NCBI GenBank assembly: GCA_031411135.1
Contig: JANOAN010000004.1
Location: 1-61,350 of the forward strand
Source: a bacterium
GTDB lineage: Bacteria > Patescibacteriota > Minisyncoccia > Phycocordibacterales > CAIZLB01
DNA: 61,350 bases
Direction of reading: 5' to 3'
The position numbers were made by a program, and so were the translations under genes. How positions within the stretch are numbered: position 1 is the first letter of the stretch; the number at the start of each line of letters is the position of its first letter. The notes beneath the pieces are model-generated. The model made no database searches and had not been told where the DNA came from. It worked only from the letters and a program-made list of their open reading frames with translations. Below are positions 1-61,350 of the stretch, piece after piece.

Positions 1-835
1 AGGGCTTATTGATCCACAGCTAGAAGTCCGTCCAATCATTTCAGGTGAAGGTTATACCGGTCAGATTTTTGATTTTATAAACGAGGCTGAAAAAGTAATA
101 AAGAACAATCAACGTGCCATTGCTACTACACTTACAAAAAAGATGGCAGAGGACTTGACGGAATTTTTAAAAGAGAAAAATATAAAAACAAAATATGTTC
201 ACAGTGATGTGGAAACACTAGAGCGAATTCAAATTTTAACTGAATTTAGAAAAGGAGAATTTGATGTGCTTGTTGGAGTAAACTTGCTACGAGAAGGGTT
301 GGACTTACCGGAAGTTTCTTTTATTGGAATTTTAGATGCGGACAAAGAAGGATTTTTACGTTCAGAAACCGCACTTATTCAGACGATTGGTCGTGCTGCG
401 CGAAACGTGGATGGTCATGTGATCCTCTACGCTGACAGTATTACCGGATCAATGGAGAGGGCAATTGGAGAAACAAATCGCCGTCGAACTGTGCAAATGG
501 AATATAACAAAAAACACGGAATTACTCCTAAAACTATTATTAAAAAGATTCAGGATATTACGGAGGCGATCGCGAGCGAGCACCAAAAAACCGTTTCAAA
601 TATTTTGATATTGGAGCAAAAAGAATTTGATAAAAATCCAAAGAAATTTATTAAGATGCGTGAGAAGCAAATGAATCAGGCGGTGAAGGCGCTGGATTTT
701 GAAACGGCCGCGATTTTAAGAGATGAGATTAAGGTCTTGGCAGAGAGGATTATGAAAGCAGATAAGAAAATTGAGAAGGAAAAGAAGGAATTGAACAAAG
801 GTGTGAGGGCAAAAAAACAGTGGATGCAGGGGTAG
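1..835 (+). CDS. uvrB: Excinuclease ABC subunit B, C-terminal part (5' end lies upstream of the window)
   Basis: Frame 2 is open from base 2 ([12 protein letters not shown]...[15 protein letters not shown]). Helicase C-terminal motifs [12 protein letters not shown] and QTIGRAARN are present, plus a C-terminal UVR motif ([14 protein letters not shown]). TAG stop at 833-835. Confidence 0.95.
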
Positions 836-930
836 AAAATGGGTGATAGACTTTAAGTCAGGCTAGTCCTTTGATTTCGGTTCGGAGGATTGTGGAGGCA
901 TTCTAATTTAACCCCAGAAAGGAGGTCGTT

Positions 931-1380
931 ATGAAGTATATGTTTCTAATCCTGGCGGCCTTTGTTTTTACATGGCATCCAGGAAAATCAGAAAAAGAAA
1001 AACATGAGGAAGCTCGTGAAAGATGTTATGCCGAACACTGTAAGATCGCAGAAAAAATCATGAAAAGGGAAGTTTGGTGGATACAACGCCCTGGTGTCAT
1101 TACCGAAAACCAAGATGGAACTGGTGAGCTGATTAATTTCTGTACGGCGCCGTCTGCAGAAAATGATTTTTACAAACCAGGACTTTTCACAGGACTCAGG
1201 AAAATGTTTGAGGTTAGTGCCGACACTTGTCCTGATCTCGTGGGTCGTGCAAAACAAGAATGGCCGATTCAACCGGAGGTTCGGTTTGAAAGGTTCGAGA
1301 CAAATACCGGAGGTAAGAGGTTTCTCGTCTGCAATGGGTTGCTGTGGATGAGGTTCGTTGATTCAAATTCGTCACCGTAG
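931..1380 (+). CDS. Hypothetical protein (149 aa) with N-terminal hydrophobic segment; GC-rich cassette A
   Basis: The ATG is preceded by GGAGG (921-925). N-terminus MKYMFLILAAFVF. No family recognised. Composition is visibly GC-richer than uvrB and uvrA. Confidence 0.55.
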   Translation: MKYMFLILAAFVFTWHPGKSEKEKHEEARERCYAEHCKIAEKIMKREVWWIQRPGVITENQDGTGELINFCTAPSAENDFYKPGLFTGLRKMFEVSADTCPDLVGRAKQEWPIQPEVRFERFETNTGGKRFLVCNGLLWMRFVDSNSSP

Positions 1381-1544
1381 TGCAAAGATTCGTCTAGGCA
1401 TTCTGGTGGCGAGTTTTTGTATTGGGTTGATAAGATTTTAAGATTGGACTACCATGGTACTCGGAACAGAGTTCCAGTGTTTTTGGCGTTTTTACGTCGA
1501 GGACTATCACCCACAACAAGAAATTCAAAATAGAAAGGTAAATT

Positions 1545-2171
1545 ATGCTCAGAAAAGGTCACCCAACAAGGTGGATGGCTACCATTATCGGGAAGCCAAA
1601 TGCAGGAAAAGGGACGCTCTTTAACGAGCTGAAAAAGCGGTTCAACGGATTTATCGAGGTCAGCCTTGGTGATATCTGTCGATGGCACAAAACTCAAAAC
1701 ACAGAGCTTTGGAAGGAATCTGAAAAGTACATGCGGGTTAATGAAACCAGCTTGTGGCCAAGTGAAGCTCTATGCTCTGCGGTGGATCATCATCTCGAAG
1801 TTTGCGATGAAGGTGGAGTCCTTATTTTCGACGGCTTGCCGCGTCGCACCGACCAAGTAGAGTTGGCGTGCGAGTTGGCGCATCGATTCGGGTGCGACGG
1901 GATTCGTGTTTTTCACGTTGAGACTGCTGACTCAGTGTGCGAAGAACGGGCTGCTACTAGACAGCGCCCAGACGACGCTGAAATCGCCAGGAGGCTATAC
2001 GAGTATCACGAGTACACTCTTCCTGCGATCTCCGCACTTTTGAACTGCGGTGCTATCCATGTCAACTTCGTGACGCTAGACAGTACCGAAATGAAAGCAA
2101 TGGCTCCAGGTTATGCACAGGCCATTGCTACACTTCAAGGTCTTCAACCACGAGTGCTTGTCAGCACTTAG
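1545..2171 (+). CDS. Adenylate-kinase-like P-loop nucleoside-monophosphate kinase (208 aa); GC-rich cassette A
   Basis: P-loop IIGKPNAGKGT, a DGLPRR motif (compare DGFPRT of Adk) and a short LID-like RQRPDD segment. AAAGG lies 8 nt upstream of the ATG. A strong terminator follows. Confidence 0.6.
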   Translation: MLRKGHPTRWMATIIGKPNAGKGTLFNELKKRFNGFIEVSLGDICRWHKTQNTELWKESEKYMRVNETSLWPSEALCSAVDHHLEVCDEGGVLIFDGLPRRTDQVELACELAHRFGCDGIRVFHVETADSVCEERAATRQRPDDAEIARRLYEYHEYTLPAISALLNCGAIHVNFVTLDSTEMKAMAPGYAQAIATLQGLQPRVLVST

Positions 2172-2196
2172 TGATACTTCCAGTGTTCATAACCCA

Positions 2197-2232
2197 CGCG
2201 CCGCCACCCTTCGGGGAGGCGGCGCGTTTTGA
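2197..2232 (+). terminator. Intrinsic terminator of cassette A
   Basis: GCGCCGCC (2198-2205) pairs with GGCGGCGC (2219-2226), followed by a T-run. Confidence 0.8.
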
Positions 2233-2333
2233 TTTCTGCTAAACATTTACAAACCCCCTAAAAAAGCTTAATATATCTTCACATAAATCACACACCCCCA
2301 CACGGACCGTCCATGGGGTTTTTCACATAATAT

Positions 2334-4964
2334 ATGTCAAAAAATAAACCACTCGTCAAAGCTTCAAAAACAGGCTTCCACTCTGAAAGCGATAAGATTA
2401 TCGTAAAGGGTGCGCGTACCCACAACTTGAAGGACATCACGGTTGAAATGCCACGAAATAAAATGGTGGTGATTACGGGACTTTCAGGTTCTGGAAAATC
2501 ATCTTTAGCATTCGATACAATTTTTGCTGAAGGCCAGCGACGTTACATCGAATCTCTTTCTTCATATGCCCGACAGTTCTTGAGGCAAATGCAGAAGCCG
2601 GACGTTGATGAAATAGTGGGCTTGTCACCTGCAATTTCAATTGATCAAAAGTCTCGATCAAATAATCCTCGATCAACAGTTGCAACAATTACAGAAATTT
2701 ACGATTATCTTCGAATTCTTTTTGCACGAATTGGAAAGCCACATTGTTTGGAGTGTGGAAGAGAAATTAAAAAACTTTCTAAAGAAGAAATCCTCGAATC
2801 AATTTTTGCTACTGTAAAATCAATCGATACATCTTCAAAAACTAAAAAAGTGATGGGGGTCGAAATTGATAAGTCTACTTTTAAAATCTATTCACCAGTA
2901 GTTGTTGGACGAAAAGGAGAGTATTACCAATTACTGTATGATCTTCTCGGTAAAGGATACGAGGAGGTGCGTGTAGATGGTGTAGTCAAGAAACTTCGCG
3001 AACAAATCATTCTTTCTAAAACAAAGAAACATAATATCGATGTGTTGGTAGACCAATTTTATATTTCAGAAATCAAAGAGAATACTCCTGCCTTCCGCGA
3101 GCGATTAAATGAAGCGATTGAAAAAGGGCTTACGGAATCAGAGGGATTGTTGCGTATCGTGACGGACAACGCCGACAAGTTGATTTCGTCAAAATTTATG
3201 TGCCCATACGATGGATTTTCATTTCCAGAAGTTGAGCCGCGATTATTCTCTTTCAACTCTCCATACGGTGCTTGTCCTGAGTGTAATGGATTGGGTACAA
3301 GAGAGTTTTTTATTATGGATCCATGTAAGGTTTGTAATGGAGCAAGGCTGCGACCTGAGGCCTTGCACGTTTTCTTGATGGAAGAGGGAGGAAAGAAGAC
3401 AAATATTGTAGAAACAACCGCAATGACTATTGCGGAGGCGTTAGATTTTTTCATTGGTCTTCCTTTAAGTCAAAAAGAAAGAGAAATTTCAAAAGTAATT
3501 GTAAAGGAAATCCTTTCGCGTTTGGAATTTATGAATGATGTGGGTATTGATTACTTGTCACTTGATCGACGGGCAAACACTTTGTCAGGAGGAGAGGCTC
3601 AGCGAATTAGACTTGCTTCACAATTAGGGTCGGGACTTGTGGGAGCTTTGTATGTACTGGACGAACCGACAATTGGACTTCATCAGCGCGATAATGACAG
3701 GTTGATTAAAACTTTGGTACAGTTGCGAGATCTTGGTAATACTGTGATTGTTGTAGAGCATGACGAGGATACAATTTTTGCCGCTGATTATATTATAGAT
3801 ATTGGTCCTGGAGCAGGAGTGCACGGCGGGCATGTTGTTGTTTCAGGTTGGTTGGATGAACTTTTAACTGCCAAAAAGAATGATTCAAATTCGCTCACCC
3901 TTTCATATCTTCGAGGTGAAACAATGGTTGAAGTGCCAGAAGAGCGTCGTGAGGAAGATCGCGGAATGATTAGGATCACAGGTGGAAAGGTAAATAATAT
4001 TAAAAACTTAAATGTAGATTTGCCACTTGGACGATTAACCACGGTTACAGGAGTTTCAGGTTCTGGTAAGTCTTCTTTTGTTTATGAGATTTTACATAAA
4101 AACTTACAAGCCAAGTTTGATAAGGCCTACCGCACTGCTCATGTGCATAACTGTACAAGCTTTACCGGAACAGAATATTTGGGGCGTTCAATTTTAATCG
4201 ACCAATCTCCAATAGGAAGAACCCCACGTTCAAACCCTGCAACTTACACAGGAGCATTTACTTTCATGCGAGATATGTTTGCAGAAACCGAGGAGGCACG
4301 AGCTCGAGGTTGGACTTCTAGCCGGTTCTCTTTCAACGTCAAAGGTGGGCGTTGCGAAACTTGTCAGGGAAATGGAATGATCGAAGTAGAAATGCACTTT
4401 TTGCCAACAGTATATGTTCAATGTGATGTGTGTAATGGAAAGCGATTTATGAAGGAAACTTTGGAGGTAAAATATAAAAAGAAAAATATTTATGAAGTTC
4501 TGAAAATGACAGTAGAGGAGGCGCTAGCTTTTTTTGAGGATGTGCCTTCGATTGCAGATCGCCTTGAAACTTTAAATGAGGTAGGTCTTGGATATCTCGA
4601 ACTTGGACAGTCTGCAACAACACTATCAGGTGGAGAGGCACAGCGCGTGAAAATTTCTGCAGAACTTTATCGACCACACGTTCAAAAATCTATTTATATT
4701 TTAGATGAACCAACAGTGGGACTTCACTACGAAGACGTACGAAAATTGGTAGAAATTCTTCAAAAACTAGTTCAAAAAGGAAACACAGTTGTTGTTATTG
4801 AACACAATATGGATGTTATAAAATGTTCAGATTATATAATCGACATTGGTCCAGAGGGAGGGGTGCGCGGAGGAAACATTGTAGCGAAGGGGACGCCAGA
4901 AGAAGTGGCAAATAATCCAAAGAGTTTTACTGGTCAGTATCTAAAGAAGGTGTTGAATAAGTAG
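2334..4964 (+). CDS. uvrA: Excinuclease ABC subunit A (876 aa)
   Basis: Two ABC ATPase modules (GLSGSGKSSLAF, GVSGSGKSSF; LSGGEAQR twice). Zinc-finger cysteines CLECG, CPECNG, CETCQGNG and CDVCNG. Confidence 0.97.
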   Translation: MSKNKPLVKASKTGFHSESDKIIVKGARTHNLKDITVEMPRNKMVVITGLSGSGKSSLAFDTIFAEGQRRYIESLSSYARQFLRQMQKPDVDEIVGLSPAISIDQKSRSNNPRSTVATITEIYDYLRILFARIGKPHCLECGREIKKLSKEEILESIFATVKSIDTSSKTKKVMGVEIDKSTFKIYSPVVVGRKGEYYQLLYDLLGKGYEEVRVDGVVKKLREQIILSKTKKHNIDVLVDQFYISEIKENTPAFRERLNEAIEKGLTESEGLLRIVTDNADKLISSKFMCPYDGFSFPEVEPRLFSFNSPYGACPECNGLGTREFFIMDPCKVCNGARLRPEALHVFLMEEGGKKTNIVETTAMTIAEALDFFIGLPLSQKEREISKVIVKEILSRLEFMNDVGIDYLSLDRRANTLSGGEAQRIRLASQLGSGLVGALYVLDEPTIGLHQRDNDRLIKTLVQLRDLGNTVIVVEHDEDTIFAADYIIDIGPGAGVHGGHVVVSGWLDELLTAKKNDSNSLTLSYLRGETMVEVPEERREEDRGMIRITGGKVNNIKNLNVDLPLGRLTTVTGVSGSGKSSFVYEILHKNLQAKFDKAYRTAHVHNCTSFTGTEYLGRSILIDQSPIGRTPRSNPATYTGAFTFMRDMFAETEEARARGWTSSRFSFNVKGGRCETCQGNGMIEVEMHFLPTVYVQCDVCNGKRFMKETLEVKYKKKNIYEVLKMTVEEALAFFEDVPSIADRLETLNEVGLGYLELGQSATTLSGGEAQRVKISAELYRPHVQKSIYILDEPTVGLHYEDVRKLVEILQKLVQKGNTVVVIEHNMDVIKCSDYIIDIGPEGGVRGGNIVAKGTPEEVANNPKSFTGQYLKKVLNK

Positions 4965-4969
4965 GTAAA

Positions 4970-5162
4970 CAAAAGAGCGAGATGCAAATGCAGCTCGCTC
5001 GTGAAAAATTGGTCAATATGACCGGTCCCCGAAGGGATGAAAGATCTGGCACGTTAGGGATGCCGGGCCGGTAGAAGAGAAAATCTGTGGTCGTTGTATG
5101 GCAACCAAATTCCAACAACTACCGGCCCGAACCACCCTAACATGTTGCACACTTTGTGCATA
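4970..5162 (-). ncRNA. Candidate ~190-nt structured RNA of unknown class (strand inferred from promoter and terminator)
   Basis: GC-rich intergenic block. Nested perfect helices: GTTAGGG 5053-5059 with CCCTAAC 5135-5141, and CGGGCCGGTAG 5064-5074 with CTACCGGCCCG 5119-5129. On the minus strand there is TTGACT (5192-5197), a 17-nt spacer, then TATATT (5169-5174). A hairpin GAGCGAG/CTCGCTC (4975-5000) has a T-run only on the minus strand. Confidence 0.35.
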
Positions 5163-5173
5163 CTCAGTAATAT
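5145..5173 (+). promoter_or_regulatory. Candidate uvrC promoter (TTGCAC-17-TAATAT) overlapped by the palindrome TGCACActtTGTGCA
   Basis: -35 at 5145-5150 and -10 at 5168-5173. The 15-bp palindrome lies at 5146-5160. Confidence 0.4.
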
Positions 5174-5185
5174 ATACTCAAAAAC

Positions 5186-6391
5186 ATGAAAAGTCAAGAA
5201 GTCAATAAAATCATAACTAAGAAAAAAATCCCAGATTCTCCTGGCGTCTATTTATTCAAGCAAAATAAGGGTATTTTATATATTGGCAAGGCCACCAGTC
5301 TTAAAGACCGTATTAAAAGTTACTTTTCTAATGACCTGATTAAAACTCGAGGTATGCTCCTGGTTGACATGGTTTCTAGGGCAGATGATATTGATTTTAT
5401 TCCAACTGATTCAGTGCTTGAGGCGTTTATTCTGGAAAATGAACTTATTAAAAAACATCTTCCAACATTTAACACAAAAGAGAAAGATGACAAAAGTTTT
5501 AATTACGTAGTCATTACCAAGGAAAAATTTCCCTGTGTTCTAGTAGAGCGTGGTAAAGATTTGGACAAGAAAAAATATGCACATGTATTTGGACCGTACC
5601 CTTATGCGCCACAATTGCGCGAAGCTCTCAAACTGATTAGAAAAATTTTTCCATTCAGAGATACTTGCAAGCTCGATCAACAACGTCCATGTTTTAACTA
5701 TTCTATAGATCTTTGCCCAGGTGTTTGTGCCGGTAAAATGCTTGCAAAAGAATATTCGCAAAATATCCGACACCTTGTTTTGTTTTTCCAAGGCAAGAAA
5801 AAAAATTTGGTAAAAGTTTTAAATAAAGAAATCAAAGAATACGCAAAAGTATTGAATTTTGAGAAATGTGCAGAGATAAAACAAACTTTGAATTCACTCG
5901 GGCACATTCAGGATGTTTCTATGATTAAAAGAGAAAGTCCAAAAAATTCTTCGCGAATAGAAGCATACGACATCGCTCACATGTCTGGAAAAAACATGGT
6001 TGGAGTGATGGTGGTTTTAAACAACGGAGAATTTGATAAAAATGAATATAGGAAATTTAATATTCAAACGGTCGATGGTCCAAACGATACAAAAGCTCTA
6101 GCTGAAATTTTAAAGAGAAGGTTTGCACATCCTGAATGGACACTACCTAATCTAGTGGTAGTGGATGGAGGTGTTGCACAATTAAATGCGGCCAAGGAAG
6201 TTATACCCAAAGAAGTTACATTGATTTCAATCGTTAAAAATGAAAGGCATAAGGCGAGGGAAATTCTTACTTCTGGAAACATTTCGATTGATGTTTCTAA
6301 AATTAAAAATGACATTATTAAAATTAATGCTGAAGCACATCGTTTTGCGATTACTTTCCATAGGAAAAAGAGAGGGGAGCTACCAGTTTAA
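5186..6391 (+). CDS. uvrC: Excinuclease ABC subunit C, short form (401 aa) without a C-terminal (HhH)2 region
   Basis: GIY-YIG (GVYLFKQNKGILYIGKATSLKDRIKSYF), a UVR-like helix (FEKCAEIKQTLNSL) and the endonuclease core (IEAYDIAHMSG...VVVDGGVAQLNAA...AHRFAITFHRKKR). The ORF stops right after the AHRFAI motif. Confidence 0.9.
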   Translation: MKSQEVNKIITKKKIPDSPGVYLFKQNKGILYIGKATSLKDRIKSYFSNDLIKTRGMLLVDMVSRADDIDFIPTDSVLEAFILENELIKKHLPTFNTKEKDDKSFNYVVITKEKFPCVLVERGKDLDKKKYAHVFGPYPYAPQLREALKLIRKIFPFRDTCKLDQQRPCFNYSIDLCPGVCAGKMLAKEYSQNIRHLVLFFQGKKKNLVKVLNKEIKEYAKVLNFEKCAEIKQTLNSLGHIQDVSMIKRESPKNSSRIEAYDIAHMSGKNMVGVMVVLNNGEFDKNEYRKFNIQTVDGPNDTKALAEILKRRFAHPEWTLPNLVVVDGGVAQLNAAKEVIPKEVTLISIVKNERHKAREILTSGNISIDVSKIKNDIIKINAEAHRFAITFHRKKRGELPV

Positions 6392-6394
6392 TTT

Positions 6395-8317
6395 CTACTC
6401 TACTATCTGCAATTCCATTGATCTGGTATCCAAATCTGCTTTAATTAATTTTACTTTCAATTTATCTCCCAACTTAAATTGTTTTTTGGTTCTTTGTCCA
6501 TTGATAACGTAATTTTTTGTATCTGCACTGTAAAAGTCGCTTGGAAGTAAATCTTTTAATCGGATTAGTCCTTCTGCTTTCGATTCTTCTTCTTCGACAA
6601 ACATACCCCATTCTGCAATACCTCCAACAGTTACATTTAATATTTGGCCGACTTTTCGTTCCATGTATTCAATCTGCTTGTATTTGATAGATGTGCGCTC
6701 TGCATCCGCTGCTTCAACTTCTCGTTTCGAGCAATCTGCACAGACTTTATCAAGCGAGCTCATAAGTTCAGCAGAAACTTTTTCACCACCTTGGATACTT
6801 TGCATAATTCTGTGAACAATCAAATCGGCATAGCGACGAATAGGGGAGGTGAATTGCGTATAGTAAGTAAATGCCAATCCAAAATGTCCAATATTTTTTG
6901 TAGAATATTCTGCTTTTGCCATTGAACGTAGGGTTGCAGTTTTAATTGTAGCCTCGGCACTAGATCCACCCACTTCCTTAAGGAGTGTCTGAATGTCTTT
7001 GGATTTCATATTTTTGTGTGGGTGAAATTCAAAGCCAAGCGCTCTGACAAAAATTCCTAAATCTTCTAATCGTTCGATATTTGGCACATCGTGGATTCGG
7101 TAAACACCAGGAAGAGTTTTTCCCTCAGCGTTTTTATATTCGTCGTGTATGAATTTTGCCACTTCACGGTTTGCGAGAAGCATAAATTCCTCTACCAATT
7201 TGTGACTTTGCAATCGCTCCTTTTTGAAAACTGCAATTGGTTTTCCTTCCTCATCCAATTTAAATTTAATTTCTGTTGTTTCAAAATCAATTGCACCATG
7301 TTTGTGTCTTTCGTCGCCCATCTTTTTAGCGATTTCATTTAAAACTGTTAGCTGTTCAACACAATCGCCATCAATTTTAACAAGTCTTTCTTCTGCCTCT
7401 TCATAAGTAAATCGACGCGCTGAATGGATCACGGTCTTTCCAAACCAGCGTTCTTTTACATTGGCATTTTTATCCATTATGAATACTGCAGAGAATGAGA
7501 AACGGTCCTCGTTAGGGTTCAAACTACATACATCCGTTGAAAGGACGCTAGGGAGCATGGGAATAGTTCGATCTACTAGGTATACAGAGAAAGCGCGCTT
7601 GCGAGCTTCTTTGTCCAATTCTGTTCCTTCACGCACGAAATGTGATACATCTGCAATATGAACACCGATTTCTAAATTTCCGTCAGGTAGCTCCTTCAGA
7701 GAGATTGCGTCATCAAAGTCTTTTGCATCAAACGGGTCAATTGTACAAGTCCAGGTCTGTCTGAAATCTTTTCTTTTCGCCATCTCGTCTGCATTTTCAC
7801 CTCGCAATTGTGCCGCTGATTCTGCAGCTTCTTTAAAAACCACTTCACTAAAAGTTGTATCAAAACCGCGCTCCGCTACAATCGCCTCCATTTCGGCGTT
7901 ATTGTCACCCTTAGCTCCAAAGACTTTTATAATTTCTCCACTTGGATTTCTCCCTTCTTTCCAATTGTCAAAATCGACTCGAACCTGAACCTTTGTATTG
8001 TCTTTAAGAGAATCTGGATTGGTAATAATAATAGTAATGTTTGATTTTAAATCATCAGTACGAAGTTTCCTATGTCCGTTTTCAGTAAAGATAGTTCCTA
8101 CAAAGCTAGTCTTTGAGCGTTCTACAATTTTAACAATTTTCCCTTGAGTTTCACCCCACTGATTTTGGAAAGTCGAAATCTCTACCGTGTCACGGTTTAG
8201 AGCAGTGCTGATATCAAGGGGATCAACCATCACGTCATCTTCTCGATCCTCGACACGAACAAAGCCACGGCCCTTGGCATTAATGCTAATAGTTCCAATT
8301 AAGTTTTTAGTATTCAT
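6395..8317 (-). CDS. rnr: Ribonuclease R / RNase II-family exoribonuclease (640 aa)
   Basis: RNB-domain motifs (DPFDAKDFDDAIS, YLVDRTIPMLP, GHFGLAFTYYTQFTSPIRRYADLIVHR) and a C-terminal S1-like domain. Confidence 0.92.
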   Translation of the reverse strand: MNTKNLIGTISINAKGRGFVRVEDREDDVMVDPLDISTALNRDTVEISTFQNQWGETQGKIVKIVERSKTSFVGTIFTENGHRKLRTDDLKSNITIIITNPDSLKDNTKVQVRVDFDNWKEGRNPSGEIIKVFGAKGDNNAEMEAIVAERGFDTTFSEVVFKEAAESAAQLRGENADEMAKRKDFRQTWTCTIDPFDAKDFDDAISLKELPDGNLEIGVHIADVSHFVREGTELDKEARKRAFSVYLVDRTIPMLPSVLSTDVCSLNPNEDRFSFSAVFIMDKNANVKERWFGKTVIHSARRFTYEEAEERLVKIDGDCVEQLTVLNEIAKKMGDERHKHGAIDFETTEIKFKLDEEGKPIAVFKKERLQSHKLVEEFMLLANREVAKFIHDEYKNAEGKTLPGVYRIHDVPNIERLEDLGIFVRALGFEFHPHKNMKSKDIQTLLKEVGGSSAEATIKTATLRSMAKAEYSTKNIGHFGLAFTYYTQFTSPIRRYADLIVHRIMQSIQGGEKVSAELMSSLDKVCADCSKREVEAADAERTSIKYKQIEYMERKVGQILNVTVGGIAEWGMFVEEEESKAEGLIRLKDLLPSDFYSADTKNYVINGQRTKKQFKLGDKLKVKLIKADLDTRSMELQIVE

Positions 8318-8389
8318 TAGATTACATGCTAGCAGAAAATATGGTTTTTTGGAAACTTACATTTTTGTGGTATTATTTTTGATAATTAT

Positions 8390-9085
8390 ATGTATCCTCC
8401 TCACAAGAAGACATGGCTTGAAAAGCTTCTTCCTCATTTTCATAAGCATGAAATACGCTTCATTGTGCTTTTTTCTGGTTTTTTCCTAGCCACAATTATT
8501 TTGTTGGCGGGTTTAGGGCTTGTACCCAGCGAGTTCCAATCTGCAACAAATAATTCTGGTTTTCTTGATAAAGTAAAAAACGCAGCAATAAGCCCAATAA
8601 CAGGAGGGGATAGTGATCCAATTATCATTCCTCAGGCAAAATATGAATATCCAAATAGAATTGTTATACCAGCGGTTGGAACTGATGGAGCCGTTAAAAA
8701 CCCCTCATCCATAAATATCGATGTCTTAGATAATGCACTTACAGAAGGTGCGGTTAGATATCCTGGGTCAGGTGTGCCAGGTATTGGAAATATGTTTATT
8801 TTTGGACACAGTACTGGTTTTAAAATTGTACAAAATAATGCTTATAAAATTTTTAATAAAATCAAAAATGTTAAGGAGGGAGATGAGGTTCAGGTTTTTT
8901 CTGATAAAAATGTTTATATTTACAAAGTCACTACTGTGGAAGAAGTTAATAAAGATGAAACACTCGTAGAATTCAATACAAAAGGCCCAGCAATGCTGAC
9001 TTTATCGACCTGTGATAGTTTCGGCTCAAAAACTGATAGATTTGTGGTGAAGGCGGTATTTGATAGAGTACTCGCTCTAAGATAG
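8390..9085 (+). CDS. Sortase-family transpeptidase (231 aa)
   Basis: N-terminal TM anchor, a catalytic His context (MFIFGHS) and the TLSTC active-site motif. A downstream Arg is present (DRFVVKA). Confidence 0.85.
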   Translation: MYPPHKKTWLEKLLPHFHKHEIRFIVLFSGFFLATIILLAGLGLVPSEFQSATNNSGFLDKVKNAAISPITGGDSDPIIIPQAKYEYPNRIVIPAVGTDGAVKNPSSINIDVLDNALTEGAVRYPGSGVPGIGNMFIFGHSTGFKIVQNNAYKIFNKIKNVKEGDEVQVFSDKNVYIYKVTTVEEVNKDETLVEFNTKGPAMLTLSTCDSFGSKTDRFVVKAVFDRVLALR

Positions 9086-9182
9086 GTTAATTAAAATTGG
9101 AGAATTACCCTTATTTTTGAAAGTTTTTTGACACACATTGATAATATTTTGTCAGTATATTTGGAGTATGTCTAGGTAGACA

Positions 9183-9210
9183 TTGACAATATGTATATAT
9201 AGTATATAAT
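9183..9210 (+). promoter_or_regulatory. Promoter TTGACA-16-TATAAT, 8 nt upstream of the ATG (near-leaderless)
   Basis: TTGACA at 9183-9188 and TATAAT at 9205-9210, with the ATG at 9219. No SD in between. A 16-bp near-palindrome ATGTCTAGGTAGACAT (9168-9183) abuts the -35. Confidence 0.55.
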
Positions 9211-9218
9211 GTATATAT

Positions 9219-10604
9219 ATGAATATTAACACAAATTACATGCAAAAAATTAAATATGTTCTAGCTACGGCTTTTTTTGCTCTGGCAATAGCTTTTATAG
9301 CCACTCCAACGGTGACATTTGCTGGTCCTGGTGATGAGACATCAGGCGATGTTGGGTATGAGTACACGTCCGCTGGCTCAGATTGGTATAATGATTATTC
9401 AACATCAGACTACACTTCACCTGGTTCAACTTGGTATAACGACTATTCAACATACTCATCAATTCCTTCTTACTCTTACGGATGTTCAAACTGTGGTGGA
9501 TCAGCTGGATACTCATCAACTCCTTCTTATTCTTACGGATGTTCAAACTGTGGAAGTTCATCGGGTTCATCAATACCCTCATATACAACATCTTCTTCAC
9601 GTTCGACTTCAAATCCAAATAGCGTAAACACTAATACCAACACAACTGGTCCAAGCACCTCAACTGCGACAGGTGGAAGCGCGAGTAGTACTAACACTAA
9701 CAATCTTATTAACAACTCGCCTTCAACAGCGACTGCAACAAATAACTCTACTACAACTGTAAATGTTGTTAATAATATTGTTGTTAATGTTCCACGTGGT
9801 TCAGGTGGCACTACACCAACAACTAATGATTTATCAGTTAATTGTACAATTAACCCTTCAAACAATGTGCAGATTAATCAAGATGTTAACTTCTACGCTA
9901 ATGCATCAGGTGGAAATGGTAGTTACTCTTATTCATGGACAGGTTCAGATGGTCTTAACAGTTCAAGTCAATCTTTCACTGGACGATTCTACAGTTCTGG
10001 TTCAAAGTACGCGACAGTCACTGTTTACTCTGGTGGACAGTCTCGAACTGCGACATGTAACACAAACGTAGGTGGAAATAATAACGGTAACTTAAGTGCT
10101 TACTGTACTGCCACACCTCCAACTGCTAATACTAACCAGTATATTACTTGGACAGTGTACCCAACTGGTGGAAACGGAAACTACAGTTACTCTTGGAGTG
10201 GTTCAGACGGTTTGTACGGAAACAACTCTTCACTTACACAGTCATACAGTTCTACTGGTCAGAAGAATGCTAACGTAACAGTTACATCAAATGGTCAGTC
10301 AATCACTGCAAACTGTTCAGCTAACATCAACTCGATTTTTGGTTACCAAACTCAAGCATCAAACGTTACTCTTATTAAGGGTACATCAGACCAGATTGCT
10401 CCTGCTTCAGGAATTTATTTAGGTCAGCTTCCAGAAACTGGAATTAACCTAAGCTTGAAAGTTGTTCTATTCGCCTTCGGATTACTAGTGTGGAGCATCT
10501 TTGCTGCATTCGTTGTTTCAAAGAGAAAGAAGACAACAGATTCTATTACTGGTAATGCTATCGCTGATTTCAAAACAAGAATGCTTGCGATGAAGAATCA
10601 ATAA
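9219..10604 (+). CDS. LPXTG-anchored repetitive surface protein (461 aa), putative sortase substrate
   Basis: Signal/TM N-terminus and Ser/Thr/Asn-rich repeats. Two PKD-like units (NGSYSYSWTGSDGL, NGNYSYSWSGSDGL). C-terminal LPETG, then a hydrophobic helix, then KRKK. Confidence 0.85.
   Translation: MNINTNYMQKIKYVLATAFFALAIAFIATPTVTFAGPGDETSGDVGYEYTSAGSDWYNDYSTSDYTSPGSTWYNDYSTYSSIPSYSYGCSNCGGSAGYSSTPSYSYGCSNCGSSSGSSIPSYTTSSSRSTSNPNSVNTNTNTTGPSTSTATGGSASSTNTNNLINNSPSTATATNNSTTTVNVVNNIVVNVPRGSGGTTPTTNDLSVNCTINPSNNVQINQDVNFYANASGGNGSYSYSWTGSDGLNSSSQSFTGRFYSSGSKYATVTVYSGGQSRTATCNTNVGGNNNGNLSAYCTATPPTANTNQYITWTVYPTGGNGNYSYSWSGSDGLYGNNSSLTQSYSSTGQKNANVTVTSNGQSITANCSANINSIFGYQTQASNVTLIKGTSDQIAPASGIYLGQLPETGINLSLKVVLFAFGLLVWSIFAAFVVSKRKKTTDSITGNAIADFKTRMLAMKNQ
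9453..9584 (+). repeat. 57-bp tandem repeat (2.3 copies) encoding YSS(I/T)PSYSYGCSNCG(G/S)S(A/S)G
   Basis: Units at 9453-9509 and 9510-9566, with a partial unit at 9567-9584. Each full unit carries a CSNC (CxxC) pair. Confidence 0.8.
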
Positions 10605-10622
10605 TTAGGAAAGTAATAAAAG

Positions 10623-10652
10623 AAAAACCCCTCTGTAATGGAGGGGTTTTTC
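10623..10652. terminator. Bidirectional intrinsic terminator between convergent genes
   Basis: A-run, then CCCCTC (10628-10633), a loop, GAGGGG (10641-10646), then a T-run. Confidence 0.8.
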
Positions 10653-10658
10653 TTTGGG

Positions 10659-12410
10659 TTATGATCTTGAAGAGATTTCTTCAGAGAGTTTTTTGAGGAC
10701 TTCGTCTGCAGTCAGTTGCCCCAAGTTGCCTTTGTCTCTTGATTCTAATGTGACTTTTCCAACTTCCATATCCTTGTCACCGATAATGATTGTGTAAGGT
10801 GATCGTGCATTTTTAGCAGCGCGGACTTTCTTGCCGAAGCCATCATTTGATAAGTCTATGCGAGCTCGTATACCTAACCTCCTCAAAGATGAATAAACTT
10901 CCTTTGCTTTATCAATATTAGTTTCTCTTACAGGTACAACATACACCTGCTCAGCAGCAAGCCAAAGAGGGAAGTTTCCTCCGTAGTGTTCGATTAAAAA
11001 TCCAATAAATCGTTCATGTGTCGAAAGCGGAGCACGGTGAATACAGAGAGGAGTTTTTTCTGTTCCGTCTTTGTCAGTAAATTTCAAACCGAACCTTGCA
11101 GGCACTGCAAAGTCTACTTGGTTTGTTGCAAGTGTAAACTCTCTTCCAATTACGCTCCAAATCTGTACATCAATTTTTGGTCCGTAAAACGCACCTTCAT
11201 TTTCTGCTTCGACGAATGGGACTTTGGCCTCAACTAAACACTTGCGCACCATGTCTTCAGTCTTGATCCAAAGTTCTTCGTTATCAATATATTTCTTACC
11301 AAGGCCTTCTTTTGAATGTTTTGAAAGTCGCATCTGATACTTTTCGATTCCAAAAATCTTGAAGTAGTACAAATACATATCAATTACTTTTTTAAACTCA
11401 TCAGCAAACTGCTCTTCAGTACAATATATATGAGCATCATTCATCTGCATTGATCGCACTCGCATCAATCCGAATAGTTCACCAGATTTTTCGTGGCGAT
11501 AACATGTGCCGTATTCAGCTAAGCGAAGTGGAAGATCTTTGTATGACTTTGGAGAAGCATCGAAAATCTTGTGGTGATGCGGACAGTTCATTGCTTTCAA
11601 GTAGTATTTGCCACCTTCGTATTCCATCGGAGGGTACATAGACTCTTCGTAGTAAGGAAGGTGCCCAGATGTTAAGTACAAATTTTCTTTCGCTAGGTGA
11701 GGAGTTTTAACACGTTCATATTCGTAAGCGAATTCAGTCTCTTTTGCCAATGTTTCCAATTGTTCAATAATCGCTCCTCCATTTGGTAACCAAAGGGGAA
11801 GTCCCGCTCCCACGTCTTCATTAAATTCAAAAATCCCTAATTCCTTTCCTAACTTTCGGTGATCGCGTTTTTTGGCTTCTCCTTGTTGAATTTTGTAAGT
11901 TGTTAACTCTTCTTTTGTGTTGAATGCCAATCCGTAAATTCTAGTAAGCATTTTATTCTTTTCACTACCTCTCCAGTATGCTCCTGCAATACTTGAAAGT
12001 TCAAAACAGTCCGCAGGAACTGTTTGCATATCTTCAACGTGTCCACCACGACAAAGGTCAGTGAAGTTTCCAGAAGTGTAAAGCGTAATTTTTTCTCCCT
12101 TCTTATTTATCTCTTCAATCAATTCTAACTTGTATGGATTGTCAGCAAAGAAAGTTCTTGCTTCATCGTAGCTTACCTCCTTATGAGTAAAACCTTTCCA
12201 AGTTTTTAACAAACTTCGCATTTTCTTTTCAATTGTAGGAAAGTCTTTTTCAGAGATAGGGCTTTCGAAATCCATATCATAGTAGAAGCCATCGTCCACA
12301 GCCGGTCCAATAGTCAAAAGGGTGGTTGGGTATATTTCAGTTACAGCGGCAGCTAGCAGGTGTGCTAGTGAATGTCGCATTTCTTGTAGGTCGTTTGTGT
12401 TTTTTGACAT
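10659..12410 (-). CDS. thrS: Threonyl-tRNA synthetase (583 aa), lacking the N-terminal TGS domain
   Basis: Starts near the HSLAHLLA editing-domain motif. Class II core (FGLMRVRSMQMNDAHIY, GAFYGPKID) and an anticodon-binding C-terminus. Confidence 0.93.
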   Translation of the reverse strand: MSKNTNDLQEMRHSLAHLLAAAVTEIYPTTLLTIGPAVDDGFYYDMDFESPISEKDFPTIEKKMRSLLKTWKGFTHKEVSYDEARTFFADNPYKLELIEEINKKGEKITLYTSGNFTDLCRGGHVEDMQTVPADCFELSSIAGAYWRGSEKNKMLTRIYGLAFNTKEELTTYKIQQGEAKKRDHRKLGKELGIFEFNEDVGAGLPLWLPNGGAIIEQLETLAKETEFAYEYERVKTPHLAKENLYLTSGHLPYYEESMYPPMEYEGGKYYLKAMNCPHHHKIFDASPKSYKDLPLRLAEYGTCYRHEKSGELFGLMRVRSMQMNDAHIYCTEEQFADEFKKVIDMYLYYFKIFGIEKYQMRLSKHSKEGLGKKYIDNEELWIKTEDMVRKCLVEAKVPFVEAENEGAFYGPKIDVQIWSVIGREFTLATNQVDFAVPARFGLKFTDKDGTEKTPLCIHRAPLSTHERFIGFLIEHYGGNFPLWLAAEQVYVVPVRETNIDKAKEVYSSLRRLGIRARIDLSNDGFGKKVRAAKNARSPYTIIIGDKDMEVGKVTLESRDKGNLGQLTADEVLKKLSEEISSRS

Positions 12411-12558
12411 GGTTTTTAGCGGAAATTGATAACTAGATGATAATACTATATTTTTTGTGGGGTGGCGAGATAAGGGAATTTCATAAAAACTTTATAAATA
12501 TTAGCCTTAAATCTCCTACGCTATTTAATTGTACTTATTAAATTTAATTGCTAAAATC

Positions 12559-12843
12559 ATGTTAATGAAAATCAAGAATCTTGCATTGGTTATTATGAAA
12601 GAAGGTAGACATTTTGTGGCGTATTCTCCCGCCTTGGATCTTTCTACTGCAGGAAAATCAGCTAAAGATGCTAAAATAAAGTTTGTAGAGGCAGCAGAAA
12701 TTCTATTGGAAGAAATTTTTGAAGCGGGTACTGCCGATGATGTGCTGTCAGATTTAGGTTGGAAAAAAATACAAAAGAGCTGGACTCCACCACCGGTAAT
12801 TTCCACAACCTCTATTGGAATTACAATCCCAACTTTTGCGTAG
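12559..12843 (+). CDS. hicB: HicB-like antitoxin (about 94 aa from the first ATG; the ORF track starts at TTG 12529)
   Basis: VIMKEGRHFVAYSPALDLSTAGKSAKDAKIKFVEAAEILLEE matches the HicB/UPF0150 fold pattern. It lies 3 nt upstream of a HicA-like ORF. Confidence 0.65.
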   Translation: MLMKIKNLALVIMKEGRHFVAYSPALDLSTAGKSAKDAKIKFVEAAEILLEEIFEAGTADDVLSDLGWKKIQKSWTPPPVISTTSIGITIPTFA

Positions 12844-12846
12844 AAA

Positions 12847-13077
12847 ATGGGAAAAATTAAACAGATACATTGGCAGGAATTTGAGAAATTCCTTCTTCTA
12901 GAAGGTTGTGTGTTTAAGAGAGAAAAAGGTGATCATAGAATTTATACAAAGGAAGGTCTAAAAAGATCAATTGTGGTGCCTAGATACAATCCACTTCCAG
13001 TTTTTATCATTTTAAATAATTTGTCTCTTCTAGGTATCTCTAGGAGAGAATATTTGCGAAGGATTAGTGATTTATAG
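12847..13077 (+). CDS. hicA: HicA-like mRNA interferase toxin (76 aa)
   Basis: FEKFLLLEGCVFKREKGDHRIYTKEG...VVPRYNPLP...ILNNLSLLGISRREYL follows the YcfA/HicA pattern, including the G-D/S-H catalytic His context. Confidence 0.65.
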   Translation: MGKIKQIHWQEFEKFLLLEGCVFKREKGDHRIYTKEGLKRSIVVPRYNPLPVFIILNNLSLLGISRREYLRRISDL

Positions 13078-13088
13078 TTTTTTACTGA

Positions 13089-13754
13089 TTAGTCCATGTG
13101 TATGGGTTTATACTTTAAATAACCGTATACAACGTCAATAATTTTCTGAAGGAATTCAGCAGCGTAAGAGTTTTTTATCTCAAAGTAATATTTTTTTGTC
13201 CTAGAAATAAAATAAATATAATCTCTAAATGAGATTATGGTGCAGTGACCAGATAATTTATCTTCTAAAAATCGAGCAGAACCACTTCTGTTTCGCAAGG
13301 CGTCACTGTCATGATTGGTCATGTTTTTTTGAAAAAAGTCTAAAGCATCGGTACTACCAATACCTTTTAATACGATTTTGTTTTTCACTGCTTCTTTTTG
13401 CCAATCTAATAATTTTTTCCTGTTATTAAAAAGAGACTGAATTTCCTCATCTGATTCTATAGAATAAACAATCTCACCTTGTTTTAAATTTAGAATTTCT
13501 TTTAGAAGTTGATCAATAAGCAGGGAAGTGGTGTGTGGAGTATTTACCTTGTTTATTCTGTTGTTAATTGAATAATTAAAACCATTTTTTATAACTAAAT
13601 TTTCTTCAACTAATTTCTTTAAGCTAGAATAAATACTCGTTCTCGCAATATTTAATCTTCTAGAGATGTTAGAAATATTCGATGTTCCAAGGGATTTTAA
13701 TGATTCAACTATTGAGGCCTCGGTTGGTTTTAGAATTAAGTATTCCCGACTCAT
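13089..13754 (-). CDS. Winged-helix (TrmB/MarR-like) transcriptional regulator with an uncharacterised C-terminal domain (221 aa)
   Basis: The N-terminus SIVESLKSLGTSNISNISRRLNIARTSIYSSLKKLVEENLVI is a typical wHTH. The C-terminal domain has no recognised family. Confidence 0.6.
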   Translation of the reverse strand: MSREYLILKPTEASIVESLKSLGTSNISNISRRLNIARTSIYSSLKKLVEENLVIKNGFNYSINNRINKVNTPHTTSLLIDQLLKEILNLKQGEIVYSIESDEEIQSLFNNRKKLLDWQKEAVKNKIVLKGIGSTDALDFFQKNMTNHDSDALRNRSGSARFLEDKLSGHCTIISFRDYIYFISRTKKYYFEIKNSYAAEFLQKIIDVVYGYLKYKPIHMD

Positions 13755-13763
13755 ACGTATAAA

Positions 13764-13780
13764 TGTACATTATTTGTACA
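13764..13780. promoter_or_regulatory. Two palindromic TGTACA boxes 11 bp apart in the divergent intergenic region (candidate operator)
   Basis: The sequence reads AATGTACATTATTTGTACATT, with TGTACA at 13764-13769 and 13775-13780. It sits between the regulator start (13754) and the divergent mini-operon. Confidence 0.4.
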
Positions 13781-13853
13781 TTTTGTGCAAATAGATTTAA
13801 AGTATTGTTATATATTCTTGGATAGTAAACCAAAACAGAAAGGAGTAACACTT

Positions 13854-14072
13854 ATGCCAGAATGGAATGCATCTATTATGGTCACAAAGACTAATGATGG
13901 GATTCACGTAGGATATCGTGGAGAAGTTGAATCAGAAGGTATTCATGTAAAAGCTGCAGAATGCGAGCTAGAGAAAGCATTTTATACAGCGATTGGGAAA
14001 TTTGTATATCGCAACAATAGAGAGCTTAAGTTGTGGTTTGATTCGCAAGACATAAGAACTAATAGGAAATGA
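13854..14072 (+). CDS. Hypothetical small protein (72 aa)
   Basis: The ATG at 13854 is preceded by AGGAG (13841-13845). The ORF-track start at 13785 lacks an RBS. The stop overlaps the next ATG (ATGA). Confidence 0.5.
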   Translation: MPEWNASIMVTKTNDGIHVGYRGEVESEGIHVKAAECELEKAFYTAIGKFVYRNNRELKLWFDSQDIRTNRK

Positions 14073-14239
14073 AATGTATCAAATGTAAGGGTCGCGGCTG
14101 GGTTTGGGTTAAGTATGTAATAGGTTTTACAGAACCTTTGTACGGATTTGGTTCGTCGCCAGTGGCTTGTGGAGAGCCGATTTACAAGAGGTCAAAAAAA
14201 CCTTGCAAAACCTGCAAAGGTAAAGGCAAATTAAAATAG
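14069..14239 (+). CDS. Small zinc-ribbon protein (56 aa) with two DnaJ-type CxxCxGxG motifs; not in the supplied ORF track
   Basis: Hand translation gives MKCIKCKGRGWVWVKYVIGFTEPLYGFGSSPVACGEPIYKRSKKPCKTCKGKGKLK. There is an ATGA overlap with the upstream stop (14069-14072). TAG stop at 14237-14239. Confidence 0.5.
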   Translation: MKCIKCKGRGWVWVKYVIGFTEPLYGFGSSPVACGEPIYKRSKKPCKTCKGKGKLK

Positions 14240-14334
14240 GTTCTCAGACACCATCAAGATTGAGGCTGATCACAAGTTGGTCAGCCTCTTCTCTTATAAA
14301 TCCCAATTTTATGCTATAACATAGTTCACACATT

Positions 14335-16122
14335 ATGTTATCCCGCACCAGAAACTTCAGCATCATCGCCCATATTGACCACGGAAAGTCGACTCTCGCC
14401 GACCGTATGCTTGAAATTACCCATACTATTGAAAAGCGCAAAATGATGGCGCAGGTTTTGGACAGTATGGAATTGGAACGCGAAAAGGGAATTACCATCA
14501 AGATGCGACCGGTTCGAATGCTTTATAAGGATCACATCCTGAACTTGATCGACACGCCAGGGCACATCGACTTTTCATATGAAGTTTCGCGAGCCTTGAA
14601 GGCGGTTGAGGGATCGATCTTGTTAGTAGATGCAACACAAGGGGTGCAAGCGCAGACCTTAACAACACTGCGAATGGCCCAAGAAACTGGACTCGTTATC
14701 ATTCCAGTTCTCAGTAAAGTTGACTCACCACTTGCGCGAATAGAGGATATAAAGAAAGAAATGGTGGCACTTCTTGGATGTAAAGAAGAAGATATTTTGG
14801 AGACATCTGGAAAGACTGGTGCTGGAGTAGATGAACTCCTGCAAGAAATTATTAAAAAAGTACCTGCTCCAATTGAGGAATTTCCTGACACAAATAGTTT
14901 CCGTGCCCTTGTTTTCGATTTTCAGTATTCAAACCACAAGGGTGTAATCATTTATGTTCGTTCAATGGACGGTACTGTTAGAAAAGGTGATGAATTGATG
15001 TTTAAAATTGCAAATGAAAAGTTTACGGCACTCGAGGTGGGAATTTTTACACCAGATGAAGAACCGTGCGAAGAACTTGGTCCGGGACAAATCGGATATA
15101 TCGTAACTGGAATTAAACGTCCTGGTATTGCATCTGTAGGAGACACTATTACTATTTTCAAAAAGCAATTACCAGCACTCGAAGGGTATTTTAACCCGTC
15201 TCCTGTTGTTTGGGCCTCGGTTTATCCAGAAGACGCAGATGATTTTGAGTTATTAAAGCAAGCCCTTGGAAGGCTTAAGTTATCTGACTCTGCGTTTTCA
15301 TACGAAGAAGAATCATCAGGGTCATTAGGAAGAGGATTCCGATGTGGGTTTCTAGGACTTCTTCACCTTGAAATTATTACTGAAAGATTAAAGCGAGAAT
15401 TCAATTTGAATCTCGTCATCGCTACCCCGAGTATTACTTATGAAGTAACTATGAAAGATGGCAAGAAAAAAATGGTGTACTCGCCATCGCTTTTTCCAGA
15501 TCACGGATCGTTTTTGGAAGTGTACGAACCATGGGTAAAATTAAAAATTATTTCACCTACCACATATGTCGGTGCAATCTATCAGATGCTTTATGAACAC
15601 GAAGCCGAATTGGGTGATACTGAAACTTTCGGAGACGGACGCGCGTCGTTGTCTATTAATATGCCGTTAAGAGAGCTTATGCGAGGATTTTTCGATGAGT
15701 TAAAAAGTATTTCTTCCGGCTACGCGTCATTATCATATGAATTAGAAGGAATGCGAAAAGCCGATGTAACCAGGATGGATATTTTGGTGGCAGAGGAACC
15801 TGTAGAAGCCTTTACCCGGGTGATTGCTTTCAGACGTATTGATGAAGAAGCGAATAAGGCCGTAGATAGGTTGTTTGAAGTCCTTCCACGCCAAATGTTC
15901 GTAACTAAAATCCAAGCCAAGGCCGATGGGCGAATCATTGCGTCCCGCACTCTTTCTGCTATGAAAAAAGATGTAACACAGCACATGTACGGAGGTGATA
16001 TTACGCGAAAAATGAAACTCCGAGAGAAACAAAAAAAGGGAAAGAAAAAGATGAAAGAGGGTGGTACTGTGAACATTCCGCATGATGTTTTTCTGAAGAT
16101 GATGAAAAGTGGGGATAATTAG
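14335..16122 (+). CDS. lepA: Elongation factor 4 (595 aa)
   Basis: GTPase motifs AHIDHGKST, DTPGH and SKVD, plus the LepA-specific C-terminal domain. Confidence 0.96.
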   Translation: MLSRTRNFSIIAHIDHGKSTLADRMLEITHTIEKRKMMAQVLDSMELEREKGITIKMRPVRMLYKDHILNLIDTPGHIDFSYEVSRALKAVEGSILLVDATQGVQAQTLTTLRMAQETGLVIIPVLSKVDSPLARIEDIKKEMVALLGCKEEDILETSGKTGAGVDELLQEIIKKVPAPIEEFPDTNSFRALVFDFQYSNHKGVIIYVRSMDGTVRKGDELMFKIANEKFTALEVGIFTPDEEPCEELGPGQIGYIVTGIKRPGIASVGDTITIFKKQLPALEGYFNPSPVVWASVYPEDADDFELLKQALGRLKLSDSAFSYEEESSGSLGRGFRCGFLGLLHLEIITERLKREFNLNLVIATPSITYEVTMKDGKKKMVYSPSLFPDHGSFLEVYEPWVKLKIISPTTYVGAIYQMLYEHEAELGDTETFGDGRASLSINMPLRELMRGFFDELKSISSGYASLSYELEGMRKADVTRMDILVAEEPVEAFTRVIAFRRIDEEANKAVDRLFEVLPRQMFVTKIQAKADGRIIASRTLSAMKKDVTQHMYGGDITRKMKLREKQKKGKKKMKEGGTVNIPHDVFLKMMKSGDN

Positions 16123-16251
16123 GATTTTAGGTTTTCTTTATCGGAATTGCATATATAGTCGGGTACATTATGGCAGGAATAGTATTGACTATGGTACTTT
16201 TGGCCAAAAAATACGAGAGGGATGAAGAAAAGAAAAAGAACCATAAATAGA

Positions 16252-16280
16252 TTGCAAAAAATCGCTAAAACTTGTATATT
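16252..16280 (+). promoter_or_regulatory. Promoter TTGCAA-17-TATATT for tRNA-Ala
   Basis: -35 at 16252-16257 and -10 at 16275-16280. The tRNA begins at 16297. Confidence 0.5.
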
Positions 16281-16296
16281 AAAACCCCATAAACAC

Positions 16297-16369
16297 GGGC
16301 CCTTAGCTTAGTTGGTAGAGCGCCTCATTTGCACTGAGGAGGTCAGCGGTTCGAATCCGCTAGGGTCCA
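16297..16369 (+). tRNA. tRNA-Ala (anticodon UGC), no encoded CCA
   Basis: 73-nt cloverleaf. Acceptor GGGCCCT/AGGGTCC with the G3:U70 Ala identity pair. Anticodon stem CCTCA/TGAGG with loop TTTGCAC. T arm AGCGG-TTCGAAT-CCGCT. Discriminator A. Confidence 0.95.
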
Positions 16370-16405
16370 CTCGAAGGTTTCAATGACTTATGTTAAAATT
16401 ATTTG

Positions 16406-16663
16406 ATGATAGAAAAGCAGACAGAAGACAATATCGATAAGCTAATATCAGAAGGCAAAAATACAGTAGAAATATCCGAAGTTTTAAAATCCAAAGGATT
16501 GACTGATGAACAAATTAATTCGACTGTTCTTGAGTATAATAAAAAGAGTTTAGAAACAGCCAGTTCAATTAAAAAACCCAATACAACTCTAACTTTGGTT
16601 GCTACGCTTATTGCGATTGTCGCCCTTTCCTATTTATTTTTTAATCTATTTCAAAATAATTAG
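16406..16663 (+). CDS. Small protein (85 aa) with a C-terminal TM helix
   Basis: ORF with an ATG at 16406 (TTG at 16403 in the track). C-terminal TLTLVATLIAIVALSYLFF. No family recognised. Confidence 0.4.
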   Translation: MIEKQTEDNIDKLISEGKNTVEISEVLKSKGLTDEQINSTVLEYNKKSLETASSIKKPNTTLTLVATLIAIVALSYLFFNLFQNN

Positions 16664-16684
16664 TTAACCAGTACTGATATATAG

Positions 16685-17120
16685 GGAAAAGAGTACTATA
16701 AACATCTCCCTGGAAATCTAAAAGATCTAAGAAAGTGTTTACAAGAGGATATTGTAGGACGTTGGGAAGTAAGAAAGAACCCTATTAAGCAGACTAGTTC
16801 TATAACTAGATATGAATACAGGCTGAATGGGGAAACAAAAATGGCTTATACTGAAAAAATAGGTGATGGTGACATGACGGAAGATGACAATAAAATAATG
16901 GATATTGCAATCGAAAATTCCCCCGTTGATAAGTACACTTTTAATGATGGGATGATTTTTTGTGAAATTTGAAGGTGGAGTCGGGCTACCTATTGTTTGT
17001 TTGATTGCAGAAAAAGATACGAGCTTTGAAGATCAGAGTGTAAAGATGGGTGAAATGGTTAATGTATATTTCACCAAGCAAAATGACCTAGCATTTTTTG
17101 AGGTTGTTAGTAGGATTTAG
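16685..17120 (+). pseudogene. Disrupted ORF: frame 2 (open 16685-16972, first ATG at 16841) continues in the next frame to 17120 after a T6 tract
   Basis: Hand translation gives ...MAYTEKIGDGDMTEDDNKIMDIAIENSPVDKYTFNDGMIFCEI*. Removing one T from TTTTTT (16956-16961) joins it to VKFEGGVGLPIVCLIAEKDTSFEDQSVKMGEMVNVYFTKQNDLAFFEVVSRI*. Confidence 0.3.
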
Positions 17121-17191
17121 TATTTTATTTAAATATTTCAACTCGTTTACTATCCGGTTTACAAAAAAACATCGAAATACACACGATATTT
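17115..17191 (+). repeat. Copy A of an ~80-bp direct repeat flanking the 686-aa surface-protein gene
   Basis: By eye, roughly three quarters identical to 19313-19392. Shared core: ATTTAG...TTTAAA.ATTT.AACTC..TTAC.ATCCGGT..ACAAAAA..ACATC. Confidence 0.55.
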
Positions 17192-17243
17192 AGTAAGCTA
17201 AACATAGTTTACCGACTCTAGATTTGTAGTATAATAAAATATA

Positions 17244-19304
17244 ATGTCAAATAAAGTATTTAAAACACACAAAATAATCCAAAAGGGATTGTTAATAATA
17301 AGTTTTTTATTTTTGAACTTTTTTACAAATCCAACAAGTGCAAGTGCTAACGCGTATTGGCATAACGGCGTTGGCAATTTGGATGATGTTGGATCTTGGT
17401 ACATAAATTCAGCTCTCCAAAGTCCAGCAAATACAGTACCTACAGCAGGAGATGTTGGTTATATTAATGGTGGCACCACACTAACACAGACAGGCAGTGT
17501 CTCAATAGACTATACTTTAAATATAGAAAACGGTGGAATAATAAATACGAGTAATATTGGAACTATAACAATAGCTGATGGTGGTGTTATAAATATAGAA
17601 AATCAAGGAACGATGACTGTAGATGATGGTGGAATATTAAACATCTTGAATGGAGGAACTTTAAATATAAACAGTGGGGCCACCTTCACACAAAGTAATA
17701 CATCGTGGAGTATTGCTGGAAATGCAAATGTTTATAATTCTCAAACAATTACTAGTGGGTATACATGGACAGTAACTAGTGGTGCCATTTTAACAATTCA
17801 AGATGGAGGAAATTTTACAGTTGCTAACGGGGGAGGATTAACAATTCAAGATGGAGGAACTTTAAACATAAACAGCAGCGCCACCTTCACACAAAACAAC
17901 GCGTCGTGGAATATTGATGGAGTTATAAATATCTCAAATAGTCAATCTATATCTAGCTCAAAAACATGGACTGTGGCGGGTACTGGATCCTTAAATGTGA
18001 TAAATGGTGCAACTTTGACAACAGATAGTGGTGGAGCTTTAAGTGTAAATAGTGGAGGTACGTCGAATGTAAATAGCGGTGGAATTATGAATATAAATAG
18101 TGGAGGAATTGTGAATATAAATAGCGGTGGAATTTTGAATATAAATAGCGGTGGAATTTTGAATATAAACGATGGGGCTACTTTTACACAAAACAATTCA
18201 TCGTGGAACATTGGTGGGGTTGTAAATGTCTCAAATAATCAATCTATATCTAGCTCAAAGGTGTGGACTGTGGCAAGTGGGGGTAGTTTGAGTCTTGATA
18301 ATGGTGGAATATTTACTATAAACACTGGTGGAAACCTAACTATAGATAGTAATGGTACCCTGGGTATTGGAAGCTTAGGTGTTTTTAATAACAATGGCAC
18401 TATGTCCAATAATGGATCTGCTATTAATAATGGAACATGGAGAAATTTTGGAACAGTCGTTACCGGAGCCTCCGCAACTACAACAAATAATGTCTCAACT
18501 GCGTATGAATTGACAGGTACCGTTGGTTCTCCTGTGTCAACTTACACTCTTTCATCACAAACAGGTCATGTTACTACAAATTACAACGTTGTACTTTCAC
18601 ACTCGCCAAACAGTTGGTCTGCGACAGGACTTCCTGCAGGTCTTTCTATCAATTCGAGCTCCGGGGCAATTACTGGAACTCCGACCATCTCAGGTAATGG
18701 AAGCACAACTGTGGTTTCAATAAATATTAGTAGTGGTAGTTTTGCTATACAAGTTATCAATTATAATTTCGTTATTGCACCATCAGGTGGGAGTTCGACA
18801 GTGATACCTGGTGGACAAACAGGAGGAGGTTCATCAAGTATAGGTGACACAAGAATTATATTTGATAATAAATCACCTCTAAATAATACTCAAGATTGCA
18901 CAAAAGGACAGAAATTTAACACAAAAACAGGACAACCTTGCATCACGGTAGGTAGTACAAACAGCACAGCAGACACGGTCGCAACACCAAAGGGTATTGT
19001 TGTGAGTATCGATGACTTTAACAATACCGCACTCTCACAAGGTTTTAGGTTTACTTCAAATTATGCAATTATGGATATAAATATGGATATTGTTAATCTT
19101 CAAGTATTTTTAAATAGGGTTGGATTTCCTGTCACTACTTCAGGATACGGGTCACAAGGATTAGAAAATAAACGTTTTGGTCCAGCTACACAAGCAGCCC
19201 TCATAAAATTCCAAAAAGACAAGGGTATTAAGCCAGCAGTTGGTTATCTCGGTCCGATTACAAGAAACAAGATTAATGAAATATTGATGTCGATTGGTTT
19301 TTAG
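17244..19304 (+). CDS. Large secreted repeat protein (686 aa) with a C-terminal peptidoglycan-binding domain
   Basis: Signal-like N-terminus and beta-helix-like GGxLNINSG repeats. An Ig-like segment (LPAGLSINSSSGAITGTPT). C-terminal PG_binding_1-like FGPATQAALIKFQKDKGIKPAVGYLGPITRNKI. TATAAT (17230-17235) lies 8 nt before the ATG. Confidence 0.8.
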   Translation: MSNKVFKTHKIIQKGLLIISFLFLNFFTNPTSASANAYWHNGVGNLDDVGSWYINSALQSPANTVPTAGDVGYINGGTTLTQTGSVSIDYTLNIENGGIINTSNIGTITIADGGVINIENQGTMTVDDGGILNILNGGTLNINSGATFTQSNTSWSIAGNANVYNSQTITSGYTWTVTSGAILTIQDGGNFTVANGGGLTIQDGGTLNINSSATFTQNNASWNIDGVINISNSQSISSSKTWTVAGTGSLNVINGATLTTDSGGALSVNSGGTSNVNSGGIMNINSGGIVNINSGGILNINSGGILNINDGATFTQNNSSWNIGGVVNVSNNQSISSSKVWTVASGGSLSLDNGGIFTINTGGNLTIDSNGTLGIGSLGVFNNNGTMSNNGSAINNGTWRNFGTVVTGASATTTNNVSTAYELTGTVGSPVSTYTLSSQTGHVTTNYNVVLSHSPNSWSATGLPAGLSINSSSGAITGTPTISGNGSTTVVSINISSGSFAIQVINYNFVIAPSGGSSTVIPGGQTGGGSSSIGDTRIIFDNKSPLNNTQDCTKGQKFNTKTGQPCITVGSTNSTADTVATPKGIVVSIDDFNNTALSQGFRFTSNYAIMDINMDIVNLQVFLNRVGFPVTTSGYGSQGLENKRFGPATQAALIKFQKDKGIKPAVGYLGPITRNKINEILMSIGF
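18024..18167 (+). repeat. Six tandem 24-bp units encoding (N/D)SGGxxx(V/I)
   Basis: Encodes DSGGALSV NSGGTSNV NSGGIMNI NSGGIVNI NSGGILNI NSGGILNI. The last two units are nearly identical at the DNA level. Confidence 0.85.
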
Positions 19305-19312
19305 AAACTTCT

Positions 19313-19392
19313 ATTTAGAATCTCTTTTAAAGATTTTAACTCACTTACAATCCGGTCCACAAAAATTACATCCAAGTCCACTCGTAATATTT
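19313..19392 (+). repeat. Copy B of the ~80-bp direct repeat (see 17115-17191)
   Basis: Starts 9 nt after the stop of the 686-aa gene. Aligned by eye to copy A. Confidence 0.55.
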
Positions 19393-19468
19393 CCCCCTCA
19401 TACCCGTCATAACTCCAGCTAGTGTCAGTATTTCGAATTACAGAGTTTAGGGCTACAATCCCTGACCC

Positions 19469-19496
19469 TTGACATTTCTAAAATACTACATATAAT
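19469..19496 (+). promoter_or_regulatory. Consensus promoter TTGACA-16-TATAAT
   Basis: TTGACA at 19469-19474 and TATAAT at 19491-19496. The ATG follows 9 nt later with no SD. Confidence 0.6.
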
Positions 19497-19505
19497 ACTA
19501 AAACT

Positions 19506-19640
19506 ATGACAAAAAAGCAAAATCAACTGAATGCTAGAAATCACGTCCGAAAAGGATCTGCTTTTTTTGCTGTGTCACCAAACAACTATAAAATTTCTGC
19601 GACTATCGCGGGGAAATTACGCTGTGTTCAAAGAACTTAA
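19506..19640 (+). CDS. Stand-alone mini-gene (44 aa, basic); could instead be a small RNA
   Basis: Hand translation gives MTKKQNQLNARNHVRKGSAFFAVSPNNYKISATIAGKLRCVQRT. It is bracketed by a consensus promoter and an intrinsic terminator and is too short for the ORF track. Confidence 0.35.
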   Translation: MTKKQNQLNARNHVRKGSAFFAVSPNNYKISATIAGKLRCVQRT

Positions 19641-19661
19641 AAACTAATCATTTTTAAGTCC

Positions 19662-19693
19662 AAAAAACACCGCGTAAATCGCGGTGTTTTTTG
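19662..19693. terminator. Intrinsic terminator (A-run/T-run on both sides)
   Basis: CACCGCG (19668-19674), loop TAAAT, CGCGGTG (19680-19686), then TTTTTT. Confidence 0.8.
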
Positions 19694-19752
19694 TTCTTTA
19701 GCTCTTTACAATTCAACACAACACGAACACAAACAGAAAGGAATCGGTAAAA

Positions 19753-21543
19753 ATGAAATCGGAAAACAAATCAAAAAAAGATGGGTCTAATCCACTCTTC
19801 TTCCTCTTCAGAGAGGTTTGGCACTACTCGGTTGGAAACAGGAAAAATGTTGTTCTTGTCTGGATGATTTTCATCATCGCAGAAACTTTTAACATCCTTA
19901 TCCAGCCGCAGATCTGGGCCAAAGTTATGGATGTCGTTCAGAGTGAAGGCGTGACGAGTGGAAACATTCGCACGCTACTCGCTCTTCTTCTCTCAACAAT
20001 GGGAGCCACGGCAGTCTTCTGGTTTATCCATGCTCCTGCAAGAGTCATGGAAAACATGAATGCATTCAAAGTCAGGCTGGCGTATCGAAAACATCTCCTT
20101 CGAGGTGTTATGACGCTACCTTTGGAATGGCATGCAGGCCAGCATTCAGGAGAGATTATCGACAAAATTGAGAAGGGCATCCAAGCCTTGTATCAGTTCA
20201 CGAAATACTCTTTTGAAATCATCTATGCAATTGTGAGGTTCTTTGGTAGCTTCATTATGCTGGCTTACTTGTTCCCACCCTCAGCGGCTGTCGTCTTTGT
20301 GATGATGGTCCTAACGTTTTGGGTCGTCACACGCTTCGACAAGATACTGATAAGTCAATATCGTGAGCTGAATCGAAATGAAAATAAGATCTCAGCAAGT
20401 GTTGTCGATTCAATCGGCAACATCGTCACGGTGATCGTTCTTCGCGTCGAAAAATTAATCTTTAACGCGATTATCAGTAAAACAGAAAGACCCTACGAGC
20501 TGTTCAAGAAAAACAGCAGGATGAACGAGGTCAAGTGGTTTATCACTTCAATGTGTTGCTCGGCGACGATTGTTATCGTTCTCGGCACATATTTCCTTCA
20601 GCACATTGGTGCTAGAGGAGGGGTTTTGTTCGGAGAAGTATTCTTGCTTTACAGATATCTCGGTAACATTGGTGACATCCTCAACAGATTCACCAACCTG
20701 TACAGCGACACGGTACAACGCAGGGCAAACGTGGCAAATGCAGAGGAACTTTCCGCGGACTTCCGCGATGAGAGCTTTGCAAACCATGTCCTGCCTGACA
20801 AGTGGCAGAACCTGAGCATCAATGGGCTGACCTTCTCTTACGAAAACGCAGGAGAACCGAGATTGCATCTCGATAACGTCTCATTGCAAATCAAACGCGG
20901 CGAGAAAATTGCTGTCGTCGGAGGAAGTGGCAGTGGTAAAACCACTTTCCTAAAGATCATGCGTTATCTTTACCACCCATCTGAATTAAAACTATCGGTG
21001 GATGGTCAGGAAATTTCACAAGGTTTCGACGGGATTGCCAGAGCCATCACTCTTGTTCCACAAGAGGCTGAAATTTTCGCGACAACCGTTCGCGAAAACA
21101 TCACCCTCGGAGCAGATTATTCCGACGATGTGATAATGCGTTACGTCGAAATGGCAGGACTAACTGAGGTGATCGCAAGGTTACCGAAAGGGTTGGACTC
21201 CATGATGAATGAAAAGGGAGTGAGCCTAAGTGGAGGCGAAAAACAGCGTCTGGCACTGGCCCGCGGGTTTCTCGCTTGTGCCGGCGATGATAAAAGCATA
21301 CTGCTCTTTGATGAGCCCACCAGCAGTCTCGATGTCAAAATTGAGAGGGAAGTCTACCGTAAAATATTCGATGGGTTTAATGGGAAGACCATGATTTCAT
21401 CGATTCACAAACTGCATCTCCTGCCGCTTTTCGACAGGATATGCATGTTTGCAAACGGACAGATCATTGCAAGTGGAACATTTGAGGAATTGTCAGCAAG
21501 TTGTACCGAGTTTCGGGAGCTTTGCAAGCAATATACTCAGTGA
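19753..21543 (+). CDS. ABC exporter, fused permease-ATPase (596 aa); GC-rich cassette B
   Basis: Six-TM N-terminal domain. Walker A GGSGSGKTT, signature LSGGEKQRLALAR and Walker B ILLFDEPTSSLD. No C39 peptidase domain. AAAGGA lies upstream of the ATG. Confidence 0.9.
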   Translation: MKSENKSKKDGSNPLFFLFREVWHYSVGNRKNVVLVWMIFIIAETFNILIQPQIWAKVMDVVQSEGVTSGNIRTLLALLLSTMGATAVFWFIHAPARVMENMNAFKVRLAYRKHLLRGVMTLPLEWHAGQHSGEIIDKIEKGIQALYQFTKYSFEIIYAIVRFFGSFIMLAYLFPPSAAVVFVMMVLTFWVVTRFDKILISQYRELNRNENKISASVVDSIGNIVTVIVLRVEKLIFNAIISKTERPYELFKKNSRMNEVKWFITSMCCSATIVIVLGTYFLQHIGARGGVLFGEVFLLYRYLGNIGDILNRFTNLYSDTVQRRANVANAEELSADFRDESFANHVLPDKWQNLSINGLTFSYENAGEPRLHLDNVSLQIKRGEKIAVVGGSGSGKTTFLKIMRYLYHPSELKLSVDGQEISQGFDGIARAITLVPQEAEIFATTVRENITLGADYSDDVIMRYVEMAGLTEVIARLPKGLDSMMNEKGVSLSGGEKQRLALARGFLACAGDDKSILLFDEPTSSLDVKIEREVYRKIFDGFNGKTMISSIHKLHLLPLFDRICMFANGQIIASGTFEELSASCTEFRELCKQYTQ

Positions 21544-21580
21544 TCCAAATGTGATGATCGGTGTTGAATAATCAAAATGA

Positions 21581-21612
21581 CCCGCGATACGAAAGTATCG
21601 CGGGTTTTTGTT
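21581..21612 (+). terminator. Intrinsic terminator of the ABC exporter gene
   Basis: CCCGCGATAC (21581-21590), loop GAAA, GTATCGCGGG (21595-21604), then TTTTT. Confidence 0.85.
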
Positions 21613-21688
21613 TACATTCATTCCTGTATTAATTTCCCACCTCGTACGGCTTTAATAATGCCAGTATTACTAATTTTAATACAATATT

Positions 21689-21868
21689 ATGATTACAAAA
21701 GAAGAAATCAATGCTCAAAAAAAGAAAGTTGAAGAAGATCGTAGACATCTCGAAATTGATGAACACAAATTAAGAGAAGTGGAGAAAAAGCAAGCTGCCG
21801 ACGAAAGAAAACAAAAAGAAATGGAGCTTGAAGATGCGAAACGAAGAGAAAGAGACTTGAGTAGGTAA
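21689..21868 (+). CDS. Possible small charged coiled-coil protein (59 aa)
   Basis: Hand translation gives MITKEEINAQKKKVEEDRRHLEIDEHKLREVEKKQAADERKQKEMELEDAKRRERDLSR. It is co-directional with downstream genes. An overlapping 72-aa minus-strand ORF looks like a shadow. Confidence 0.3.
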   Translation: MITKEEINAQKKKVEEDRRHLEIDEHKLREVEKKQAADERKQKEMELEDAKRRERDLSR

Positions 21869-21924
21869 ATATTGTGTTTTTTCCTAAATTTACCACTTCA
21901 AAAATTGATGCTAAGATAGCAATC

Positions 21925-22689
21925 ATGAATACTCAATCATCACCGATCAGAATTTTCAGTATTATTGCTTTATTAATCGTTGCTCTTGTTGGAGTATATT
22001 TTTCACTTAATAAAAATATAAATATTTTACCAACAAATTTAACCCAGGTTGGGACAAGTACGAACAGTAACGCTACAACCACTGCAAATATTCCAAATCA
22101 AATTGGCAAGCCAGTAATTACAAAATTGGATATGCCACAAGCGCTGAATGTTGATCAAAAGGGAACTTGGACTGTATATGCAAGCAGTACTGATGGAAAA
22201 GGATTGTCGTATAGTGCTGTATGGGGAGATGAAGTCATTGCGGATCCGACTGCCGTTGTAAATTTGATAAAACAAGTTAGTCCAACCTTTACACACTCTT
22301 ACAGTTATCCTGGAGTATATAATCCAGTCATAACAATATATGGAAGTACTGGTGAAAGTGTTTATGCCAGCGTTGGCGCAAGGGTTATTGGGGAAACCAA
22401 AAAGGCCCCAATAGTTTATTCTCTATCACCAAGTTCTGCTACGGCTGGAAGTCTAATTACTATTAATGGCGCAGGATTTACTCCTCCAAAATCTGTACCA
22501 AATGGTCCTGGAACTATGCCATCAAACGAGGTTTTGTTTGATGGTACGGTTCTTGCCGGTGTGACTTCAAATGGAGTGAATAATTTATATTTTATGATTC
22601 CAAATGATGCTAAATTAGGCAAACATACCTTAGAGGTGAAAAACCTTAATGGAAAGAGTAATGCAGTAAAAGTGATAGTAAGCAATTAG
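21925..22689 (+). CDS. Secreted protein with a PKD-like domain and an IPT/TIG domain (254 aa from ATG 21925)
   Basis: The TM/signal segment IRIFSIIALLIVALVGVYF follows the internal ATG. LNVDQKGTWTVYASSTDGKGLSYSAVWGDE is PKD-like. PIVYSLSPSSATAGSLITINGAGF is IPT/TIG-like. Confidence 0.7.
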   Translation: MNTQSSPIRIFSIIALLIVALVGVYFSLNKNINILPTNLTQVGTSTNSNATTTANIPNQIGKPVITKLDMPQALNVDQKGTWTVYASSTDGKGLSYSAVWGDEVIADPTAVVNLIKQVSPTFTHSYSYPGVYNPVITIYGSTGESVYASVGARVIGETKKAPIVYSLSPSSATAGSLITINGAGFTPPKSVPNGPGTMPSNEVLFDGTVLAGVTSNGVNNLYFMIPNDAKLGKHTLEVKNLNGKSNAVKVIVSN

Positions 22690-22711
22690 AACTTCGAACG
22701 TCTATATAAGT

Positions 22712-23995
22712 ATGACAAAAACTAAAATTCTTTTAGGTTTGGTTTTGAGTATTTCTTTCGGTTTTAGTACAGTATTAGCTCAAAACACCTCCCAGTTTCC
22801 GATTCAAATTTCTACGTGTGTAGGCCTTAGTAACAATATGAATTATAGGGCTCGAGATGCGTTTACTAATGGGGACGTTAGCCGTCTACAGTCCTATCTA
22901 AATTCAAAGGGATATCTATCGGTTTCTGCAACAGGTTATTTTGGTCCAATGACACTTCGAGCGGTGCAAAAATTTCAATCTGAAAATGGGTTGTTTTCGG
23001 CGGGGTATGTAGGGCCACTTACAAGAGCAAAAATTAGCAGTTTAAGTTGTGGTGACATACAGACTTCATTACCAGTAGTTTATTCAGTTTCTCCGTCGTC
23101 AGGCCTAGTTGGATCACAAGTGACTATTAATGGTTCAAACTTTACTTCTGATACCAAAGTTTCTTTTGCTTCGGGATATGCAAGTAGCATTTTCGTATCA
23201 AGTAATAAAATAACTTTCACTGTTCCTTCAGAGATTGCACCTTCTTGTTACTACTCGACTCCAAGATGTTATTTATTTGTAGCTGCAAGACAGGTTGTAC
23301 CGGGTGATTATACAATTTCTGTTGAAAATTCAAATGGAATAAGTAATTCAATTAATTTTACAGTAACTTCTGGTACACAAAATAATAATGCACCAGTCAT
23401 AAATGGATTAGACGCACCGACTTCTTTGAATGTTGATCAGGCGGGAACTTGGAAAGTGTGGGCGACTGATGTCGCAGGTAGTGGATTAAATTATGAAGTG
23501 AAATGGGGAGATGAGGTCTATGCAACTACAAACACCACTAAGACTTCTTTGCCGGTTCTTCCAAACTGGCAGAATTCAACATTCACTCATGTGTACCATT
23601 CTGCAGGTACTTATACGGCAGTGTTTACAGTTACAGGTAGTAACGGTCAAAGCGCACAGGCAAGTGCGAGTGTGATAGTGAAAAATAATGCGCAGGTTCC
23701 TGTAATAAATTATTTATCTCCAACTTCTGGGAGGGTTGGTACTAATGTTATGATTTACGGATCCGGCTTTTCTTCAACAAACACCGTGCTTTTTGATGGG
23801 GGACCGGTAAATAATGTTGTTTCTAACAGTGGGACGAGTATGACTTTCAATGTACCAGAATATGTTGGGATTGATTGTGCTCCAAATATGTATTGCACCA
23901 TGATTGCAAGACAGATTACTCTAGGTACACACCCTGTGGTGGTGAGGAACTCTAATGGGGTAAGTAATACGCTTTACTATACGGTTACAAATTAA
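22712..23995 (+). CDS. Secreted protein: PG-binding domain, two IPT/TIG domains and a PKD-like domain (427 aa); paralogous to the preceding gene
   Basis: Signal peptide. PG_binding_1-like GYFGPMTLRAVQKFQSENGLFSAGYVGPLTRAKI. LNVDQAGTWKVWATDVAGSGLNYEVKWGDE parallels the upstream gene. Confidence 0.75.
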   Translation: MTKTKILLGLVLSISFGFSTVLAQNTSQFPIQISTCVGLSNNMNYRARDAFTNGDVSRLQSYLNSKGYLSVSATGYFGPMTLRAVQKFQSENGLFSAGYVGPLTRAKISSLSCGDIQTSLPVVYSVSPSSGLVGSQVTINGSNFTSDTKVSFASGYASSIFVSSNKITFTVPSEIAPSCYYSTPRCYLFVAARQVVPGDYTISVENSNGISNSINFTVTSGTQNNNAPVINGLDAPTSLNVDQAGTWKVWATDVAGSGLNYEVKWGDEVYATTNTTKTSLPVLPNWQNSTFTHVYHSAGTYTAVFTVTGSNGQSAQASASVIVKNNAQVPVINYLSPTSGRVGTNVMIYGSGFSSTNTVLFDGGPVNNVVSNSGTSMTFNVPEYVGIDCAPNMYCTMIARQITLGTHPVVVRNSNGVSNTLYYTVTN

Positions 23996-24031
23996 ATAAG
24001 ATTTTTCACTGATAATTTACCGGTATTTAAA

Positions 24032-24064
24032 CTTGACTTTTCTATCTTTAAAGATAGAGTCAAG
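24032..24064 (+). terminator. Imperfect hairpin between surface-protein genes (possible terminator)
   Basis: CTTGAC-TTT-TCTATCTTT pairs with AAAGATAGA-GTCAAG. No clear T-run. Confidence 0.3.
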
Positions 24065-24105
24065 AACATCTTTCGGTGGGAAGGATTTATTAAATAATTA
24101 ATATT

Positions 24106-25575
24106 ATGAAAAAAAATATACTGAATAGTTTGAAAGTTTTTCTTTTGTTAGGAGTTTTATTGATTGGAGGGCAGGTAACTTTAGCAATAGAAGGACCTGT
24201 TGCTACTGTGACAACTAACGCCGCAACCTCAATCACTACCAGTGACGCAACTTTAAGCGGAACTCTTGGTGTGGTAGCTGCAACAAACGAATCTTTCTGG
24301 GTTTCTACAAGTACTTTTGACGTATCTACTCCAAACATTCCAGCAAATGTTTACTCGACACCAGTTCTTGATCCAGTAGCAGCAAATGGAACCTTCTCTG
24401 ATCCACTCTCAATTGTTACTACAAACGGCATCATCACAGGTGGTGCAAATGTAAATATGCCAGCAATAACGCCTGGTACTACTTACTATTATGTTGCTTG
24501 GGCATACATTGATGGTACGTGGATTCACGGAGAAATTTTGACCCTTACAACAGCAACTCCAGTAGTAGAATCAGCAACTCTTACCCTTGTAAAACATTCT
24601 ATTGGTGGTAATGGAACATTCAATTTTAACCTTACAGGTAGTACATCAACATCCACCGCTCTTACAACAGTTGATGGTTATGCAACTACTACTGTTACTT
24701 TAAACGTTGGTACGACTACAATTTCGGAATTATCAAATGAAGGATGGAATTTTACTTCAGCAAATTGTATTTATGACGGTGAAAGCGTAGGAAGTCCAGT
24801 AGAATATGGTGAAGTTGTTACTGTGGAAAACGGTGATAATGTTACTTGTACTTTTACGAACACTTCAAATACGGTTGGAAGTATCAGAGTTCTCAAAAGG
24901 GTGGTGGCTTCAGATGGGGAAACATATGTAGATGATAATACCACTTTTACAGTTACTTTAGATGGTGAAATCAGCCGCTCTTTCTCAGAGTACGCTAGTA
25001 CTACATACGAAGGTTTGTCAGCAGGTCTCCACACGATCACAGAAGCGGCAAGTTCTGATTACGATCTGGTCTCTATTTCTGGAGATGCAGATTCAGAAGA
25101 ACCCGGTGTCCAGATAAATGTTACTCCTGGTCTAACTACTCTTGTTACAATCACAAACAAGCGCCGCGCAACATCTGCACCTGCGCAACCAGCACCTACT
25201 CAGGGTGCAACTGGTGGTGGAAACGTCCTAGGATGGTCTGCAGGTTCAGTATTAGGTGCTTCAACAGATTCAAATAATTCTTGTAAAGTTATTTTGACCT
25301 CATACTTGAAACGAGGAGGTAAAAACGACTCTGAACAAGTTAAGAAACTTCAAACATTCTTGAGCTCACAGAACCTAGGGGTAACTCTTACTGTAAACGG
25401 TATCTTCGATGTACAAACAGAAAATGCAGTAAAGCTATTCCAAGAAAAGTATGCAAAAGAAATTCTTGCACCATGGGGATTAAATAAGTCTACAGGTTAT
25501 GCATACAAAACAACCTTAAGATGGATCAATCACTTGGCTTGTCCTAACTCTCCAGTTCCACCACTTTCTCTCTAA
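24106..25575 (+). CDS. Secreted protein with prealbumin/Cna-B-like repeats and a C-terminal PG-binding domain (489 aa)
   Basis: Signal peptide MKKNILNSLKVFLLLGVLLIGGQVTLA. VTCTFTNT-type beta-sandwich motifs. C-terminal QVKKLQTFLSSQNLGVTLTVNGIFDVQTENAVKLFQ. Confidence 0.7.
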   Translation: MKKNILNSLKVFLLLGVLLIGGQVTLAIEGPVATVTTNAATSITTSDATLSGTLGVVAATNESFWVSTSTFDVSTPNIPANVYSTPVLDPVAANGTFSDPLSIVTTNGIITGGANVNMPAITPGTTYYYVAWAYIDGTWIHGEILTLTTATPVVESATLTLVKHSIGGNGTFNFNLTGSTSTSTALTTVDGYATTTVTLNVGTTTISELSNEGWNFTSANCIYDGESVGSPVEYGEVVTVENGDNVTCTFTNTSNTVGSIRVLKRVVASDGETYVDDNTTFTVTLDGEISRSFSEYASTTYEGLSAGLHTITEAASSDYDLVSISGDADSEEPGVQINVTPGLTTLVTITNKRRATSAPAQPAPTQGATGGGNVLGWSAGSVLGASTDSNNSCKVILTSYLKRGGKNDSEQVKKLQTFLSSQNLGVTLTVNGIFDVQTENAVKLFQEKYAKEILAPWGLNKSTGYAYKTTLRWINHLACPNSPVPPLSL

Positions 25576-25591
25576 TCTAATTTAGAAAAAT

Positions 25592-25619
25592 AAAGACCCC
25601 GCAAGGGGTCTTTATTTTT
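25592..25619 (+). terminator. Intrinsic terminator
   Basis: AAAGACCCC (25592-25600), loop GCAA, GGGGTCTTT (25605-25613), then ATTTTT. Confidence 0.85.
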
Positions 25620-25648
25620 GCTCACATTTGTGGCACAATCACATCATT

Positions 25649-26623
25649 ATGAAGCTTTCGAAATGGCTTAAAAAAATGTTTTTCCCTCACGAGGGAAACA
25701 ACCACCACCCGCACTTTTGGAAGAAAAATTCCATTGCTTTATTTCTTACCTTTGTTTTATTGATCGAAGTCGGAGTCTTTGCACAATCTTTTTTGAACCT
25801 CAAAAATAATTCATATTTAGCTGCGATTTTACCTGCTGTATTGGAGGTTTTAACAAACGACCAAAGAACAGCCAATAACGCCTCACCATTGGCCGAAAAC
25901 GCGCTTTTAAAGGCGGCTGCAGAACAAAAGGCAAAAGATATGGCAACTCGCGGGTACTTTGCGCATAACACACCCGAGGGCTACTTACCGTGGTACTGGC
26001 TTCAAAAGGTTGGATATCAATATGATCATGCCGGAGAGAACTTGGCGGTCAATTTTACTGATTCAAAAGATGTTGTGGATGCTTGGATGAAGTCTCCAAC
26101 GCACCGCGAAAATATTGTTAAACCGATTTATACAGAAACTGGAATTGGTTTGGCATCCGGAGTGTACGAAGGAAGACCTGCAATTTTCGTAGCTCAATTT
26201 TTTGGAACTCCAAAGGCGGTTGCGACATCAGTTGAAGTTCCTGTAAAGAAAGTTGTGGTAACAATAAAGCCTAAAGTTATACCTGTAGTTTTCCCTGTAT
26301 CAACTACCACAATAGTTTCTGCAACTACTACTCAAGTTGCCGGTGCTGAAACTGACACTTCAAAGATTCAAAAGGCGACACCACTTCAGGTTCTTGAAAC
26401 TTCTCCACGACATTTTGGAAAAGGAATTCTTTTTGTTCTGTTAGGATTTGCTGTTGCAGCATTTCTTTTGATTCTTTTAGTTAATGGAAAAGTTCACCAT
26501 CCTAAAATTGTTGTCTCAGCCGCGATGCTAGTGATTGTGCTTACTGGAAGTATTGTTTTTAATGAAAAGGTGTTGAAGGATAAGGTTGAAATAGGGGAAG
26601 CTATTTCTAATGTAAATGTTTAG
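25649..26623 (+). CDS. Membrane-anchored CAP/SCP (YkwD-like) domain protein (324 aa from ATG 25649)
   Basis: MATRGYFAHNTPEG...YDHAGENLAVNF...DAWMKSPTHRENI...TGIGLA matches the CAP-domain pattern. N- and C-terminal TM helices and a V/T/P-rich linker. Confidence 0.75.
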   Translation: MKLSKWLKKMFFPHEGNNHHPHFWKKNSIALFLTFVLLIEVGVFAQSFLNLKNNSYLAAILPAVLEVLTNDQRTANNASPLAENALLKAAAEQKAKDMATRGYFAHNTPEGYLPWYWLQKVGYQYDHAGENLAVNFTDSKDVVDAWMKSPTHRENIVKPIYTETGIGLASGVYEGRPAIFVAQFFGTPKAVATSVEVPVKKVVVTIKPKVIPVVFPVSTTTIVSATTTQVAGAETDTSKIQKATPLQVLETSPRHFGKGILFVLLGFAVAAFLLILLVNGKVHHPKIVVSAAMLVIVLTGSIVFNEKVLKDKVEIGEAISNVNV

Positions 26624-26700
26624 GTAGTATTGACTTTTTATTATATCTGTATTATATTATACAAGTTATAGCTCTTTTAAATAAGTGATATTTTTTCTAT

Positions 26701-26751
26701 TTAGCCAGAGCTAAAAGCCCATTTTTTAAATCGGTTTTTAGCTCTGGCTAA
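26701..26751. repeat. Perfect 16-bp inverted repeat with a 19-nt spacer at the low-GC/high-GC boundary
   Basis: TTAGCCAGAGCTAAAA (26701-26716) pairs with TTTTAGCTCTGGCTAA (26736-26751). No T-run after it on the plus strand. Confidence 0.7.
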
Positions 26752-26827
26752 GGAATCCAAAGTGGATTTCAAGGCTTGAGCATCAACACAACACCCACAA
26801 GAAACAACGCAGAAACCTACAGCAAAT

Positions 26828-27421
26828 ATGGCAATTATTGAACTTGGGAAGGGTCGTATGACCATGCACACCACTCGTGAAAAAAACAAAACATCTGTGA
26901 CTGCTCGAAAGGGCGTCACGATTTACAACAGCGGACAGGTGATAGTCGCTAGTCCTGCTGGTCGGGTTCAGGTCATTCTCGAAAAAGATGGCCTTGAGAT
27001 TGTCGGTAGCACATTCCAGCTCGGTACAAACTCACCTCGGACAACCTCAGGAAAAGCCTTCTCCTGTCTCGTCGAAGAGTATGCGCTCGGTCCGATTCAG
27101 GTCATGAACGCAGCGATGGGAAATGACAAAAATCATCCTGGGGAAATGGTTGCCTCCAGGCTCTACACCGGAGAAATGTCATTTTCACTTGCGCAGGCAA
27201 GTGAAATTCTGATCGACACCCACACCTGGGGTTTGTACGCAGATCCTGATCACACGCTGATCATTCCCGTCCACAACGAGGCTGGTCGCATCGTCTATCT
27301 CGTCGGTAACTACCAACGCCGCCTAGAACGGTGGAAAATGAGGGTCTCGAAACTTCTCGGGCGCGGTCCTGATAAGGGAGCGATGGTCATTCTGAGGAAT
27401 CGGCCGTCGAAGCAAAAGTAA
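26828..27421 (+). CDS. Hypothetical protein (197 aa); GC-rich cassette C
   Basis: Long ORF, 31/60 G+C at 27001-27060, with its own strong terminator. No family recognised. The alternative start MTMHT is preceded by GGGAAGGG. Confidence 0.55.
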   Translation: MAIIELGKGRMTMHTTREKNKTSVTARKGVTIYNSGQVIVASPAGRVQVILEKDGLEIVGSTFQLGTNSPRTTSGKAFSCLVEEYALGPIQVMNAAMGNDKNHPGEMVASRLYTGEMSFSLAQASEILIDTHTWGLYADPDHTLIIPVHNEAGRIVYLVGNYQRRLERWKMRVSKLLGRGPDKGAMVILRNRPSKQK

Positions 27422-27431
27422 TCGGCGAATC

Positions 27432-27480
27432 AGACCCGCGCAGCGCACTTCAATGTTGCGCCGCGCGGGTCTTTTCTTTT
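27432..27480 (+). terminator. Intrinsic terminator of cassette C
   Basis: AGACCCGCGC (27432-27441) pairs with GCGCGGGTCT (27463-27472), with an inner GCGCA/TGCGC helix, then a T-run. Confidence 0.85.
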
Positions 27481-27529
27481 TCCTCCTTTTTCATGCTATT
27501 ATTTTTACATACAAAATAATTTTTAATCA

Positions 27530-28081
27530 ATGACATTTCCTCAAATCGTAACTTACACACTTGCTAGCCTAACAGTTTTTGCCCAGATAATGTCTCTGGC
27601 ACTTTTGGTGGTTATGTTTTTTACAAAAGGTGATAACGCTGTCATCAAGTTCTTCAAAAAATATGGAATGATGATCGCATTTATTGTAGTCATTACAGCC
27701 ACTCTTGGAAGTCTTACCTATTCAGACATTATTGGTTACAACCCATGTAAACTTTGCTGGTTCCAACGTATTTTAATGTACCCGCTTGTTCTTATTCTTG
27801 GTGTAGGTATATGGCATAAAATTTCTTATAGAACTTCGACTTTATATGCCCTTATTCTATCTATAATGGGAATTCCTCTGGCTTTTTTCCACTATTTGGT
27901 CCAATTAGGCTTTATCAATGCTCCTTGCTCAACTGCTGGTATTAGTGTTTCTTGTACTGAACGTAGCTTTACCACTTTCGGTTACATCACCATCCCAATC
28001 ATGGCACTTTCAGCCTTTCTTCTGGTTGCCTTAATCATGCTCGTCTTACGAAGCGACAAGAACGTTGACCTCCAAAGCTAA
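27530..28081 (+). CDS. DsbB/BdbC-family disulfide oxidoreductase (183 aa)
   Basis: Four TM helices. NPCKLCWFQRILMYP (CxxC followed by QR) and a second Cys pair, CSTAGISVSC. Confidence 0.8.
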   Translation: MTFPQIVTYTLASLTVFAQIMSLALLVVMFFTKGDNAVIKFFKKYGMMIAFIVVITATLGSLTYSDIIGYNPCKLCWFQRILMYPLVLILGVGIWHKISYRTSTLYALILSIMGIPLAFFHYLVQLGFINAPCSTAGISVSCTERSFTTFGYITIPIMALSAFLLVALIMLVLRSDKNVDLQS

Positions 28082-28105
28082 TTCTGTTACTATCTTCCTA
28101 CTAAT

Positions 28106-28438
28106 ATGTTAAAAATACGACTACAACGAATTGGCCGAAAAAACGCACCGTCTTTCCGATTGGTTTTGACTGATTCTCGAAACTCTACAAAAAGCGGTAA
28201 ATCACTAGAAATTTTAGGTTTCCACGACTTCCAGAAAGATGGAACTAAATTAAAGAACGAAAGAATCCTTCACTGGATTTCAAAGGGTGCTCAGGTTTCT
28301 GACACTGCTCACAATCTTTTGGTTTCAAACAAAGTGCTTACAGGAAAGAAGAGAAATGTTCTTCCAAAAAAGACTTATGTAAAGCCTGTTGAAGTTGCAA
28401 AAGAAGAACCAAAAGTTGAAGCTCCAGCCACTGTATAA
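28106..28438 (+). CDS. rpsP: 30S ribosomal protein S16
   Basis: MLKIRLQRIGRKNAPSFRLVLTDSRNSTKSGKSLEILGFHD. Confidence 0.95.
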   Translation: MLKIRLQRIGRKNAPSFRLVLTDSRNSTKSGKSLEILGFHDFQKDGTKLKNERILHWISKGAQVSDTAHNLLVSNKVLTGKKRNVLPKKTYVKPVEVAKEEPKVEAPATV

Positions 28439-28508
28439 GACTGATTGACCGCAATTCTGCCTATCTATATAATTACATTATTACTCGTAATTATTCAGCA
28501 CATTTAAT

Positions 28509-28814
28509 ATGAAAGATCTTGATGTACAGTTTTTAGAATACGTAGTGAAGTCACTAGTCGAAAAACCAGACGAAGTAAAAATTAACCGAACCGTGGATGA
28601 AATGGGAGTATTACTGACACTAACAGTAGATCCGGTAGATATGGGAAAGATTATCGGAAGATCAGGAAACACTGCAAAAGCAATCCGAATCCTTCTCCGA
28701 GTGGTTGGAATGAAAAATAATGCTCGCGTGAATTTAAAAATTAATGAACCAGAAGGTGCTGCGCCGAGAGCACCAAAGAGTGAGGATGATGCAGTAGAGG
28801 ACATGAGTTTATAA
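28509..28814 (+). CDS. KH-domain RNA-binding protein (YlqC/UPF0109 type)
   Basis: LVEKPDEVKI...LTLTVDPVDMGKIIGRSGNTAKAIRILL contains the GxxG KH motif. It occupies the canonical position after rpsP. Confidence 0.85.
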   Translation: MKDLDVQFLEYVVKSLVEKPDEVKINRTVDEMGVLLTLTVDPVDMGKIIGRSGNTAKAIRILLRVVGMKNNARVNLKINEPEGAAPRAPKSEDDAVEDMSL

Positions 28815-28837
28815 AGATGGGGGATGGGAAGAGCATG

Positions 28838-28866
28838 AAAGCCGCTGAAAAGCGGTTTTTTTTGTT
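28838..28866 (+). terminator. Intrinsic terminator after the KH gene
   Basis: AAAGCCGCT, loop GAAA, AGCGGTTTT, then a long T-run. Confidence 0.8.
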
Positions 28867-28871
28867 TGTAA

Positions 28872-29918
28872 CTGAGTTCAACAAGTAAGCACACCACTCT
28901 GTTAACCTAGAGTGATATGAATTACAAGCATTTGAGCATCGAAGAATGCGAAAAGATTCAAACAATGATATGGGAAAAGAAGTCCATTCGGGCCATTGCA
29001 AGAGAGTTGGGACGATCTCACACCACATTGTCTCGTGAGATTAGAAGACACAATCCCGAAGAGATTAAGCGGTACACACCACGTCTAGCACAAATACGTG
29101 CCAAGGAGAGAACTAAATCACGTGGTAGGAAGGATCGTCTAAAGAATGAAACTGTTCGTACATATGTTAAGGAAAAATTGAAAATGAACTGGTCACCTGA
29201 ACAGATATCTGGATGTATTAAATCTGACACAGGATTCACCATCTCTCATGAGGCCATCTACCAATATGTGTACTCACAAGTACATCGAAATGGTTGGGGT
29301 TTGTTGAAGCCAAACCATGAAGATTTACGAATATGTTTACGTAGAAAAAGAAGGAGAAGATAGAAGCAAGGTCTGCGTCGCTCCCAGAGGATATTTAGGT
29401 TACGTGGAACATCGATTGAACAACGACCAAAGGTTGTTGATCAACGTAAACGCATCGGTGACTGGGAGGGTGACACGGTGGAATCGTGTAATCACAAACC
29501 CGGAGTTAACACTCTGCTTGAGAGAAAGACAGGGTTGTTTTTAATTACAAAAGTTAAAAACAAAACCAGTGGTGCAACTACAATTGCAATTGAAAAGAGA
29601 ATGCAAATATTACCTGACAGTGTGAAGAAAACCCTCACTTTGGACAATGGTTTTGAAAACAGTGACTGGCAAGGTATTGAAGAAAAGACAGGACTCAAGA
29701 CCTTCTTCGCTCATCCGTACTCATCACATGAAAGAGGTGCTAATGAGAATGCTAATGGACTCCTCAGAGAATATTTCCCTAAAGGCACAGACTTTACTAC
29801 AATATCTGATGATGAAATACAAAGAGTTGAGTATTTAATCAACACAAGGCCGAGAAAACGCCTTGGCTGGAAGACACCATTACAAGCCATGATTGGTGCA
29901 CTTCAAGGTTGAATTCAG
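28872..29918 (+). mobile_element. IS30-family insertion sequence (~1.05 kb; ends approximate)
   Basis: The transposase ORF fills the element. The candidate imperfect terminal inverted repeats are CTGAGTTCAAC (28872-28882) and GTTGAATTCAG (29908-29918), matching at 10 of 11 positions. Confidence 0.7.
28917..29912 (+). pseudogene. IS30-family DDE transposase, single reading frame interrupted by one in-frame TAG (29361-29363)
   Basis: N-terminal HTH (SIRAIARELGRSHTTLSREIRRHN) and WSPEQISG. Reading past the TAG in the same frame gives KQGLRRSQRIFRLRGTSIEQRPKVVDQRKRIGDWEGDTVES..., then the DDE core (TLDNGFEN...HERGANENANGLLREYFPKGTDF). The track ORFs at 28917 and 29478 are in the same frame. Confidence 0.85.
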
Positions 29919-29929
29919 CGTATAGAACA

Positions 29930-29958
29930 TTGACACTTTACCATATAAATGTTATTAT
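29930..29958 (+). promoter_or_regulatory. Promoter TTGACA-17-TATTAT upstream of the PEP-CTERM gene
   Basis: TTGACA at 29930-29935 and TATTAT at 29953-29958. An AT-rich context abuts a GC-rich ORF. Confidence 0.45.
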
Positions 29959-30074
29959 ATTTAAGGACTATCTATCTCCATACAGGAGGGTGTTTTTTAA
30001 CCACCTGCGCTAATGCGCGACACAGGCAGAAGCTCTAAGAGTTTTTGCTGTAGATAATTCGAAGAACGATTGAC

Positions 30075-31043
30075 ATGAAAAAATACGCACTACTTATGCT
30101 CGCGATTTTCATCGCAGCGGGCGCCATGGCGGACACATCGCTGTGGGTTGGGGTGAATGAATTCACCGGGTCATCAGGAGCCGAGAAATATATCGGGCTA
30201 TACGAAAATGGAGTCCGAACCCAAAAAGTGTTTTCACCGCAAACGGAGGTCGGGACTTACCAAGTTCGTGATCTCATCCAGATTGACGTGGGGCACGTCG
30301 CAGTTTTCAACGGCACGTTCACACCGACTCTCTGGAACTATTCACTGGATCCCCATGAGACATCGTCGCTGACGGGTTTTACGGAATGGTCGAGTACAAA
30401 TGTTACCTACAGGGGCGGTCTCGCCAAAATGGGAAACATGCTCTACCTCTCCGACGAGATGACTTACAACGGCGGGGAGGCTTACGGAATCATTCAGTAC
30501 GACCAGACTGCGGGGACCGCGATTCGCTTTGCGACGGATTTCCAAAGTATGGACCTTGCAGTATCCGGCAACTACATCTACGGTATGGATGGTAACGGAA
30601 AGGTCAACAAGTACGATCCAAGCCTCAATCTGGTTTCCACCGTGACATTGCCGAACGTCGGAAACTACATGGGTCTTGGTGTTGGCGTCGAGGGAGACCT
30701 TTACGTGTCATTCTCTACCTGGCTGAACGGAAACAAGGAAATCCAGAAGTTCTCGCCAGCCGGTACGTTAGTGAAATCGCTGATTGTTCCGAACGTTGGA
30801 GGCATGGGCGACATCGACATAGATACGCTCACTGGTGCCATCGCAGTTGGGACTACAAACTCGGGCATGGTTGTTATCACTGACACCAATCTCGATAGTT
30901 ACTCCTCATTCCGTGCTACTGACAGTGAGTCGGGGGGTAGTACGTTCGTCGCATTTGCCCAAAATGTTCCCGAACCAGGGAGTGCGACACTCATACTTCT
31001 CGCCGGCGGCTTGTTTGCCGGACGAAGAAGACGATCGAGATAG
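30075..31043 (+). CDS. Secreted beta-propeller-like protein with a canonical C-terminal PEP-CTERM sorting signal (322 aa); GC-rich cassette D
   Basis: Signal peptide MKKYALLMLAIFIAAGAMA. C-terminus NVPEPGSATLILLAGGLFAGRRRRSR (PEP, then a hydrophobic helix, then an Arg cluster). 33/60 G+C at 30481-30540. Confidence 0.8.
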   Translation: MKKYALLMLAIFIAAGAMADTSLWVGVNEFTGSSGAEKYIGLYENGVRTQKVFSPQTEVGTYQVRDLIQIDVGHVAVFNGTFTPTLWNYSLDPHETSSLTGFTEWSSTNVTYRGGLAKMGNMLYLSDEMTYNGGEAYGIIQYDQTAGTAIRFATDFQSMDLAVSGNYIYGMDGNGKVNKYDPSLNLVSTVTLPNVGNYMGLGVGVEGDLYVSFSTWLNGNKEIQKFSPAGTLVKSLIVPNVGGMGDIDIDTLTGAIAVGTTNSGMVVITDTNLDSYSSFRATDSESGGSTFVAFAQNVPEPGSATLILLAGGLFAGRRRRSR

Positions 31044-31064
31044 AGAGAATCTCGATTCGAAAAC

Positions 31065-31098
31065 AACGCGCAGGGCCTCCACAGGTTCTGCGCGTTTT
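31065..31098 (+). terminator. Intrinsic terminator of cassette D
   Basis: AACGCGCAG (31065-31073) pairs with CTGCGCGTT (31088-31096), then TTTT. Confidence 0.75.
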
Positions 31099-31146
31099 CA
31101 TATCTACACATGTACAAGGTTAGATAAATATTGTATATTCACACCC

Positions 31147-31869
31147 ATGCCACTCACATTCCACCTCATCTCACTTTTCCCCGACGCCTTTTCTTCCTAC
31201 CTAAATGAATCTATTTTAGAGAGAGCACAAAAAAATAAATTAATTAAATTTAAATTCTACAACCCACGCGATTTTGTTAAACCAACAGCCTCACAAAAAG
31301 GAAAAGAAAAACCATATTTACGCATCGACGACAAACCATACGGCGGTGGTCCCGGCATGGTCATTCAAGCATTGCCAATAATCAAGGCTGTGGATAACTC
31401 TATAAAAACAGCAAAAAAATCAAAAAACTTTAAGAAAGTTTTAATCTTAAACACATCTCCGTCTGGTACCCAATTTACAAACAAACTCGCCTCCACTTAT
31501 ATAAAGGACATATCGGACATTGTTATTATCTGTGGCCGTTATGAAGGAATTGACGCTAGAGTCAAAAAAGTCTTTAAAAACATTAAGGATGTATCTATCG
31601 GTCCATTTGTCCTCACAGGAGGGGAATTGCCAGCTATGGTTATGATAGACGGGATTTCTCGCCATATTAAAGGGGTTCTAGGGAATATTGACTCTATAGA
31701 GGAATCACGCACCGCATCTAGCGATGTTTACACCCGTCCAGCTAGTTTTTCCTATAAGGACAAGGAGTATAAGGTACCTGCTACTTTAACCTCCGGAAAC
31801 CATGCCAAAATCAATCAATTTCGCTCAAAAAAACCAGGGGGTACTGGGGATAAAAACATCAAAGTCTAG
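31147..31869 (+). CDS. trmD: tRNA (guanine37-N1)-methyltransferase (240 aa)
   Basis: MPLTFHLISLFPDAF...DDKPYGGGPGMV...ICGRYEGIDARV...SIGPFVLTGGELPAMV. The track ORF start at 30835 overlaps the PEP-CTERM gene and is rejected. TATATT (31134-31139) lies 7 nt before the ATG. Confidence 0.92.
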   Translation: MPLTFHLISLFPDAFSSYLNESILERAQKNKLIKFKFYNPRDFVKPTASQKGKEKPYLRIDDKPYGGGPGMVIQALPIIKAVDNSIKTAKKSKNFKKVLILNTSPSGTQFTNKLASTYIKDISDIVIICGRYEGIDARVKKVFKNIKDVSIGPFVLTGGELPAMVMIDGISRHIKGVLGNIDSIEESRTASSDVYTRPASFSYKDKEYKVPATLTSGNHAKINQFRSKKPGGTGDKNIKV

Positions 31870-32150
31870 TACCCAAGTCAATCAGAGTTTTCCACAATTG
31901 ACGCCTCCTCAAATGTAGGCTACTATATGACTCTGCGTAGGACGATTGAGTAATGGACGACTCTTCGCGGGAAACTCTCACTTTTTAAAAATTCTTTTGA
32001 ATCGGTTAACCTTATTAAAATAAATTAGAAGAATATAAGCGTGTTCGCTTACGCTCCATATTTTTGTCGTTTGTTTTAATAATGATTTCAAAATAAATTC
32101 TAGAAAAGTGAGTGTGATTATTAAACTGGGATAACCACACGCATTATTTT

Positions 32151-35100
32151 ATGATGAGACAGAAGAAATATTTTTCAAGATTTAAGGAACCTCTAGCACC
32201 GCTTCCAAACTTGGTAGAACCGCAACTGAATTCTTACAAATGGCTTTTAGAAGAAGGTATTCAGGAAGTATTTAATGAATTTTCATCAATCAAAGACTTC
32301 TCGGAGAAAAAATTCGAGTTGGATTTTCTTGATTTCAAATTAGACAAGCCTAAAAACGACGAATGGACTGCAAAAGAAAGAAAGGAAAACTACGAAACTA
32401 CAATTAAGGTTAATGTTCGACTTAAGAACAAAATTCTTGGTACAACAAAGGAGCAAGAAGTTTTGATGGCTGACATCCCTTTGATGACAGATCACGGAAC
32501 ATTCATTATTAACGGTAATGAAAGATTAATCGTGCCACAGCTGGCGCGATCTTTTGGAGTGTTCTTCACTTCACAAGAATTGAAAGGAAAGAATCACTTT
32601 GGTGCGAAAATCATTCCCTCACGAGGAGCTTGGATTGAACTTGATAGTGAACACGATGGAGCGATCTATGTTCGAATCGATCGAAAGCGAAAATTCCCAG
32701 TGACATCCTTACTTCGCGTCCTCGGAGTAAAAGATGACAAGTCTATCAAGGAACTTTTCAAAGATCGAGAAGATGTTTTGCCTTTGATTGAAACTTCATT
32801 AACCAAGGATCATGCAAAGACAGTAGATGAATCATATATAGAAATTTACAAACGCCTTCGAGATGGTGATTTGGCAACTTCTGAAAATGCTCGAGAATTT
32901 ATTGACAATCTTTTGTCTTCTGAAAGATACGATTTGTCAAAGGTTGGACGACATCGATTCAACTTCCGATTCGAAAAAGCAATGGATGAAAAAGCTCTTG
33001 CTGTAATGACTTTGAAATTGGATGACATCGTTACAATCATCGGCCACATTGTTGAATTGAACTTGAAGCCAGATGCATTGAAAGACGACGTGGACCACTT
33101 GGCTTCACGACGTGTTCGTTATGTTGGAGAACTTCTTCAGCAAAAAGTGCGCTTTGGTCTAACTCAGATCAAGAGAAATATCATGAACCGAATGTCGACT
33201 ATCGACACTTCGACTTCAATGCCGATTCAGCTGATCTCACCTCGACCTCTACAGGCTCGAATCAAGGAATTCTTTACGACTAACCAGTTGTCACAGTTCA
33301 TGTCACAGGAAAACATTCTTGCAGAATTGGAACACTTGCGACGTGTATCAGCTCTTGGTCCCGGCGGTTTGACTAGAGAGCGAGCAGGAACAGATGTGCG
33401 AAACGTGCATCCATCTCACTACGGAAGAATTTGTCCAATTCACACACCAGAAGGTCAGAACATCGGTTTGGTATTACAGCTTTCTACTTATGCACGAATC
33501 AACAATTTCGGTTTGATTGAAACTCCTTACGCTGTTGTTAAAAACGGAAAGATTACAAAGGAAATCGAATACTTGAACGCACTTGAAGAAGAGCAGAAAT
33601 ATATTGCGCACGCAGCGACTCTTTATGATGAAAAGACAGGAAAAATTACAAACGACACATTAGAAGTGCGACAGAAAGGCCAGCCAGTAATCGTAAAGCG
33701 TGAAGAAGTTGATTACATCGACGTTGCGACTGAACAAGCTTTCTCTGTTTCAACTTCAATGATTCCATTCCTAAACCACGATGATGCGAACCGAGCACTC
33801 ATGGGTTCAAACATGCAAAAGCAGGCTACTCCGTGTATCGTTCCTGAAGCACCTTTCGTTGCAACTGGAATCGAAGATAAAGCAGCCCTCGACACAGGTC
33901 GCGTTATTGTTGCCCCAGATGAAGGAACTGTTACTGCGGTCGATGCTATGGGAATTACTTTTAAGACTTCAAAAGGAAAGGAACTTGAATACAAGTTGGC
34001 ACAGTTTAGCCGAACAAACCAGTTCACAGCTTTCCACCAGCGACCTACGGTTGATGTTGGACAGAAATTAAAGAGAGGTGATGTAATGGCGGATACTTCT
34101 ACATCAGTTGGAGGTCAGATGGCACTTGGTCAGAACGTCTTGATTGCGTTTATGACATGGGCCGGTGCAAACTATGAAGACGCGATTATCGTTTCTGAAA
34201 GATTGGTTAAGGACTCAAAATTTACAACTATCCACATTGAAGAGTTCGTAGTAAACGTTCGAGATACAAAACTTGGTCCCGAAGTGACAACTCATGACAT
34301 TCCAAACGTTGGAGAAGGACGACTTAAGAATCTAGACGTTGAAGGTGTTATTAGAGTGGGAGCTGAAGTCCGCCCAGGTGACATCATTGTTGGTAAAATT
34401 ACTCCAAAGTCTGAAACACAACTTACTCCAGAAGAAAGATTGCTACGATCAATCTTCGGTGAAAAATCTCGTGATGTTAAGGATACTTCAAAGAGACTTG
34501 AAAACGGAAAACGTGGACGAGTTATCAATGTAAAAGTATTCTCTCGAGAAAAGGGAGATAAATTGGAATCAGGAATCATCAAGAGAATTCACGTTGAAGT
34601 TGCGGTTCTAAGAAACGTGATGGTCGGAGATAAATTGGCTGGACGACACGGAAACAAGGGTGTTATTTCACGCGTTCTTCCGGTTGAAGACATGCCATAC
34701 ATGGCTGACGGAACTCCTATTGATATGATTTTGACACCACTTGGTATTCCATCTCGTATGAACCTTGGACAGATTTTGGAATTACACCTAGGTCTTGCAG
34801 CTCATAAATTAAATTACCAAGCCATTGTTCCACCATTCGTAGGAGCAACATCTGAAGAAATTAAGGCTGAATTGGTAAAGGCCGGATACGCTGAAACTGG
34901 AAAGATGAAATTGTTTGATGGACGAAACGGAGAACAGTTCACTCAGGACATCTCAGTTGGTTACATGTACATGTTGAAACTTCACCACATGGTTGAGGAT
35001 AAGATCCACATGCGATCAATTGGTCCATACTCTCTTATTACTCAACAGCCTCTCGGTGGAAAGGCGCAAGGTGGAGGTCAGAGATTCGGAGAAATGGAAG

Positions 35101-35342
35101 TGTGGGCGCTTGCAGGTTACGGAGCGTCTCATGCACTTCGAGAAATGTTGACTATCAAGTCCGATGATATCCAAGGACGATCACAAGCTTTCGACTCACT
35201 TGTTAAGGGTCAGATGATTCACGATCCAAATACTCCGGCATCATTCAACGTGCTCTTGGCGAACCTAAGAGGACTATGCATCGACGTCGAAATGCAGAAC
35301 TCGAAAAAATTACCAGCAGAATCTAACGAAGTTAACTCTTAA
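32151..35342 (+). CDS. rpoB: DNA-directed RNA polymerase subunit beta (1063 aa)
   Basis: Conserved blocks are present throughout, e.g. GRHGNKGVISRVLPVEDMPY and GGQRFGEMEVWAL. Confidence 0.98.
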   Translation: MMRQKKYFSRFKEPLAPLPNLVEPQLNSYKWLLEEGIQEVFNEFSSIKDFSEKKFELDFLDFKLDKPKNDEWTAKERKENYETTIKVNVRLKNKILGTTKEQEVLMADIPLMTDHGTFIINGNERLIVPQLARSFGVFFTSQELKGKNHFGAKIIPSRGAWIELDSEHDGAIYVRIDRKRKFPVTSLLRVLGVKDDKSIKELFKDREDVLPLIETSLTKDHAKTVDESYIEIYKRLRDGDLATSENAREFIDNLLSSERYDLSKVGRHRFNFRFEKAMDEKALAVMTLKLDDIVTIIGHIVELNLKPDALKDDVDHLASRRVRYVGELLQQKVRFGLTQIKRNIMNRMSTIDTSTSMPIQLISPRPLQARIKEFFTTNQLSQFMSQENILAELEHLRRVSALGPGGLTRERAGTDVRNVHPSHYGRICPIHTPEGQNIGLVLQLSTYARINNFGLIETPYAVVKNGKITKEIEYLNALEEEQKYIAHAATLYDEKTGKITNDTLEVRQKGQPVIVKREEVDYIDVATEQAFSVSTSMIPFLNHDDANRALMGSNMQKQATPCIVPEAPFVATGIEDKAALDTGRVIVAPDEGTVTAVDAMGITFKTSKGKELEYKLAQFSRTNQFTAFHQRPTVDVGQKLKRGDVMADTSTSVGGQMALGQNVLIAFMTWAGANYEDAIIVSERLVKDSKFTTIHIEEFVVNVRDTKLGPEVTTHDIPNVGEGRLKNLDVEGVIRVGAEVRPGDIIVGKITPKSETQLTPEERLLRSIFGEKSRDVKDTSKRLENGKRGRVINVKVFSREKGDKLESGIIKRIHVEVAVLRNVMVGDKLAGRHGNKGVISRVLPVEDMPYMADGTPIDMILTPLGIPSRMNLGQILELHLGLAAHKLNYQAIVPPFVGATSEEIKAELVKAGYAETGKMKLFDGRNGEQFTQDISVGYMYMLKLHHMVEDKIHMRSIGPYSLITQQPLGGKAQGGGQRFGEMEVWALAGYGASHALREMLTIKSDDIQGRSQAFDSLVKGQMIHDPNTPASFNVLLANLRGLCIDVEMQNSKKLPAESNEVNS

Positions 35343-35351
35343 ACCAAATAT

Positions 35352-38300
35352 ATGGCATACAATACAAACAAAACAGCATATAAGGCACCAGTAAGAGGAG
35401 TAGACGAGTTCGACGCATTGCTTCTAAAGCTTGCTTCACCTGACAAGATTAAAGAATGGTCTCACGGAGAAGTGACGAAGCCTGAAACGATGAACTATCG
35501 TACTCAGAGATCTGAAAAGAACGGTCTTTTCGATGAGAAAATCTTCGGAACAGAAAAAGATTACGAATGTTACTGTGGAAAATACCGAGGAATTCGTTAC
35601 AAGGGAATTGTCTGTGAAAAGTGTGGAGTAGAACTCACACGATCAATCGTTAGACGAGAAAGAATGGGACACATTGAACTTGCAGTTCCTGTTTCACATA
35701 TCTGGTACCTAAGAAACCTGCCTTCGAGAATCGCGCAAATGATGGGAATGGCAGCAGGAGACATGGAAAAGGTTATTTACTTTGCAGGATACTTAATTAC
35801 AAAAGTAAACGAAGAAGAAAAGCAGAGACTTTTGAGAGACCTAGATAGTGAATTCAAAAACAAGATCAAGTCTATTCAGGACGAAAAAACAAAAGAAGCA
35901 ATTACAGAATTGTTGAACAATGCTCGACGCGACATCGACAGTATTCAGGTTGGACGAGTATTGGATGAAATTCAGTATCACAAATTCTCTCTAAAATTCG
36001 GAGCTTCTTTTGAAGCGGGAATTGGAGCAGAAGCTGTTTACAGTATCTTCAAGAATATTGACCTTAAGAAATTGTTAGGTGAATTAGAAGCACTAGAAGA
36101 CAAGGTTGGTGCAGCTGAACGAGAAAAGATTCTAAAGAGAATCAGTCTTGTAAAATCGATGATCCGCGCAAGTCTACGACCAGAATGGATGTTCATTTCA
36201 TCTCTTCCAGTTATTCCTGCAGCACTTCGACCGATGGTAGCCCTCGACGGTGGACGACATGCAACATCAGACGTGAACGACTTGTATCGACGAGTTATCA
36301 ACCGAAACAACCGATTGAAAAAGTTGAAAGAAATAAACGCACCTGACGTAATTCTTAGAAATGAAAAGCGAATCTTGCAAGAAGCGGTTGATGCACTGTT
36401 AGACAACTCTATCCGACATGGTGGAACTGTTTACGCTGGACTCAACCCTGCTCAGAGACGACCATTGAAATCTTTGGCAGACAGCTTAAAGAGTAAGCGT
36501 GGTCTTTTCAGACAGAACCTACTTGGTAAACGAGTAGACTACTCTGGACGATCAGTAATCGTTGTGGGACCAGAACTTAAAATTAACCAGTGTGGACTTC
36601 CAAAACACATGGCACTTGAACTTTTCAAACCATTCGTGATTTCAGAATTGCTACGAAAGGAATTGGCGTTCAACATCCGCGGAGCCTCTCGACTTATTGA
36701 AGAAGGAGTTCCAGAAGTGTGGGCGATTCTCGAAGATGTGATTAAAGAAAAATACCTTCTATTGAACCGAGCACCTACTCTTCACCGATTGTCTATTCAG
36801 GCTTTCCAGCCAGTATTGATTGAAGGTAATGCGATTCAGATTCACCCTCTTGTTTGTTCTCCATTCAACGCTGACTTCGACGGAGATACTATGGCGGTTC
36901 ACGTTCCATTGTCAGTTGAAGCTCAGTGGGAAGCTCGAGAAATCATGGCAGCTCACAAGAATATTCTAAAGCCAGGTACCGGAGAACCAACTGTTACAAA
37001 CAAAATGTTGGAGATCATTCTCGGTGCTTACTGGATGACAAAAACTGTTAAGGGAGAAAAGGGAGAAGGGAAGGTCTTCACCTCACCTGAAGAAGTTTTA
37101 CAAGCAGTCAACTATAACTACCTATCATACCGAGCGTCTATTAAGGTTCTTCTTCCTGAAAATGCGAAATTTGGAGCATTAGGTGGAACTGTTATCGAAA
37201 CAACTGCCGGAAGAATTTTGTTCAACAATACACTGCCTGCAGATTGTGAATTCGTAAACAAAGAAATTACTAAGTCATCAATCGCCGTGGTTCTAGACAG
37301 ACTTATTGAGACAAAGGGAATAACAGGAGTTACAAGTATCATCGACGATATCAAGGACTTCGGATTCAAATACGTTACATCTACTGGTATTACTTGGGGA
37401 ATGGACGACATTACAGTTCCAGTTGAAAAAGCTGAAGTAGTAGAAGCCGCATACAAGAAATACGACCTCGTTATGGCCCAGTACAATGAAGGTTTGATTT
37501 CAGAAGAAGAAAAAGTTCGACTGAACTCTGAAATTTGGCTCGGTGCGAAGGCTGAAATTGAAAAGCATATCACGCGAACATTCGATACAACTTCACCTGC
37601 ATACGACATGGTTACATCTGGTGCCCGAGGTTCATTCGGACAAATCACACAGATGGTAGGTATGAAAGGTTTGATTCAAAACTCGGCCGGAGTAACAATT
37701 GACCTTCCGATCGTGTCTTCTTTCAAAGAAGGACTTACACCGATTGAATATTTTATTTCAACAAACGGTGCACGAAAGGGTATGACTGACATCGCCTTGA
37801 ACACTGCGAAGGCGGGTTACTTAACACGAAAGCTGTTCGTTTCAGCACAGAGCGTAATGATCACAGAAGACGATTGTAATGTGAAAGAAGGAATCATGGT
37901 CAATAAGATTATGGCTTCAGGAATCGAAGCTTCACTATCAAAGAGTGTGGCAGGACGAGTTGCCGCAAAGGACGTTGCAGATAGCTCTGGAAACGTTATC
38001 TTGAAACGAGGAACATTGGTGTCAAAAGAAGATGCTGACATGCTTGAAAAGAATGGAATAAAACAAATTGCAGTTCGTTCACCTCTAACATGTAAGACAA
38101 AACTAGGTGTTTGTGCACAATGTTACGGAATCGACTTGGGTACTGGAAAGTTAATCGCCATCGGTGAGGCAGTTGGAACAATTGCTGCACAGGCGATTGG
38201 AGAGCCAGGTACACAGTTGACGATGAGAACCTTCCACGCCGGAGGAGTAGCGACAGCAGGTGGAGACATCGTATCTGGACTTCCTCGAGTAGAAGAAGTA

Positions 38301-39068
38301 TTCGAAAAGCGATCTCCTAAAAACCCAGCTGTTATTTCACATGTTGACGGTATGATTTCTGAAGTAAAGGATCTTGGAAAAGAAAAACTTATCAAGGTTG
38401 TTCCTGATGTACCTACAAAGAACAAGAAGGGGGGAAGCGAAGTTGAACACTACTTCCACCACATCCGAGTACCTCTTGTTAAGGTTGGACAGCATGTGTC
38501 AAAGGGAGACTTTTTAACTGACGGTACATCTGATATTGATGAATTGTTCAAGTACGCCGGAAAAGACAAGGCTCAGGAATACATCATTAATGAAGTTAAG
38601 AAACTTTACGAATTGCAGGGAGAAAACACTTCTCGAAAACACATCGAAGTTATCGTACGACAGATGTTCTCACGACTTGAGGTTACGCAATCTGGAAATA
38701 CTGACTTCTCTGCAGGAGACATTGTTGAAGCGACTGAAATCGAGGAAGCAAATGCTAAGGTTAAGGCAGCTGGAGGAATCGAAGCGAAGGCAGTTCCAGT
38801 TGTGATGGGTATTACTGAAACGTCTCTTACACGAAGAAGTGTATTGTCAGCCGCTTCGTTCCAGCACACAAACCGAATCTTGGTCTCTGCGTCACTTTCT
38901 GCTCGACCTGATCCACTGTACGGTATTATGGAAAACGTAATCATCGGTAGACTCATTCCTGCGGGAACTGGATTTAAGGGAAGTAAGAAATACAATGATT
39001 TGCATGCGATGAAAACTCAGGCGATTGAGTTGGAGGAGAGTGCGAATCGGGTGGTGGTGACGGAGTAG
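35352..39068 (+). CDS. rpoC: DNA-directed RNA polymerase subunit beta' (1238 aa)
   Basis: Zn-binding CYCGKYRG...CEKCG, the catalytic NADFDGDTMAVHVP motif and trigger-loop blocks. Confidence 0.98.
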   Translation: MAYNTNKTAYKAPVRGVDEFDALLLKLASPDKIKEWSHGEVTKPETMNYRTQRSEKNGLFDEKIFGTEKDYECYCGKYRGIRYKGIVCEKCGVELTRSIVRRERMGHIELAVPVSHIWYLRNLPSRIAQMMGMAAGDMEKVIYFAGYLITKVNEEEKQRLLRDLDSEFKNKIKSIQDEKTKEAITELLNNARRDIDSIQVGRVLDEIQYHKFSLKFGASFEAGIGAEAVYSIFKNIDLKKLLGELEALEDKVGAAEREKILKRISLVKSMIRASLRPEWMFISSLPVIPAALRPMVALDGGRHATSDVNDLYRRVINRNNRLKKLKEINAPDVILRNEKRILQEAVDALLDNSIRHGGTVYAGLNPAQRRPLKSLADSLKSKRGLFRQNLLGKRVDYSGRSVIVVGPELKINQCGLPKHMALELFKPFVISELLRKELAFNIRGASRLIEEGVPEVWAILEDVIKEKYLLLNRAPTLHRLSIQAFQPVLIEGNAIQIHPLVCSPFNADFDGDTMAVHVPLSVEAQWEAREIMAAHKNILKPGTGEPTVTNKMLEIILGAYWMTKTVKGEKGEGKVFTSPEEVLQAVNYNYLSYRASIKVLLPENAKFGALGGTVIETTAGRILFNNTLPADCEFVNKEITKSSIAVVLDRLIETKGITGVTSIIDDIKDFGFKYVTSTGITWGMDDITVPVEKAEVVEAAYKKYDLVMAQYNEGLISEEEKVRLNSEIWLGAKAEIEKHITRTFDTTSPAYDMVTSGARGSFGQITQMVGMKGLIQNSAGVTIDLPIVSSFKEGLTPIEYFISTNGARKGMTDIALNTAKAGYLTRKLFVSAQSVMITEDDCNVKEGIMVNKIMASGIEASLSKSVAGRVAAKDVADSSGNVILKRGTLVSKEDADMLEKNGIKQIAVRSPLTCKTKLGVCAQCYGIDLGTGKLIAIGEAVGTIAAQAIGEPGTQLTMRTFHAGGVATAGGDIVSGLPRVEEVFEKRSPKNPAVISHVDGMISEVKDLGKEKLIKVVPDVPTKNKKGGSEVEHYFHHIRVPLVKVGQHVSKGDFLTDGTSDIDELFKYAGKDKAQEYIINEVKKLYELQGENTSRKHIEVIVRQMFSRLEVTQSGNTDFSAGDIVEATEIEEANAKVKAAGGIEAKAVPVVMGITETSLTRRSVLSAASFQHTNRILVSASLSARPDPLYGIMENVIIGRLIPAGTGFKGSKKYNDLHAMKTQAIELEESANRVVVTE

Positions 39069-39081
39069 GTTTAAGGAAAAC

Positions 39082-39109
39082 AAAAAGGCCCCTCTCGGGG
39101 CTTTTTGTT
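39082..39109. terminator. Bidirectional intrinsic terminator after rpoC
   Basis: AAAAAGGCCCC, loop TCTC, GGGGCTTTTT. Confidence 0.85.
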
Positions 39110-39121
39110 TTGCGTCCAGTA

Positions 39122-39156
39122 GAAAAGGCGCGTCCGGTGGTGTTCCAGACGCGCCC
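39122..39156 (-). terminator. Intrinsic terminator of cassette E (minus strand)
   Basis: GGCGCGTC (39127-39134) pairs with GACGCGCC (39148-39155). The T-run is present on the minus strand only. Confidence 0.75.
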
Positions 39157-39179
39157 TTGGGTTGGGGGGGTAATTCTCC

Positions 39180-39554
39180 TCAGCTTTTCCTTCCAGTCAG
39201 CCTCAGGATTCCGAATGCGAAGGCCAGGAGGAATATGCCTTTCATTGCCTCGACAAAGATTTTCGCACACTTGTGTATGATCTGTAGGTCGTTCCAGTCC
39301 TGGATATTGATTGCTGTTGGAGCAATCAACACCAGCGCCCCTTCGATGCAGGTCGGCGTGGTATAGCCGTAGGTTGCCGAGGAATAACGGTCGTTATAAG
39401 TCGGTTCGTACGTATCCACACTTTTCCTGTATTCGTCCCACTTTTGTTCCGGGATGTCTTTGCCCTTACTGCGGGCGTAGTCTTCGTCAGTGTCCGCCTT
39501 GGCGGCGCCTGAGAGGATTGAGAGGATTGCGATGATTGTATGGATGATTTTCAT
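39180..39554 (-). CDS. Hypothetical secreted protein (124 aa) with a C-terminal hydrophobic anchor; GC-rich cassette E
   Basis: Signal peptide MKIIHTIIAILSILSGAAKA and C-terminal GIFLLAFAFGIL. No family recognised. Its 5' leader is shared with the gene at 44651. Confidence 0.55.
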   Translation of the reverse strand: MKIIHTIIAILSILSGAAKADTDEDYARSKGKDIPEQKWDEYRKSVDTYEPTYNDRYSSATYGYTTPTCIEGALVLIAPTAINIQDWNDLQIIHKCAKIFVEAMKGIFLLAFAFGILRLTGRKS

Positions 39555-39696
39555 GAATGGGTTGGTTTTCGTGGAAGGCCCATGGTCGGAATGACGCCGG
39601 GCTTTCTTCCAAAACCAAACTTCTCAAAGATCTATATTATATAATAATGCACTATATACACCCACTTGTCAACCCCATCTAAACCCCAGCAAAATA

Positions 39697-39948
39697 ATGT
39701 ATAATTACCCCATGAAAACCCTCCCAGAAATCAAAGCCCAAATAGAGCACATGATAAATATGTACGAAGGAACCGAGCCTGGCTACCAGATTTCCTACTA
39801 CCACGGTCATGACAAATACGAGGAAAAAATATATAAAGAAATTCATGACTTTCCAGATTCAAAGGAAAAAATTGAAGTGTTAATATTACTTGAAAAGTTG
39901 AATAAAATTCACTATGAGCTTAGAGTAAGTCTAACTAACGCAAAATAA
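39697..39948 (+). CDS. Hypothetical small protein (83 aa), translationally coupled to dnaG
   Basis: TAATG overlap with the dnaG start at 39948. No family recognised. Confidence 0.5.
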   Translation: MYNYPMKTLPEIKAQIEHMINMYEGTEPGYQISYYHGHDKYEEKIYKEIHDFPDSKEKIEVLILLEKLNKIHYELRVSLTNAK

Positions 39949-41726
39949 TGTCCTCAACTGCCGAACGAATCAAAGAAAAACTAAGCATAGTCGATGTCCT
40001 CGGCTCGTATATAAAATTGGAAAAATCCGGTGCCAATTTTAAAGCCCGCTGCCCATTTCATAATGAAAAAACTCCATCGTTCATGGTTTCGCCAAGCAGA
40101 AACTCATACTACTGTTTCGGTTGCCAAGCGAGTGGTGATATTTTCTCTTTTGTACAAGAATTCGAAAAACTAGACTTTGTCGGGGCACTTAAACTTTTAG
40201 CTGACAAAGCCGGTATAACACTCGATGACTTTCAAAATGGAAAAGACAAAGGAAAAGAAAATCGTTTGAGAGAAGTATTAAAAGAAGCAACAAAACTTTA
40301 CCAAACTAAATTAAGTGGTGATCCATTAAATTACTTATTGAAAAGAGGATTAACAAAAGAAACCATTCATGACTGGCAAATTGGTTTCGCACCTGATGAA
40401 TGGAGATTTTCACAAGATAGTTTATTAAACAAAAAATTCTCAATCCAAGAACTTCTCGATGCTGGACTTTCAAAGAGAAAGGAAGGAAGTAATGATTCAT
40501 ACGATCGATTCCGAAATAGAATTATGTTTCCAATCACAGACTCTCAGGGTTATATAGTTGGTTTTTCCGGCCGCATAATGGGCCCTGAACAAGAGGGTAG
40601 TCCAAAGTACCTAAACAGCCCTGAAACCCCTCTATTCAACAAATCTGAGGTTATGTACGGCATCCACAAAGCCAAGGAGGGGATTCGCAAGTGGGGCTAT
40701 GCAATCGTTGTCGAAGGCCAGATGGATCTGTTACTGTGCCACCAAGCAGGATTTCAAAATACACTCGCGACTTCTGGAACGTCTCTCACAAAAGATCACT
40801 TAACAAAGATTAAAAGATACACGGATAAATTGATGATTGTATATGATGCAGATAGTGCAGGGGTTCGTGCATCGGTTCGTGCATGGGCTTTGTCATTGTC
40901 AGTTGGATTGGACGTTAAGATTTCAATTTTGCCAAAGGGCGAAGACCCAGCTTCTATGATTTTGAAAGATCCTGAGATTTTCAAGAAAGCTCTCAAAAAT
41001 TCTAAACATGTAGTTGAGTTCGTGCTTGAACAGATCATTTCAAAAGGTTTGAAGGATAGGGAACTTGGAAAGGCGGTAAATGCTGAAGTTTTGCCATTAG
41101 TTGCCAGTATCGAAAGCGCTATCGATAAGGCACACTTTGTAAAATTGATAAGCAACAAAACCTTCATCTCTGAAGAAAACATTCAAGAAGACTTGGCAAA
41201 AACAAAACCGTTGGACCTTCAGACCCAAGAAGAGGTAAAATATGAAGCCCCACAACCCTTGACTGAAATGTCACAAGAAGATAAAGTACTCTTCGAGACG
41301 GTCAAGCGGCTTGCAGGGATTGCCCTCATGGCTCGCGAACAACTAAATACTCCGACAGATCAGACGACTGATCTGTCACAAACAGGCGCCTCAGGCGTCA
41401 TACAAGAAGTGCAGAGAATCCTAAAGGACTCTCCAGTACACATTTCCAAAGAATTTGAACGTTTAATTTCGGAAGCCCCCAACAAATTAATATTTGAGAC
41501 AGAACTTCTATACAAAGGAAGTACAACAATTGAAAAAGAGATCCAGTATCTATTGCTGACTCTTGAAGAAACCATTTTAAAAAACACTTTCAGCAATTAT
41601 ATGCGAGAAATGCAGGTAGCTGAAAATAGAGGGGAGAAACCTAAGGCCTTAGAACTTTTGAAAAAGTGTCAGGAATTGAGCCAGCAAATGAGTAGCGTAC
41701 AACACAAAAGAATGAATTTAAATTAA
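39948..41726 (+). CDS. dnaG: DNA primase (592 aa)
   Basis: CHC2 zinc finger (CPFHNEKTPSFMVSP...YYCFGCQASGD), the RNA-polymerase core and TOPRIM (VVEGQMD...YDADSAG). Confidence 0.95.
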   Translation: MSSTAERIKEKLSIVDVLGSYIKLEKSGANFKARCPFHNEKTPSFMVSPSRNSYYCFGCQASGDIFSFVQEFEKLDFVGALKLLADKAGITLDDFQNGKDKGKENRLREVLKEATKLYQTKLSGDPLNYLLKRGLTKETIHDWQIGFAPDEWRFSQDSLLNKKFSIQELLDAGLSKRKEGSNDSYDRFRNRIMFPITDSQGYIVGFSGRIMGPEQEGSPKYLNSPETPLFNKSEVMYGIHKAKEGIRKWGYAIVVEGQMDLLLCHQAGFQNTLATSGTSLTKDHLTKIKRYTDKLMIVYDADSAGVRASVRAWALSLSVGLDVKISILPKGEDPASMILKDPEIFKKALKNSKHVVEFVLEQIISKGLKDRELGKAVNAEVLPLVASIESAIDKAHFVKLISNKTFISEENIQEDLAKTKPLDLQTQEEVKYEAPQPLTEMSQEDKVLFETVKRLAGIALMAREQLNTPTDQTTDLSQTGASGVIQEVQRILKDSPVHISKEFERLISEAPNKLIFETELLYKGSTTIEKEIQYLLLTLEETILKNTFSNYMREMQVAENRGEKPKALELLKKCQELSQQMSSVQHKRMNLN

Positions 41727-41729
41727 AAT

Positions 41730-43061
41730 ATGAAAAAAACCACAAAATCCAAAAAAACCGTTCAGTCATTAAAAAAAGTCTCAGAAAAAGTTAATAAACT
41801 TAAAAAAATAAAAGCCAGTCGTTCAAAAACAGCGGTTAAAAAATCTGTTAAATCTCCAATTCAATACAGTGCTAAGGCTATGAAGGCAAAGGCTCTCGGA
41901 AAAACGACTATTGGTTTTATGCCAATGTCAGAGCGTCCGGTTTTGTCTATGTCTGTAAAGCCAACTATCAATAATAAAAAAACTTCGACTTGGGAAAAGA
42001 AGGCTGAGGATTTGATTTTGAAAGGTAAGGATCGCGGGTTCGTCACTTACGATGAAATTTTGAAAGAGTTTCCTTTTATTGAGGAAGATGTGGATTTCTT
42101 GGAATCCCTATATACAAAATTACACGGATCAGGCGTTGATATTTTGGAAAGTGGAGGAATTTTAGATGTGAATGAAAACACAGAAGAGTTTTTGAAGAAA
42201 TACGCAACCAGTCACCGAAGCGATTCTTCGTACGATTCTATTCAAATGTATTTGAAGGAAATCGGACAGTATCCATTAATCGGGGCACACGAGGAAAAAG
42301 AATTGGCACGACGAATTCAATTAGGAGATCAGGAGGCAAAAAACTTGCTTGCAAAAGCAAACCTTCGTCTCGTAGTTTCAATTGCTAAGAAGTACGCAAA
42401 CCGAAGTCCTGATTTGACTCTGTTGGACTTGATTCAAGAGGGAAACCTTGGTCTTTTCAAGGCCGTAGATAAGTTCGACCCGACAAAGGGATTCAAATTC
42501 TCTACTTATGCAACATGGTGGATTCGACAATCAATTACTCGAGCATTGGCAGATCAATCACGAACTATTCGAGTGCCGGTTCACATGGTTGAAACTATTG
42601 CGAAATATAAGCAGGTAGTGCGACGACTCTTCCAGGATTTAGGACGTGAACCTTTGCCAGAAGAAATTGCAACAGAAATGGGAATCGAAGTTGATAAGGT
42701 ATATATGATTGAAAAAATTGATCAGGCGACGGTGTCATTGGATGCGCCAGTTGGAGACAAGGATGACGATATGGCTTCATCATACGGAGATTTTATTCCA
42801 GACGACAAGATTCTTTCACCAGATCAAGATTCATCTAGAAGAATTCTTGCTGATCAGGTTAAGGAAATTTTGAGCGATCTTTCTGAAAAGGAGAGAGAGA
42901 TTTTGGCCCTAAGACATGGACTTACTGATGGAATTCAACATACACTAGAGGAAGTGGGGAAGATGTTTGGGGTAACCCGAGAGCGTATTCGACAGATCGA
43001 GGCAAAAGCGCACGAAAAGATTCGACAGCATGATAAAGTGAATCGGTTGAAGAATTATTAA
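41730..43061 (+). CDS. rpoD: Primary sigma-70 factor (443 aa)
   Basis: Region 2 ([34 protein letters not shown]), region 3 and region 4 ([23 protein letters not shown]). Lys-rich N-terminus. Confidence 0.96.
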
Positions 43062-43086
43062 AAAAGGGATTTTGAAAGTAAGTTTG

Positions 43087-43128
43087 AAGTCGCCCATTGT
43101 TAATTAATTAACAATGGGCGACTTTTGG
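43087..43128 (+). terminator. Perfect 38-bp palindrome followed by a T-run (rpoD terminator)
   Basis: AAGTCGCCCATTGTTAATT (43087-43105) pairs with AATTAACAATGGGCGACTT (43106-43124). Confidence 0.8.
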
Positions 43129-43140
43129 TGTCTATGAAAA

Positions 43141-43200
43141 AGAAAAACCGCCCCGACCAAGAAAAGCGCCGGGGCGGTTTTTCTTGATGGGAGCGGCAGG
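43141..43200 (-). repeat. Terminator module, copy 1 (hairpin ACCGCCCC...GGGGCGGT plus a conserved 3' flank)
   Basis: AGAAAAACCGCCCCGACCAAGAAAAGCGCCGGGGCGGTTTTTCTTGATGGGAGCGG. By eye about four fifths identical to 44745-44805. It sits directly downstream of the stop at 43201. Confidence 0.75.
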
Positions 43201-43692
43201 CTACTTCTCGTGAGCCCTGTTGTATTCAATCGGGTTTTCCAGCCACCGGTAGAATTCTGGGAAGTTGGTTCCAGAAGGTCCAGGTCCTCCTTTTGCCCAA
43301 GCCTCGGCGATTTTCAGATCGGCAGTTGTCGCCAGAGTGATTGCAGGACCACTGCCTTCACTCCAGAAGAAGCAATAGCGGCCGGGCTGCAGATCTTTCG
43401 AGAAGGTCTTGATGAGGTCGATATCACTTTTCCGATCGAAGGTCGTGCGGTGACTCTTGAACTCATACGATTGACCCGGCAGGTCAACTGTCTTTGCAGT
43501 GAAGCCATTGTGGTCCACTTTCTCGATCTGATAGACACGGCCGAGGTGGGGTTCCTTGTTGGATCTCCAAGCGATCATGCAAAACATGATGGCACCAAAT
43601 ACCAATGTTGCGAGCATGAGGATGTGTGGTGGCTGGAGCTTTCCATGATTACGGCCCATGGAGGGGCTTGGTTTGTGTGGTGTGGTTTTCAT
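43201..43692 (-). CDS. Hypothetical single-pass membrane protein (163 aa from ATG 43692; TTG at 43722 in the track); GC-rich cassette F
   Basis: TM helix ILMLATLVFGAIMFCMIAW. No family recognised. Minus-strand promoter TTGACA (43773-43778), 17-nt spacer, TATATT. Confidence 0.55.
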   Translation of the reverse strand: MKTTPHKPSPSMGRNHGKLQPPHILMLATLVFGAIMFCMIAWRSNKEPHLGRVYQIEKVDHNGFTAKTVDLPGQSYEFKSHRTTFDRKSDIDLIKTFSKDLQPGRYCFFWSEGSGPAITLATTADLKIAEAWAKGGPGPSGTNFPEFYRWLENPIEYNRAHEK

Positions 43693-43784
43693 AGAAAAAC
43701 CTTTGATGTAAAGACTTTTCAATGAAAACCACGAGAACTTCTAAAAAGTAATATAATACAAATATGTGTAAATGTCAATGAATA

Positions 43785-43819
43785 ACAAAAGGCCGGAACG
43801 CTTTTCGCGTTCCGGCCTT
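43785..43819 (-). terminator. Intrinsic terminator (minus strand) of the JAB-like gene
   Basis: GGCCGGAACGC (43791-43801) pairs with GCGTTCCGGCC (43807-43817). The T-run is on the minus strand. Confidence 0.8.
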
Positions 43820-43820
43820 G

Positions 43821-44651
43821 TCACAAGTAGAAGTGTTTTTGCTGTCCCCTCATGGTCAGGATGGCAAGCTCGTCGGCCAGTCTTTCGGTGATTTCCTCGT
43901 GGCGTTTTCCGACTTTATGGAAAGCCTGCCAATGCTTCTTTTTGGCTTCCTTGAATGTCCGCAGCTCTTGTCCTTCCAGCTTCTCCGTCAACATGATGTC
44001 CACTTTGCCGATCACGCTTTTTTGCGGAACCAGCTTATATGCATCGAGGTGCCAGAGAGGTTTTCCTTCCCGGAGGTTATTAGTGATCAGAAGGTGAGTG
44101 TTACCAGGTGTGAACTGGATGTCTGCCGGTGAGAGTTGTCTTGCAAACGTTTCATTGACGACCATATCCATCGAAGGTTTTCTGCCATCGACGCTTAGAT
44201 AATCAAAGACACCACTTGCTAGTTCTTCCTCCAGGATTTCAAGGTAAGCCTCTGCTTCTCCTGGCCACATGTCGAGCATCTGGTCTTCACCTGTGTTTGG
44301 ATGCGAGTGGTAGAGGACGGTGTGCACACCGTCATGGGACTCTGCAAAGGCTCGAGTCACTTCGTCCTCGAATACCCACCAGGCTCCTCTGATGTCAGGT
44401 TCGAGAGCCACCTCGCGAACCTGAGGTTCCCAGAGAGGATAGAGTTTCCCTGAACATAGGGGATTGATCGAGACGACATAGAATACGCCGTCACGATACA
44501 CGCCAGTCAGGAATCCTGAATTTTCAACTGGGGCAAACGAATCTGCTTTAAAGTTCTTTACGAACAACCTCGGAATCGCGAACTTGACGACACCGGGTTG
44601 GTTGAGCGCGAGCTCTTGCCAAACGGGCGTCGTGGTTGCGTCGATTTTCAT
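43821..44651 (-). CDS. JAB/MPN-like (JAMM) domain protein with an uncharacterised C-terminal half (276 aa); GC-rich cassette F
   Basis: PVENSGFLTGV (the E-x-x-G-x-L-x-G context of the JAMM Glu) and VLYHSHPNTGEDQMLD (HxH plus a downstream Asp). The canonical Ser is not evident. 33/60 G+C at 44341-44400. Confidence 0.4.
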   Translation of the reverse strand: MKIDATTTPVWQELALNQPGVVKFAIPRLFVKNFKADSFAPVENSGFLTGVYRDGVFYVVSINPLCSGKLYPLWEPQVREVALEPDIRGAWWVFEDEVTRAFAESHDGVHTVLYHSHPNTGEDQMLDMWPGEAEAYLEILEEELASGVFDYLSVDGRKPSMDMVVNETFARQLSPADIQFTPGNTHLLITNNLREGKPLWHLDAYKLVPQKSVIGKVDIMLTEKLEGQELRTFKEAKKKHWQAFHKVGKRHEEITERLADELAILTMRGQQKHFYL

Positions 44652-44744
44652 TTATTGGGTTGGTTTTGGTTTGTGACAAGTTGCTTGTCTGAAAACATAG
44701 TACAATATTTATATAAAAAGTCAAATTTACTAAATATATATAAA

Positions 44745-44805
44745 AAGAAAAAACCGCCCCAACCAAGAGAAACCACGGGGCGGTTTTCCTGATAGAAGCG
44801 GGGTG
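44745..44805 (-). repeat. Terminator module, copy 2
   Basis: AGAAAAAACCGCCCCAACCAAGAGAAACCACGGGGCGGTTTTCCTGATAGAAGCGG, directly downstream of the stop at 44815. Confidence 0.75.
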
Positions 44806-44814
44806 TGATGTAGA

Positions 44815-45228
44815 TCAGCCGAAGAGTTCAGCGAGGATCGAGGCTGTCATTGGGCTGAGACGATCAGGGGTGATTTGATATCTCACACCATCGGACTCGA
44901 ATGAGACACGTCCCTGCTCAGAGATCGAGACAGGTGTGGAACTCATCATGACTTCGATTATCTGTTCTCCGTCAGGACTCATCTGGTCTCCTAAAGTCTC
45001 GTCTCCCACAATCCTGAAAGCGCATTGCGGCACTTGCAGGGTCAGTTTGTCCCCCGAGTAGTCGAAGTTCTTAATCTTTCCTATGCGGGTGACACGTTGA
45101 CTACCCTCTACTTTGGTGAAGGTGATGTGAACTTTTGCAATGATCAGCCATTCGATCGTGTAAGGCCAGTCAGTTTTCCTGACGGGGTCGGTTGCTGCGG
45201 TTGGTGTTTCTTCTGTGTGTGAGGACAT
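44815..45228 (-). CDS. Hypothetical protein (137 aa from ATG 45228; the track start at 45276 lies inside a 19-bp hairpin); GC-rich cassette F
   Basis: ORF MSSHTEETPTAATDP...ILAELFG. No family recognised. The start codon is uncertain. Confidence 0.5.
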   Translation of the reverse strand: MSSHTEETPTAATDPVRKTDWPYTIEWLIIAKVHITFTKVEGSQRVTRIGKIKNFDYSGDKLTLQVPQCAFRIVGDETLGDQMSPDGEQIIEVMMSSTPVSISEQGRVSFESDGVRYQITPDRLSPMTASILAELFG

Positions 45229-45268
45229 TGTGTGTATGGTAAATGTTTGTAGTGACACGCCAGTAATT

Positions 45269-45311
45269 GGACGCATCTTTTAAGGCACAGAATGCCTTAA
45301 AAGATGCGTCC
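45269..45311. repeat. Perfect 19-bp inverted repeat with a 5-nt loop between divergent genes
   Basis: GGACGCATCTTTTAAGGCA (45269-45287), loop CAGAA, TGCCTTAAAAGATGCGTCC (45293-45311). No T-run on either strand. Confidence 0.8.
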
Positions 45312-45392
45312 AAGGTCAAAGAACTTTTACATACTATAAATTGAAAACATGATTTAGTCAAATACAAAATCATAAGATATAATGAATTACAA

Positions 45393-48300
45393 ATGGCACT
45401 GACTTTTGAAGATAGAATAAAAAACCTCAACAAATCCCAGAAAAAAGCCGTCACTACCATCGACGGACCAGTTTTGGTAATCGCGGGCCCCGGATCTGGT
45501 AAAACTGAAATTCTCTCACTAAGAGTGGCTCAAATTTTAAATGAAACCCAAGTCCTCCCATCCCAAATTCTTTGTCTTACTTTTACTGACTCTGCTTCAT
45601 TGAACATGCGAGATAGACTTTCAAAAATTATCAGTGATGAAGCGTATCGTGTCTCAATTCACACTTTCCATAATTTTTGCGTCAGCATTATTAATCGATA
45701 CCCAGAATATTTTTACAAAGGAATTCCTTTTAGTGCAGTTGACCCGGTTACCCAGTCTGAAATTTTACAATCGATTGTTGAAAGCCTTGAAAAAGACAGT
45801 CCATTTCGTGGGGTTAAGCCCGATGGCACTTATGTGTATTTGGGTGCAATAAATATGGCAATTCAATCTCTTAAAAAAGATGGAAAGACACCACAAATGT
45901 TTCGAGAGATTTTAGAAAAAAACAAAACTGATATTGAGAAGATTAATAAAGTAGTAAGTAAGATATTTTCTGAGGGAAGAGTTTCAAAAAAAACTTTGGA
46001 ATTGGCATTACAAATTAAACTTAAAAAATTGGATGACAATTCTCTTGAAGGTATTATTTTTACTTCGTTAGAAAGGGCAATCAATGAAGCTCAATCTGAA
46101 GACAGTACAAAACCATTAACTGAGTGGAAAAATACTTATTTAAAAGCGGATGAAGATGGAAACTTGCTTCTAAAGGAATCTGCATATCAAGACAAAATGT
46201 TTGCACTTGCAGATGTGTATGAATCTTATCGAAAAACTATGCATGAAAAAGCATTGTATGATTTCGACGATATGATTTTGGACGTAATCGAAGCTTTGAA
46301 AAAACATAAGGGATTACTTACAGAACTTCAAGAACAATTTCAATATATTTTAGTTGATGAATTTCAGGATACTAACAATGCCCAAATGAGTATTGTGAAT
46401 ATGATTGCTAGTGCTGAGGTAAACGAAGAGCGTCCGAACGTAATGGTGGTAGGGGATGATGATCAAGCAGTCTATCGTTTTCAGGGAGCGGAAGTTTCAA
46501 ATATTATTAACTTTAAAAAAATGTTCAAAGATGTCACGACGGTTACTATGACCGAAAACTACCGCTCTACTCAGGAAATTCTCGATGTCGCTTCACATAT
46601 TATCAAGAAGGGAACTGAGCGACTTGAAAACATTTATCCAGAACTTGAAAAGAAATTAATCTCACAAAACAAAGAGCTTAAAAAGGGTAATATTCACCAT
46701 ATTCAGCTCCCATCTAGTTCGCATGAATGTCACTATATATCGCGCGAAATTAAGCGTTTAATCGACAATGGGACGAAACCTGGGGACATAGCAGTAATTG
46801 CCCGTAAACACGAGTTTTTGGAGAATCTGGTGCCTTTTATGAAGGGTGCAAAGGTACCTGTGAAGTACGACCGCGAGCAGAATGTTTTGGAGGAGCCTCA
46901 TATAATGGAGTTGATTACAATGTCTCGATACGTCTATTCACTGGTTAATAATGACAGTGCTGTTGATGAATCATTATTACCACAAATCCTTTCGTTTGGT
47001 TTTTGGGAAATTCCAAGAATTGAAATTTTTAAGTTAGCAGCGGAAGCGAGAATAAAGAGATACGATGATGATTTTAAGTATTTAAATTTAGTTTTAAATT
47101 CTTCAAGTAAAAAAATAAGGGAGGTTGGAAATTTTTTAGTCGAACTTTCACAATTAGCACAGAACGAACCGGCTGAGAGGATTTTGGACTTGATGATTGG
47201 AGCTCATGTGCCATTACTACCTGAAAGTGAAGATGAGGAAGTTGAAGTGGAAGTTCTGAGCGCTGAATTTACAAGTCCATTCAAACAGTATTATTTCAAC
47301 GACAAAAAGCGTACTCATAAAACCGCAGAGTATTTAACTTTTCTTTCGGGTCTTCGAATTTTTATTCGAGCACTTCGTGATTTTAGACTTGCTGATGTGA
47401 TTAAAATAAAGGATTTGATTGAATTTGTGGATGTGCATGAGAAAAATAGTATGTCGCTCAATGACTCGAGCCCTTTTAGTAATGCACTTGATGCGGTGCG
47501 GCTTTTGACTTCACACAAAGCTAAAGGATTAGAGTTCGATACGGTGTTTGTCATGTCATGTCAAAACGAAGTGTGGGCAGGACGTGGTCGCGGTCACATC
47601 TTGCCAATGCCGGCTAACTTGCCAATTTATCCAGCGGGGGACAACGAGGATGATAAGTTGCGACTTTTTTACGTTGCATTAACCCGAGCAAAAAGAAATT
47701 TATACCTTACGTCATATTTACAAACAGATACTGGTAAGGACTCAAATATTTTGAGCTATTTAGTTGATAATGAAAATTTAAAGCCAACTCATCCAAAACC
47801 GAATGAATATGCAGATCAAAATTCGCCAAGTCATCACGAAGTGCTAACTGCGTCATGGACAAATTATTTAACCGCACCATTTTTGAATGAGGAAAAGGCA
47901 CTTTTGAAGTCGTTACTCGAAGATTACAAACTTTCAGTGACACACCTTAGGAATTTTACCAATGTTGAAAGAGGAGGTCCGCAATTGTTTATTGAGCAAA
48001 ATTTATTAAGATTCCCTCAAGCAAAAACCTCATCAAGTGCTTTTGGTACTGCCATTCACCATGCGCTTGAACAGTATGTGTTGAAATTAAAAACAGGGGA
48101 TAAGCCGAGCGAAGAATTTGTGTTAGATTGTTTTATTAAAGCCCTCAAAAGAGAAAGATTGGCACGGAAGGATTTTAATGAACTTTCAAAGAAGGGGGAA
48201 AATTGTTTGATTGAATTTTTAAAAGATAGAGAATTTTCGCCCAAGGACATGACAGAAGTCGATTTCAAAGATCAAAATGTCATTATCGACGGAGCGCATT

Positions 48301-48707
48301 TAACAGGAAAAATTGATCGCATTGTGATTGATGGAAATAAGGCAATTGTTCACGATTATAAAACGGGAAAACCGGTTGGTTCGTGGGACGATAAAGACGG
48401 TAAGTCAAAAATTTACGATTATAAAAAGCAACTTGTTTTCTATAAGATTCTAATTGAAAATTCTAGAAATTATCGACATTTGAAAATGACACAAGGGGTG
48501 ATTGATTTTATTGAGCCAAAAAATGGAAAGTTGATTTCGCTTACTTTGAATATGAATGATCCTGAGATTGTTGAGTTGGAGGAGAGAGTGAAAAAATTGG
48601 CGGTTGTTGTGTACAAGAAAATCGAAAATTTAGAATTCCCAGATATTACAGAATTTGAGCCAAACCTGAAGGGGACTATTGCTTTTGAAGACAAACTCTC
48701 AAACTAG
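45393..48707 (+). CDS. UvrD/PcrA-type SF1 helicase fused to a C-terminal PD-(D/E)xK (RecB/Cas4-like) nuclease (1104 aa)
   Basis: Walker A AGPGSGKTE, plus VDEFQDTN and TENYRST. The C-terminus carries IVHDYKTGKP and QLVFYKILI, typical of RecB-family nucleases. Confidence 0.85.
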   Translation: MALTFEDRIKNLNKSQKKAVTTIDGPVLVIAGPGSGKTEILSLRVAQILNETQVLPSQILCLTFTDSASLNMRDRLSKIISDEAYRVSIHTFHNFCVSIINRYPEYFYKGIPFSAVDPVTQSEILQSIVESLEKDSPFRGVKPDGTYVYLGAINMAIQSLKKDGKTPQMFREILEKNKTDIEKINKVVSKIFSEGRVSKKTLELALQIKLKKLDDNSLEGIIFTSLERAINEAQSEDSTKPLTEWKNTYLKADEDGNLLLKESAYQDKMFALADVYESYRKTMHEKALYDFDDMILDVIEALKKHKGLLTELQEQFQYILVDEFQDTNNAQMSIVNMIASAEVNEERPNVMVVGDDDQAVYRFQGAEVSNIINFKKMFKDVTTVTMTENYRSTQEILDVASHIIKKGTERLENIYPELEKKLISQNKELKKGNIHHIQLPSSSHECHYISREIKRLIDNGTKPGDIAVIARKHEFLENLVPFMKGAKVPVKYDREQNVLEEPHIMELITMSRYVYSLVNNDSAVDESLLPQILSFGFWEIPRIEIFKLAAEARIKRYDDDFKYLNLVLNSSSKKIREVGNFLVELSQLAQNEPAERILDLMIGAHVPLLPESEDEEVEVEVLSAEFTSPFKQYYFNDKKRTHKTAEYLTFLSGLRIFIRALRDFRLADVIKIKDLIEFVDVHEKNSMSLNDSSPFSNALDAVRLLTSHKAKGLEFDTVFVMSCQNEVWAGRGRGHILPMPANLPIYPAGDNEDDKLRLFYVALTRAKRNLYLTSYLQTDTGKDSNILSYLVDNENLKPTHPKPNEYADQNSPSHHEVLTASWTNYLTAPFLNEEKALLKSLLEDYKLSVTHLRNFTNVERGGPQLFIEQNLLRFPQAKTSSSAFGTAIHHALEQYVLKLKTGDKPSEEFVLDCFIKALKRERLARKDFNELSKKGENCLIEFLKDREFSPKDMTEVDFKDQNVIIDGAHLTGKIDRIVIDGNKAIVHDYKTGKPVGSWDDKDGKSKIYDYKKQLVFYKILIENSRNYRHLKMTQGVIDFIEPKNGKLISLTLNMNDPEIVELEERVKKLAVVVYKKIENLEFPDITEFEPNLKGTIAFEDKLSN

Positions 48708-48722
48708 GCATATACTTATAAT

Positions 48723-49571
48723 ATGGATTACTTTTCATCTATTGGTTTGTCATTTCTATTTGATAATACTTACTTTATTACAAAGTTTGTAATTTATGCT
48801 CTTGTCGTTATTTTATTCTTTACTTTTATAATTTCTCGAATAAACAAGTACATTGCAGTCCACACTCATACTAGAAGACAGAAATCTAATATAAACATTT
48901 TTATAAGTCTTATAAAGTATCTAACGGTTTTTACACTTATATTTGGTATTTTATTTCACTACTCGGCTTCGCTTAAGGACTTCGGAATAGTTCTAGGAGC
49001 GCTGACGGCTGCAATGGGACTTGCACTTCAAAAGCCAATTTCGTCCGTAGCTGCGTGGTTTATGATAGTTGTGAAGCGGCCATTCGATATAGGCGATCGC
49101 ATAATTATTGATGGAGTAAAGGGGAATGTTATGGATATTTCTATTACGCATATTCACCTTGAAGAAGTCGGTCGATACGGTGGAGAAGAAGTGTCAGGCA
49201 GAATCGTTATTATTCCAAACTCAATTCTTTTCGAAAAAAGTATTACGAACTATTCTTCAACCAGCGATTATATTCTAGGACAAGTAGTTGTGACAGTGTC
49301 ATATGAAAGTAATATAAACAAAACGAATGCAATTGTGCTAGATGCAGCGAAAAAATATTCAGAGGAATATGGAAGAATTGTGGAAAAGGATTTACACACG
49401 AGACTGTACTTCTCGAATAATGGAATGGAAGTCCATGTTAGGTATTATGTGCCATTTGATAAAGCTCAAGAGGTGGCGACAAATATTACTAAAGAAATTT
49501 ATGATCAGATTAGGTTGGCAGACGATATTGAAATTTCGTATACTCATACGAAGGTGATTTTGGATAAGTAG
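48723..49571 (+). CDS. MscS-family mechanosensitive channel (282 aa)
   Basis: TM helices followed by GLALQKPISSVAAWFMIVVKRPFDIGDRIIIDGVKGNVMDISI. Confidence 0.85.
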   Translation: MDYFSSIGLSFLFDNTYFITKFVIYALVVILFFTFIISRINKYIAVHTHTRRQKSNINIFISLIKYLTVFTLIFGILFHYSASLKDFGIVLGALTAAMGLALQKPISSVAAWFMIVVKRPFDIGDRIIIDGVKGNVMDISITHIHLEEVGRYGGEEVSGRIVIIPNSILFEKSITNYSSTSDYILGQVVVTVSYESNINKTNAIVLDAAKKYSEEYGRIVEKDLHTRLYFSNNGMEVHVRYYVPFDKAQEVATNITKEIYDQIRLADDIEISYTHTKVILDK

Positions 49572-49576
49572 GGCAA

Positions 49577-49766
49577 CAAAAAACCCGCCAAATGAAGGGT
49601 TCAATGTCGAACCCCGTTGGCGGGTGATTGTAGATGAGTGCTTATATAAAAGCCTCTACCGGTTCTGCCAGAACCGTATGGTGCTAATTTAGCACTACAC
49701 CCAAGGGCACATCAATCGCGCCACAGTGGTTCGGTTTTGGCAGACATTATTTACTTGTACTGGCCT
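49577..49766 (-). ncRNA. Candidate ~190-nt structured RNA of unknown class (strand uncertain)
   Basis: On the minus strand: TTGCAA (49796-49801), a 17-nt spacer, then TAAAAT (49773-49778). A compound hairpin pairs CCCGCCAA (49584-49591) with TTGGCGGG (49617-49624), with an inner GGGTTC/GAACCC helix, and has a T-run on the minus strand only. Internal hairpins include GTGCTAA-T-TTAGCAC, and there are mutually exclusive pairings around CTGCCAGAACCG. Confidence 0.3.
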
Positions 49767-49804
49767 TTCCCAATTTTACCTTTACATTAAATTTATTGCA
49801 ACAG

Positions 49805-49830
49805 AAAAAACCACCCGAAGGTGGTTTCTT
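49805..49830. terminator. Bidirectional intrinsic terminator downstream of the DsbA-like gene
   Basis: AAAAAACCACC, loop CGAA, GGTGGTTTCTTT. Confidence 0.8.
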
Positions 49831-49844
49831 TATGATTCTAAACT

Positions 49845-50579
49845 TTATATCTTAGACAACTCAGAAATAATCTGGCTTATTGCAGGAAGTGGAAGTGCTC
49901 CATACCCGTTTCCATTAGCATCTACCAATGGGATGAACTGCCCCTTAACCTGAACCACACTGTAAGGAGTTCCTTGTGCACCAGCTTTAGAACCTGCAAC
50001 TACACCTTCTGCAATTTTTGACTTATATTTTCCACTATCAAGACATGTTTTAAATTTTTCGCTATCTAAATTGATTGCACTTGCAAACTCATATAATTTG
50101 GCAGGATCGAGTTTGTTATTTGCCGGAGTGTTTTTGAAAAGCTCGTCTGCGTACTTCCAGAAAGAATCATTTCCACCAATTTCAGCAGCACATTCGAACG
50201 CTTCTGATTCCTTGGGTGCTTTTGAGTGAAGTGATTCAAGAGGAAACATTCGATAAACTATGGCTAAATCACCAGCTGCCTTGCGTTGTTCATAAAGGGT
50301 GTTTGTTGTTGTGTGGAAATTTTTACAGAAAGGACATTCTGGATCTGTATATACAATTAGTTTTACTTTTGCATTAATTGATCCTTTAATGTGGTCAGCC
50401 TTTGTGACTTCGGCGACATTGATTTTTGGTTTAAGTGCCTCCTGAGCAATATCAGCTACAGATTTTCCCTTTTCAGATGCTCCGCCGCTCTGATTCTGAC
50501 TCATATAAATTGTTCCCGAAATTAATACTCCAGCAATGACGATTGCGAGAGGTAGTATGTATGGTTGAATGTTTTTCAT
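49845..50579 (-). CDS. DsbA-like thioredoxin-fold thiol:disulfide oxidoreductase, membrane-anchored (244 aa)
   Basis: N-terminal TM helix, the active site YTDPECPFCKNFH (CPFC) and a DsbA-type helical insertion. Confidence 0.8.
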   Translation of the reverse strand: MKNIQPYILPLAIVIAGVLISGTIYMSQNQSGGASEKGKSVADIAQEALKPKINVAEVTKADHIKGSINAKVKLIVYTDPECPFCKNFHTTTNTLYEQRKAAGDLAIVYRMFPLESLHSKAPKESEAFECAAEIGGNDSFWKYADELFKNTPANNKLDPAKLYEFASAINLDSEKFKTCLDSGKYKSKIAEGVVAGSKAGAQGTPYSVVQVKGQFIPLVDANGNGYGALPLPAISQIISELSKI

Positions 50580-50601
50580 AGTGGATATTTTAGCATACTT
50601 T

Positions 50602-51177
50602 TTAAAAAGGCAAACTGAAGGTCATTTTAACTTCACTCTTCTTTTCCCAATCTGTGGTGTTTAATGGTATATCCTTGATTTCGAGACCATCTTTGAATTT
50701 TAGTTTTTTGTATTTCAAGGCGTATTCATAAATATCCTTAGTTATTTTTACATCATCAATACAGTACTTTATAATTTTGTCGATTTCTCCTTTCTTCCAC
50801 CATTCGATTGCCTCGAGACCGTGCCCACTTTTTGCAGTGCCGAGTGTGGCTTGTGCAACTAGCCCTAGGCCTACTCTGTGTCCTAATGAATTTCTAATTT
50901 CTTTAAGGATATCTAAACTTTTAATTTTAGTTAAATCTCCGTTGTAGTACTTATTCAAAAGGGGAATATCAAAGTGGTCACCGTTAAATGTAACTAACAT
51001 TTCAGCCTTTTCAATAACAGGCCATAATTTTGGCAAATCTTCCTGAAGATAGCTCGAGTATTCACCAGTTTCGCTGTCAAAAATACAGACAACTGAAATA
51101 TCGAGCATTTCCGGCTCTGCCTTACCCACTTCCTGAAATGTATTTCGCGTTTCGATGTCTAGAAAAATTTTTCGCAT
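50602..51177 (-). CDS. DEDD-type 3'-5' exonuclease, RNase H-like fold (191 aa)
   Basis: FLDIETRN (ExoI), VTFNGDHFDIPLL (ExoII) and YCIDDVKIT (ExoIII). Confidence 0.65.
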   Translation of the reverse strand: MRKIFLDIETRNTFQEVGKAEPEMLDISVVCIFDSETGEYSSYLQEDLPKLWPVIEKAEMLVTFNGDHFDIPLLNKYYNGDLTKIKSLDILKEIRNSLGHRVGLGLVAQATLGTAKSGHGLEAIEWWKKGEIDKIIKYCIDDVKITKDIYEYALKYKKLKFKDGLEIKDIPLNTTDWEKKSEVKMTFSLPF

Positions 51178-51181
51178 CTTA

Positions 51182-52078
51182 TTATTGAAACATGTAAAGA
51201 AGATAAGTGCTTATATCCCTTTGTTCAAGATCATAAAAATATTTATTTTCGTTATGCAACTTAATTGCCAAGTCTGATCCAACAAATCTCCAATGCCATG
51301 GTTCGAATTGATAGTAAGTATTGTTTGGCGGATATGAAAGTACAAATCCATATCGGTAGGCATTATCAATTAGCCACTTGTATTCTGGTGAAGATGAGAA
51401 TTTGTTTAAATTATCACCATTTAATACAGTAGAGAAGTCCAATGTAGTTCCAAGTTGATGTTCAGAATATCCCTGGTCTGCTGAAAATTTATTTGCCGCT
51501 GTTGTTCCATAGGTCACCTTGTAGCTAGTTTTTAGTTGTTCTTGTTGCTTGAATGATCTGTATGCAGATAGAATTCGGAGGTTCATTTTGTCATATTTTG
51601 AAGCTTCCATTAATTTTTGCAAAAATGGCAAAACGTCAGAATGAATCTGTAGAGGTCTGTCTGGATTTGATAAGTATTCAGTGTTAATAAATGCAAGTTT
51701 GGCAGGTGTGTAATTTTCGTTTAAGAAATAGACTTTTGAATATTTAGACAAAAGTTGCGGATCGGTTTTGCTTAGACGATCAAGATTGTTGACCGTGTTA
51801 TTTACTTTTCCAATTTGTTCATCAAGCTGAGCGCTTTTATTTTGTTGGCTAATGTAAAGGTTTTCAATATTTGTGATTCTGGAGGTTAGTTCGGTATTCT
51901 TGTTCTCTGCGTCTGTAATTCTAAAAGTGAGACCCCTTGTCGTAGAAGCCATTTCCTGTACCAAAGTGCGACTTCGGTATTCACTGGCACCAACCGCAAG
52001 TCCAAATAATATTAAGACTCCAAGAGCTCCAAGAAGTGCTTTTCTAGAAATAAGATGATGAGTTGGTGTAGGATTCAT
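51182..52078 (-). CDS. D-alanyl-D-alanine carboxypeptidase, VanY/peptidase M15B family (298 aa)
   Basis: N-terminal TM helix. SAYRSFKQQ, SEHQLGTTLDF, YGFVLSYP and EPWHWRFVG. Confidence 0.85.
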   Translation of the reverse strand: MNPTPTHHLISRKALLGALGVLILFGLAVGASEYRSRTLVQEMASTTRGLTFRITDAENKNTELTSRITNIENLYISQQNKSAQLDEQIGKVNNTVNNLDRLSKTDPQLLSKYSKVYFLNENYTPAKLAFINTEYLSNPDRPLQIHSDVLPFLQKLMEASKYDKMNLRILSAYRSFKQQEQLKTSYKVTYGTTAANKFSADQGYSEHQLGTTLDFSTVLNGDNLNKFSSSPEYKWLIDNAYRYGFVLSYPPNNTYYQFEPWHWRFVGSDLAIKLHNENKYFYDLEQRDISTYLLYMFQ

Positions 52079-53391
52079 TATTTTACAAAATTAATTATCT
52101 TAGCTGACTCTGAAAGTGTGGTGGTAATTTCAGTGCTGTCAGAGAGGCGCTTTATGTTGAAGGCTTTTCCTTCTGCTTCGACAGGACCCACTACTATTAT
52201 ATATGGAATAGATTGTTTGACAGCTGATTTTATCTGATCACCTATTTTCTTTTCAGAGTAGTTTATTGAAACATTAATTTTTTCATTTCTAAGTCCTTCT
52301 GCAATGGTATTTGCTGCTTCATTAAATTCATTATCCATGACACAAATCATGATTTCGGTTGTTGATTTGTATATGGGTAGTAGATTGTGAACTTCCAAAA
52401 AATCTTTCATGGTAACGTCCCCAACACCAAATCCCACTGTAGGTACTTTCTCCTCACCAAATATTTTTAATAAATCATCGTAACGTCCCCCGCCAAAAAG
52501 AGAGCGATTATTTTTTGGGTTTGTATCAAAAACTTCAAAGACAATTCCTGTGTAGTAGTCAAAACCTCGAATAATAGTTTCGTCGTATTCAACGTTTGGA
52601 ATGCCACGTCTCTTAAGAGTTTCTATCACTGTATCAAGTTCTTGTTTTGCCTCACGGATGTTAGGGATAGCCATAGCTTCTTCGTATTCGTCGCTTTCTT
52701 TACCTAAATTCAAGAATTTAAAAGCCTTTCCTACGATTTTTTCTGCTTCGGCGTCAAAGTCCTCAGGAGACATTTTAGCTTTCTTGTCTATCAGTTTTTG
52801 CATTCGCATCGATTGTTCATCATTAAATTCGTACCAGCTAGAAAAAAGAGAATTGAGTAATTTTCTGCTTGAGATTTTAATGACGAAGTCAGGGGCCGAC
52901 GCGCCGAACTCTTTTAAAAGAGCGTCGGCCATACTGATGATCTCAATATCAGCTTCCACTGATGAAATCCCAAAAACGTCAACATTCAACTGCCAGTGTT
53001 CGCGAAGGCGGCCACGTTGGGGTCTTTCATATCTAAATAAATTAGGAATTGAATACCAACGAGCAGGGAATCCAAGGTCGCGCTTCTTGGCTGCAATCAT
53101 CCGAGCGATCGTCGGAGTCATCTCAGGTCGTAGGGTTACTTCACGATCTCCTCGATCGACAAATGAATAAGTTTGTTCGTTGACCATTTCTTCTCCTGAT
53201 TTTGCATGATAGAGCTCGGTTGGTTCTAGAATGGATGCGTTGTAACGGTTGTAACCAAATTTTTCGGCAACTTTTGCCCACTTATCAAAAATGTATTTCT
53301 GCACGGATTCGTCTTCTGGGTAGAAGTCCCGAACACCTTTGTAGCTGTCAGTAGATATCTTAGAGCTTTTTGGCACTTTCATAGAGAACAT
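52078..53391 (-). CDS. hisS: Histidyl-tRNA synthetase (437 aa)
   Basis: KGVRDFYPED, LRPEMTPTIARM, YERPQRGRLREHWQ and GGGRYDDL, plus the anticodon-binding domain. Confidence 0.95.
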   Translation of the reverse strand: MFSMKVPKSSKISTDSYKGVRDFYPEDESVQKYIFDKWAKVAEKFGYNRYNASILEPTELYHAKSGEEMVNEQTYSFVDRGDREVTLRPEMTPTIARMIAAKKRDLGFPARWYSIPNLFRYERPQRGRLREHWQLNVDVFGISSVEADIEIISMADALLKEFGASAPDFVIKISSRKLLNSLFSSWYEFNDEQSMRMQKLIDKKAKMSPEDFDAEAEKIVGKAFKFLNLGKESDEYEEAMAIPNIREAKQELDTVIETLKRRGIPNVEYDETIIRGFDYYTGIVFEVFDTNPKNNRSLFGGGRYDDLLKIFGEEKVPTVGFGVGDVTMKDFLEVHNLLPIYKSTTEIMICVMDNEFNEAANTIAEGLRNEKINVSINYSEKKIGDQIKSAVKQSIPYIIVVGPVEAEGKAFNIKRLSDSTEITTTLSESAKIINFVK

Positions 53392-53470
53392 TGTAGCGTA
53401 ATTGTGATGTTATAACAATCTTAATGTTTTCTTAATAATATCTTCACCTGTATCAAATATACTTGATCAC

Positions 53471-54436
53471 ATGCAAAACCTTTTATTGTCACTATCCTCT
53501 GACGCTGTCACTTCAATCGACCAACTTCTTCGCCGTGCTTGTATAGATGGAGCAAGTGATATCCATATGGATGTCCAGGATGAAAGAGGGTATATAAAAC
53601 TTCGTATAAATGGCAAGCTTTTTTACTATGCTGTCTGCGATCATTTTTTGTACTTAGGGATACTTGGAATTATAAAGTCACGAGCACACCTCAGAATTGA
53701 TATTCACGACAGAGGTCAAGACGGCTCTTTTGTGTTTTATCCGTATAAAAAAAGAAAGGTTTTCATTCGGGTCTCGATAAATCCGACTGTTCACGGTGAG
53801 GCGGTGGTGATGCGAATACTTGATCAATCAAAACTTGATATAAAAAGCCTTGATGATTTGGGAATGTCCAATGAATTAGTATCAAGAATAAGAGAATACA
53901 CCGATTTGGAAAATTCAATGATATTGATTTCAGGATCAACCGGATCTGGAAAAACCACTACTATGTATTCAATAATGTCAGAGCTTAATCCAGAATCAAT
54001 AGTCATTATTTCCTTAGAAGATCCCGTAGAAAGACACATTCCAAATATTAGGCAGGTTTCCATTAAGGCTGATTTTGGCTTTGGGTATGCGGATGCATTG
54101 CGCGTAGCCTTACGACAAGACCCAGATGTAATTGTTATAGGTGAAATTCGCGACAAGGAAACGGCTCAAATTGCTATAGAGGCAGCCTTAACAGGACATC
54201 TAATTATTGCAGGTATACATGGAAGGGACTCGGTCGATGTGGTTCTAAGATTAAAAAATTTAGGTGTTGATGAGTTTCTTATTTCGCAAACTTTGTCTTT
54301 GTCTATTCATCAAAAAATGATTTATGGAAATTCAAATACGAGGGTAAGTTTCTCTTACCTAGACTTTTTCAAAAATGGTAACGAAGATTTTCTAGAATTA
54401 AAAAAGCAAATGAAAAATGGCAATGTCAAAGAATAA
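53471..54436 (+). CDS. Type II/IV secretion-family assembly ATPase (PilB/GspE-like, short 321-aa form)
   Basis: Walker A SGSTGSGKTTT, Asp box, Walker B VIVIGEIRD and His box GHLIIAGIHG. No N-terminal GspE-N domain. Confidence 0.85.
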   Translation: MQNLLLSLSSDAVTSIDQLLRRACIDGASDIHMDVQDERGYIKLRINGKLFYYAVCDHFLYLGILGIIKSRAHLRIDIHDRGQDGSFVFYPYKKRKVFIRVSINPTVHGEAVVMRILDQSKLDIKSLDDLGMSNELVSRIREYTDLENSMILISGSTGSGKTTTMYSIMSELNPESIVIISLEDPVERHIPNIRQVSIKADFGFGYADALRVALRQDPDVIVIGEIRDKETAQIAIEAALTGHLIIAGIHGRDSVDVVLRLKNLGVDEFLISQTLSLSIHQKMIYGNSNTRVSFSYLDFFKNGNEDFLELKKQMKNGNVKE

Positions 54437-55454
54437 TGAAATTATCTATATTTTAGAAAACTTATGTTTCCTTTTGGATTCGGGGCTTTCAATTGTTGGG
54501 TGCTTAGATGTTATGTCTAAAAGAAATAAAAGTTTGCGAATTATAAAAATAAAACAAAGCATACAACAAGGTAGGTCGTTTAGGGATGCTATTCTTATTG
54601 CTTTTGATTCAAAAATTCCACATGTTATGGATATTTTTATTCAAATAGGGGAATCTTGTGGAAACTTGGGACAAATGATTCTAAAAGCTCTTGAAACAGA
54701 AAGGCAGATTAAAAAAATTAATAGCTCATTCTTCGGGGCTCTATCCTACCCATTATTCATCTGTGTCATTGCACTAATTATGATGCTTTTGACTATGATA
54801 GGAATTGTACCGAAACTTCTCCCAATGTTTCGTGATCTGCATGTTGAATTACCGTTTTATACGAGATTTTTTATGACTACTTCAAACATGATTATTAATT
54901 ACGGGATTTATATACTTACGTGTATTTGTTTTTTAGTAAGTTTATTTGGCTATTTTTATAAAAAGTCACAAGAGTTTCGAATAAAATTTGAAAATTTAAT
55001 ATTAAAAATATGGGGAATTAAGTCTCTATATATTAAATACCAAGTGTCGATTGTTGCGCTTTGCACTGCAGAGTATCTTCGTGCAGGATATGCGCTTCAC
55101 AATGCTTTAAAAATGGTGGGGGACTCAACCAGATCCTTTGCGTATAAACATGCTTGTTTTTCCATATCAGGCAATTTGCAGAAGGGTGATGAATTGTCAG
55201 AAGTAATAAAGATTTACGAAAATTTGTTCCCAGAATGGTCTCATGTTTTGGATTTTGCTGTTCAAACTGGTCGTTTGGCCGATCAGTTTGAAAGGTTTTA
55301 TCTAGAGAATGTTTTGCAATTAGAAAAAACCAACGTACATATTAAAAAATGGTCTGAACCAATCCTGATGTTGTTTATAGGTGGAATCATTGCCATTTTT
55401 GCTGTATCCATTATTAGCCCAATTTATAGTGTAGTTCAAAATGTACGAATATAA
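54417..55454 (+). CDS. PilC/GspF-family inner-membrane platform protein (345 aa)
   Basis: Two T2SS-F-like repeats and three TM segments. It overlaps the ATPase gene by 20 nt. Confidence 0.8.
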   Translation: MAMSKNNEIIYILENLCFLLDSGLSIVGCLDVMSKRNKSLRIIKIKQSIQQGRSFRDAILIAFDSKIPHVMDIFIQIGESCGNLGQMILKALETERQIKKINSSFFGALSYPLFICVIALIMMLLTMIGIVPKLLPMFRDLHVELPFYTRFFMTTSNMIINYGIYILTCICFLVSLFGYFYKKSQEFRIKFENLILKIWGIKSLYIKYQVSIVALCTAEYLRAGYALHNALKMVGDSTRSFAYKHACFSISGNLQKGDELSEVIKIYENLFPEWSHVLDFAVQTGRLADQFERFYLENVLQLEKTNVHIKKWSEPILMLFIGGIIAIFAVSIISPIYSVVQNVRI

Positions 55455-55812
55455 AAAAGGATTTACTTTGGTTGAAGTATTGTTGGTTATTGTTTTAATT
55501 ATTGCAATTTTTTCTATGGCAACTTCGATGCTAACTTCATTTTCAAGGCCTAATCAGAAATATGTCGAAAAGGACTTTGATGACATAAGAAGCATTTTAG
55601 GGCAGGTGAAATATCTAAAGTTTTTAGGAGAAGGCAATGTCAGCATTGATTGCAGTAATGGAAAAATAAAATTGCTTGTTGATAATCAGATTTTCGATGA
55701 AAAACAATTAAAAACTCTTACTTGTGAAAGTGATATGAGGTTTTCAAGTGCCTCGTCAACTTTTGAAGTAAAAATTAATCAATACGGATATGTGCTATTC
55801 CAAAGGATTTAG
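55441..55812 (+). CDS. Type IV pilin-like protein (123 aa)
   Basis: Class III signal MYEYKKG|FTLVEVLLVIVLIIAIF. Confidence 0.8.
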   Translation: MYEYKKGFTLVEVLLVIVLIIAIFSMATSMLTSFSRPNQKYVEKDFDDIRSILGQVKYLKFLGEGNVSIDCSNGKIKLLVDNQIFDEKQLKTLTCESDMRFSSASSTFEVKINQYGYVLFQRI

Positions 55813-56998
55813 TTTTATCGAAATTATTCTAGTACTGAGCCTCAGTTCTATGATAATTTTGATATTTATTCAAAACATCACATTTTCTACTAAGTTTTTA
55901 GAAAGTAATCCACAAGTATTGTTTTCAGAGGAGGGATTGCACATTACTAGTCGTGGATTAAGAGCAAACAATAATTTTATATTCACAGACTTGCCAAATA
56001 GTATTGGAAAAAGAGACTGTTCCCTTGATAATTTAGAAACTTTTCAAAATATTCAAATTCCTCCTTATGGAAATGTAAATCATGGAGAAGTAACAGCTAT
56101 CAATATTATGGGCCAATTGTTATTAGCAGGGATGAACTCTGCTACCTCGTCTGATCCAGATGTTTTGATTATTGATACCAGTAACTGGTCTGTTGTATCA
56201 AGTTTGAACACTGGCCCTGGTCTTGCGGGGATGGTTTTACAAGGTCACTATTTGCTTTTGGCGAATACGAGCGTGAACGCCCAATTTCAGGTTGTTGATA
56301 TTACTAATCCCACGTCCCCGATTTTGGTTGGGAGCTTAAAAATACCGGGCAGTACTTCATCTAATTCGAAGCGTAACCCAATAGTGACTTCGATTACTTC
56401 TAATAAAACCCATGATGGAAATGCGAGAATTTTTATTGGGACGCAAAAATCAGATTTAGGAGAAATTTTTATTGCAGACTTTAATGGAACAAGCTTATCT
56501 TTTATTGCTTCATATGATACAGGATCAGTAGTAAATGATGTCTTTTCAGATGCGACTGGTTTGTGGGCTACTAGTCCGTCTGACGATGAGCTCTTTCATT
56601 ATGATGCCAGTGGGACAAAGGATTATGTCTTTAATGCGAATGGTCAATCAGGGAATGGTAAAAGAATAGATATTTTAGGACAAGATTTTAAAATGCTAGG
56701 AAGAACTTTTGGTCACGAGGAGTTGGTTCAAATAGAAGGACGAGCACAAAAAATCGGTGGATCAATAAATGACTTGTTAATTAATGTGGATTCTAATGGG
56801 AAATTTTACGTTTTAATTCTTGCAAACATAAACGGAACGGCGCTCTTACAAATTTGGGGAACAATTAATTCTAAGTTAGACAAGCTAGTGAAATCAATCG
56901 TGTTGCCCGTACTATCAAATAGGATAGCGTGTGGTGATGGTGAGATTTTTATTGGAACTGCAAGCCCTTCTGCACCTTTTATTGTCTTAAAGCCATGA
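55790..56998 (+). CDS. Pilin-like protein fused to an LVIVD-repeat beta-propeller-like domain (402 aa)
   Basis: Class III signal MCYSKG|FSFIEIILVLSL. LVIVD-type repeats (GHYLLLANTSVNAQFQVVDITNPTSPILVGS; DVLIIDTSNWSVVSS). Confidence 0.7.
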   Translation: MCYSKGFSFIEIILVLSLSSMIILIFIQNITFSTKFLESNPQVLFSEEGLHITSRGLRANNNFIFTDLPNSIGKRDCSLDNLETFQNIQIPPYGNVNHGEVTAINIMGQLLLAGMNSATSSDPDVLIIDTSNWSVVSSLNTGPGLAGMVLQGHYLLLANTSVNAQFQVVDITNPTSPILVGSLKIPGSTSSNSKRNPIVTSITSNKTHDGNARIFIGTQKSDLGEIFIADFNGTSLSFIASYDTGSVVNDVFSDATGLWATSPSDDELFHYDASGTKDYVFNANGQSGNGKRIDILGQDFKMLGRTFGHEELVQIEGRAQKIGGSINDLLINVDSNGKFYVLILANINGTALLQIWGTINSKLDKLVKSIVLPVLSNRIACGDGEIFIGTASPSAPFIVLKP

Positions 56999-57429
56999 TA
57001 AGAAAAAAGGGCTTTACGCTAATTGAAGTCTTGATTTCATTAAGTATATTTGCTTATGTTTTTTCAGCCTTAATAATCTTATTTTTTCAGTTTTCTAAAG
57101 GCACTACCAAGACAGAAAAGTGCTCTTCATTTTCCTTAATTCTAATTCAAAAGATCCTTACTGAATCTGATAATGTGATTGTGTCATTAGATGGAAGCGA
57201 AGTTATTTTGGATGATCAGACATTGTATAATGAACTCGAGACTTTACATCTTTTTAAAAACACAAAAATAGTAGATTTTCAAAAAAATAAAAGCGAATAT
57301 CAAATAGATTCTTGCAACGTTTTGTTTAGTAAAAACACAACCTCTACAAGTCCCTTACTAAATGTTCAAAAATGTATAAATATTAAGTACAAGCAAGGTA
57401 AGGCTAGTACTGTATGTGCTTTAAAATGA
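56995..57429 (+). CDS. Type IV pilin-like protein (144 aa)
   Basis: Class III signal MIRKKG|FTLIEVLISLSIFAYVF. ATGA overlap with the previous gene. Confidence 0.8.
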   Translation: MIRKKGFTLIEVLISLSIFAYVFSALIILFFQFSKGTTKTEKCSSFSLILIQKILTESDNVIVSLDGSEVILDDQTLYNELETLHLFKNTKIVDFQKNKSEYQIDSCNVLFSKNTTSTSPLLNVQKCINIKYKQGKASTVCALK

Positions 57430-57450
57430 ATATGCTAAAATATTATTGAA

Positions 57451-59088
57451 ATGATTCCAAGCACCCCCAACAGAAATACCAGCGCCTATGGAAGTGGTTC
57501 TTCTGGTTGGGTAACTAATAATGCTACAGCCCTTTCTCGTGAAAAAAGCTTTGCAAATGATGCAAATTCTGTTGAGCAAATGAGAATGGCTCATTTAAAG
57601 CAAGAACGCGATCGTGCTTTGCGAGAGGTCAACAAAGGTAAGCTTCAGGACAGAGAGAGACGTTTACAGATAGATAATGAAGAGATAAGGCACTTGGAAG
57701 TAGAAATTCGTAGATTAAGTCAGGAATCTGCTACTCTTCATAAAGAACTAGAAAATGTTCAGAAGAAAATAAATGAAACAGATAGTTCTGAAAAAAAGAC
57801 AGAAGGTGAAATTAAGTCTGTAAATAAAGAAATTAACGAAACCAGGACAAAGCTTTCGCTAGTAGAAAAAAAATCAAACGAGGATTTGAATAAGTTGAAT
57901 CGTGCAAAATTAGAAAGTCAAAAGGTGAATGATTTAATAAATTCCTTAAATGCCCAAGTTAATGCTGTCAAAAGAGATGTTGAATTAAAACATCGTCAAT
58001 CAGTCAACGACGGTGTAGAAGAAAAACATGCTGGAGACTTTGTTAAGTCATTGGAATCTCAGCTTTCGGCAACAAAAAGAGAACTAGAGGTAAAAACAAA
58101 AGAATTGTCAGCGGATGGTGATCAAGAAAAACGTGATAGTGATTTGATTAAGGCTCTCGAGGTTCAAATTGGTGCTGCAGAAAGAGATATTCAAACAAAA
58201 ACACAACAAACTTCAGGTTATTACGATAGTATTGCTCAAATTCGTGAAAAAGAGAGATCAATTGATTTAAAGAAAAACGAGACTGTCAGGTTGAATGTGG
58301 AAATCGGGAGGTTAGATTCAGAATTAGCTTCTCTACATTCGGAAGTAGCTAGGCTTCAAAAGAAAATTGCAGATCAAGAGACACTTATAAATAATACAAA
58401 GAATGATTTTAAAAAGAAACAAGAAGAAATTTCAAACGAGGAGCATTACCTGACAGAGTTCAGGAGGACATCAAGTGCAGATGAAGTGGCCACAAGACGT
58501 GCTCAAGAAGAAGTCAAAAAAGAAGTCATGCATGTTCAAGTACTAAAGCGACAGTTGGATGAAATTAAAAAGAAAAGCATGACAGAAAGTAGTGTCTCGA
58601 ATAGAGTTCAAGGTGAAATCAAAATTTTGGAAGATAAAATTAAATTTATTGAAAAACAAATGGATGAAGCTCGAAGAAAAGGTGGTGATTCTGGTACTAA
58701 AATTCAGCATACAAAAACCGAGACTCAGAGAATGCAAGATCAGATTCGAATCCTAGAAGCAGAGTTAATAAAAGCTCAACAAGATTTGGCGATTAAGAAC
58801 AGAGATCTTGTTCAGATCACTAATGAAATTGCTAAATTCAATGATGAATTGCATGCTGATCAATCAGTCTTGTCTCAAAAAAAGAAAATTGCCGAGCAGA
58901 GAGAGTTTGAAATAAAAAAACGTGAGAGCGATAAGTCATTCAAACTTCGAGATTTGGAAAATAAAAAAAGGGCTGTCAATGAAGTTGATATTAAGAAACA
59001 TAACTTAGAAATACAACTACAACAGCTGAAGAGAGACAGTGAGATTCTCCAAAAAGAGATGAAGGGTTTAACAGGGTTAGTTAGATAG
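57451..59088 (+). CDS. Long coiled-coil protein (545 aa) with no TM or signal sequence; last gene of the pilus operon
   Basis: Heptad-rich K/E/Q/L sequence throughout. Three ~35-aa tandem repeats (LNAQVNAVKRDVELKHRQ..., LESQLSATKRELEVKTKE..., LEVQIGAAERDIQTKTQQ...). Confidence 0.7.
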   Translation: MIPSTPNRNTSAYGSGSSGWVTNNATALSREKSFANDANSVEQMRMAHLKQERDRALREVNKGKLQDRERRLQIDNEEIRHLEVEIRRLSQESATLHKELENVQKKINETDSSEKKTEGEIKSVNKEINETRTKLSLVEKKSNEDLNKLNRAKLESQKVNDLINSLNAQVNAVKRDVELKHRQSVNDGVEEKHAGDFVKSLESQLSATKRELEVKTKELSADGDQEKRDSDLIKALEVQIGAAERDIQTKTQQTSGYYDSIAQIREKERSIDLKKNETVRLNVEIGRLDSELASLHSEVARLQKKIADQETLINNTKNDFKKKQEEISNEEHYLTEFRRTSSADEVATRRAQEEVKKEVMHVQVLKRQLDEIKKKSMTESSVSNRVQGEIKILEDKIKFIEKQMDEARRKGGDSGTKIQHTKTETQRMQDQIRILEAELIKAQQDLAIKNRDLVQITNEIAKFNDELHADQSVLSQKKKIAEQREFEIKKRESDKSFKLRDLENKKRAVNEVDIKKHNLEIQLQQLKRDSEILQKEMKGLTGLVR

Positions 59089-60579
59089 TAAACTTTCTCC
59101 TAGCATGAAATCAGGCTTTTTTATTTCCATAATATCAAGTATGGTTGGTGCAATGTCTGCTAGTGAACCTTTATCTTTCAAAATAATATTTTCTTTTGTA
59201 ACAATGGCAGGAACAGGATTGATAGTATGAGAAGTGTGTTTTATCCCAGTTTCCTGATCGACGTTTACTTCGGCATTTCCGTGATCGGCTGTAATAAATG
59301 CAACACCACCCCGTGTAATTAGTGCCTCAACTACGCGTCCTAACTGCAGATCCACCTCTTCAACTGCTTCAATAATCGCAGGAACATTAGCAGTGTGGCC
59401 AACCATGTCAGGATTTGCCCAGTTAATAAATATAAAATCTGTTCCATTGTTAATGTGTTCGATGGCTTTGTCTGCGATAGCATCTGCTCGCATTTTTGGA
59501 GCCTGATCGTGAGTCTGCACATCTTTTCTACTTGCGAGAAGTTCGTGTGATTCACCAGGGTATGGATTCTCAACTCCTCCGTTTAAAAAATACGTTGCAT
59601 GAGGAAATTTTTCAGTTTCAGCGATGTGGGCTTGGGTGTATCCTTTTAATGAAATCTCTTTTGCAAGTGTTGTGTCAATTTCAATAGAAGGGAAGGCAAC
59701 AAGGGTATCGTATTCAGTTCCATATGAAGTTAAAGTTGCGAACATGATATTTTGTGCATCACGTTTCTCCATGATTTTCTTTGAAAGCATCCTTGCCCGG
59801 TCGGCTCGGAAGTTGAAAAAGAAAACAGCGTCATTTTTCGAAATTTTCTCATCTTTTTGTAGGATGATCGGTTCCAAATGCTCATCCATTTTTCCTTCCT
59901 TATATAAGTTTTCAAGAAAGTCTGATGCTTTTATCTCACATATATTTCCATTAGATTCAAAAAGAGCCTGTTCAACTTTCGATAATCTATCCCAATTGTT
60001 ATCACGATCCATAGCGAAGAATCTTCCAGAAATTGTGGCTATAAAAGCCACTGGAATTTCTTGGAGAACTTCTTCTAATTCACGAATGTATTTTGCTGCA
60101 CTTTGTGGAGGAGTATCTCGCCCGTCGGTGAACAAATGAATCGCGACCTTTTTGATGTCATTCTTTTTAGCAGCACGTAGAAATGCAAAAAGGTGATCAG
60201 AATGAGCGTGAACCCCACCGTCACCTAGTAGTCCTTGGACGTGAAGGGTAGAGTTGTGCTTTTTAACATGATCAAACAGAGAAAGAAAAACTGGATTCTC
60301 ATCAAACTCACCTGATTGAATTGCTTTCTTGATTCTTACTAAGTCTGTGTCAATTGCACGTCCTGCACCAATTGTAGTGTGACCGATCTCACTATTTCCC
60401 ATTTGACCTTCAGGAAGTCCAACTGCAAGGCCGCTGGCTTCGAGTAATGTGTGAGGGAATTGCTTCCAATACTTATCGAAGTTGGGAGTTTTGGCTGCTG
60501 CGACTGCGTTGTCTTTGGTTTCTTCTCGGTATCCCCAGCCGTCGAGTACAATTAATAATGTTTGTGGACTTTTAGACAT
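59077..60579 (-). CDS. gpmI: 2,3-bisphosphoglycerate-independent phosphoglycerate mutase (500 aa)
   Basis: LIVLDGWGYRE, GNSEIGHTTIGAGR and ITADHGNAE. Confidence 0.96.
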   Translation of the reverse strand: MSKSPQTLLIVLDGWGYREETKDNAVAAAKTPNFDKYWKQFPHTLLEASGLAVGLPEGQMGNSEIGHTTIGAGRAIDTDLVRIKKAIQSGEFDENPVFLSLFDHVKKHNSTLHVQGLLGDGGVHAHSDHLFAFLRAAKKNDIKKVAIHLFTDGRDTPPQSAAKYIRELEEVLQEIPVAFIATISGRFFAMDRDNNWDRLSKVEQALFESNGNICEIKASDFLENLYKEGKMDEHLEPIILQKDEKISKNDAVFFFNFRADRARMLSKKIMEKRDAQNIMFATLTSYGTEYDTLVAFPSIEIDTTLAKEISLKGYTQAHIAETEKFPHATYFLNGGVENPYPGESHELLASRKDVQTHDQAPKMRADAIADKAIEHINNGTDFIFINWANPDMVGHTANVPAIIEAVEEVDLQLGRVVEALITRGGVAFITADHGNAEVNVDQETGIKHTSHTINPVPAIVTKENIILKDKGSLADIAPTILDIMEIKKPDFMLGESLLSN

Positions 60580-60581
60580 AA

Positions 60582-61350
<769 letters not shown>

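Follow-up and report, generated by a model that had tools for sequence, protein, structure and literature searches.

Six GC-richer stretches in the AT-rich genome of a member of the Paceibacteria (CPR) are real, laterally acquired accessory-gene units. They occur within 61,350 nucleotides of continuous DNA, the whole of which is referred to here as the window, and are a clear instance of already known genome flexibility, namely flexible islets and horizontal gene transfer within Patescibacteria. With moderate confidence, the six blocks are interpreted as small flexible-genome islets, moron-like units that are replaced at permissive intergenic slots, probably via uptake and recombination, a route that we infer. 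CPR/Patescibacteria have very small, streamlined genomes and rely on other cells, so the way they gain and renew accessory functions is of practical interest. The locus provides a base-resolution picture in which turnover appears to be concentrated at a small number of intergenic slots that separate essential operons, with cargo from a GC-richer pool, reuse of resident promoters and no need for mobile-element machinery.

Composition and expression signals of the blocks

The features of the blocks and their surroundings, with promoter-like boxes and terminators as predicted, are the following (window positions, strand).

836-2243, plus: variable region of slot 1 (uvrB/uvrA)
931-1380, plus: ORF C1a, 149 aa, signal-peptide-like, GGAGG SD, GC 0.44
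1545-2171, plus: ORF C1b, 208 aa, adenylate-kinase-like P-loop protein, GC 0.51
about 2197-2232, plus: terminator hairpin of slot 1
17109-17189, plus: second copy of the 85-nt motif (nhmmer E=2.6e-15)
19305-21606, plus: block 2, peptide and ABC-exporter module
19307-19390, plus: copy of the 85-nt repeated motif at the left edge of block 2
19469-19496, plus: perfect TTGACA-16-TATAAT box of block 2
19506-19640, plus: 44-aa ORF of block 2
19661-19693, plus: terminator after the 44-aa ORF
19753-21543, plus: ABC exporter (Pfam/NCBIfam), 596 aa, GC3 0.52
21579-21606: bidirectional terminator ending block 2
26624-27486, plus: block 3, single-gene unit
26630-26658, plus: TTGACT-17-TATATT box of block 3
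26701-26751, plus: 24-bp hairpin of block 3, -33 kcal/mol
26828-27421, plus: ORFan C3, 197 aa, GC3 0.55
about 27433-27480, plus: terminator of block 3
28917-29912, plus: IS30-family transposase pseudogene, split into 28917-29363 and 29478-29912
29930-31098, plus: block 4
29930-29958, plus: TTGACA-17-TATTAT box of block 4
30075-31043, plus: ORF C4, 322 aa, signal peptide and PEP-CTERM sorting signal, GC3 0.59
about 31065-31098, plus: terminator of block 4
39107-39672, minus: slot 5 (rpoC/dnaG)
about 39121-39158, minus: terminator of slot 5
39180-39554, minus: ORF C5, 124 aa, signal peptide and C-terminal TM, GC3 0.65
39555-39640, minus: C5 leader with hairpin
39644-39672, minus: TTGACA-17-CATTAT box of slot 5, its -35 overlapping the divergent dnaG-side box
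39697-39948, plus: 83-aa ORF directly upstream of dnaG
43122-45361, minus: slot 6 (rpoD/helicase), three units
43133-43200, minus: terminator copy T_a
43201-43722, minus: C6a, probable start 43692
43750-43778, minus: promoter-like box
43789-43819, minus: terminator
43821-44651, minus: C6b, 276 aa, weakly JAMM/MPN-like
44697-44724, minus: promoter-like box
44739-44805, minus: terminator copy T_c
44815-45276, minus: C6c, 153 aa
45267-45313, minus: 21-bp perfect hairpin across the C6c start codon
45333-45361, minus: promoter-like box

The GC content of the blocks is 0.46-0.53 against 0.33-0.44 in the flanking 600 bp on each side, and 500-bp windows average 0.479 inside the cassettes and 0.381 in native DNA (sd 0.036, none above 0.46). 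The GC3 of the nine cassette ORFs (0.41-0.65, z = 2.3 to 7.6) exceeds native GC3 (0.24-0.39, mean 0.312, sd 0.044, n=37 genes) without overlap (9 vs 37 genes, Mann-Whitney p = 2e-6), C1a being the least deviant (GC3 0.41). A leave-one-out codon-usage model assigned 48 of the 48 genes tested correctly, and GC1, GC2, GARP and FYMINK usage also differ between cassettes and native genes (p = 0.001-0.007). The first-pass annotation had proposed GC-rich blocks in an AT-rich genome from spot counts of G+C, all five of which proved exactly right on recount; the blocks are real, with block GC, GC3 and codon usage all shifted. The edges given for them stood for the most part, the largest local GC step lying within ~10-80 bp of eight of the twelve, but for block 3 it lies ~160 bp from the left edge, and for blocks 1 and 5 a GC-step scan yielded no position for this edge. 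The extents had been drawn somewhat too narrowly, as comparison with relatives places the variable DNA at 19305-21606 for block 2 and 26624-27486 for block 3. In composition-normalised tetranucleotides, the pooled cassettes correlate with the host at r=0.78 and same-size native chunks at 0.51-0.82, so by that measure the cassette DNA is not strongly foreign.

Consensus-type boxes (9-12/12 matches) are predicted upstream of C2, C3, C4, C5, C6a, C6b and C6c, and no clear promoter-like box was seen for C1a/C1b. Hairpin terminators are predicted downstream of the cassette ORFs, giving, on sequence, the promoter, ORF and terminator that define a moron; these 3' ends are ordinary stem-loop and T-run terminators, unrelated in sequence except for T_a/T_c. 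Strong terminators and host-type boxes had been described as the cassettes' own. The hairpins are there, but native rpoC, KH and thrS also have strong terminators; boxes are mostly present, but in slot 5 the promoter and leader are common to relative R3 up to the ATG. A proposed contrast in SD sequences between cassette and native genes is not significant (p = 0.23). The predicted terminators and promoters of the cassettes are host-type, and in at least one slot the putative promoter is resident host DNA.

The slots in related genomes

Among 80 distant relatives, the rpoC/dnaG, rpoD/helicase and KH/trmD junctions are tight and hold no cassette gene. KH and trmD are adjacent, the gap from rpoC to dnaG is typically 60-140 bp (880 bp in the window), that between rpoD and the helicase gene is ~50-120 bp where they are adjacent (2332 bp in the window), and the rpoC +/-10 kb loci of these genomes encode 0 cassette proteins. 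Synteny in relatives upholds the earlier placement of four blocks at the uvrB/uvrA, KH/trmD, rpoC/dnaG and rpoD/helicase junctions. Both deviant composition and insertion between genes adjacent in relatives, as in morons, were found. The slots behave as hotspots in this clade, with unrelated cargo, very distant homologues or nothing; at three of them the same locus carries different or divergent genes, as replacement-type flexible islands do.

The rpoC/dnaG slot contains, across the window and relatives, C5, a 157-aa, a 129-aa or a 149-aa ORF, an MFS gene, or nothing, that is, four or five different cargos downstream of a common promoter, all of GC 0.44-0.55; those of R2 and R6 share 27% identity. 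The window and R3 are 86% identical over promoter and leader up to the ATG, unrelated ORFs follow, and homology restarts at the rpoC terminator. The 83-aa ORF, with a homologue in R2 (31% identity, E=3e-13), takes the place of a ~250-nt structured RNA-like element found in R1, R3, R4 and R6 and absent from the window. A mosaic test for recombination in rpoBC was negative.

Three different states of rpoD/helicase occur among relatives. The junction is empty (108 bp) in R3, the closest of the relatives for which junction data exist (DnaG 91%). In R2 it holds a native 225-aa gene, C6b, C6a and a 77-aa gene, and in R4 a native 222-aa gene alone, followed by terminator T. The 65-nt repeat (T_a, T_c) that brackets C6b+C6a is a duplicate of this native terminator T of an ancestral gene. 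Block 6 does comprise three units, as first described, but its third ORF is minus-strand 43201-43722 (C6a), where dN/dS is 0.15 against 1.35 in the plus frame; for C6b it is 0.07. Relative to R2, the pS of C6a and C6b (0.67 and 0.49) is close to that of the flanks (0.62-0.73), yet both genes are GC-rich in both lineages, which points to an old acquisition with slow amelioration or to a GC-maintaining force. The C6b family has 4 homologues among 5.8e9 proteins, at least one of them in another Parcubacteria genome. Set against the E...HxHx7Sx2D zinc site of JAMM/MPN metalloproteases, five homologues all retain the H115-x-H117 pair, and no Sx2D part is apparent; no Pfam match was obtained, and the top Foldseek matches are all JAMM/MPN and weak (E of at least 0.015, TM ~0.2, model pLDDT 56).

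At uvrB/uvrA, nucleotide homology with L111 ends at window position 856 and restarts at 2243. L111 carries in this slot an AT-rich 437-aa gene and a GC-rich ADK-like gene, the latter sharing only 24% identity with C1b (Pfam ADK match, E=1.6e-16). The entire block 3 segment is missing in R1 / L083, where the upstream stop is followed by ~50 bp and then DsbB; C3 has one weak match among 1.84e9 representative proteins. R1 has other GC-rich DNA after KH. C4 matches PF07589 PEP-CTERM (E=3.6e-5), and its best homologue (40% identity) is in a non-CPR-type genome; others share 31-34%, one of them named Rhodocyclaceae.

Block 2 is 89.7% identical to R1 at the nucleotide level over 19314-21577, against 68-82% in the flanks, and this high-identity tract has sharp ends at intergenic positions. 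The ABC-exporter block is younger than its flanks, its pS between the window and R1 (0.27) being the lowest found, against 0.34-0.72 for all other genes compared. The relatives compared are already near saturation at synonymous sites (pS 0.4-0.8). R5 carries the block too, at the same tRNA-Ala and downstream of it. Copies of the 85-nt motif bracket a 686-aa repeat-protein gene in the window and a different 115-aa gene in R1.

Hotspots also hold variable genes of native composition (the 225-aa, 437-aa and 686-aa genes), which speaks against the idea, here judged improbable, that the blocks come from an accessory pool of the clade itself, their high GC having been made or kept locally (for example through GC-biased gene conversion at hotspots of recombination or through selection) and not imported from GC-richer donors. 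Local origin would agree with the host-like tetranucleotide signature after GC normalisation, with GC-rich cargo in every relative examined, with the GC richness of C6a/C6b in two lineages despite pS 0.5-0.67 and with the recurrence of same-family cargo at the same slot, but is opposed by shifts in GC1, GC2 and amino-acid composition besides GC3, by empty sites in close relatives, by C4 homologues in non-CPR genomes with PEP-CTERM systems and by the GC3 excess of +0.24. To our knowledge, reported bacterial gBGC effects are all far below +0.24 GC3.

Mobile-element, phage and assembly readings

Pfam/NCBIfam searches of the cassette ORFs and unannotated native ORFs detected neither an integrase nor a resolvase nor an intact transposase in the 61-kb window, whose remaining genes are housekeeping by orthology. 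The earlier observation that no recombinase is visible apart from one IS30 is borne out for the window, and the IS30 is itself a pseudogene (HTH_38 domain) of native composition, with GC3 0.34-0.38 and native-like codon usage, directly upstream of cassette 4; terminal inverted repeats were searched and none detected, nor a flanking duplication or second copy. No attC-like site, shared core sequence, target duplication or edge repeat of at least 8 nt was found, nor did the tRNA-Ala 3' end recur when 3-5 mismatches were allowed. Three candidates were rejected: an integron cassette array (no intI in the 61-kb window and no attC inverted repeats at the 3' ends), an IS30 composite transposon (one IS30 ORF, itself split, with neither a second copy nor TIRs nor a flanking duplication) and a tRNA-targeted integrative island (no integrase in the window and no tRNA-Ala 3' end repeat).

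These results also bear on the wider proposition that a dedicated system, either site-specific or transpositional (integron-like, IS30-mobilised, or dependent on a tRNA/tRNA-like-targeting integrase outside the window), inserts the units as its cargo at defined sites, which is considered unlikely. An IS30 copy abuts cassette 4, in three lineages tRNA-Ala precedes the ABC block by ~3 kb, the 3' end of a tRNA-like structured element faces the rpoC/dnaG slot in relatives, and repeats surround a swappable gene (85-nt, direct) and C6b+C6a (65-nt). However, the window has no integrase, resolvase or intact transposase, the IS30 is split, native in composition and devoid of detectable terminal repeats, no common core, attC-like imperfect palindrome or edge repeat of at least 8 nt was seen, the 65-nt repeat is a native terminator, the likeness of the 85-nt motif to the tRNA-Ala 3' end is no better than that of shuffles, and boundaries vary between slots.

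The architecture is exactly moron-like (promoter, single ORF, terminator, deviant composition, position between genes adjacent in relatives), as would be expected of prophage remnants or phage morons brought by transduction; this origin is nevertheless very improbable, as no phage structural, replication or integration genes lie nearby, PHROGs gave no match beyond one weak P-loop, PADLOC gave none, and three viral-contig scans recovered no relative. The contig comes from a metagenome bin, where GC-rich fragments may be mis-joined by chimeric assembly or contamination, but six short internal insertions with host-type boxes and precise intergenic placement are unlike chimeras. Independent assemblies from other runs and studies (L081, L082, L083, L093, L098, L108, L109) carry GC-rich cargo between both flanks, and the IS30-C4-trmD arrangement recurs in a second assembly, L107, making an artefact extremely improbable.

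Origin, turnover and relation to known flexible DNA

In the favored islet reading, each islet comprises between one and three moron-like units for expression, in which a host-type box and a G-poor leader precede one ORF and a hairpin terminator closes it off. The ORFs would have arisen where GC was higher, at roughly 50-55%. The permissive slots lie between essential conserved operons, where insertion breaks no operon, and turnover is apparently independent of any recombinase. DNA is most probably taken up from relatives and neighbors and joined by homologous recombination via conserved flanking genes, the resident promoter/leader and terminators, with occasional illegitimate joins; recombination via these resident signals would swap ORFs behind them. 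The cargo consists mostly of envelope, secretion and transport proteins and orphans. The types found (ABC exporter with a small peptide gene, PEP-CTERM, signal-peptide proteins, nucleotide-kinase-like, JAMM-like, orphans) fit adaptation at the strain level, both of the cell surface and of interactions with host or phage. A type IV pilus locus lies in the window itself, at 53471-57429 (T2SSE in the orthologue). Genomic islands and single-gene transfers are common in Patescibacteria, mostly within the phylum (PMC12455944), Saccharibacteria have been shown to be naturally competent (PMC10633639), and replacement flexible islands are exchanged through homologous recombination (PMC4033161).

The first-pass annotation had read the blocks as repeated capture of foreign single-gene units, perhaps from a higher-GC host or neighbor, by an unexplained route. 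Foreign composition, mostly single genes and junctions that are empty or differently filled in relatives agree with capture, but not all units are private, the ABC block, C6a and C6b being common to close relatives at the same loci. A single higher-GC donor is not indicated, as C6b has at least one homologue in another Parcubacteria genome, C4 points toward non-CPR genomes and C3 is an ORFan. Nor is the route entirely without explanation now, since the blocks follow the pattern of replacement/additive flexible islets at hotspots.

A more specific proposal, possible but tentative, is that the slots act as recombinase-free 'expression sockets', in which promoter/leader and terminators would serve as homology arms and competent CPR cells would exchange single ORFs from a shared GC-richer pool. 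Such sockets would explain the homology break exactly at the start codon, the reuse or duplication of native terminators and the divergent same-family cargo at fixed positions. In function they would resemble an integron, with transformation and homologous recombination doing the work. The islets resemble integron cassettes as promoter-proximal single-ORF units varying at a fixed locus, slot 5 having a resident promoter and interchangeable ORFs, and differ from them in having no intI, attI or attC, in their own terminators and often own boxes, and in occupying several unrelated loci.

Flexible genomic islands of the replacement and additive types were described by Lopez-Perez, Martin-Cuadrado and Rodriguez-Valera (PMC4033161) and also in streamlined genomes (PMC10872708). 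The islets share with them a single locus that holds, in related strains, either different genes or strongly diverged versions of one function, a composition off that of the core, enrichment in exposed or transport cargo, absence of a dedicated recombinase and proposed exchange by homologous recombination through conserved flanks. Unlike those islands of tens of kb, they measure 0.5-2.3 kb with one to three genes, and in one slot the swap boundary is the start codon, with shared promoter and leader. Flexible islands are usually AT-richer in composition, whereas these islets are GC-richer. Phage morons, as defined after Juhala/Hendrix (PMC4378225), are likewise single ORFs with their own promoter and terminator, of composition unlike their neighbors and located between genes adjacent in relatives; the islets, unlike morons, reside in a cellular chromosome (uvrB/uvrA, rpsP/KH/trmD, rpoBC, dnaG/rpoD and helicase neighbors). 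The Patescibacteria islands (PMC12455944) belong to the same phylum and class and are also compositionally detectable acquired DNA, with mostly intra-phylum transfers and competence proposed as the route; that study applied automated island/HGT predictors to MAGs, while slot-by-slot comparison among close relatives, promoter reuse and dating by divergence belong to the present locus.

Should recombination prove to be the route, the slots would mark strain-level diversity and be natural landing pads for engineering competent CPR bacteria. The slots are also the points at which metagenome assemblies fragment.

Composition and integrity of the blocks

The six GC-richer blocks between positions 836 and 45311, set in a window of 39.4% G+C, are a real and well delimited finding. 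The five 60-nt spot counts of the first-pass annotation were reproduced exactly on recounting, and the blocks reach G+C contents of 0.46-0.53 vs 0.33-0.44 in the neighbouring 600 bp; native 500-bp intervals stay at or below 0.46 (mean 0.381, sd 0.036). The proposed edges held for eight of twelve, with the largest local GC step ~10-80 bp away. At the left edge of block 3 the step lies ~160 bp from the proposed position, and the GC-step scan gave no position for the left edges of blocks 1 and 5. G+C at third codon positions (GC3) is 0.41-0.65 in the nine cassette ORFs and 0.24-0.39 in 37 native genes, ranges that do not overlap (Mann-Whitney p = 2e-6), and a leave-one-out likelihood based on codon usage assigns all genes correctly, both IS30 fragments grouping with the native genes. 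First and second codon positions are also shifted, as is amino-acid usage (GARP 0.25 vs 0.20, FYMINK 0.27 vs 0.32; p = 0.001-0.007 across GC1, GC2 and amino-acid usage), indicating that the cassette proteins evolved under a GC-richer regime extending beyond silent sites. The weakest compositional case is ORF 931-1380 (C1a, GC 0.44). The tetranucleotide analysis that had been proposed was less helpful: donor matching was uninformative or host-like, and the base-composition-normalised signature of the cassettes is as host-like as that of native chunks, a caveat to foreign origin.

It is very unlikely that the blocks are assembly chimeras, because assemblies from unrelated runs likewise contain cargo enclosed by both flanks; the IS30-C4-trmD arrangement was also reproduced in a second assembly. 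Contigs of close relatives (L092-L097, L108-L110 and others) are nearly all 2-9 kb long, and at least two stop at variable slots (L098 ends ~140 bp after the native terminator T; L107 starts at IS30), which suggests strain heterogeneity at the slots that fragments short-read assemblies.

Cargo turnover at fixed intergenic slots

By its RpoC the window belongs to the Paceibacteria/Parcubacteria (CPR); at species level, its best relative in the genome collection is a Ca. Taylorbacteria MAG (70% RpoC identity). The gene order rpsP-KH-trmD-rpoB-rpoC-dnaG-rpoD(-helicase) is kept in 80 relatives, none of which encodes any cassette protein within 10 kb of rpoC. Their rpoC>dnaG gap is typically 60-140 bp (880 bp in the window), the rpoD>helicase gap ~50-120 bp where both genes are adjacent (2332 bp), and the KH>rpoB gap goes down to ~850-1100 bp, equal to trmD alone (3337 bp). 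The G+C content of these 80 genomes spans 33 to 64%, so potential donors with higher G+C are available within the class. Seven closer relatives (R1-R7) were found through near-identical cassette proteins, DnaG orthologues and the UvrA cluster, and comparison with them reveals turnover of cargo at fixed intergenic slots.

At rpoC|dnaG, cargo differs from genome to genome; in the window, R1, R2, R3 and R6 it lies on the minus strand with GC 0.44-0.55.

Cargo of the rpoC|dnaG slot
Window: C5, 124 aa
R1: MFS transporter
R2: 129 aa
R3: 157-aa ORF
R4: none
R6: 149 aa

Identity between the R2 and R6 proteins is 27%; C5 and the R6 protein share only 13 residues, and the R3 protein is unrelated. Between the window and R3, 86% identity extends over the promoter box and the ~110-nt leader, which contains a GC-rich hairpin, and stops at the start codon; from there to the rpoC terminator the sequences are unrelated. 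The resident promoter and leader are thus reused by different cargo.

The rpoD|helicase junction is empty (108 bp) in R3, which among the relatives with junction data is the closest to the window (DnaG 91%). In R4 it holds a 222-aa gene of native composition followed by T and nothing else, and in R2 the R4-type native gene is joined by C6b, C6a and a gene of 77 aa ahead of T. In the window the order is C6c, T_c, C6b, C6a and T_a; the two T copies around C6b and C6a, 83% identical, show that the native terminator was duplicated at this insertion. The T repeat (43133-43200 and 44739-44805) was considered as an attachment site and rejected, as in R4 it is the terminator of the native 222-aa gene convergent with rpoD. 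The divergence of C6a and C6b from R2 is about that of the flanks, yet both are GC-rich in both lineages, a second caveat to foreign origin.

Block 2 is younger than its own flanks. The unit that contains it is 89.7% identical to R1, between flanks that are 68-82% identical or unalignable.

Parts of the block 2 unit
19314-21577: motif, perfect promoter box, conserved 44-aa ORF with its own terminator, ABC exporter (C2)

Its synonymous divergence (pS) from R1, 0.27, is below that of every other compared gene (rpsP 0.34, rpoC 0.46, the rest 0.60-0.72). The ABC module is present in R5 as well (82% aa, GC3 0.44), where it again lies downstream of tRNA-Ala. The block 3 segment 26624-27486, including its AT-rich promoter stretch and 24-bp hairpin, is missing from R1, which at KH|trmD has different GC-rich DNA (0.53) after KH, without IS30 and without C4. 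At uvrB|uvrA, both flanks align with R7 (a 790-kb contig) at 81-86% nt, with window positions 856 to 2243 unaligned; R7 has there an AT-rich 437-aa gene and a GC-rich ADK-like gene (GC3 0.55) 24% identical to C1b.

Three GC-rich small ORFs (67, 77 and 247 aa; GC3 0.49-0.56) were also observed in R7 (L111 2870-4351), between a peptidase S11 gene and tgt, and point to the islets, as the blocks are called here, being a property of the clade, also at junctions outside this window.

The window yielded neither a recombinase nor an attC-like site, a tRNA-end repeat or a target duplication. Replacement of cargo would most likely proceed, once DNA has been taken up, by homologous recombination via the conserved flanks and the expression signals, accompanied now and then by illegitimate joins. 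Such a route is plausible given the type IV pilus locus of the window (53471-57429), the natural competence demonstrated in Saccharibacteria (PMC10633639) and the replacement flexible islands of other bacteria, for which homologous recombination via the flanks is the supposed route (PMC4033161). Recombination tracts are not demonstrable between the available relatives because synonymous sites are close to saturation. Mosaic recombination of rpoBC ending at rpoC|dnaG was rejected, since pS ranks the relatives alike for all genes and the high rpoBC identity therefore reflects constraint. That the slots form a recombinase-free "expression socket" exchange system is a rather improbable reading.

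The phenomenon belongs to an already known kind. A moron consists of a promoter, one ORF and a terminator, has deviant composition and lies between genes that are adjacent in relatives (PMC4378225); the islets share this unit architecture with phage morons but reside in a cellular chromosome. They behave like flexible genomic islands of the replacement and additive kinds, of which they are miniature versions. Defining features of integron cassettes, tRNA-targeted islands and IS composites were each looked for and are absent, so the islets are none of these.

Cassette products, expression signals and sources

Pfam and NCBIfam recognise three of the nine cassette products, and the remaining six have no family in either database.

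Cassette products recognised by Pfam/NCBIfam
C1b: adenylate-kinase-like P-loop protein
C2: half-size ABC exporter of the sort used in type I secretion / bacteriocin export
C4: secreted protein with a PEP-CTERM sorting signal

Judging from signal peptides, transmembrane segments and the exporter, five of the nine appear to be exported or located in the envelope. The minus strand carries the coding sequence of the third unit of block 6 (dN/dS 0.15 vs 1.35 for the overlapping plus-strand ORF). C3 is an ORFan with one weak match in 1.84 billion representative proteins, and its structural model was unusable for assigning function (pLDDT 32). C6b has four homologues in 5.8 billion proteins and an invariant HxH pair; its Foldseek matches are all JAMM/MPN proteases, but weak (model pLDDT 56). 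A PDB sequence search for structure-based function was negative.

The reported expression signals hold in part. Host-type promoter boxes do occur upstream of seven units (9-12/12 matches), with equally good boxes before native genes; strong GC-rich terminators are also found at rpoC, KH and thrS, and that of C1a is weak. The Shine-Dalgarno contrast is not significant (p = 0.23): such a sequence precedes 2-4 of the 10 cassette ORFs but also several native genes, in a genome largely without them (mean anti-SD duplex energy about -0.9 kcal/mol). IS30, described as the sole visible recombinase, is a split pseudogene of native composition with no detectable ends. Several leaders appear CA-rich and G-poor by eye (e.g., uvrA, C2, C3). 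Strong hairpins in the cassette 5' regions could be translational regulators or recombination by-products.

Hairpins in cassette 5' regions
26701-26751: AT-rich 24-bp hairpin upstream of C3
39555-39640: leader hairpin common to different slot-5 cargos
43682-43732: 23-bp stem of C6a, -23 kcal/mol, sequestering the start codon
45267-45313: perfect 21-bp stem of C6c, -36 kcal/mol, covering the start codon

No donor was found for any cassette, and a search of metagenome contigs for that of the ABC exporter returned only one further clade relative and distant (23-28%) homologues. Two C6b homologues whose genomic context was recovered, one of them from a genome named Ca. Parcubacteria, are each GC-richer than their surroundings (0.48 vs 0.41; 0.50 vs 0.43). 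The nearest C4 homologue (40% identity) belongs to a metabolically complete, 63% GC genome of non-CPR type, and weaker ones include a Rhodocyclaceae protein. These contexts indicate mixed sources: a Patescibacteria pool for the most part, and an origin of Gram-negative type for at least one gene. This agrees with the hundreds of islands and single-gene transfers, mostly intra-phylum, reported for Patescibacteria (PMC12455944). The 40% homologue was found in L091 (SRR20217191) and the window's own C4 in L107 (SRR20217193), runs with adjacent accessions, so a C4-related gene family may be present in co-resident Gram-negative bacteria. A phage or defence origin was rejected, PHROGs and PADLOC giving only generic P-loop/ABC matches; scans of viral contigs with C6b, C3 and C1b were all negative. 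The original proposal of repeated foreign capture is broadly right, once corrected for mixed sources, host-type signals, Shine-Dalgarno usage and cargo shared with close relatives.

Neighbouring elements and other variable DNA

A conserved structured element of ~250 nt lies between the cargo slot and dnaG in R1, R3, R4 and R6.

Copies of the ~250-nt element
L098: 5300-5551
L093: 2075-2326
L099: 8055-8308
L109: 4193-4445
Window counterpart position: 39697-39948

Read on the minus strand, it folds into a closing stem of acceptor type, a T-arm (GGGUUCGAUUCCC) and a long helix in which four changes are compensatory and about 10 pairs are G.U; the 5' end of the element overlaps the start codon of dnaG. 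The window and R2 have instead an ORF of 83-93 aa (31% identity, E=3e-13). A tmRNA or tRNA identity found no support, Rfam and ARAGORN being negative and the element lacking G3:U70 and a clear tag ORF.

An 85-nt direct repeat occurs twice per genome, bracketing a 686-aa repeat-protein gene in the window and a different, GC-richer gene for a 115-aa membrane protein in R1.

Copies of the 85-nt repeat
Window: 17109-17189 and 19307-19390
L084: 2499-2582 and 3233-3317
L101: 1902-1974

Its copies translate on the minus strand to a similar peptide tail (V-D-F-D-x-x-F-V-N-R...S-E-L...L-stop), so the motif may be a repeated gene remnant; its similarity to the tRNA-Ala 3' end was no better than in shuffles, and a scar of that end was rejected.

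Directly upstream of the ABC exporter, 19469-19693 contains the 44-aa ORF (MTKKQNQLN...KGSAFFAVSP...KLRCVQRT) with a perfect TTGACA-16-TATAAT box and its own terminator. It is kept in R1 (70% aa, dN/dS 0.29), and a similar ORF was seen by eye in R5. The product may be a secreted peptide served by its own exporter.

The stretches 13089-13754 and 16403-17100 are unusually AT-rich (GC 0.30) and contain a TrmB/MarR-like HTH protein gene and small ORFs, the latter just downstream of tRNA-Ala (16297-16370). The matching region of R7 has a HicA toxin gene between thrS and lepA. The AT-rich stretches within 13089-17100 may represent another variable region, of opposite compositional sign. The 686-aa gene (17244-19304) has ~9 degenerate 24/48-nt tandem repeat units at 17568-18313, NGG-rich and beta-helix-like, and a C-terminal peptidoglycan-binding domain; together with the genes at 22712-25575, which combine PG_binding_1 with TIG/PKD/SpaA-like domains, this content points to a cluster of cell-surface proteins.

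What the first reader, a model, noticed from the sequence alone, without database searches (positions are those of the whole stretch)
30075..31043. Canonical PEP-CTERM sorting signal in an organism that otherwise anchors proteins by sortase or PG-binding
The protein has a cleavable signal peptide and beta-propeller-like repeats. It ends in VPEPGSATLILLAGGLFAGRRRRSR, the textbook PEP, TM helix and Arg-cluster tripartite signal recognised by exosortases. Exosortase/PEP-CTERM systems are established for outer-membrane-bearing, EPS-producing bacteria. No exosortase is in this window, and the native envelope signals here are Gram-positive-like. The gene is GC-rich, has its own terminator and lies next to an IS30. 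Yet it is driven by a host-type TTGACA-17-TATTAT promoter.
Basis: partly seen in the sequence, partly recalled or inferred. Interest (0 to 1): 0.65.

Follow-up and report, generated by a model that had tools for sequence, protein, structure and literature searches.

The report
Foreign PEP-CTERM propeller gene in a Patescibacterium
A tiny bacterium thought to have no outer membrane (Patescibacteria) has recently picked up, from an outer-membrane-bearing neighbour, one surface-protein gene whose C-terminal sorting tag has no visible partner enzyme here, so the tag probably just pins the protein in the cell membrane.

Summary
ORF 30075-31043 (322 aa) has a Sec-type signal peptide, a six-bladed beta-propeller and a C-terminal tail, VPEPGSATLILLAGGLFAGRRRRSR, that passes the curated cut-offs of TIGR02595 and PF07589.

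The host contig is Patescibacteria (Paceibacteria-like). It carries a sortase next to an LPETG substrate and several PG_binding_1 proteins. No exosortase is present in the 61 kb.

The gene is foreign:
- Its GC3 is 0.59, against a mean of 0.34 for the other genes.
- It interrupts the rpsP-KH-trmD-rpoB order conserved in about 55 related genomes, none of which has it.
- Its homologues, up to about 40% identical, are in diderm phyla, closest in Verrucomicrobiota and Planctomycetota. The nearest is from the same study.
- About two thirds of short family members end in PEP-CTERM.

An independent assembly covers IS30-gene-trmD at the same depth, so a chimera is unlikely. The adjacent IS30 is a native Patescibacteria element, inactivated by one TAG codon, and is not the vehicle from the donor.

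Best reading: a recent single-gene transfer placed behind a strong sigma-70-type promoter match in host-like AT-rich spacer. The orphan PEP-CTERM tail probably acts as a plain membrane anchor. Whether an exosortase exists elsewhere in the genome could not be tested.

This is a moderately interesting new member of a known kind.

The parts
28106..28814 (+). Native upstream genes rpsP (S16, 28106-28438) and the KhpA-type KH-domain gene (28509-28814). They form the left flank of the conserved operon that the insert interrupts.
   Evidence: Pfam KH_KhpA-B hit. S16, KH and TrmD are syntenic in about 55 of 80 related Patescibacteria loci.
28832..28872 (+). Intrinsic terminator of the KH gene
   Evidence: Terminator scan. 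Fold of -15.1 kcal/mol, z = -3.8.
28892..29917 (+). IS30-family insertion sequence of about 1026 bp, native to Patescibacteria. The transposase ORF is 28917-29912, interrupted by a single in-frame TAG at 29361-29363.
   Evidence: HTH_38 hit. The ORF is one frame with one stop. The ends are inferred from unitig break points at 28892 and 29917. Another metagenome reads C at 29361, giving CAG and an intact ORF. The closest transposases, 45-67% identical, are almost all in Patescibacteria MAGs, and several sit on stand-alone 1051-bp contigs.
29930..29958 (+). Sigma-70-type promoter match TTGACA-17-TATTAT (TG-extended -10) in AT-rich, host-like spacer, 117 nt upstream of the ATG
   Evidence: It is one of six matches of 11/12 or better in the whole window, and five of the six are intergenic.
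29998..31100 (+). Approximate extent of the imported GC-rich cassette: a 5' leader of about 75 nt, the coding sequence and the terminator. The boundaries come from the GC step only.
   Evidence: 100-nt GC profile: 0.31 at 29900, 0.57 at 30100, 0.56 at 31000 and 0.28 at 31200.
30075..31043 (+). Coding sequence of the 322-aa secreted beta-propeller protein with a PEP-CTERM tail
30075..30131 (+). Signal peptide MKKYALLMLAIFIAAGAMA, with predicted signal peptidase I cleavage after A-M-A
   Evidence: Sequence inspection. The hydrophobic core has a mean Kyte-Doolittle hydropathy (KD) of 2.59. The region aligns with the N-terminal hydrophobic regions of homologues.
30132..30965 (+). Six-bladed beta-propeller domain
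   Evidence: AlphaFold2 model with 24 strands and pTM 0.79. Foldseek matches to Kelch, NHL and YWTD propellers. The profile search finds 6983 relatives.
30966..31040 (+). PEP-CTERM domain VPEPGSATLILLAGGLFAGRRRRSR
   Evidence: TIGR02595 scores 18.7 against a cut-off of 16. PF07589 scores 24.1 against a cut-off of 20.7. The tail statistics are typical of the family.
31058..31106 (+). Intrinsic terminator of the imported gene: a 13-bp GC-rich stem followed by UUUUCAUAU
   Evidence: -23.9 kcal/mol, z = -6.1, and 0 of 200 shuffles fold as well. Inverted repeat I15.
31111..31869 (+). Native trmD (31147-31869) with its own weaker promoter-like site, TGTACA-17-TATATT, at 31111-31139. This is the right flank of the interrupted operon.
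   Evidence: tRNA_m1G_MT hit. Promoter scan. Relatives also carry a promoter-like spacer directly before trmD.
8390..10604 (+). Context: the native Gram-positive-type sorting system. Sortase is at 8390-9085. The adjacent PKD-like protein (9219-10604) carries LPETG at residue 404, then a 23-residue TM segment and KRKK.
   Evidence: Pfam Sortase hit at 3.4e-21. NCBIfam sortase_fam hit above its cut-off. LPETG found by pattern search.

Best explanation
A single gene cassette (leader, coding sequence and terminator, about 1.1 kb) was recently transferred from an outer-membrane-bearing bacterium into a Patescibacteria (Paceibacteria-like) chromosome. The donor was most likely a member or relative of the Planctomycetota-Verrucomicrobiota group living in the same freshwater sediment.

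The cassette landed in the spacer between the KH-domain gene and trmD. It now sits downstream of a strong sigma-70-type promoter match in host-like AT-rich DNA and beside a resident, now inactivated IS30.

It encodes an ordinary member of a large family of secreted six-bladed beta-propeller proteins that normally end in a PEP-CTERM exosortase signal.

In the new host, the inferred route is as follows:
- The protein is exported by Sec and its signal peptide is removed.
- No partner exosortase or outer membrane is evident, so the PEP-CTERM helix and its RRRRSR cluster are not processed.
- The helix and Arg cluster act instead as a stop-transfer anchor. The propeller is left tethered to the outer face of the cytoplasmic membrane, possibly as an adhesin towards the polysaccharide-rich surface of the host or neighbour lineage.

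Shown: the protein's identity, its foreign origin, the insertion site, the integrity of the gene and the support for the junctions. Inferred: expression, lack of processing, membrane anchoring and any adhesive role.
For: Sorting signal and fold:
- The tail passes the curated cut-offs and is typical of the family.
- The fold is a six-bladed propeller.

Family:
- The profile search finds 6983 relatives at E <= 1e-3 and 696 at E <= 1e-30.
- 49 of the 76 retrieved members of 360 aa or less end in PEP-CTERM.
- Among 185,579 species-representative genomes, relatives lie in Chthoniobacteraceae (40%), Phycisphaeraceae (37%), Pirellulaceae (35%), Cyanobacteria, other Planctomycetota, Gemmatimonadota, Myxococcota, Hydrogenedentota, Entotheonella and Pseudomonadota. 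None is in Patescibacteria.
- The closest homologue is carried by a Chthoniobacteraceae MAG and by runs whose accessions adjoin that of the window's run.

Foreign origin:
- GC3 is 0.594 against a mean of 0.343.
- In 33 other loci the family gene matches its flanks in GC, with differences of -0.07 to +0.06 except for one locus at -0.14. In the window the difference is +0.13.

Host identity and insertion site:
- RpoB is 55-78% identical to Patescibacteria MAGs.
- S16-KH-TrmD-RpoB synteny holds in about 55 relatives, with no homologue of the gene between KH and TrmD.
- A custom PEP-CTERM tail HMM hits only the window's ORF in 1.04 Mb from 80 relatives.

Assembly support:
- A Logan contig of 3045 bp spans 28917-31961 with 0 differences at depth 16.2. 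The flanking contigs are at 16.2-19.6.
- A second sample holds an identical 173-nt contig across 29953-30125.

Envelope:
- The window carries a sortase with an LPETG substrate and PG_binding_1 proteins, and no exosortase.
- Patescibacteria are proposed to lack an outer membrane (PMC12102498).
- PEP-CTERM was defined as restricted to bacteria with an outer membrane and EPS genes, and as usually occurring in many copies per genome (PMC1569441).

Expression signals: promoter and terminator.
Against: - There is no expression evidence: no RNA run holds the gene.
- No Shine-Dalgarno-like motif is evident within 15 nt of the ATG (sequence).
- Only about 6-9% of a typical Patescibacteria genome is visible, so an exosortase elsewhere is not excluded.
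- The hydrophobic stretch is short (15 residues, KD 1.65, against 23 residues and KD 2.16 for the native LPETG substrate's helix). Stable anchoring is therefore plausible but not assured.
- The closest homologue is only about 40% identical and the window's protein sits on a long branch. The donor is therefore unsampled, and its assignment to the PVC group is approximate.
- Several other ORFs in the window are also GC3-rich, so composition alone is not unique to this gene.
Confidence: 0.6

Rival explanations
1. Neutral, dead-on-arrival passenger. The gene was transferred recently, as described, but it is not expressed or has no function in the Patescibacterium. It persists only because too little time has passed for decay.
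For: The composition is unameliorated, which implies a very recent arrival. No RNA evidence exists. No clear ribosome-binding site is seen. The neighbouring IS30 already carries a nonsense codon, so the region is tolerant of decay. No other Patescibacteria relative carries the gene.
Against: The ORF is full length, with an intact signal peptide, all family-invariant propeller positions and a canonical tail. It lies behind one of only six near-consensus promoter matches in the window and has a strong terminator. No variants or frameshifts appear in the sample.
Confidence: 0.25
2. Ordinary member of a complete exosortase system. The genome encodes an exosortase and further PEP-CTERM proteins on contigs outside this window, and the tail is processed normally.
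For: Only 61 kb is visible. In described genomes, PEP-CTERM proteins co-occur with EpsH/exosortase (PMC1569441).
Against: No exosortase and no second PEP-CTERM tail appear in the window. No PEP-CTERM tail appears in 1.04 Mb from 80 related Patescibacteria. No family member is found in any Patescibacteria species representative. The full-text searches run (PEP-CTERM + Patescibacteria; exosortase + candidate phyla radiation; exosortase + CPR group names) returned no paper describing either in this group. The gene is a lone foreign cassette. Patescibacteria are proposed to lack an outer membrane (PMC12102498).
Confidence: 0.1
3. Assembly or binning artefact. A fragment from a diderm organism was joined to a Patescibacteria contig.
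For: The composition changes abruptly. A repeat (the IS30) lies next to the gene, and repeats are a classic place for misjoins.
Against: An independent k=31 assembly of the run gives one contig, with 0 differences, from inside the IS30 through the gene into trmD. Its depth is 16.2, equal to the flanks at 16.2-19.6. A second sample has an identical contig across the AT-rich/GC-rich junction at 29953-30125. Patescibacteria genes lie on both sides within the same operon. No close copy of the gene exists on any other contig in the protein or metagenome collections.
Confidence: 0.03

Closest known systems
PEP-CTERM / exosortase (EpsH, XrtA) protein-sorting system (Haft et al. 2006, PMC1569441)
   Same: The architecture is the same: signal peptide, variable passenger domain and a tripartite tail of PEP, a hydrophobic helix and an Arg cluster. 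The tail passes the TIGR02595 and PF07589 cut-offs. The passenger domain belongs to a large family whose short members mostly end in PEP-CTERM.
   Different: The host is a Patescibacterium, a group proposed to lack an outer membrane. A single copy is seen rather than the usual several (median 8 per genome). No exosortase or EPS locus is seen nearby. The gene is a lone, compositionally foreign cassette.
Unnamed six-bladed beta-propeller + PEP-CTERM family of Verrucomicrobiota and Planctomycetota (e.g. the 339-aa protein of Chthoniobacteraceae MAG VAR_34_metabat_159, contig JANNXQ010000066.1)
   Same: Identity is about 40% over the full length. The VSVNEFTGSS and FRATDSxSGGSTFV motifs are shared, as are the length and the PEP-CTERM ending. 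The homologue occurs in runs whose accessions adjoin that of the window's run.
   Different: In those genomes the gene's GC matches its flanks, and it lies among EPS-type genes (Wzy_C, ExoD). Here it is an island inside a ribosomal-protein/trmD operon and sits on a long branch.
LPXTG / sortase anchoring of Gram-positive bacteria, present natively in this window
   Same: The logic is analogous: a C-terminal motif, a TM helix and a basic cluster. The window's own LPETG protein has this layout.
   Different: The motif and the enzyme differ. The imported protein has no LPXTG-like motif, so the resident sortase is not expected to process it.
Horizontal acquisitions by Patescibacteria from neighbouring or host bacteria (e.g. 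the T4SS of monoderm origin, PMC12102498)
   Same: A cell-surface or interaction-related function has been gained by transfer into a reduced episymbiont-type genome.
   Different: The donor here is a diderm. The imported protein carries a sorting signal whose machinery is not expected in the recipient.

Membership tests
PEP-CTERM domain protein (TIGR02595 / PF07589) | C-terminal PEP motif, then a hydrophobic helix, then a basic cluster, scoring above the curated HMM cut-offs | tested here: met
   TIGR02595 scores 18.7 against 16. PF07589 scores 24.1 against 20.7. The tail length and charge are typical.
PEP-CTERM domain protein (TIGR02595 / PF07589) | N-terminal signal peptide | tested here: met
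   MKKYALLMLAIFIAAGAMA|D, judged by inspection, with a hydrophobic core of KD 2.59. No dedicated predictor was available.
PEP-CTERM/exosortase sorting system (the genome-level system) | A cognate exosortase (EpsH/Xrt family) in the same genome | not testable with these tools
   None was found among the ORFs of the 61-kb window. The rest of the genome is not available.
PEP-CTERM/exosortase sorting system (the genome-level system) | Several PEP-CTERM proteins per genome (median 8; PMC1569441) | tested here: inconclusive
   Only one PEP-CTERM tail is in the window, and none in 1.04 Mb from 80 related genomes. The rest of this genome is unseen.
PEP-CTERM/exosortase sorting system (the genome-level system) | Host with an outer membrane and EPS biosynthesis genes | tested here: not met
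   The host is Patescibacteria, which are proposed to lack an outer membrane (PMC12102498). The window shows a sortase/LPETG pair and PG_binding_1 proteins, and no outer-membrane or EPS genes.
Six-bladed beta-propeller + PEP-CTERM protein family (unnamed) | Full-length homology to the propeller module | tested here: met
   E = 6e-46 to the nearest member. The family profile finds 6983 relatives, and the window's protein scores 340 bits. The protein was itself in the seed alignment, so the bit score is not independent. The invariant columns are conserved.
IS30 family insertion sequence (neighbouring element) | Transposase of about 330 aa with an N-terminal HTH and a DDE catalytic domain, on an element of 1.0-1.25 kb | tested here: met
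   HTH_38 hit. The frame is 332 codons with the DWEGD, LDNG and ERGANEN motifs and one in-frame TAG. The transposase is 33-67% identical to transposase-like ORFs in many genomes. The terminal inverted repeats were not resolved cleanly.

The most novel reading that the evidence does not exclude
The Patescibacterium has taken a surface propeller from its own host or prey lineage, a PEP-CTERM-rich, EPS-producing Verrucomicrobiota- or Planctomycetota-like bacterium in the same sediment. It displays the propeller, anchored by the unprocessed PEP-CTERM helix, as an adhesin that recognises the host's exopolysaccharide matrix. The exosortase signal would thus be re-used as an exosortase-independent membrane anchor in a monoderm-type cell. 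A less likely variant is that some Patescibacteria carry a so-far unreported exosortase-like enzyme.
Probability: 0.12. Interest if true: 0.7.

Novelty: new member of a known kind. Interest (0 to 1): 0.4.

Why it matters
PEP-CTERM was defined as a signal confined to bacteria that have an outer membrane, EPS genes and an exosortase. An intact, promoter-equipped copy in a Patescibacterium is a natural test of what such a signal does without its machinery. It could act as a plain anchor, as a degradation signal, or do nothing.

The finding also gives a concrete and datable example of diderm-to-Patescibacteria gene flow involving a surface protein. It may point to the physical partner of an uncultured episymbiont, because the closest homologue comes from a Chthoniobacteraceae MAG in the same study.

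If an exosortase turns up elsewhere in the bin, the finding becomes routine.

Tried and rejected
Searches for the same sequence elsewhere:
- An exact-match search for the tail-coding DNA in species-representative genomes found nothing, so the source genome is not in that collection.
- The first word-indexed protein search suggested a tiny family of 7 hits. The exhaustive profile search showed this was a sensitivity artefact: 6983 hits.
- A scan of JGI metagenome contigs for close copies found none.
- The first family alignment was too divergent to seed a locus search.

IS30 as vehicle: rejected.
- Its transposase relatives are almost all in Patescibacteria.
- Its GC is host-like.
- IS-like words in other metagenomes stop at about 29917, before the gene.
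- Clean terminal inverted repeats or target-site duplications for the IS, and direct repeats flanking the GC-rich cassette, were not found.

Other rejected or empty leads:
- The weak hairpin at 29975-29997 between promoter and gene is not better than shuffles (z = -0.6), so it is not treated as a terminator.
- No Rfam family lies in the region.
- There are no PHROG (phage) hits for the gene or for the other GC-rich ORFs.
- No RNA-seq run holds the gene.
- The literature searches run (PEP-CTERM + Patescibacteria; exosortase + candidate phyla radiation; exosortase + CPR group names) gave no relevant paper.
- The low-GC family loci L195 and L196 were checked as possible further Patescibacteria cases. 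Their genes match their flanks in GC and the contexts are not Patescibacteria-like.
Full report
**1. What is at the coordinates**

ORF 30075..31043 (+) encodes 322 residues.
- The last 25 residues, VPEPGSATLILLAGGLFAGRRRRSR, score above the curated cut-offs of both PEP-CTERM models. TIGR02595 gives 18.7 bits against a cut-off of 16, and PF07589 gives 24.1 against 20.7.
- I compared the tail with 49 PEP-CTERM tails of homologues. It has 15 hydrophobic residues between PEP and the first Arg (median 16), a mean Kyte-Doolittle hydropathy (KD) of 1.65 (median 1.78) and five basic residues (median 4). It is typical of the family.
- The N-terminus, MKKYALLMLAIFIAAGAMA|DT, has the layout of a Sec signal peptide. 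This is by inspection only.
- An AlphaFold2 model built on seven homologues (pLDDT 77.5, pTM 0.79) is all-beta with 24 strands. Its best structural matches are six-bladed Kelch, NHL, YWTD and designed propellers (Foldseek E down to 5e-10, TM 0.6-0.69).

**2. The host and its envelope**

- RpoB of the window is 55-78% identical to RpoB of Patescibacteria MAGs labelled Paceibacteria, Parcubacteria, Nomurabacteria and similar.
- The window encodes a sortase at 8390-9085.
- Directly downstream is a 461-aa PKD-like protein with LPETG at residue 404, a 23-residue hydrophobic helix and KRKK.
- Three secreted proteins carry PG_binding_1 domains.
- The window also encodes a DsbB, a VanY-type carboxypeptidase and a type IV pilus-like cluster.
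- Pfam scans of the window's ORFs of 100 aa or more that look like real genes found no exosortase or EpsH protein and no outer-membrane or EPS genes.
- A pattern scan of all six frames found no second PEP-CTERM-like tail.
- Patescibacteria are proposed to lack an outer membrane (PMC12102498).
- The paper that defined PEP-CTERM states that the domain occurs only in bacteria with an outer membrane and EPS genes. It also reports that the domain co-occurs with EpsH and is usually present many times per genome, with a median of 8 (PMC1569441).

**3. The gene is foreign to this genome**

- Composition: its GC is 0.519 and its GC3 0.594. The other 44 ORFs average GC3 0.343 (sd 0.085), so the gene has the highest value in the window, z = 2.9. 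The GC step places the imported block at roughly 29998-31100.
- Synteny: in about 55 of 80 related Patescibacteria loci the order S16-KH-TrmD-RpoB is conserved. The KH-TrmD spacer there usually runs from a few bases to a few hundred. None of these loci has a homologue of the gene, or an IS30, in that spacer. In the window the spacer is 2.3 kb.
- Tail HMM: a PEP-CTERM tail HMM built from the family hits only the window's ORF among 6059 ORFs from 1.04 Mb of those relatives.
- Other family loci: in 33 loci from other organisms that carry a family member, the gene's GC matches its flanks, with differences of -0.07 to +0.06 and one outlier at -0.14. In the window the difference is +0.13.

**4. Where it came from**

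- The word-indexed search found only seven relatives. An exhaustive profile search then found 6983 at E <= 1e-3 and 696 at E <= 1e-30. These include many proteins of 310-350 aa and giant multi-domain proteins.
- Of the 76 retrieved members of 360 aa or less, 49 end in a PEP-CTERM tail. Others carry a Cys-containing C-terminal module of about 75 residues instead.
- The window's protein shares the motifs VSVNEFTGSS and FRATDSxSGGSTFV with one subfamily.
- In species-representative genomes, relatives are found in Chthoniobacteraceae (40%), Phycisphaeraceae (37%), Pirellulaceae (35%) and a cyanobacterium (33%). Further relatives are in other Planctomycetota, Gemmatimonadota, Myxococcota, Armatimonadota, Hydrogenedentota, Entotheonella, Nitrospiraceae and Pseudomonadota. 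None is in Patescibacteria.
- The best hit, P0002, belongs to a Chthoniobacteraceae MAG. It also occurs in two runs whose accessions adjoin that of the window's run, which I take to be the same study.
- In a neighbour-joining tree the window's protein is on a long branch, sister to this subfamily dominated by Planctomycetota and Verrucomicrobiota (PVC). The donor itself is therefore unsampled.

**5. Is the contig real?**

- The exact protein is also encoded on a 3045-bp contig from an independent assembly of run SRR20217193. That contig carries the IS30, the gene and trmD.
- Laid on the window, the contig covers 28917-31961 with no differences at depth 16.2. The neighbouring contigs have depths of 16.2, 19.6 and 17.1.
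- A second sample of the same study holds an identical 173-nt contig across 29953-30125, which is the junction between AT-rich spacer and GC-rich cassette.
- Raw read pairs could not be examined, because only contigs are held for these runs.

A chimera is unlikely.

**6. The neighbouring IS30**

- The transposase frame 28917-29912 is a single 332-codon frame with one in-frame TAG at 29361-29363.
- A contig from an unrelated freshwater metagenome is identical over 151 nt except for a C at 29361, which gives CAG (Gln). The window's copy is therefore a recently inactivated member of an IS that circulates elsewhere.
- Unitig break points suggest element ends at about 28892 and 29917. IS-like words in other metagenomes never extend into the gene.
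- Its closest transposases (45-67% identity) are almost all in Patescibacteria MAGs, several on stand-alone 1051-bp contigs. Its GC is host-like.

The IS is native. It is a neighbour of the imported DNA, not part of it.

**7. Expression signals**

- TTGACA-17-TATTAT, with TG before the -10 hexamer, lies at 29930-29958 in 31%-GC spacer.
- Across both strands of the whole window only six sites match the consensus at 11/12 or better. Five are intergenic, and four lie 36-284 nt upstream of + strand genes. Such sites therefore behave as real promoters in this genome.
- The gene ends in a 13-bp GC-rich hairpin followed by UUUU (-23.9 kcal/mol, z = -6.1).
- trmD keeps a weaker promoter-like site directly upstream, as trmD does in relatives.
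- I see no clear Shine-Dalgarno motif before the ATG.
- No RNA-seq run holds the gene. Expression is not shown.

**8. How it most likely works**

Shown: the gene is an intact, canonical family member, recently transferred from a diderm. It is inserted in a conserved operon of a Patescibacterium, behind a strong sigma-70-type promoter match in host-like spacer.

Inferred:
- Sec export and signal-peptide cleavage follow from the N-terminal sequence.
- No exosortase is visible, so the PEP motif is probably not cleaved.
- The 15-residue hydrophobic stretch followed by RRRRSR obeys the positive-inside rule. It would then hold the C-terminus in the cytoplasmic membrane and leave the propeller on the cell surface.
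- A role in adhesion to a polysaccharide-rich partner is speculation. It rests on the family's association with EPS-producing diderms. The Chthoniobacteraceae homologue lies among Wzy_C and ExoD genes.

**9. Rivals**

- A silent, decaying passenger is the main rival. There is no expression evidence and the arrival is very recent.
- A complete exosortase system elsewhere in the genome cannot be excluded from 61 kb. Nothing seen in relatives or in the literature searches supports it.
- An assembly artefact is unlikely.

**10. Verdict**

There are two caveats:
- The IS30 is native and is not the vehicle.
- The whole-genome absence of an exosortase is untested.

The protein is a new member of a known kind, found in an unexpected host. 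Interest is moderate.

Noticed in passing
window 29361-29363: The IS30 transposase is interrupted by a single in-frame TAG. A near-identical copy in an unrelated freshwater metagenome reads CAG at the same codon. The window's copy is therefore a freshly inactivated member of an IS that circulates among Patescibacteria in several freshwater and drinking-water samples.
   Followed up: partly
window 43201-45276, 26828-27421, 19753-21543, 1545-2171: Several other ORFs are also GC3-rich (0.49-0.57, against a mean of 0.34). The three or four ORFs at 43.2-45.3 kb and the 197-aa ORF at 26828 have no Pfam, NCBIfam or PHROG hit. A near-consensus promoter match at 43778 (- strand) points at the ORF 43201-43722. 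These may be further foreign islands.
   Followed up: partly
window 8390-10604: A sortase gene is followed by a PKD-like protein with LPETG, a 23-residue helix and KRKK. This protein then continues for an unusually long 27 residues after the basic cluster.
   Followed up: partly
L025, L044, L062, L043, L055, L070 (KH-trmD spacers): In several related Patescibacteria the KH-trmD spacer is 0.9-1.7 kb and holds unrelated ORFs of 150-320 aa. Examples are a 259-aa SPFH-like membrane protein in L062 and a 276-aa ORF in L044. The spacer looks like a recurrent insertion site.
   Followed up: no
P0003, P0005, P0006, P0007; L195 3727-4824: One branch of the propeller family replaces PEP-CTERM with a conserved C-terminal module of about 75 residues that contains two Cys (...VCNxGTxxCS...N). 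It is found in a Rhodocyclaceae MAG and in low-GC contigs. This may be an alternative attachment or secretion module.
   Followed up: no
L184, L185, L186, L188 (Hydrogenedentota and Nitrospiraceae MAGs): Family members in these MAGs end in P[LM]SPVAAVLLAVALVAVSL..RR..QHSQDH rather than PEP. This may be a variant C-terminal sorting signal on the same propeller. The near-identical tails in a Nitrospiraceae MAG and in Hydrogenedentota MAGs also suggest transfer or misbinning.
   Followed up: no
L092 (contig CAMDRK010000183.1, labelled Nitrospira lenta MAG): A Patescibacteria-type IS30 transposase, 60% identical to the window's, sits on a 5.7-kb contig binned as Nitrospira lenta. This is either misbinning or IS transfer between lineages.
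   Followed up: no
window 28892-28946: In the source run a 55-nt unitig at the left end of the IS30 has twice the depth of its neighbours (33 against 16-20). This suggests a second copy or variant of the IS start in the same sample.
   Followed up: no
window 53471-59088: A type IV pilus-like cluster is present: a T2SSE ATPase, a T2SSF platform protein, several proteins with N-terminal methylation motifs, and a 545-aa protein without family hits. Such clusters are typical of Patescibacteria.
   Followed up: no
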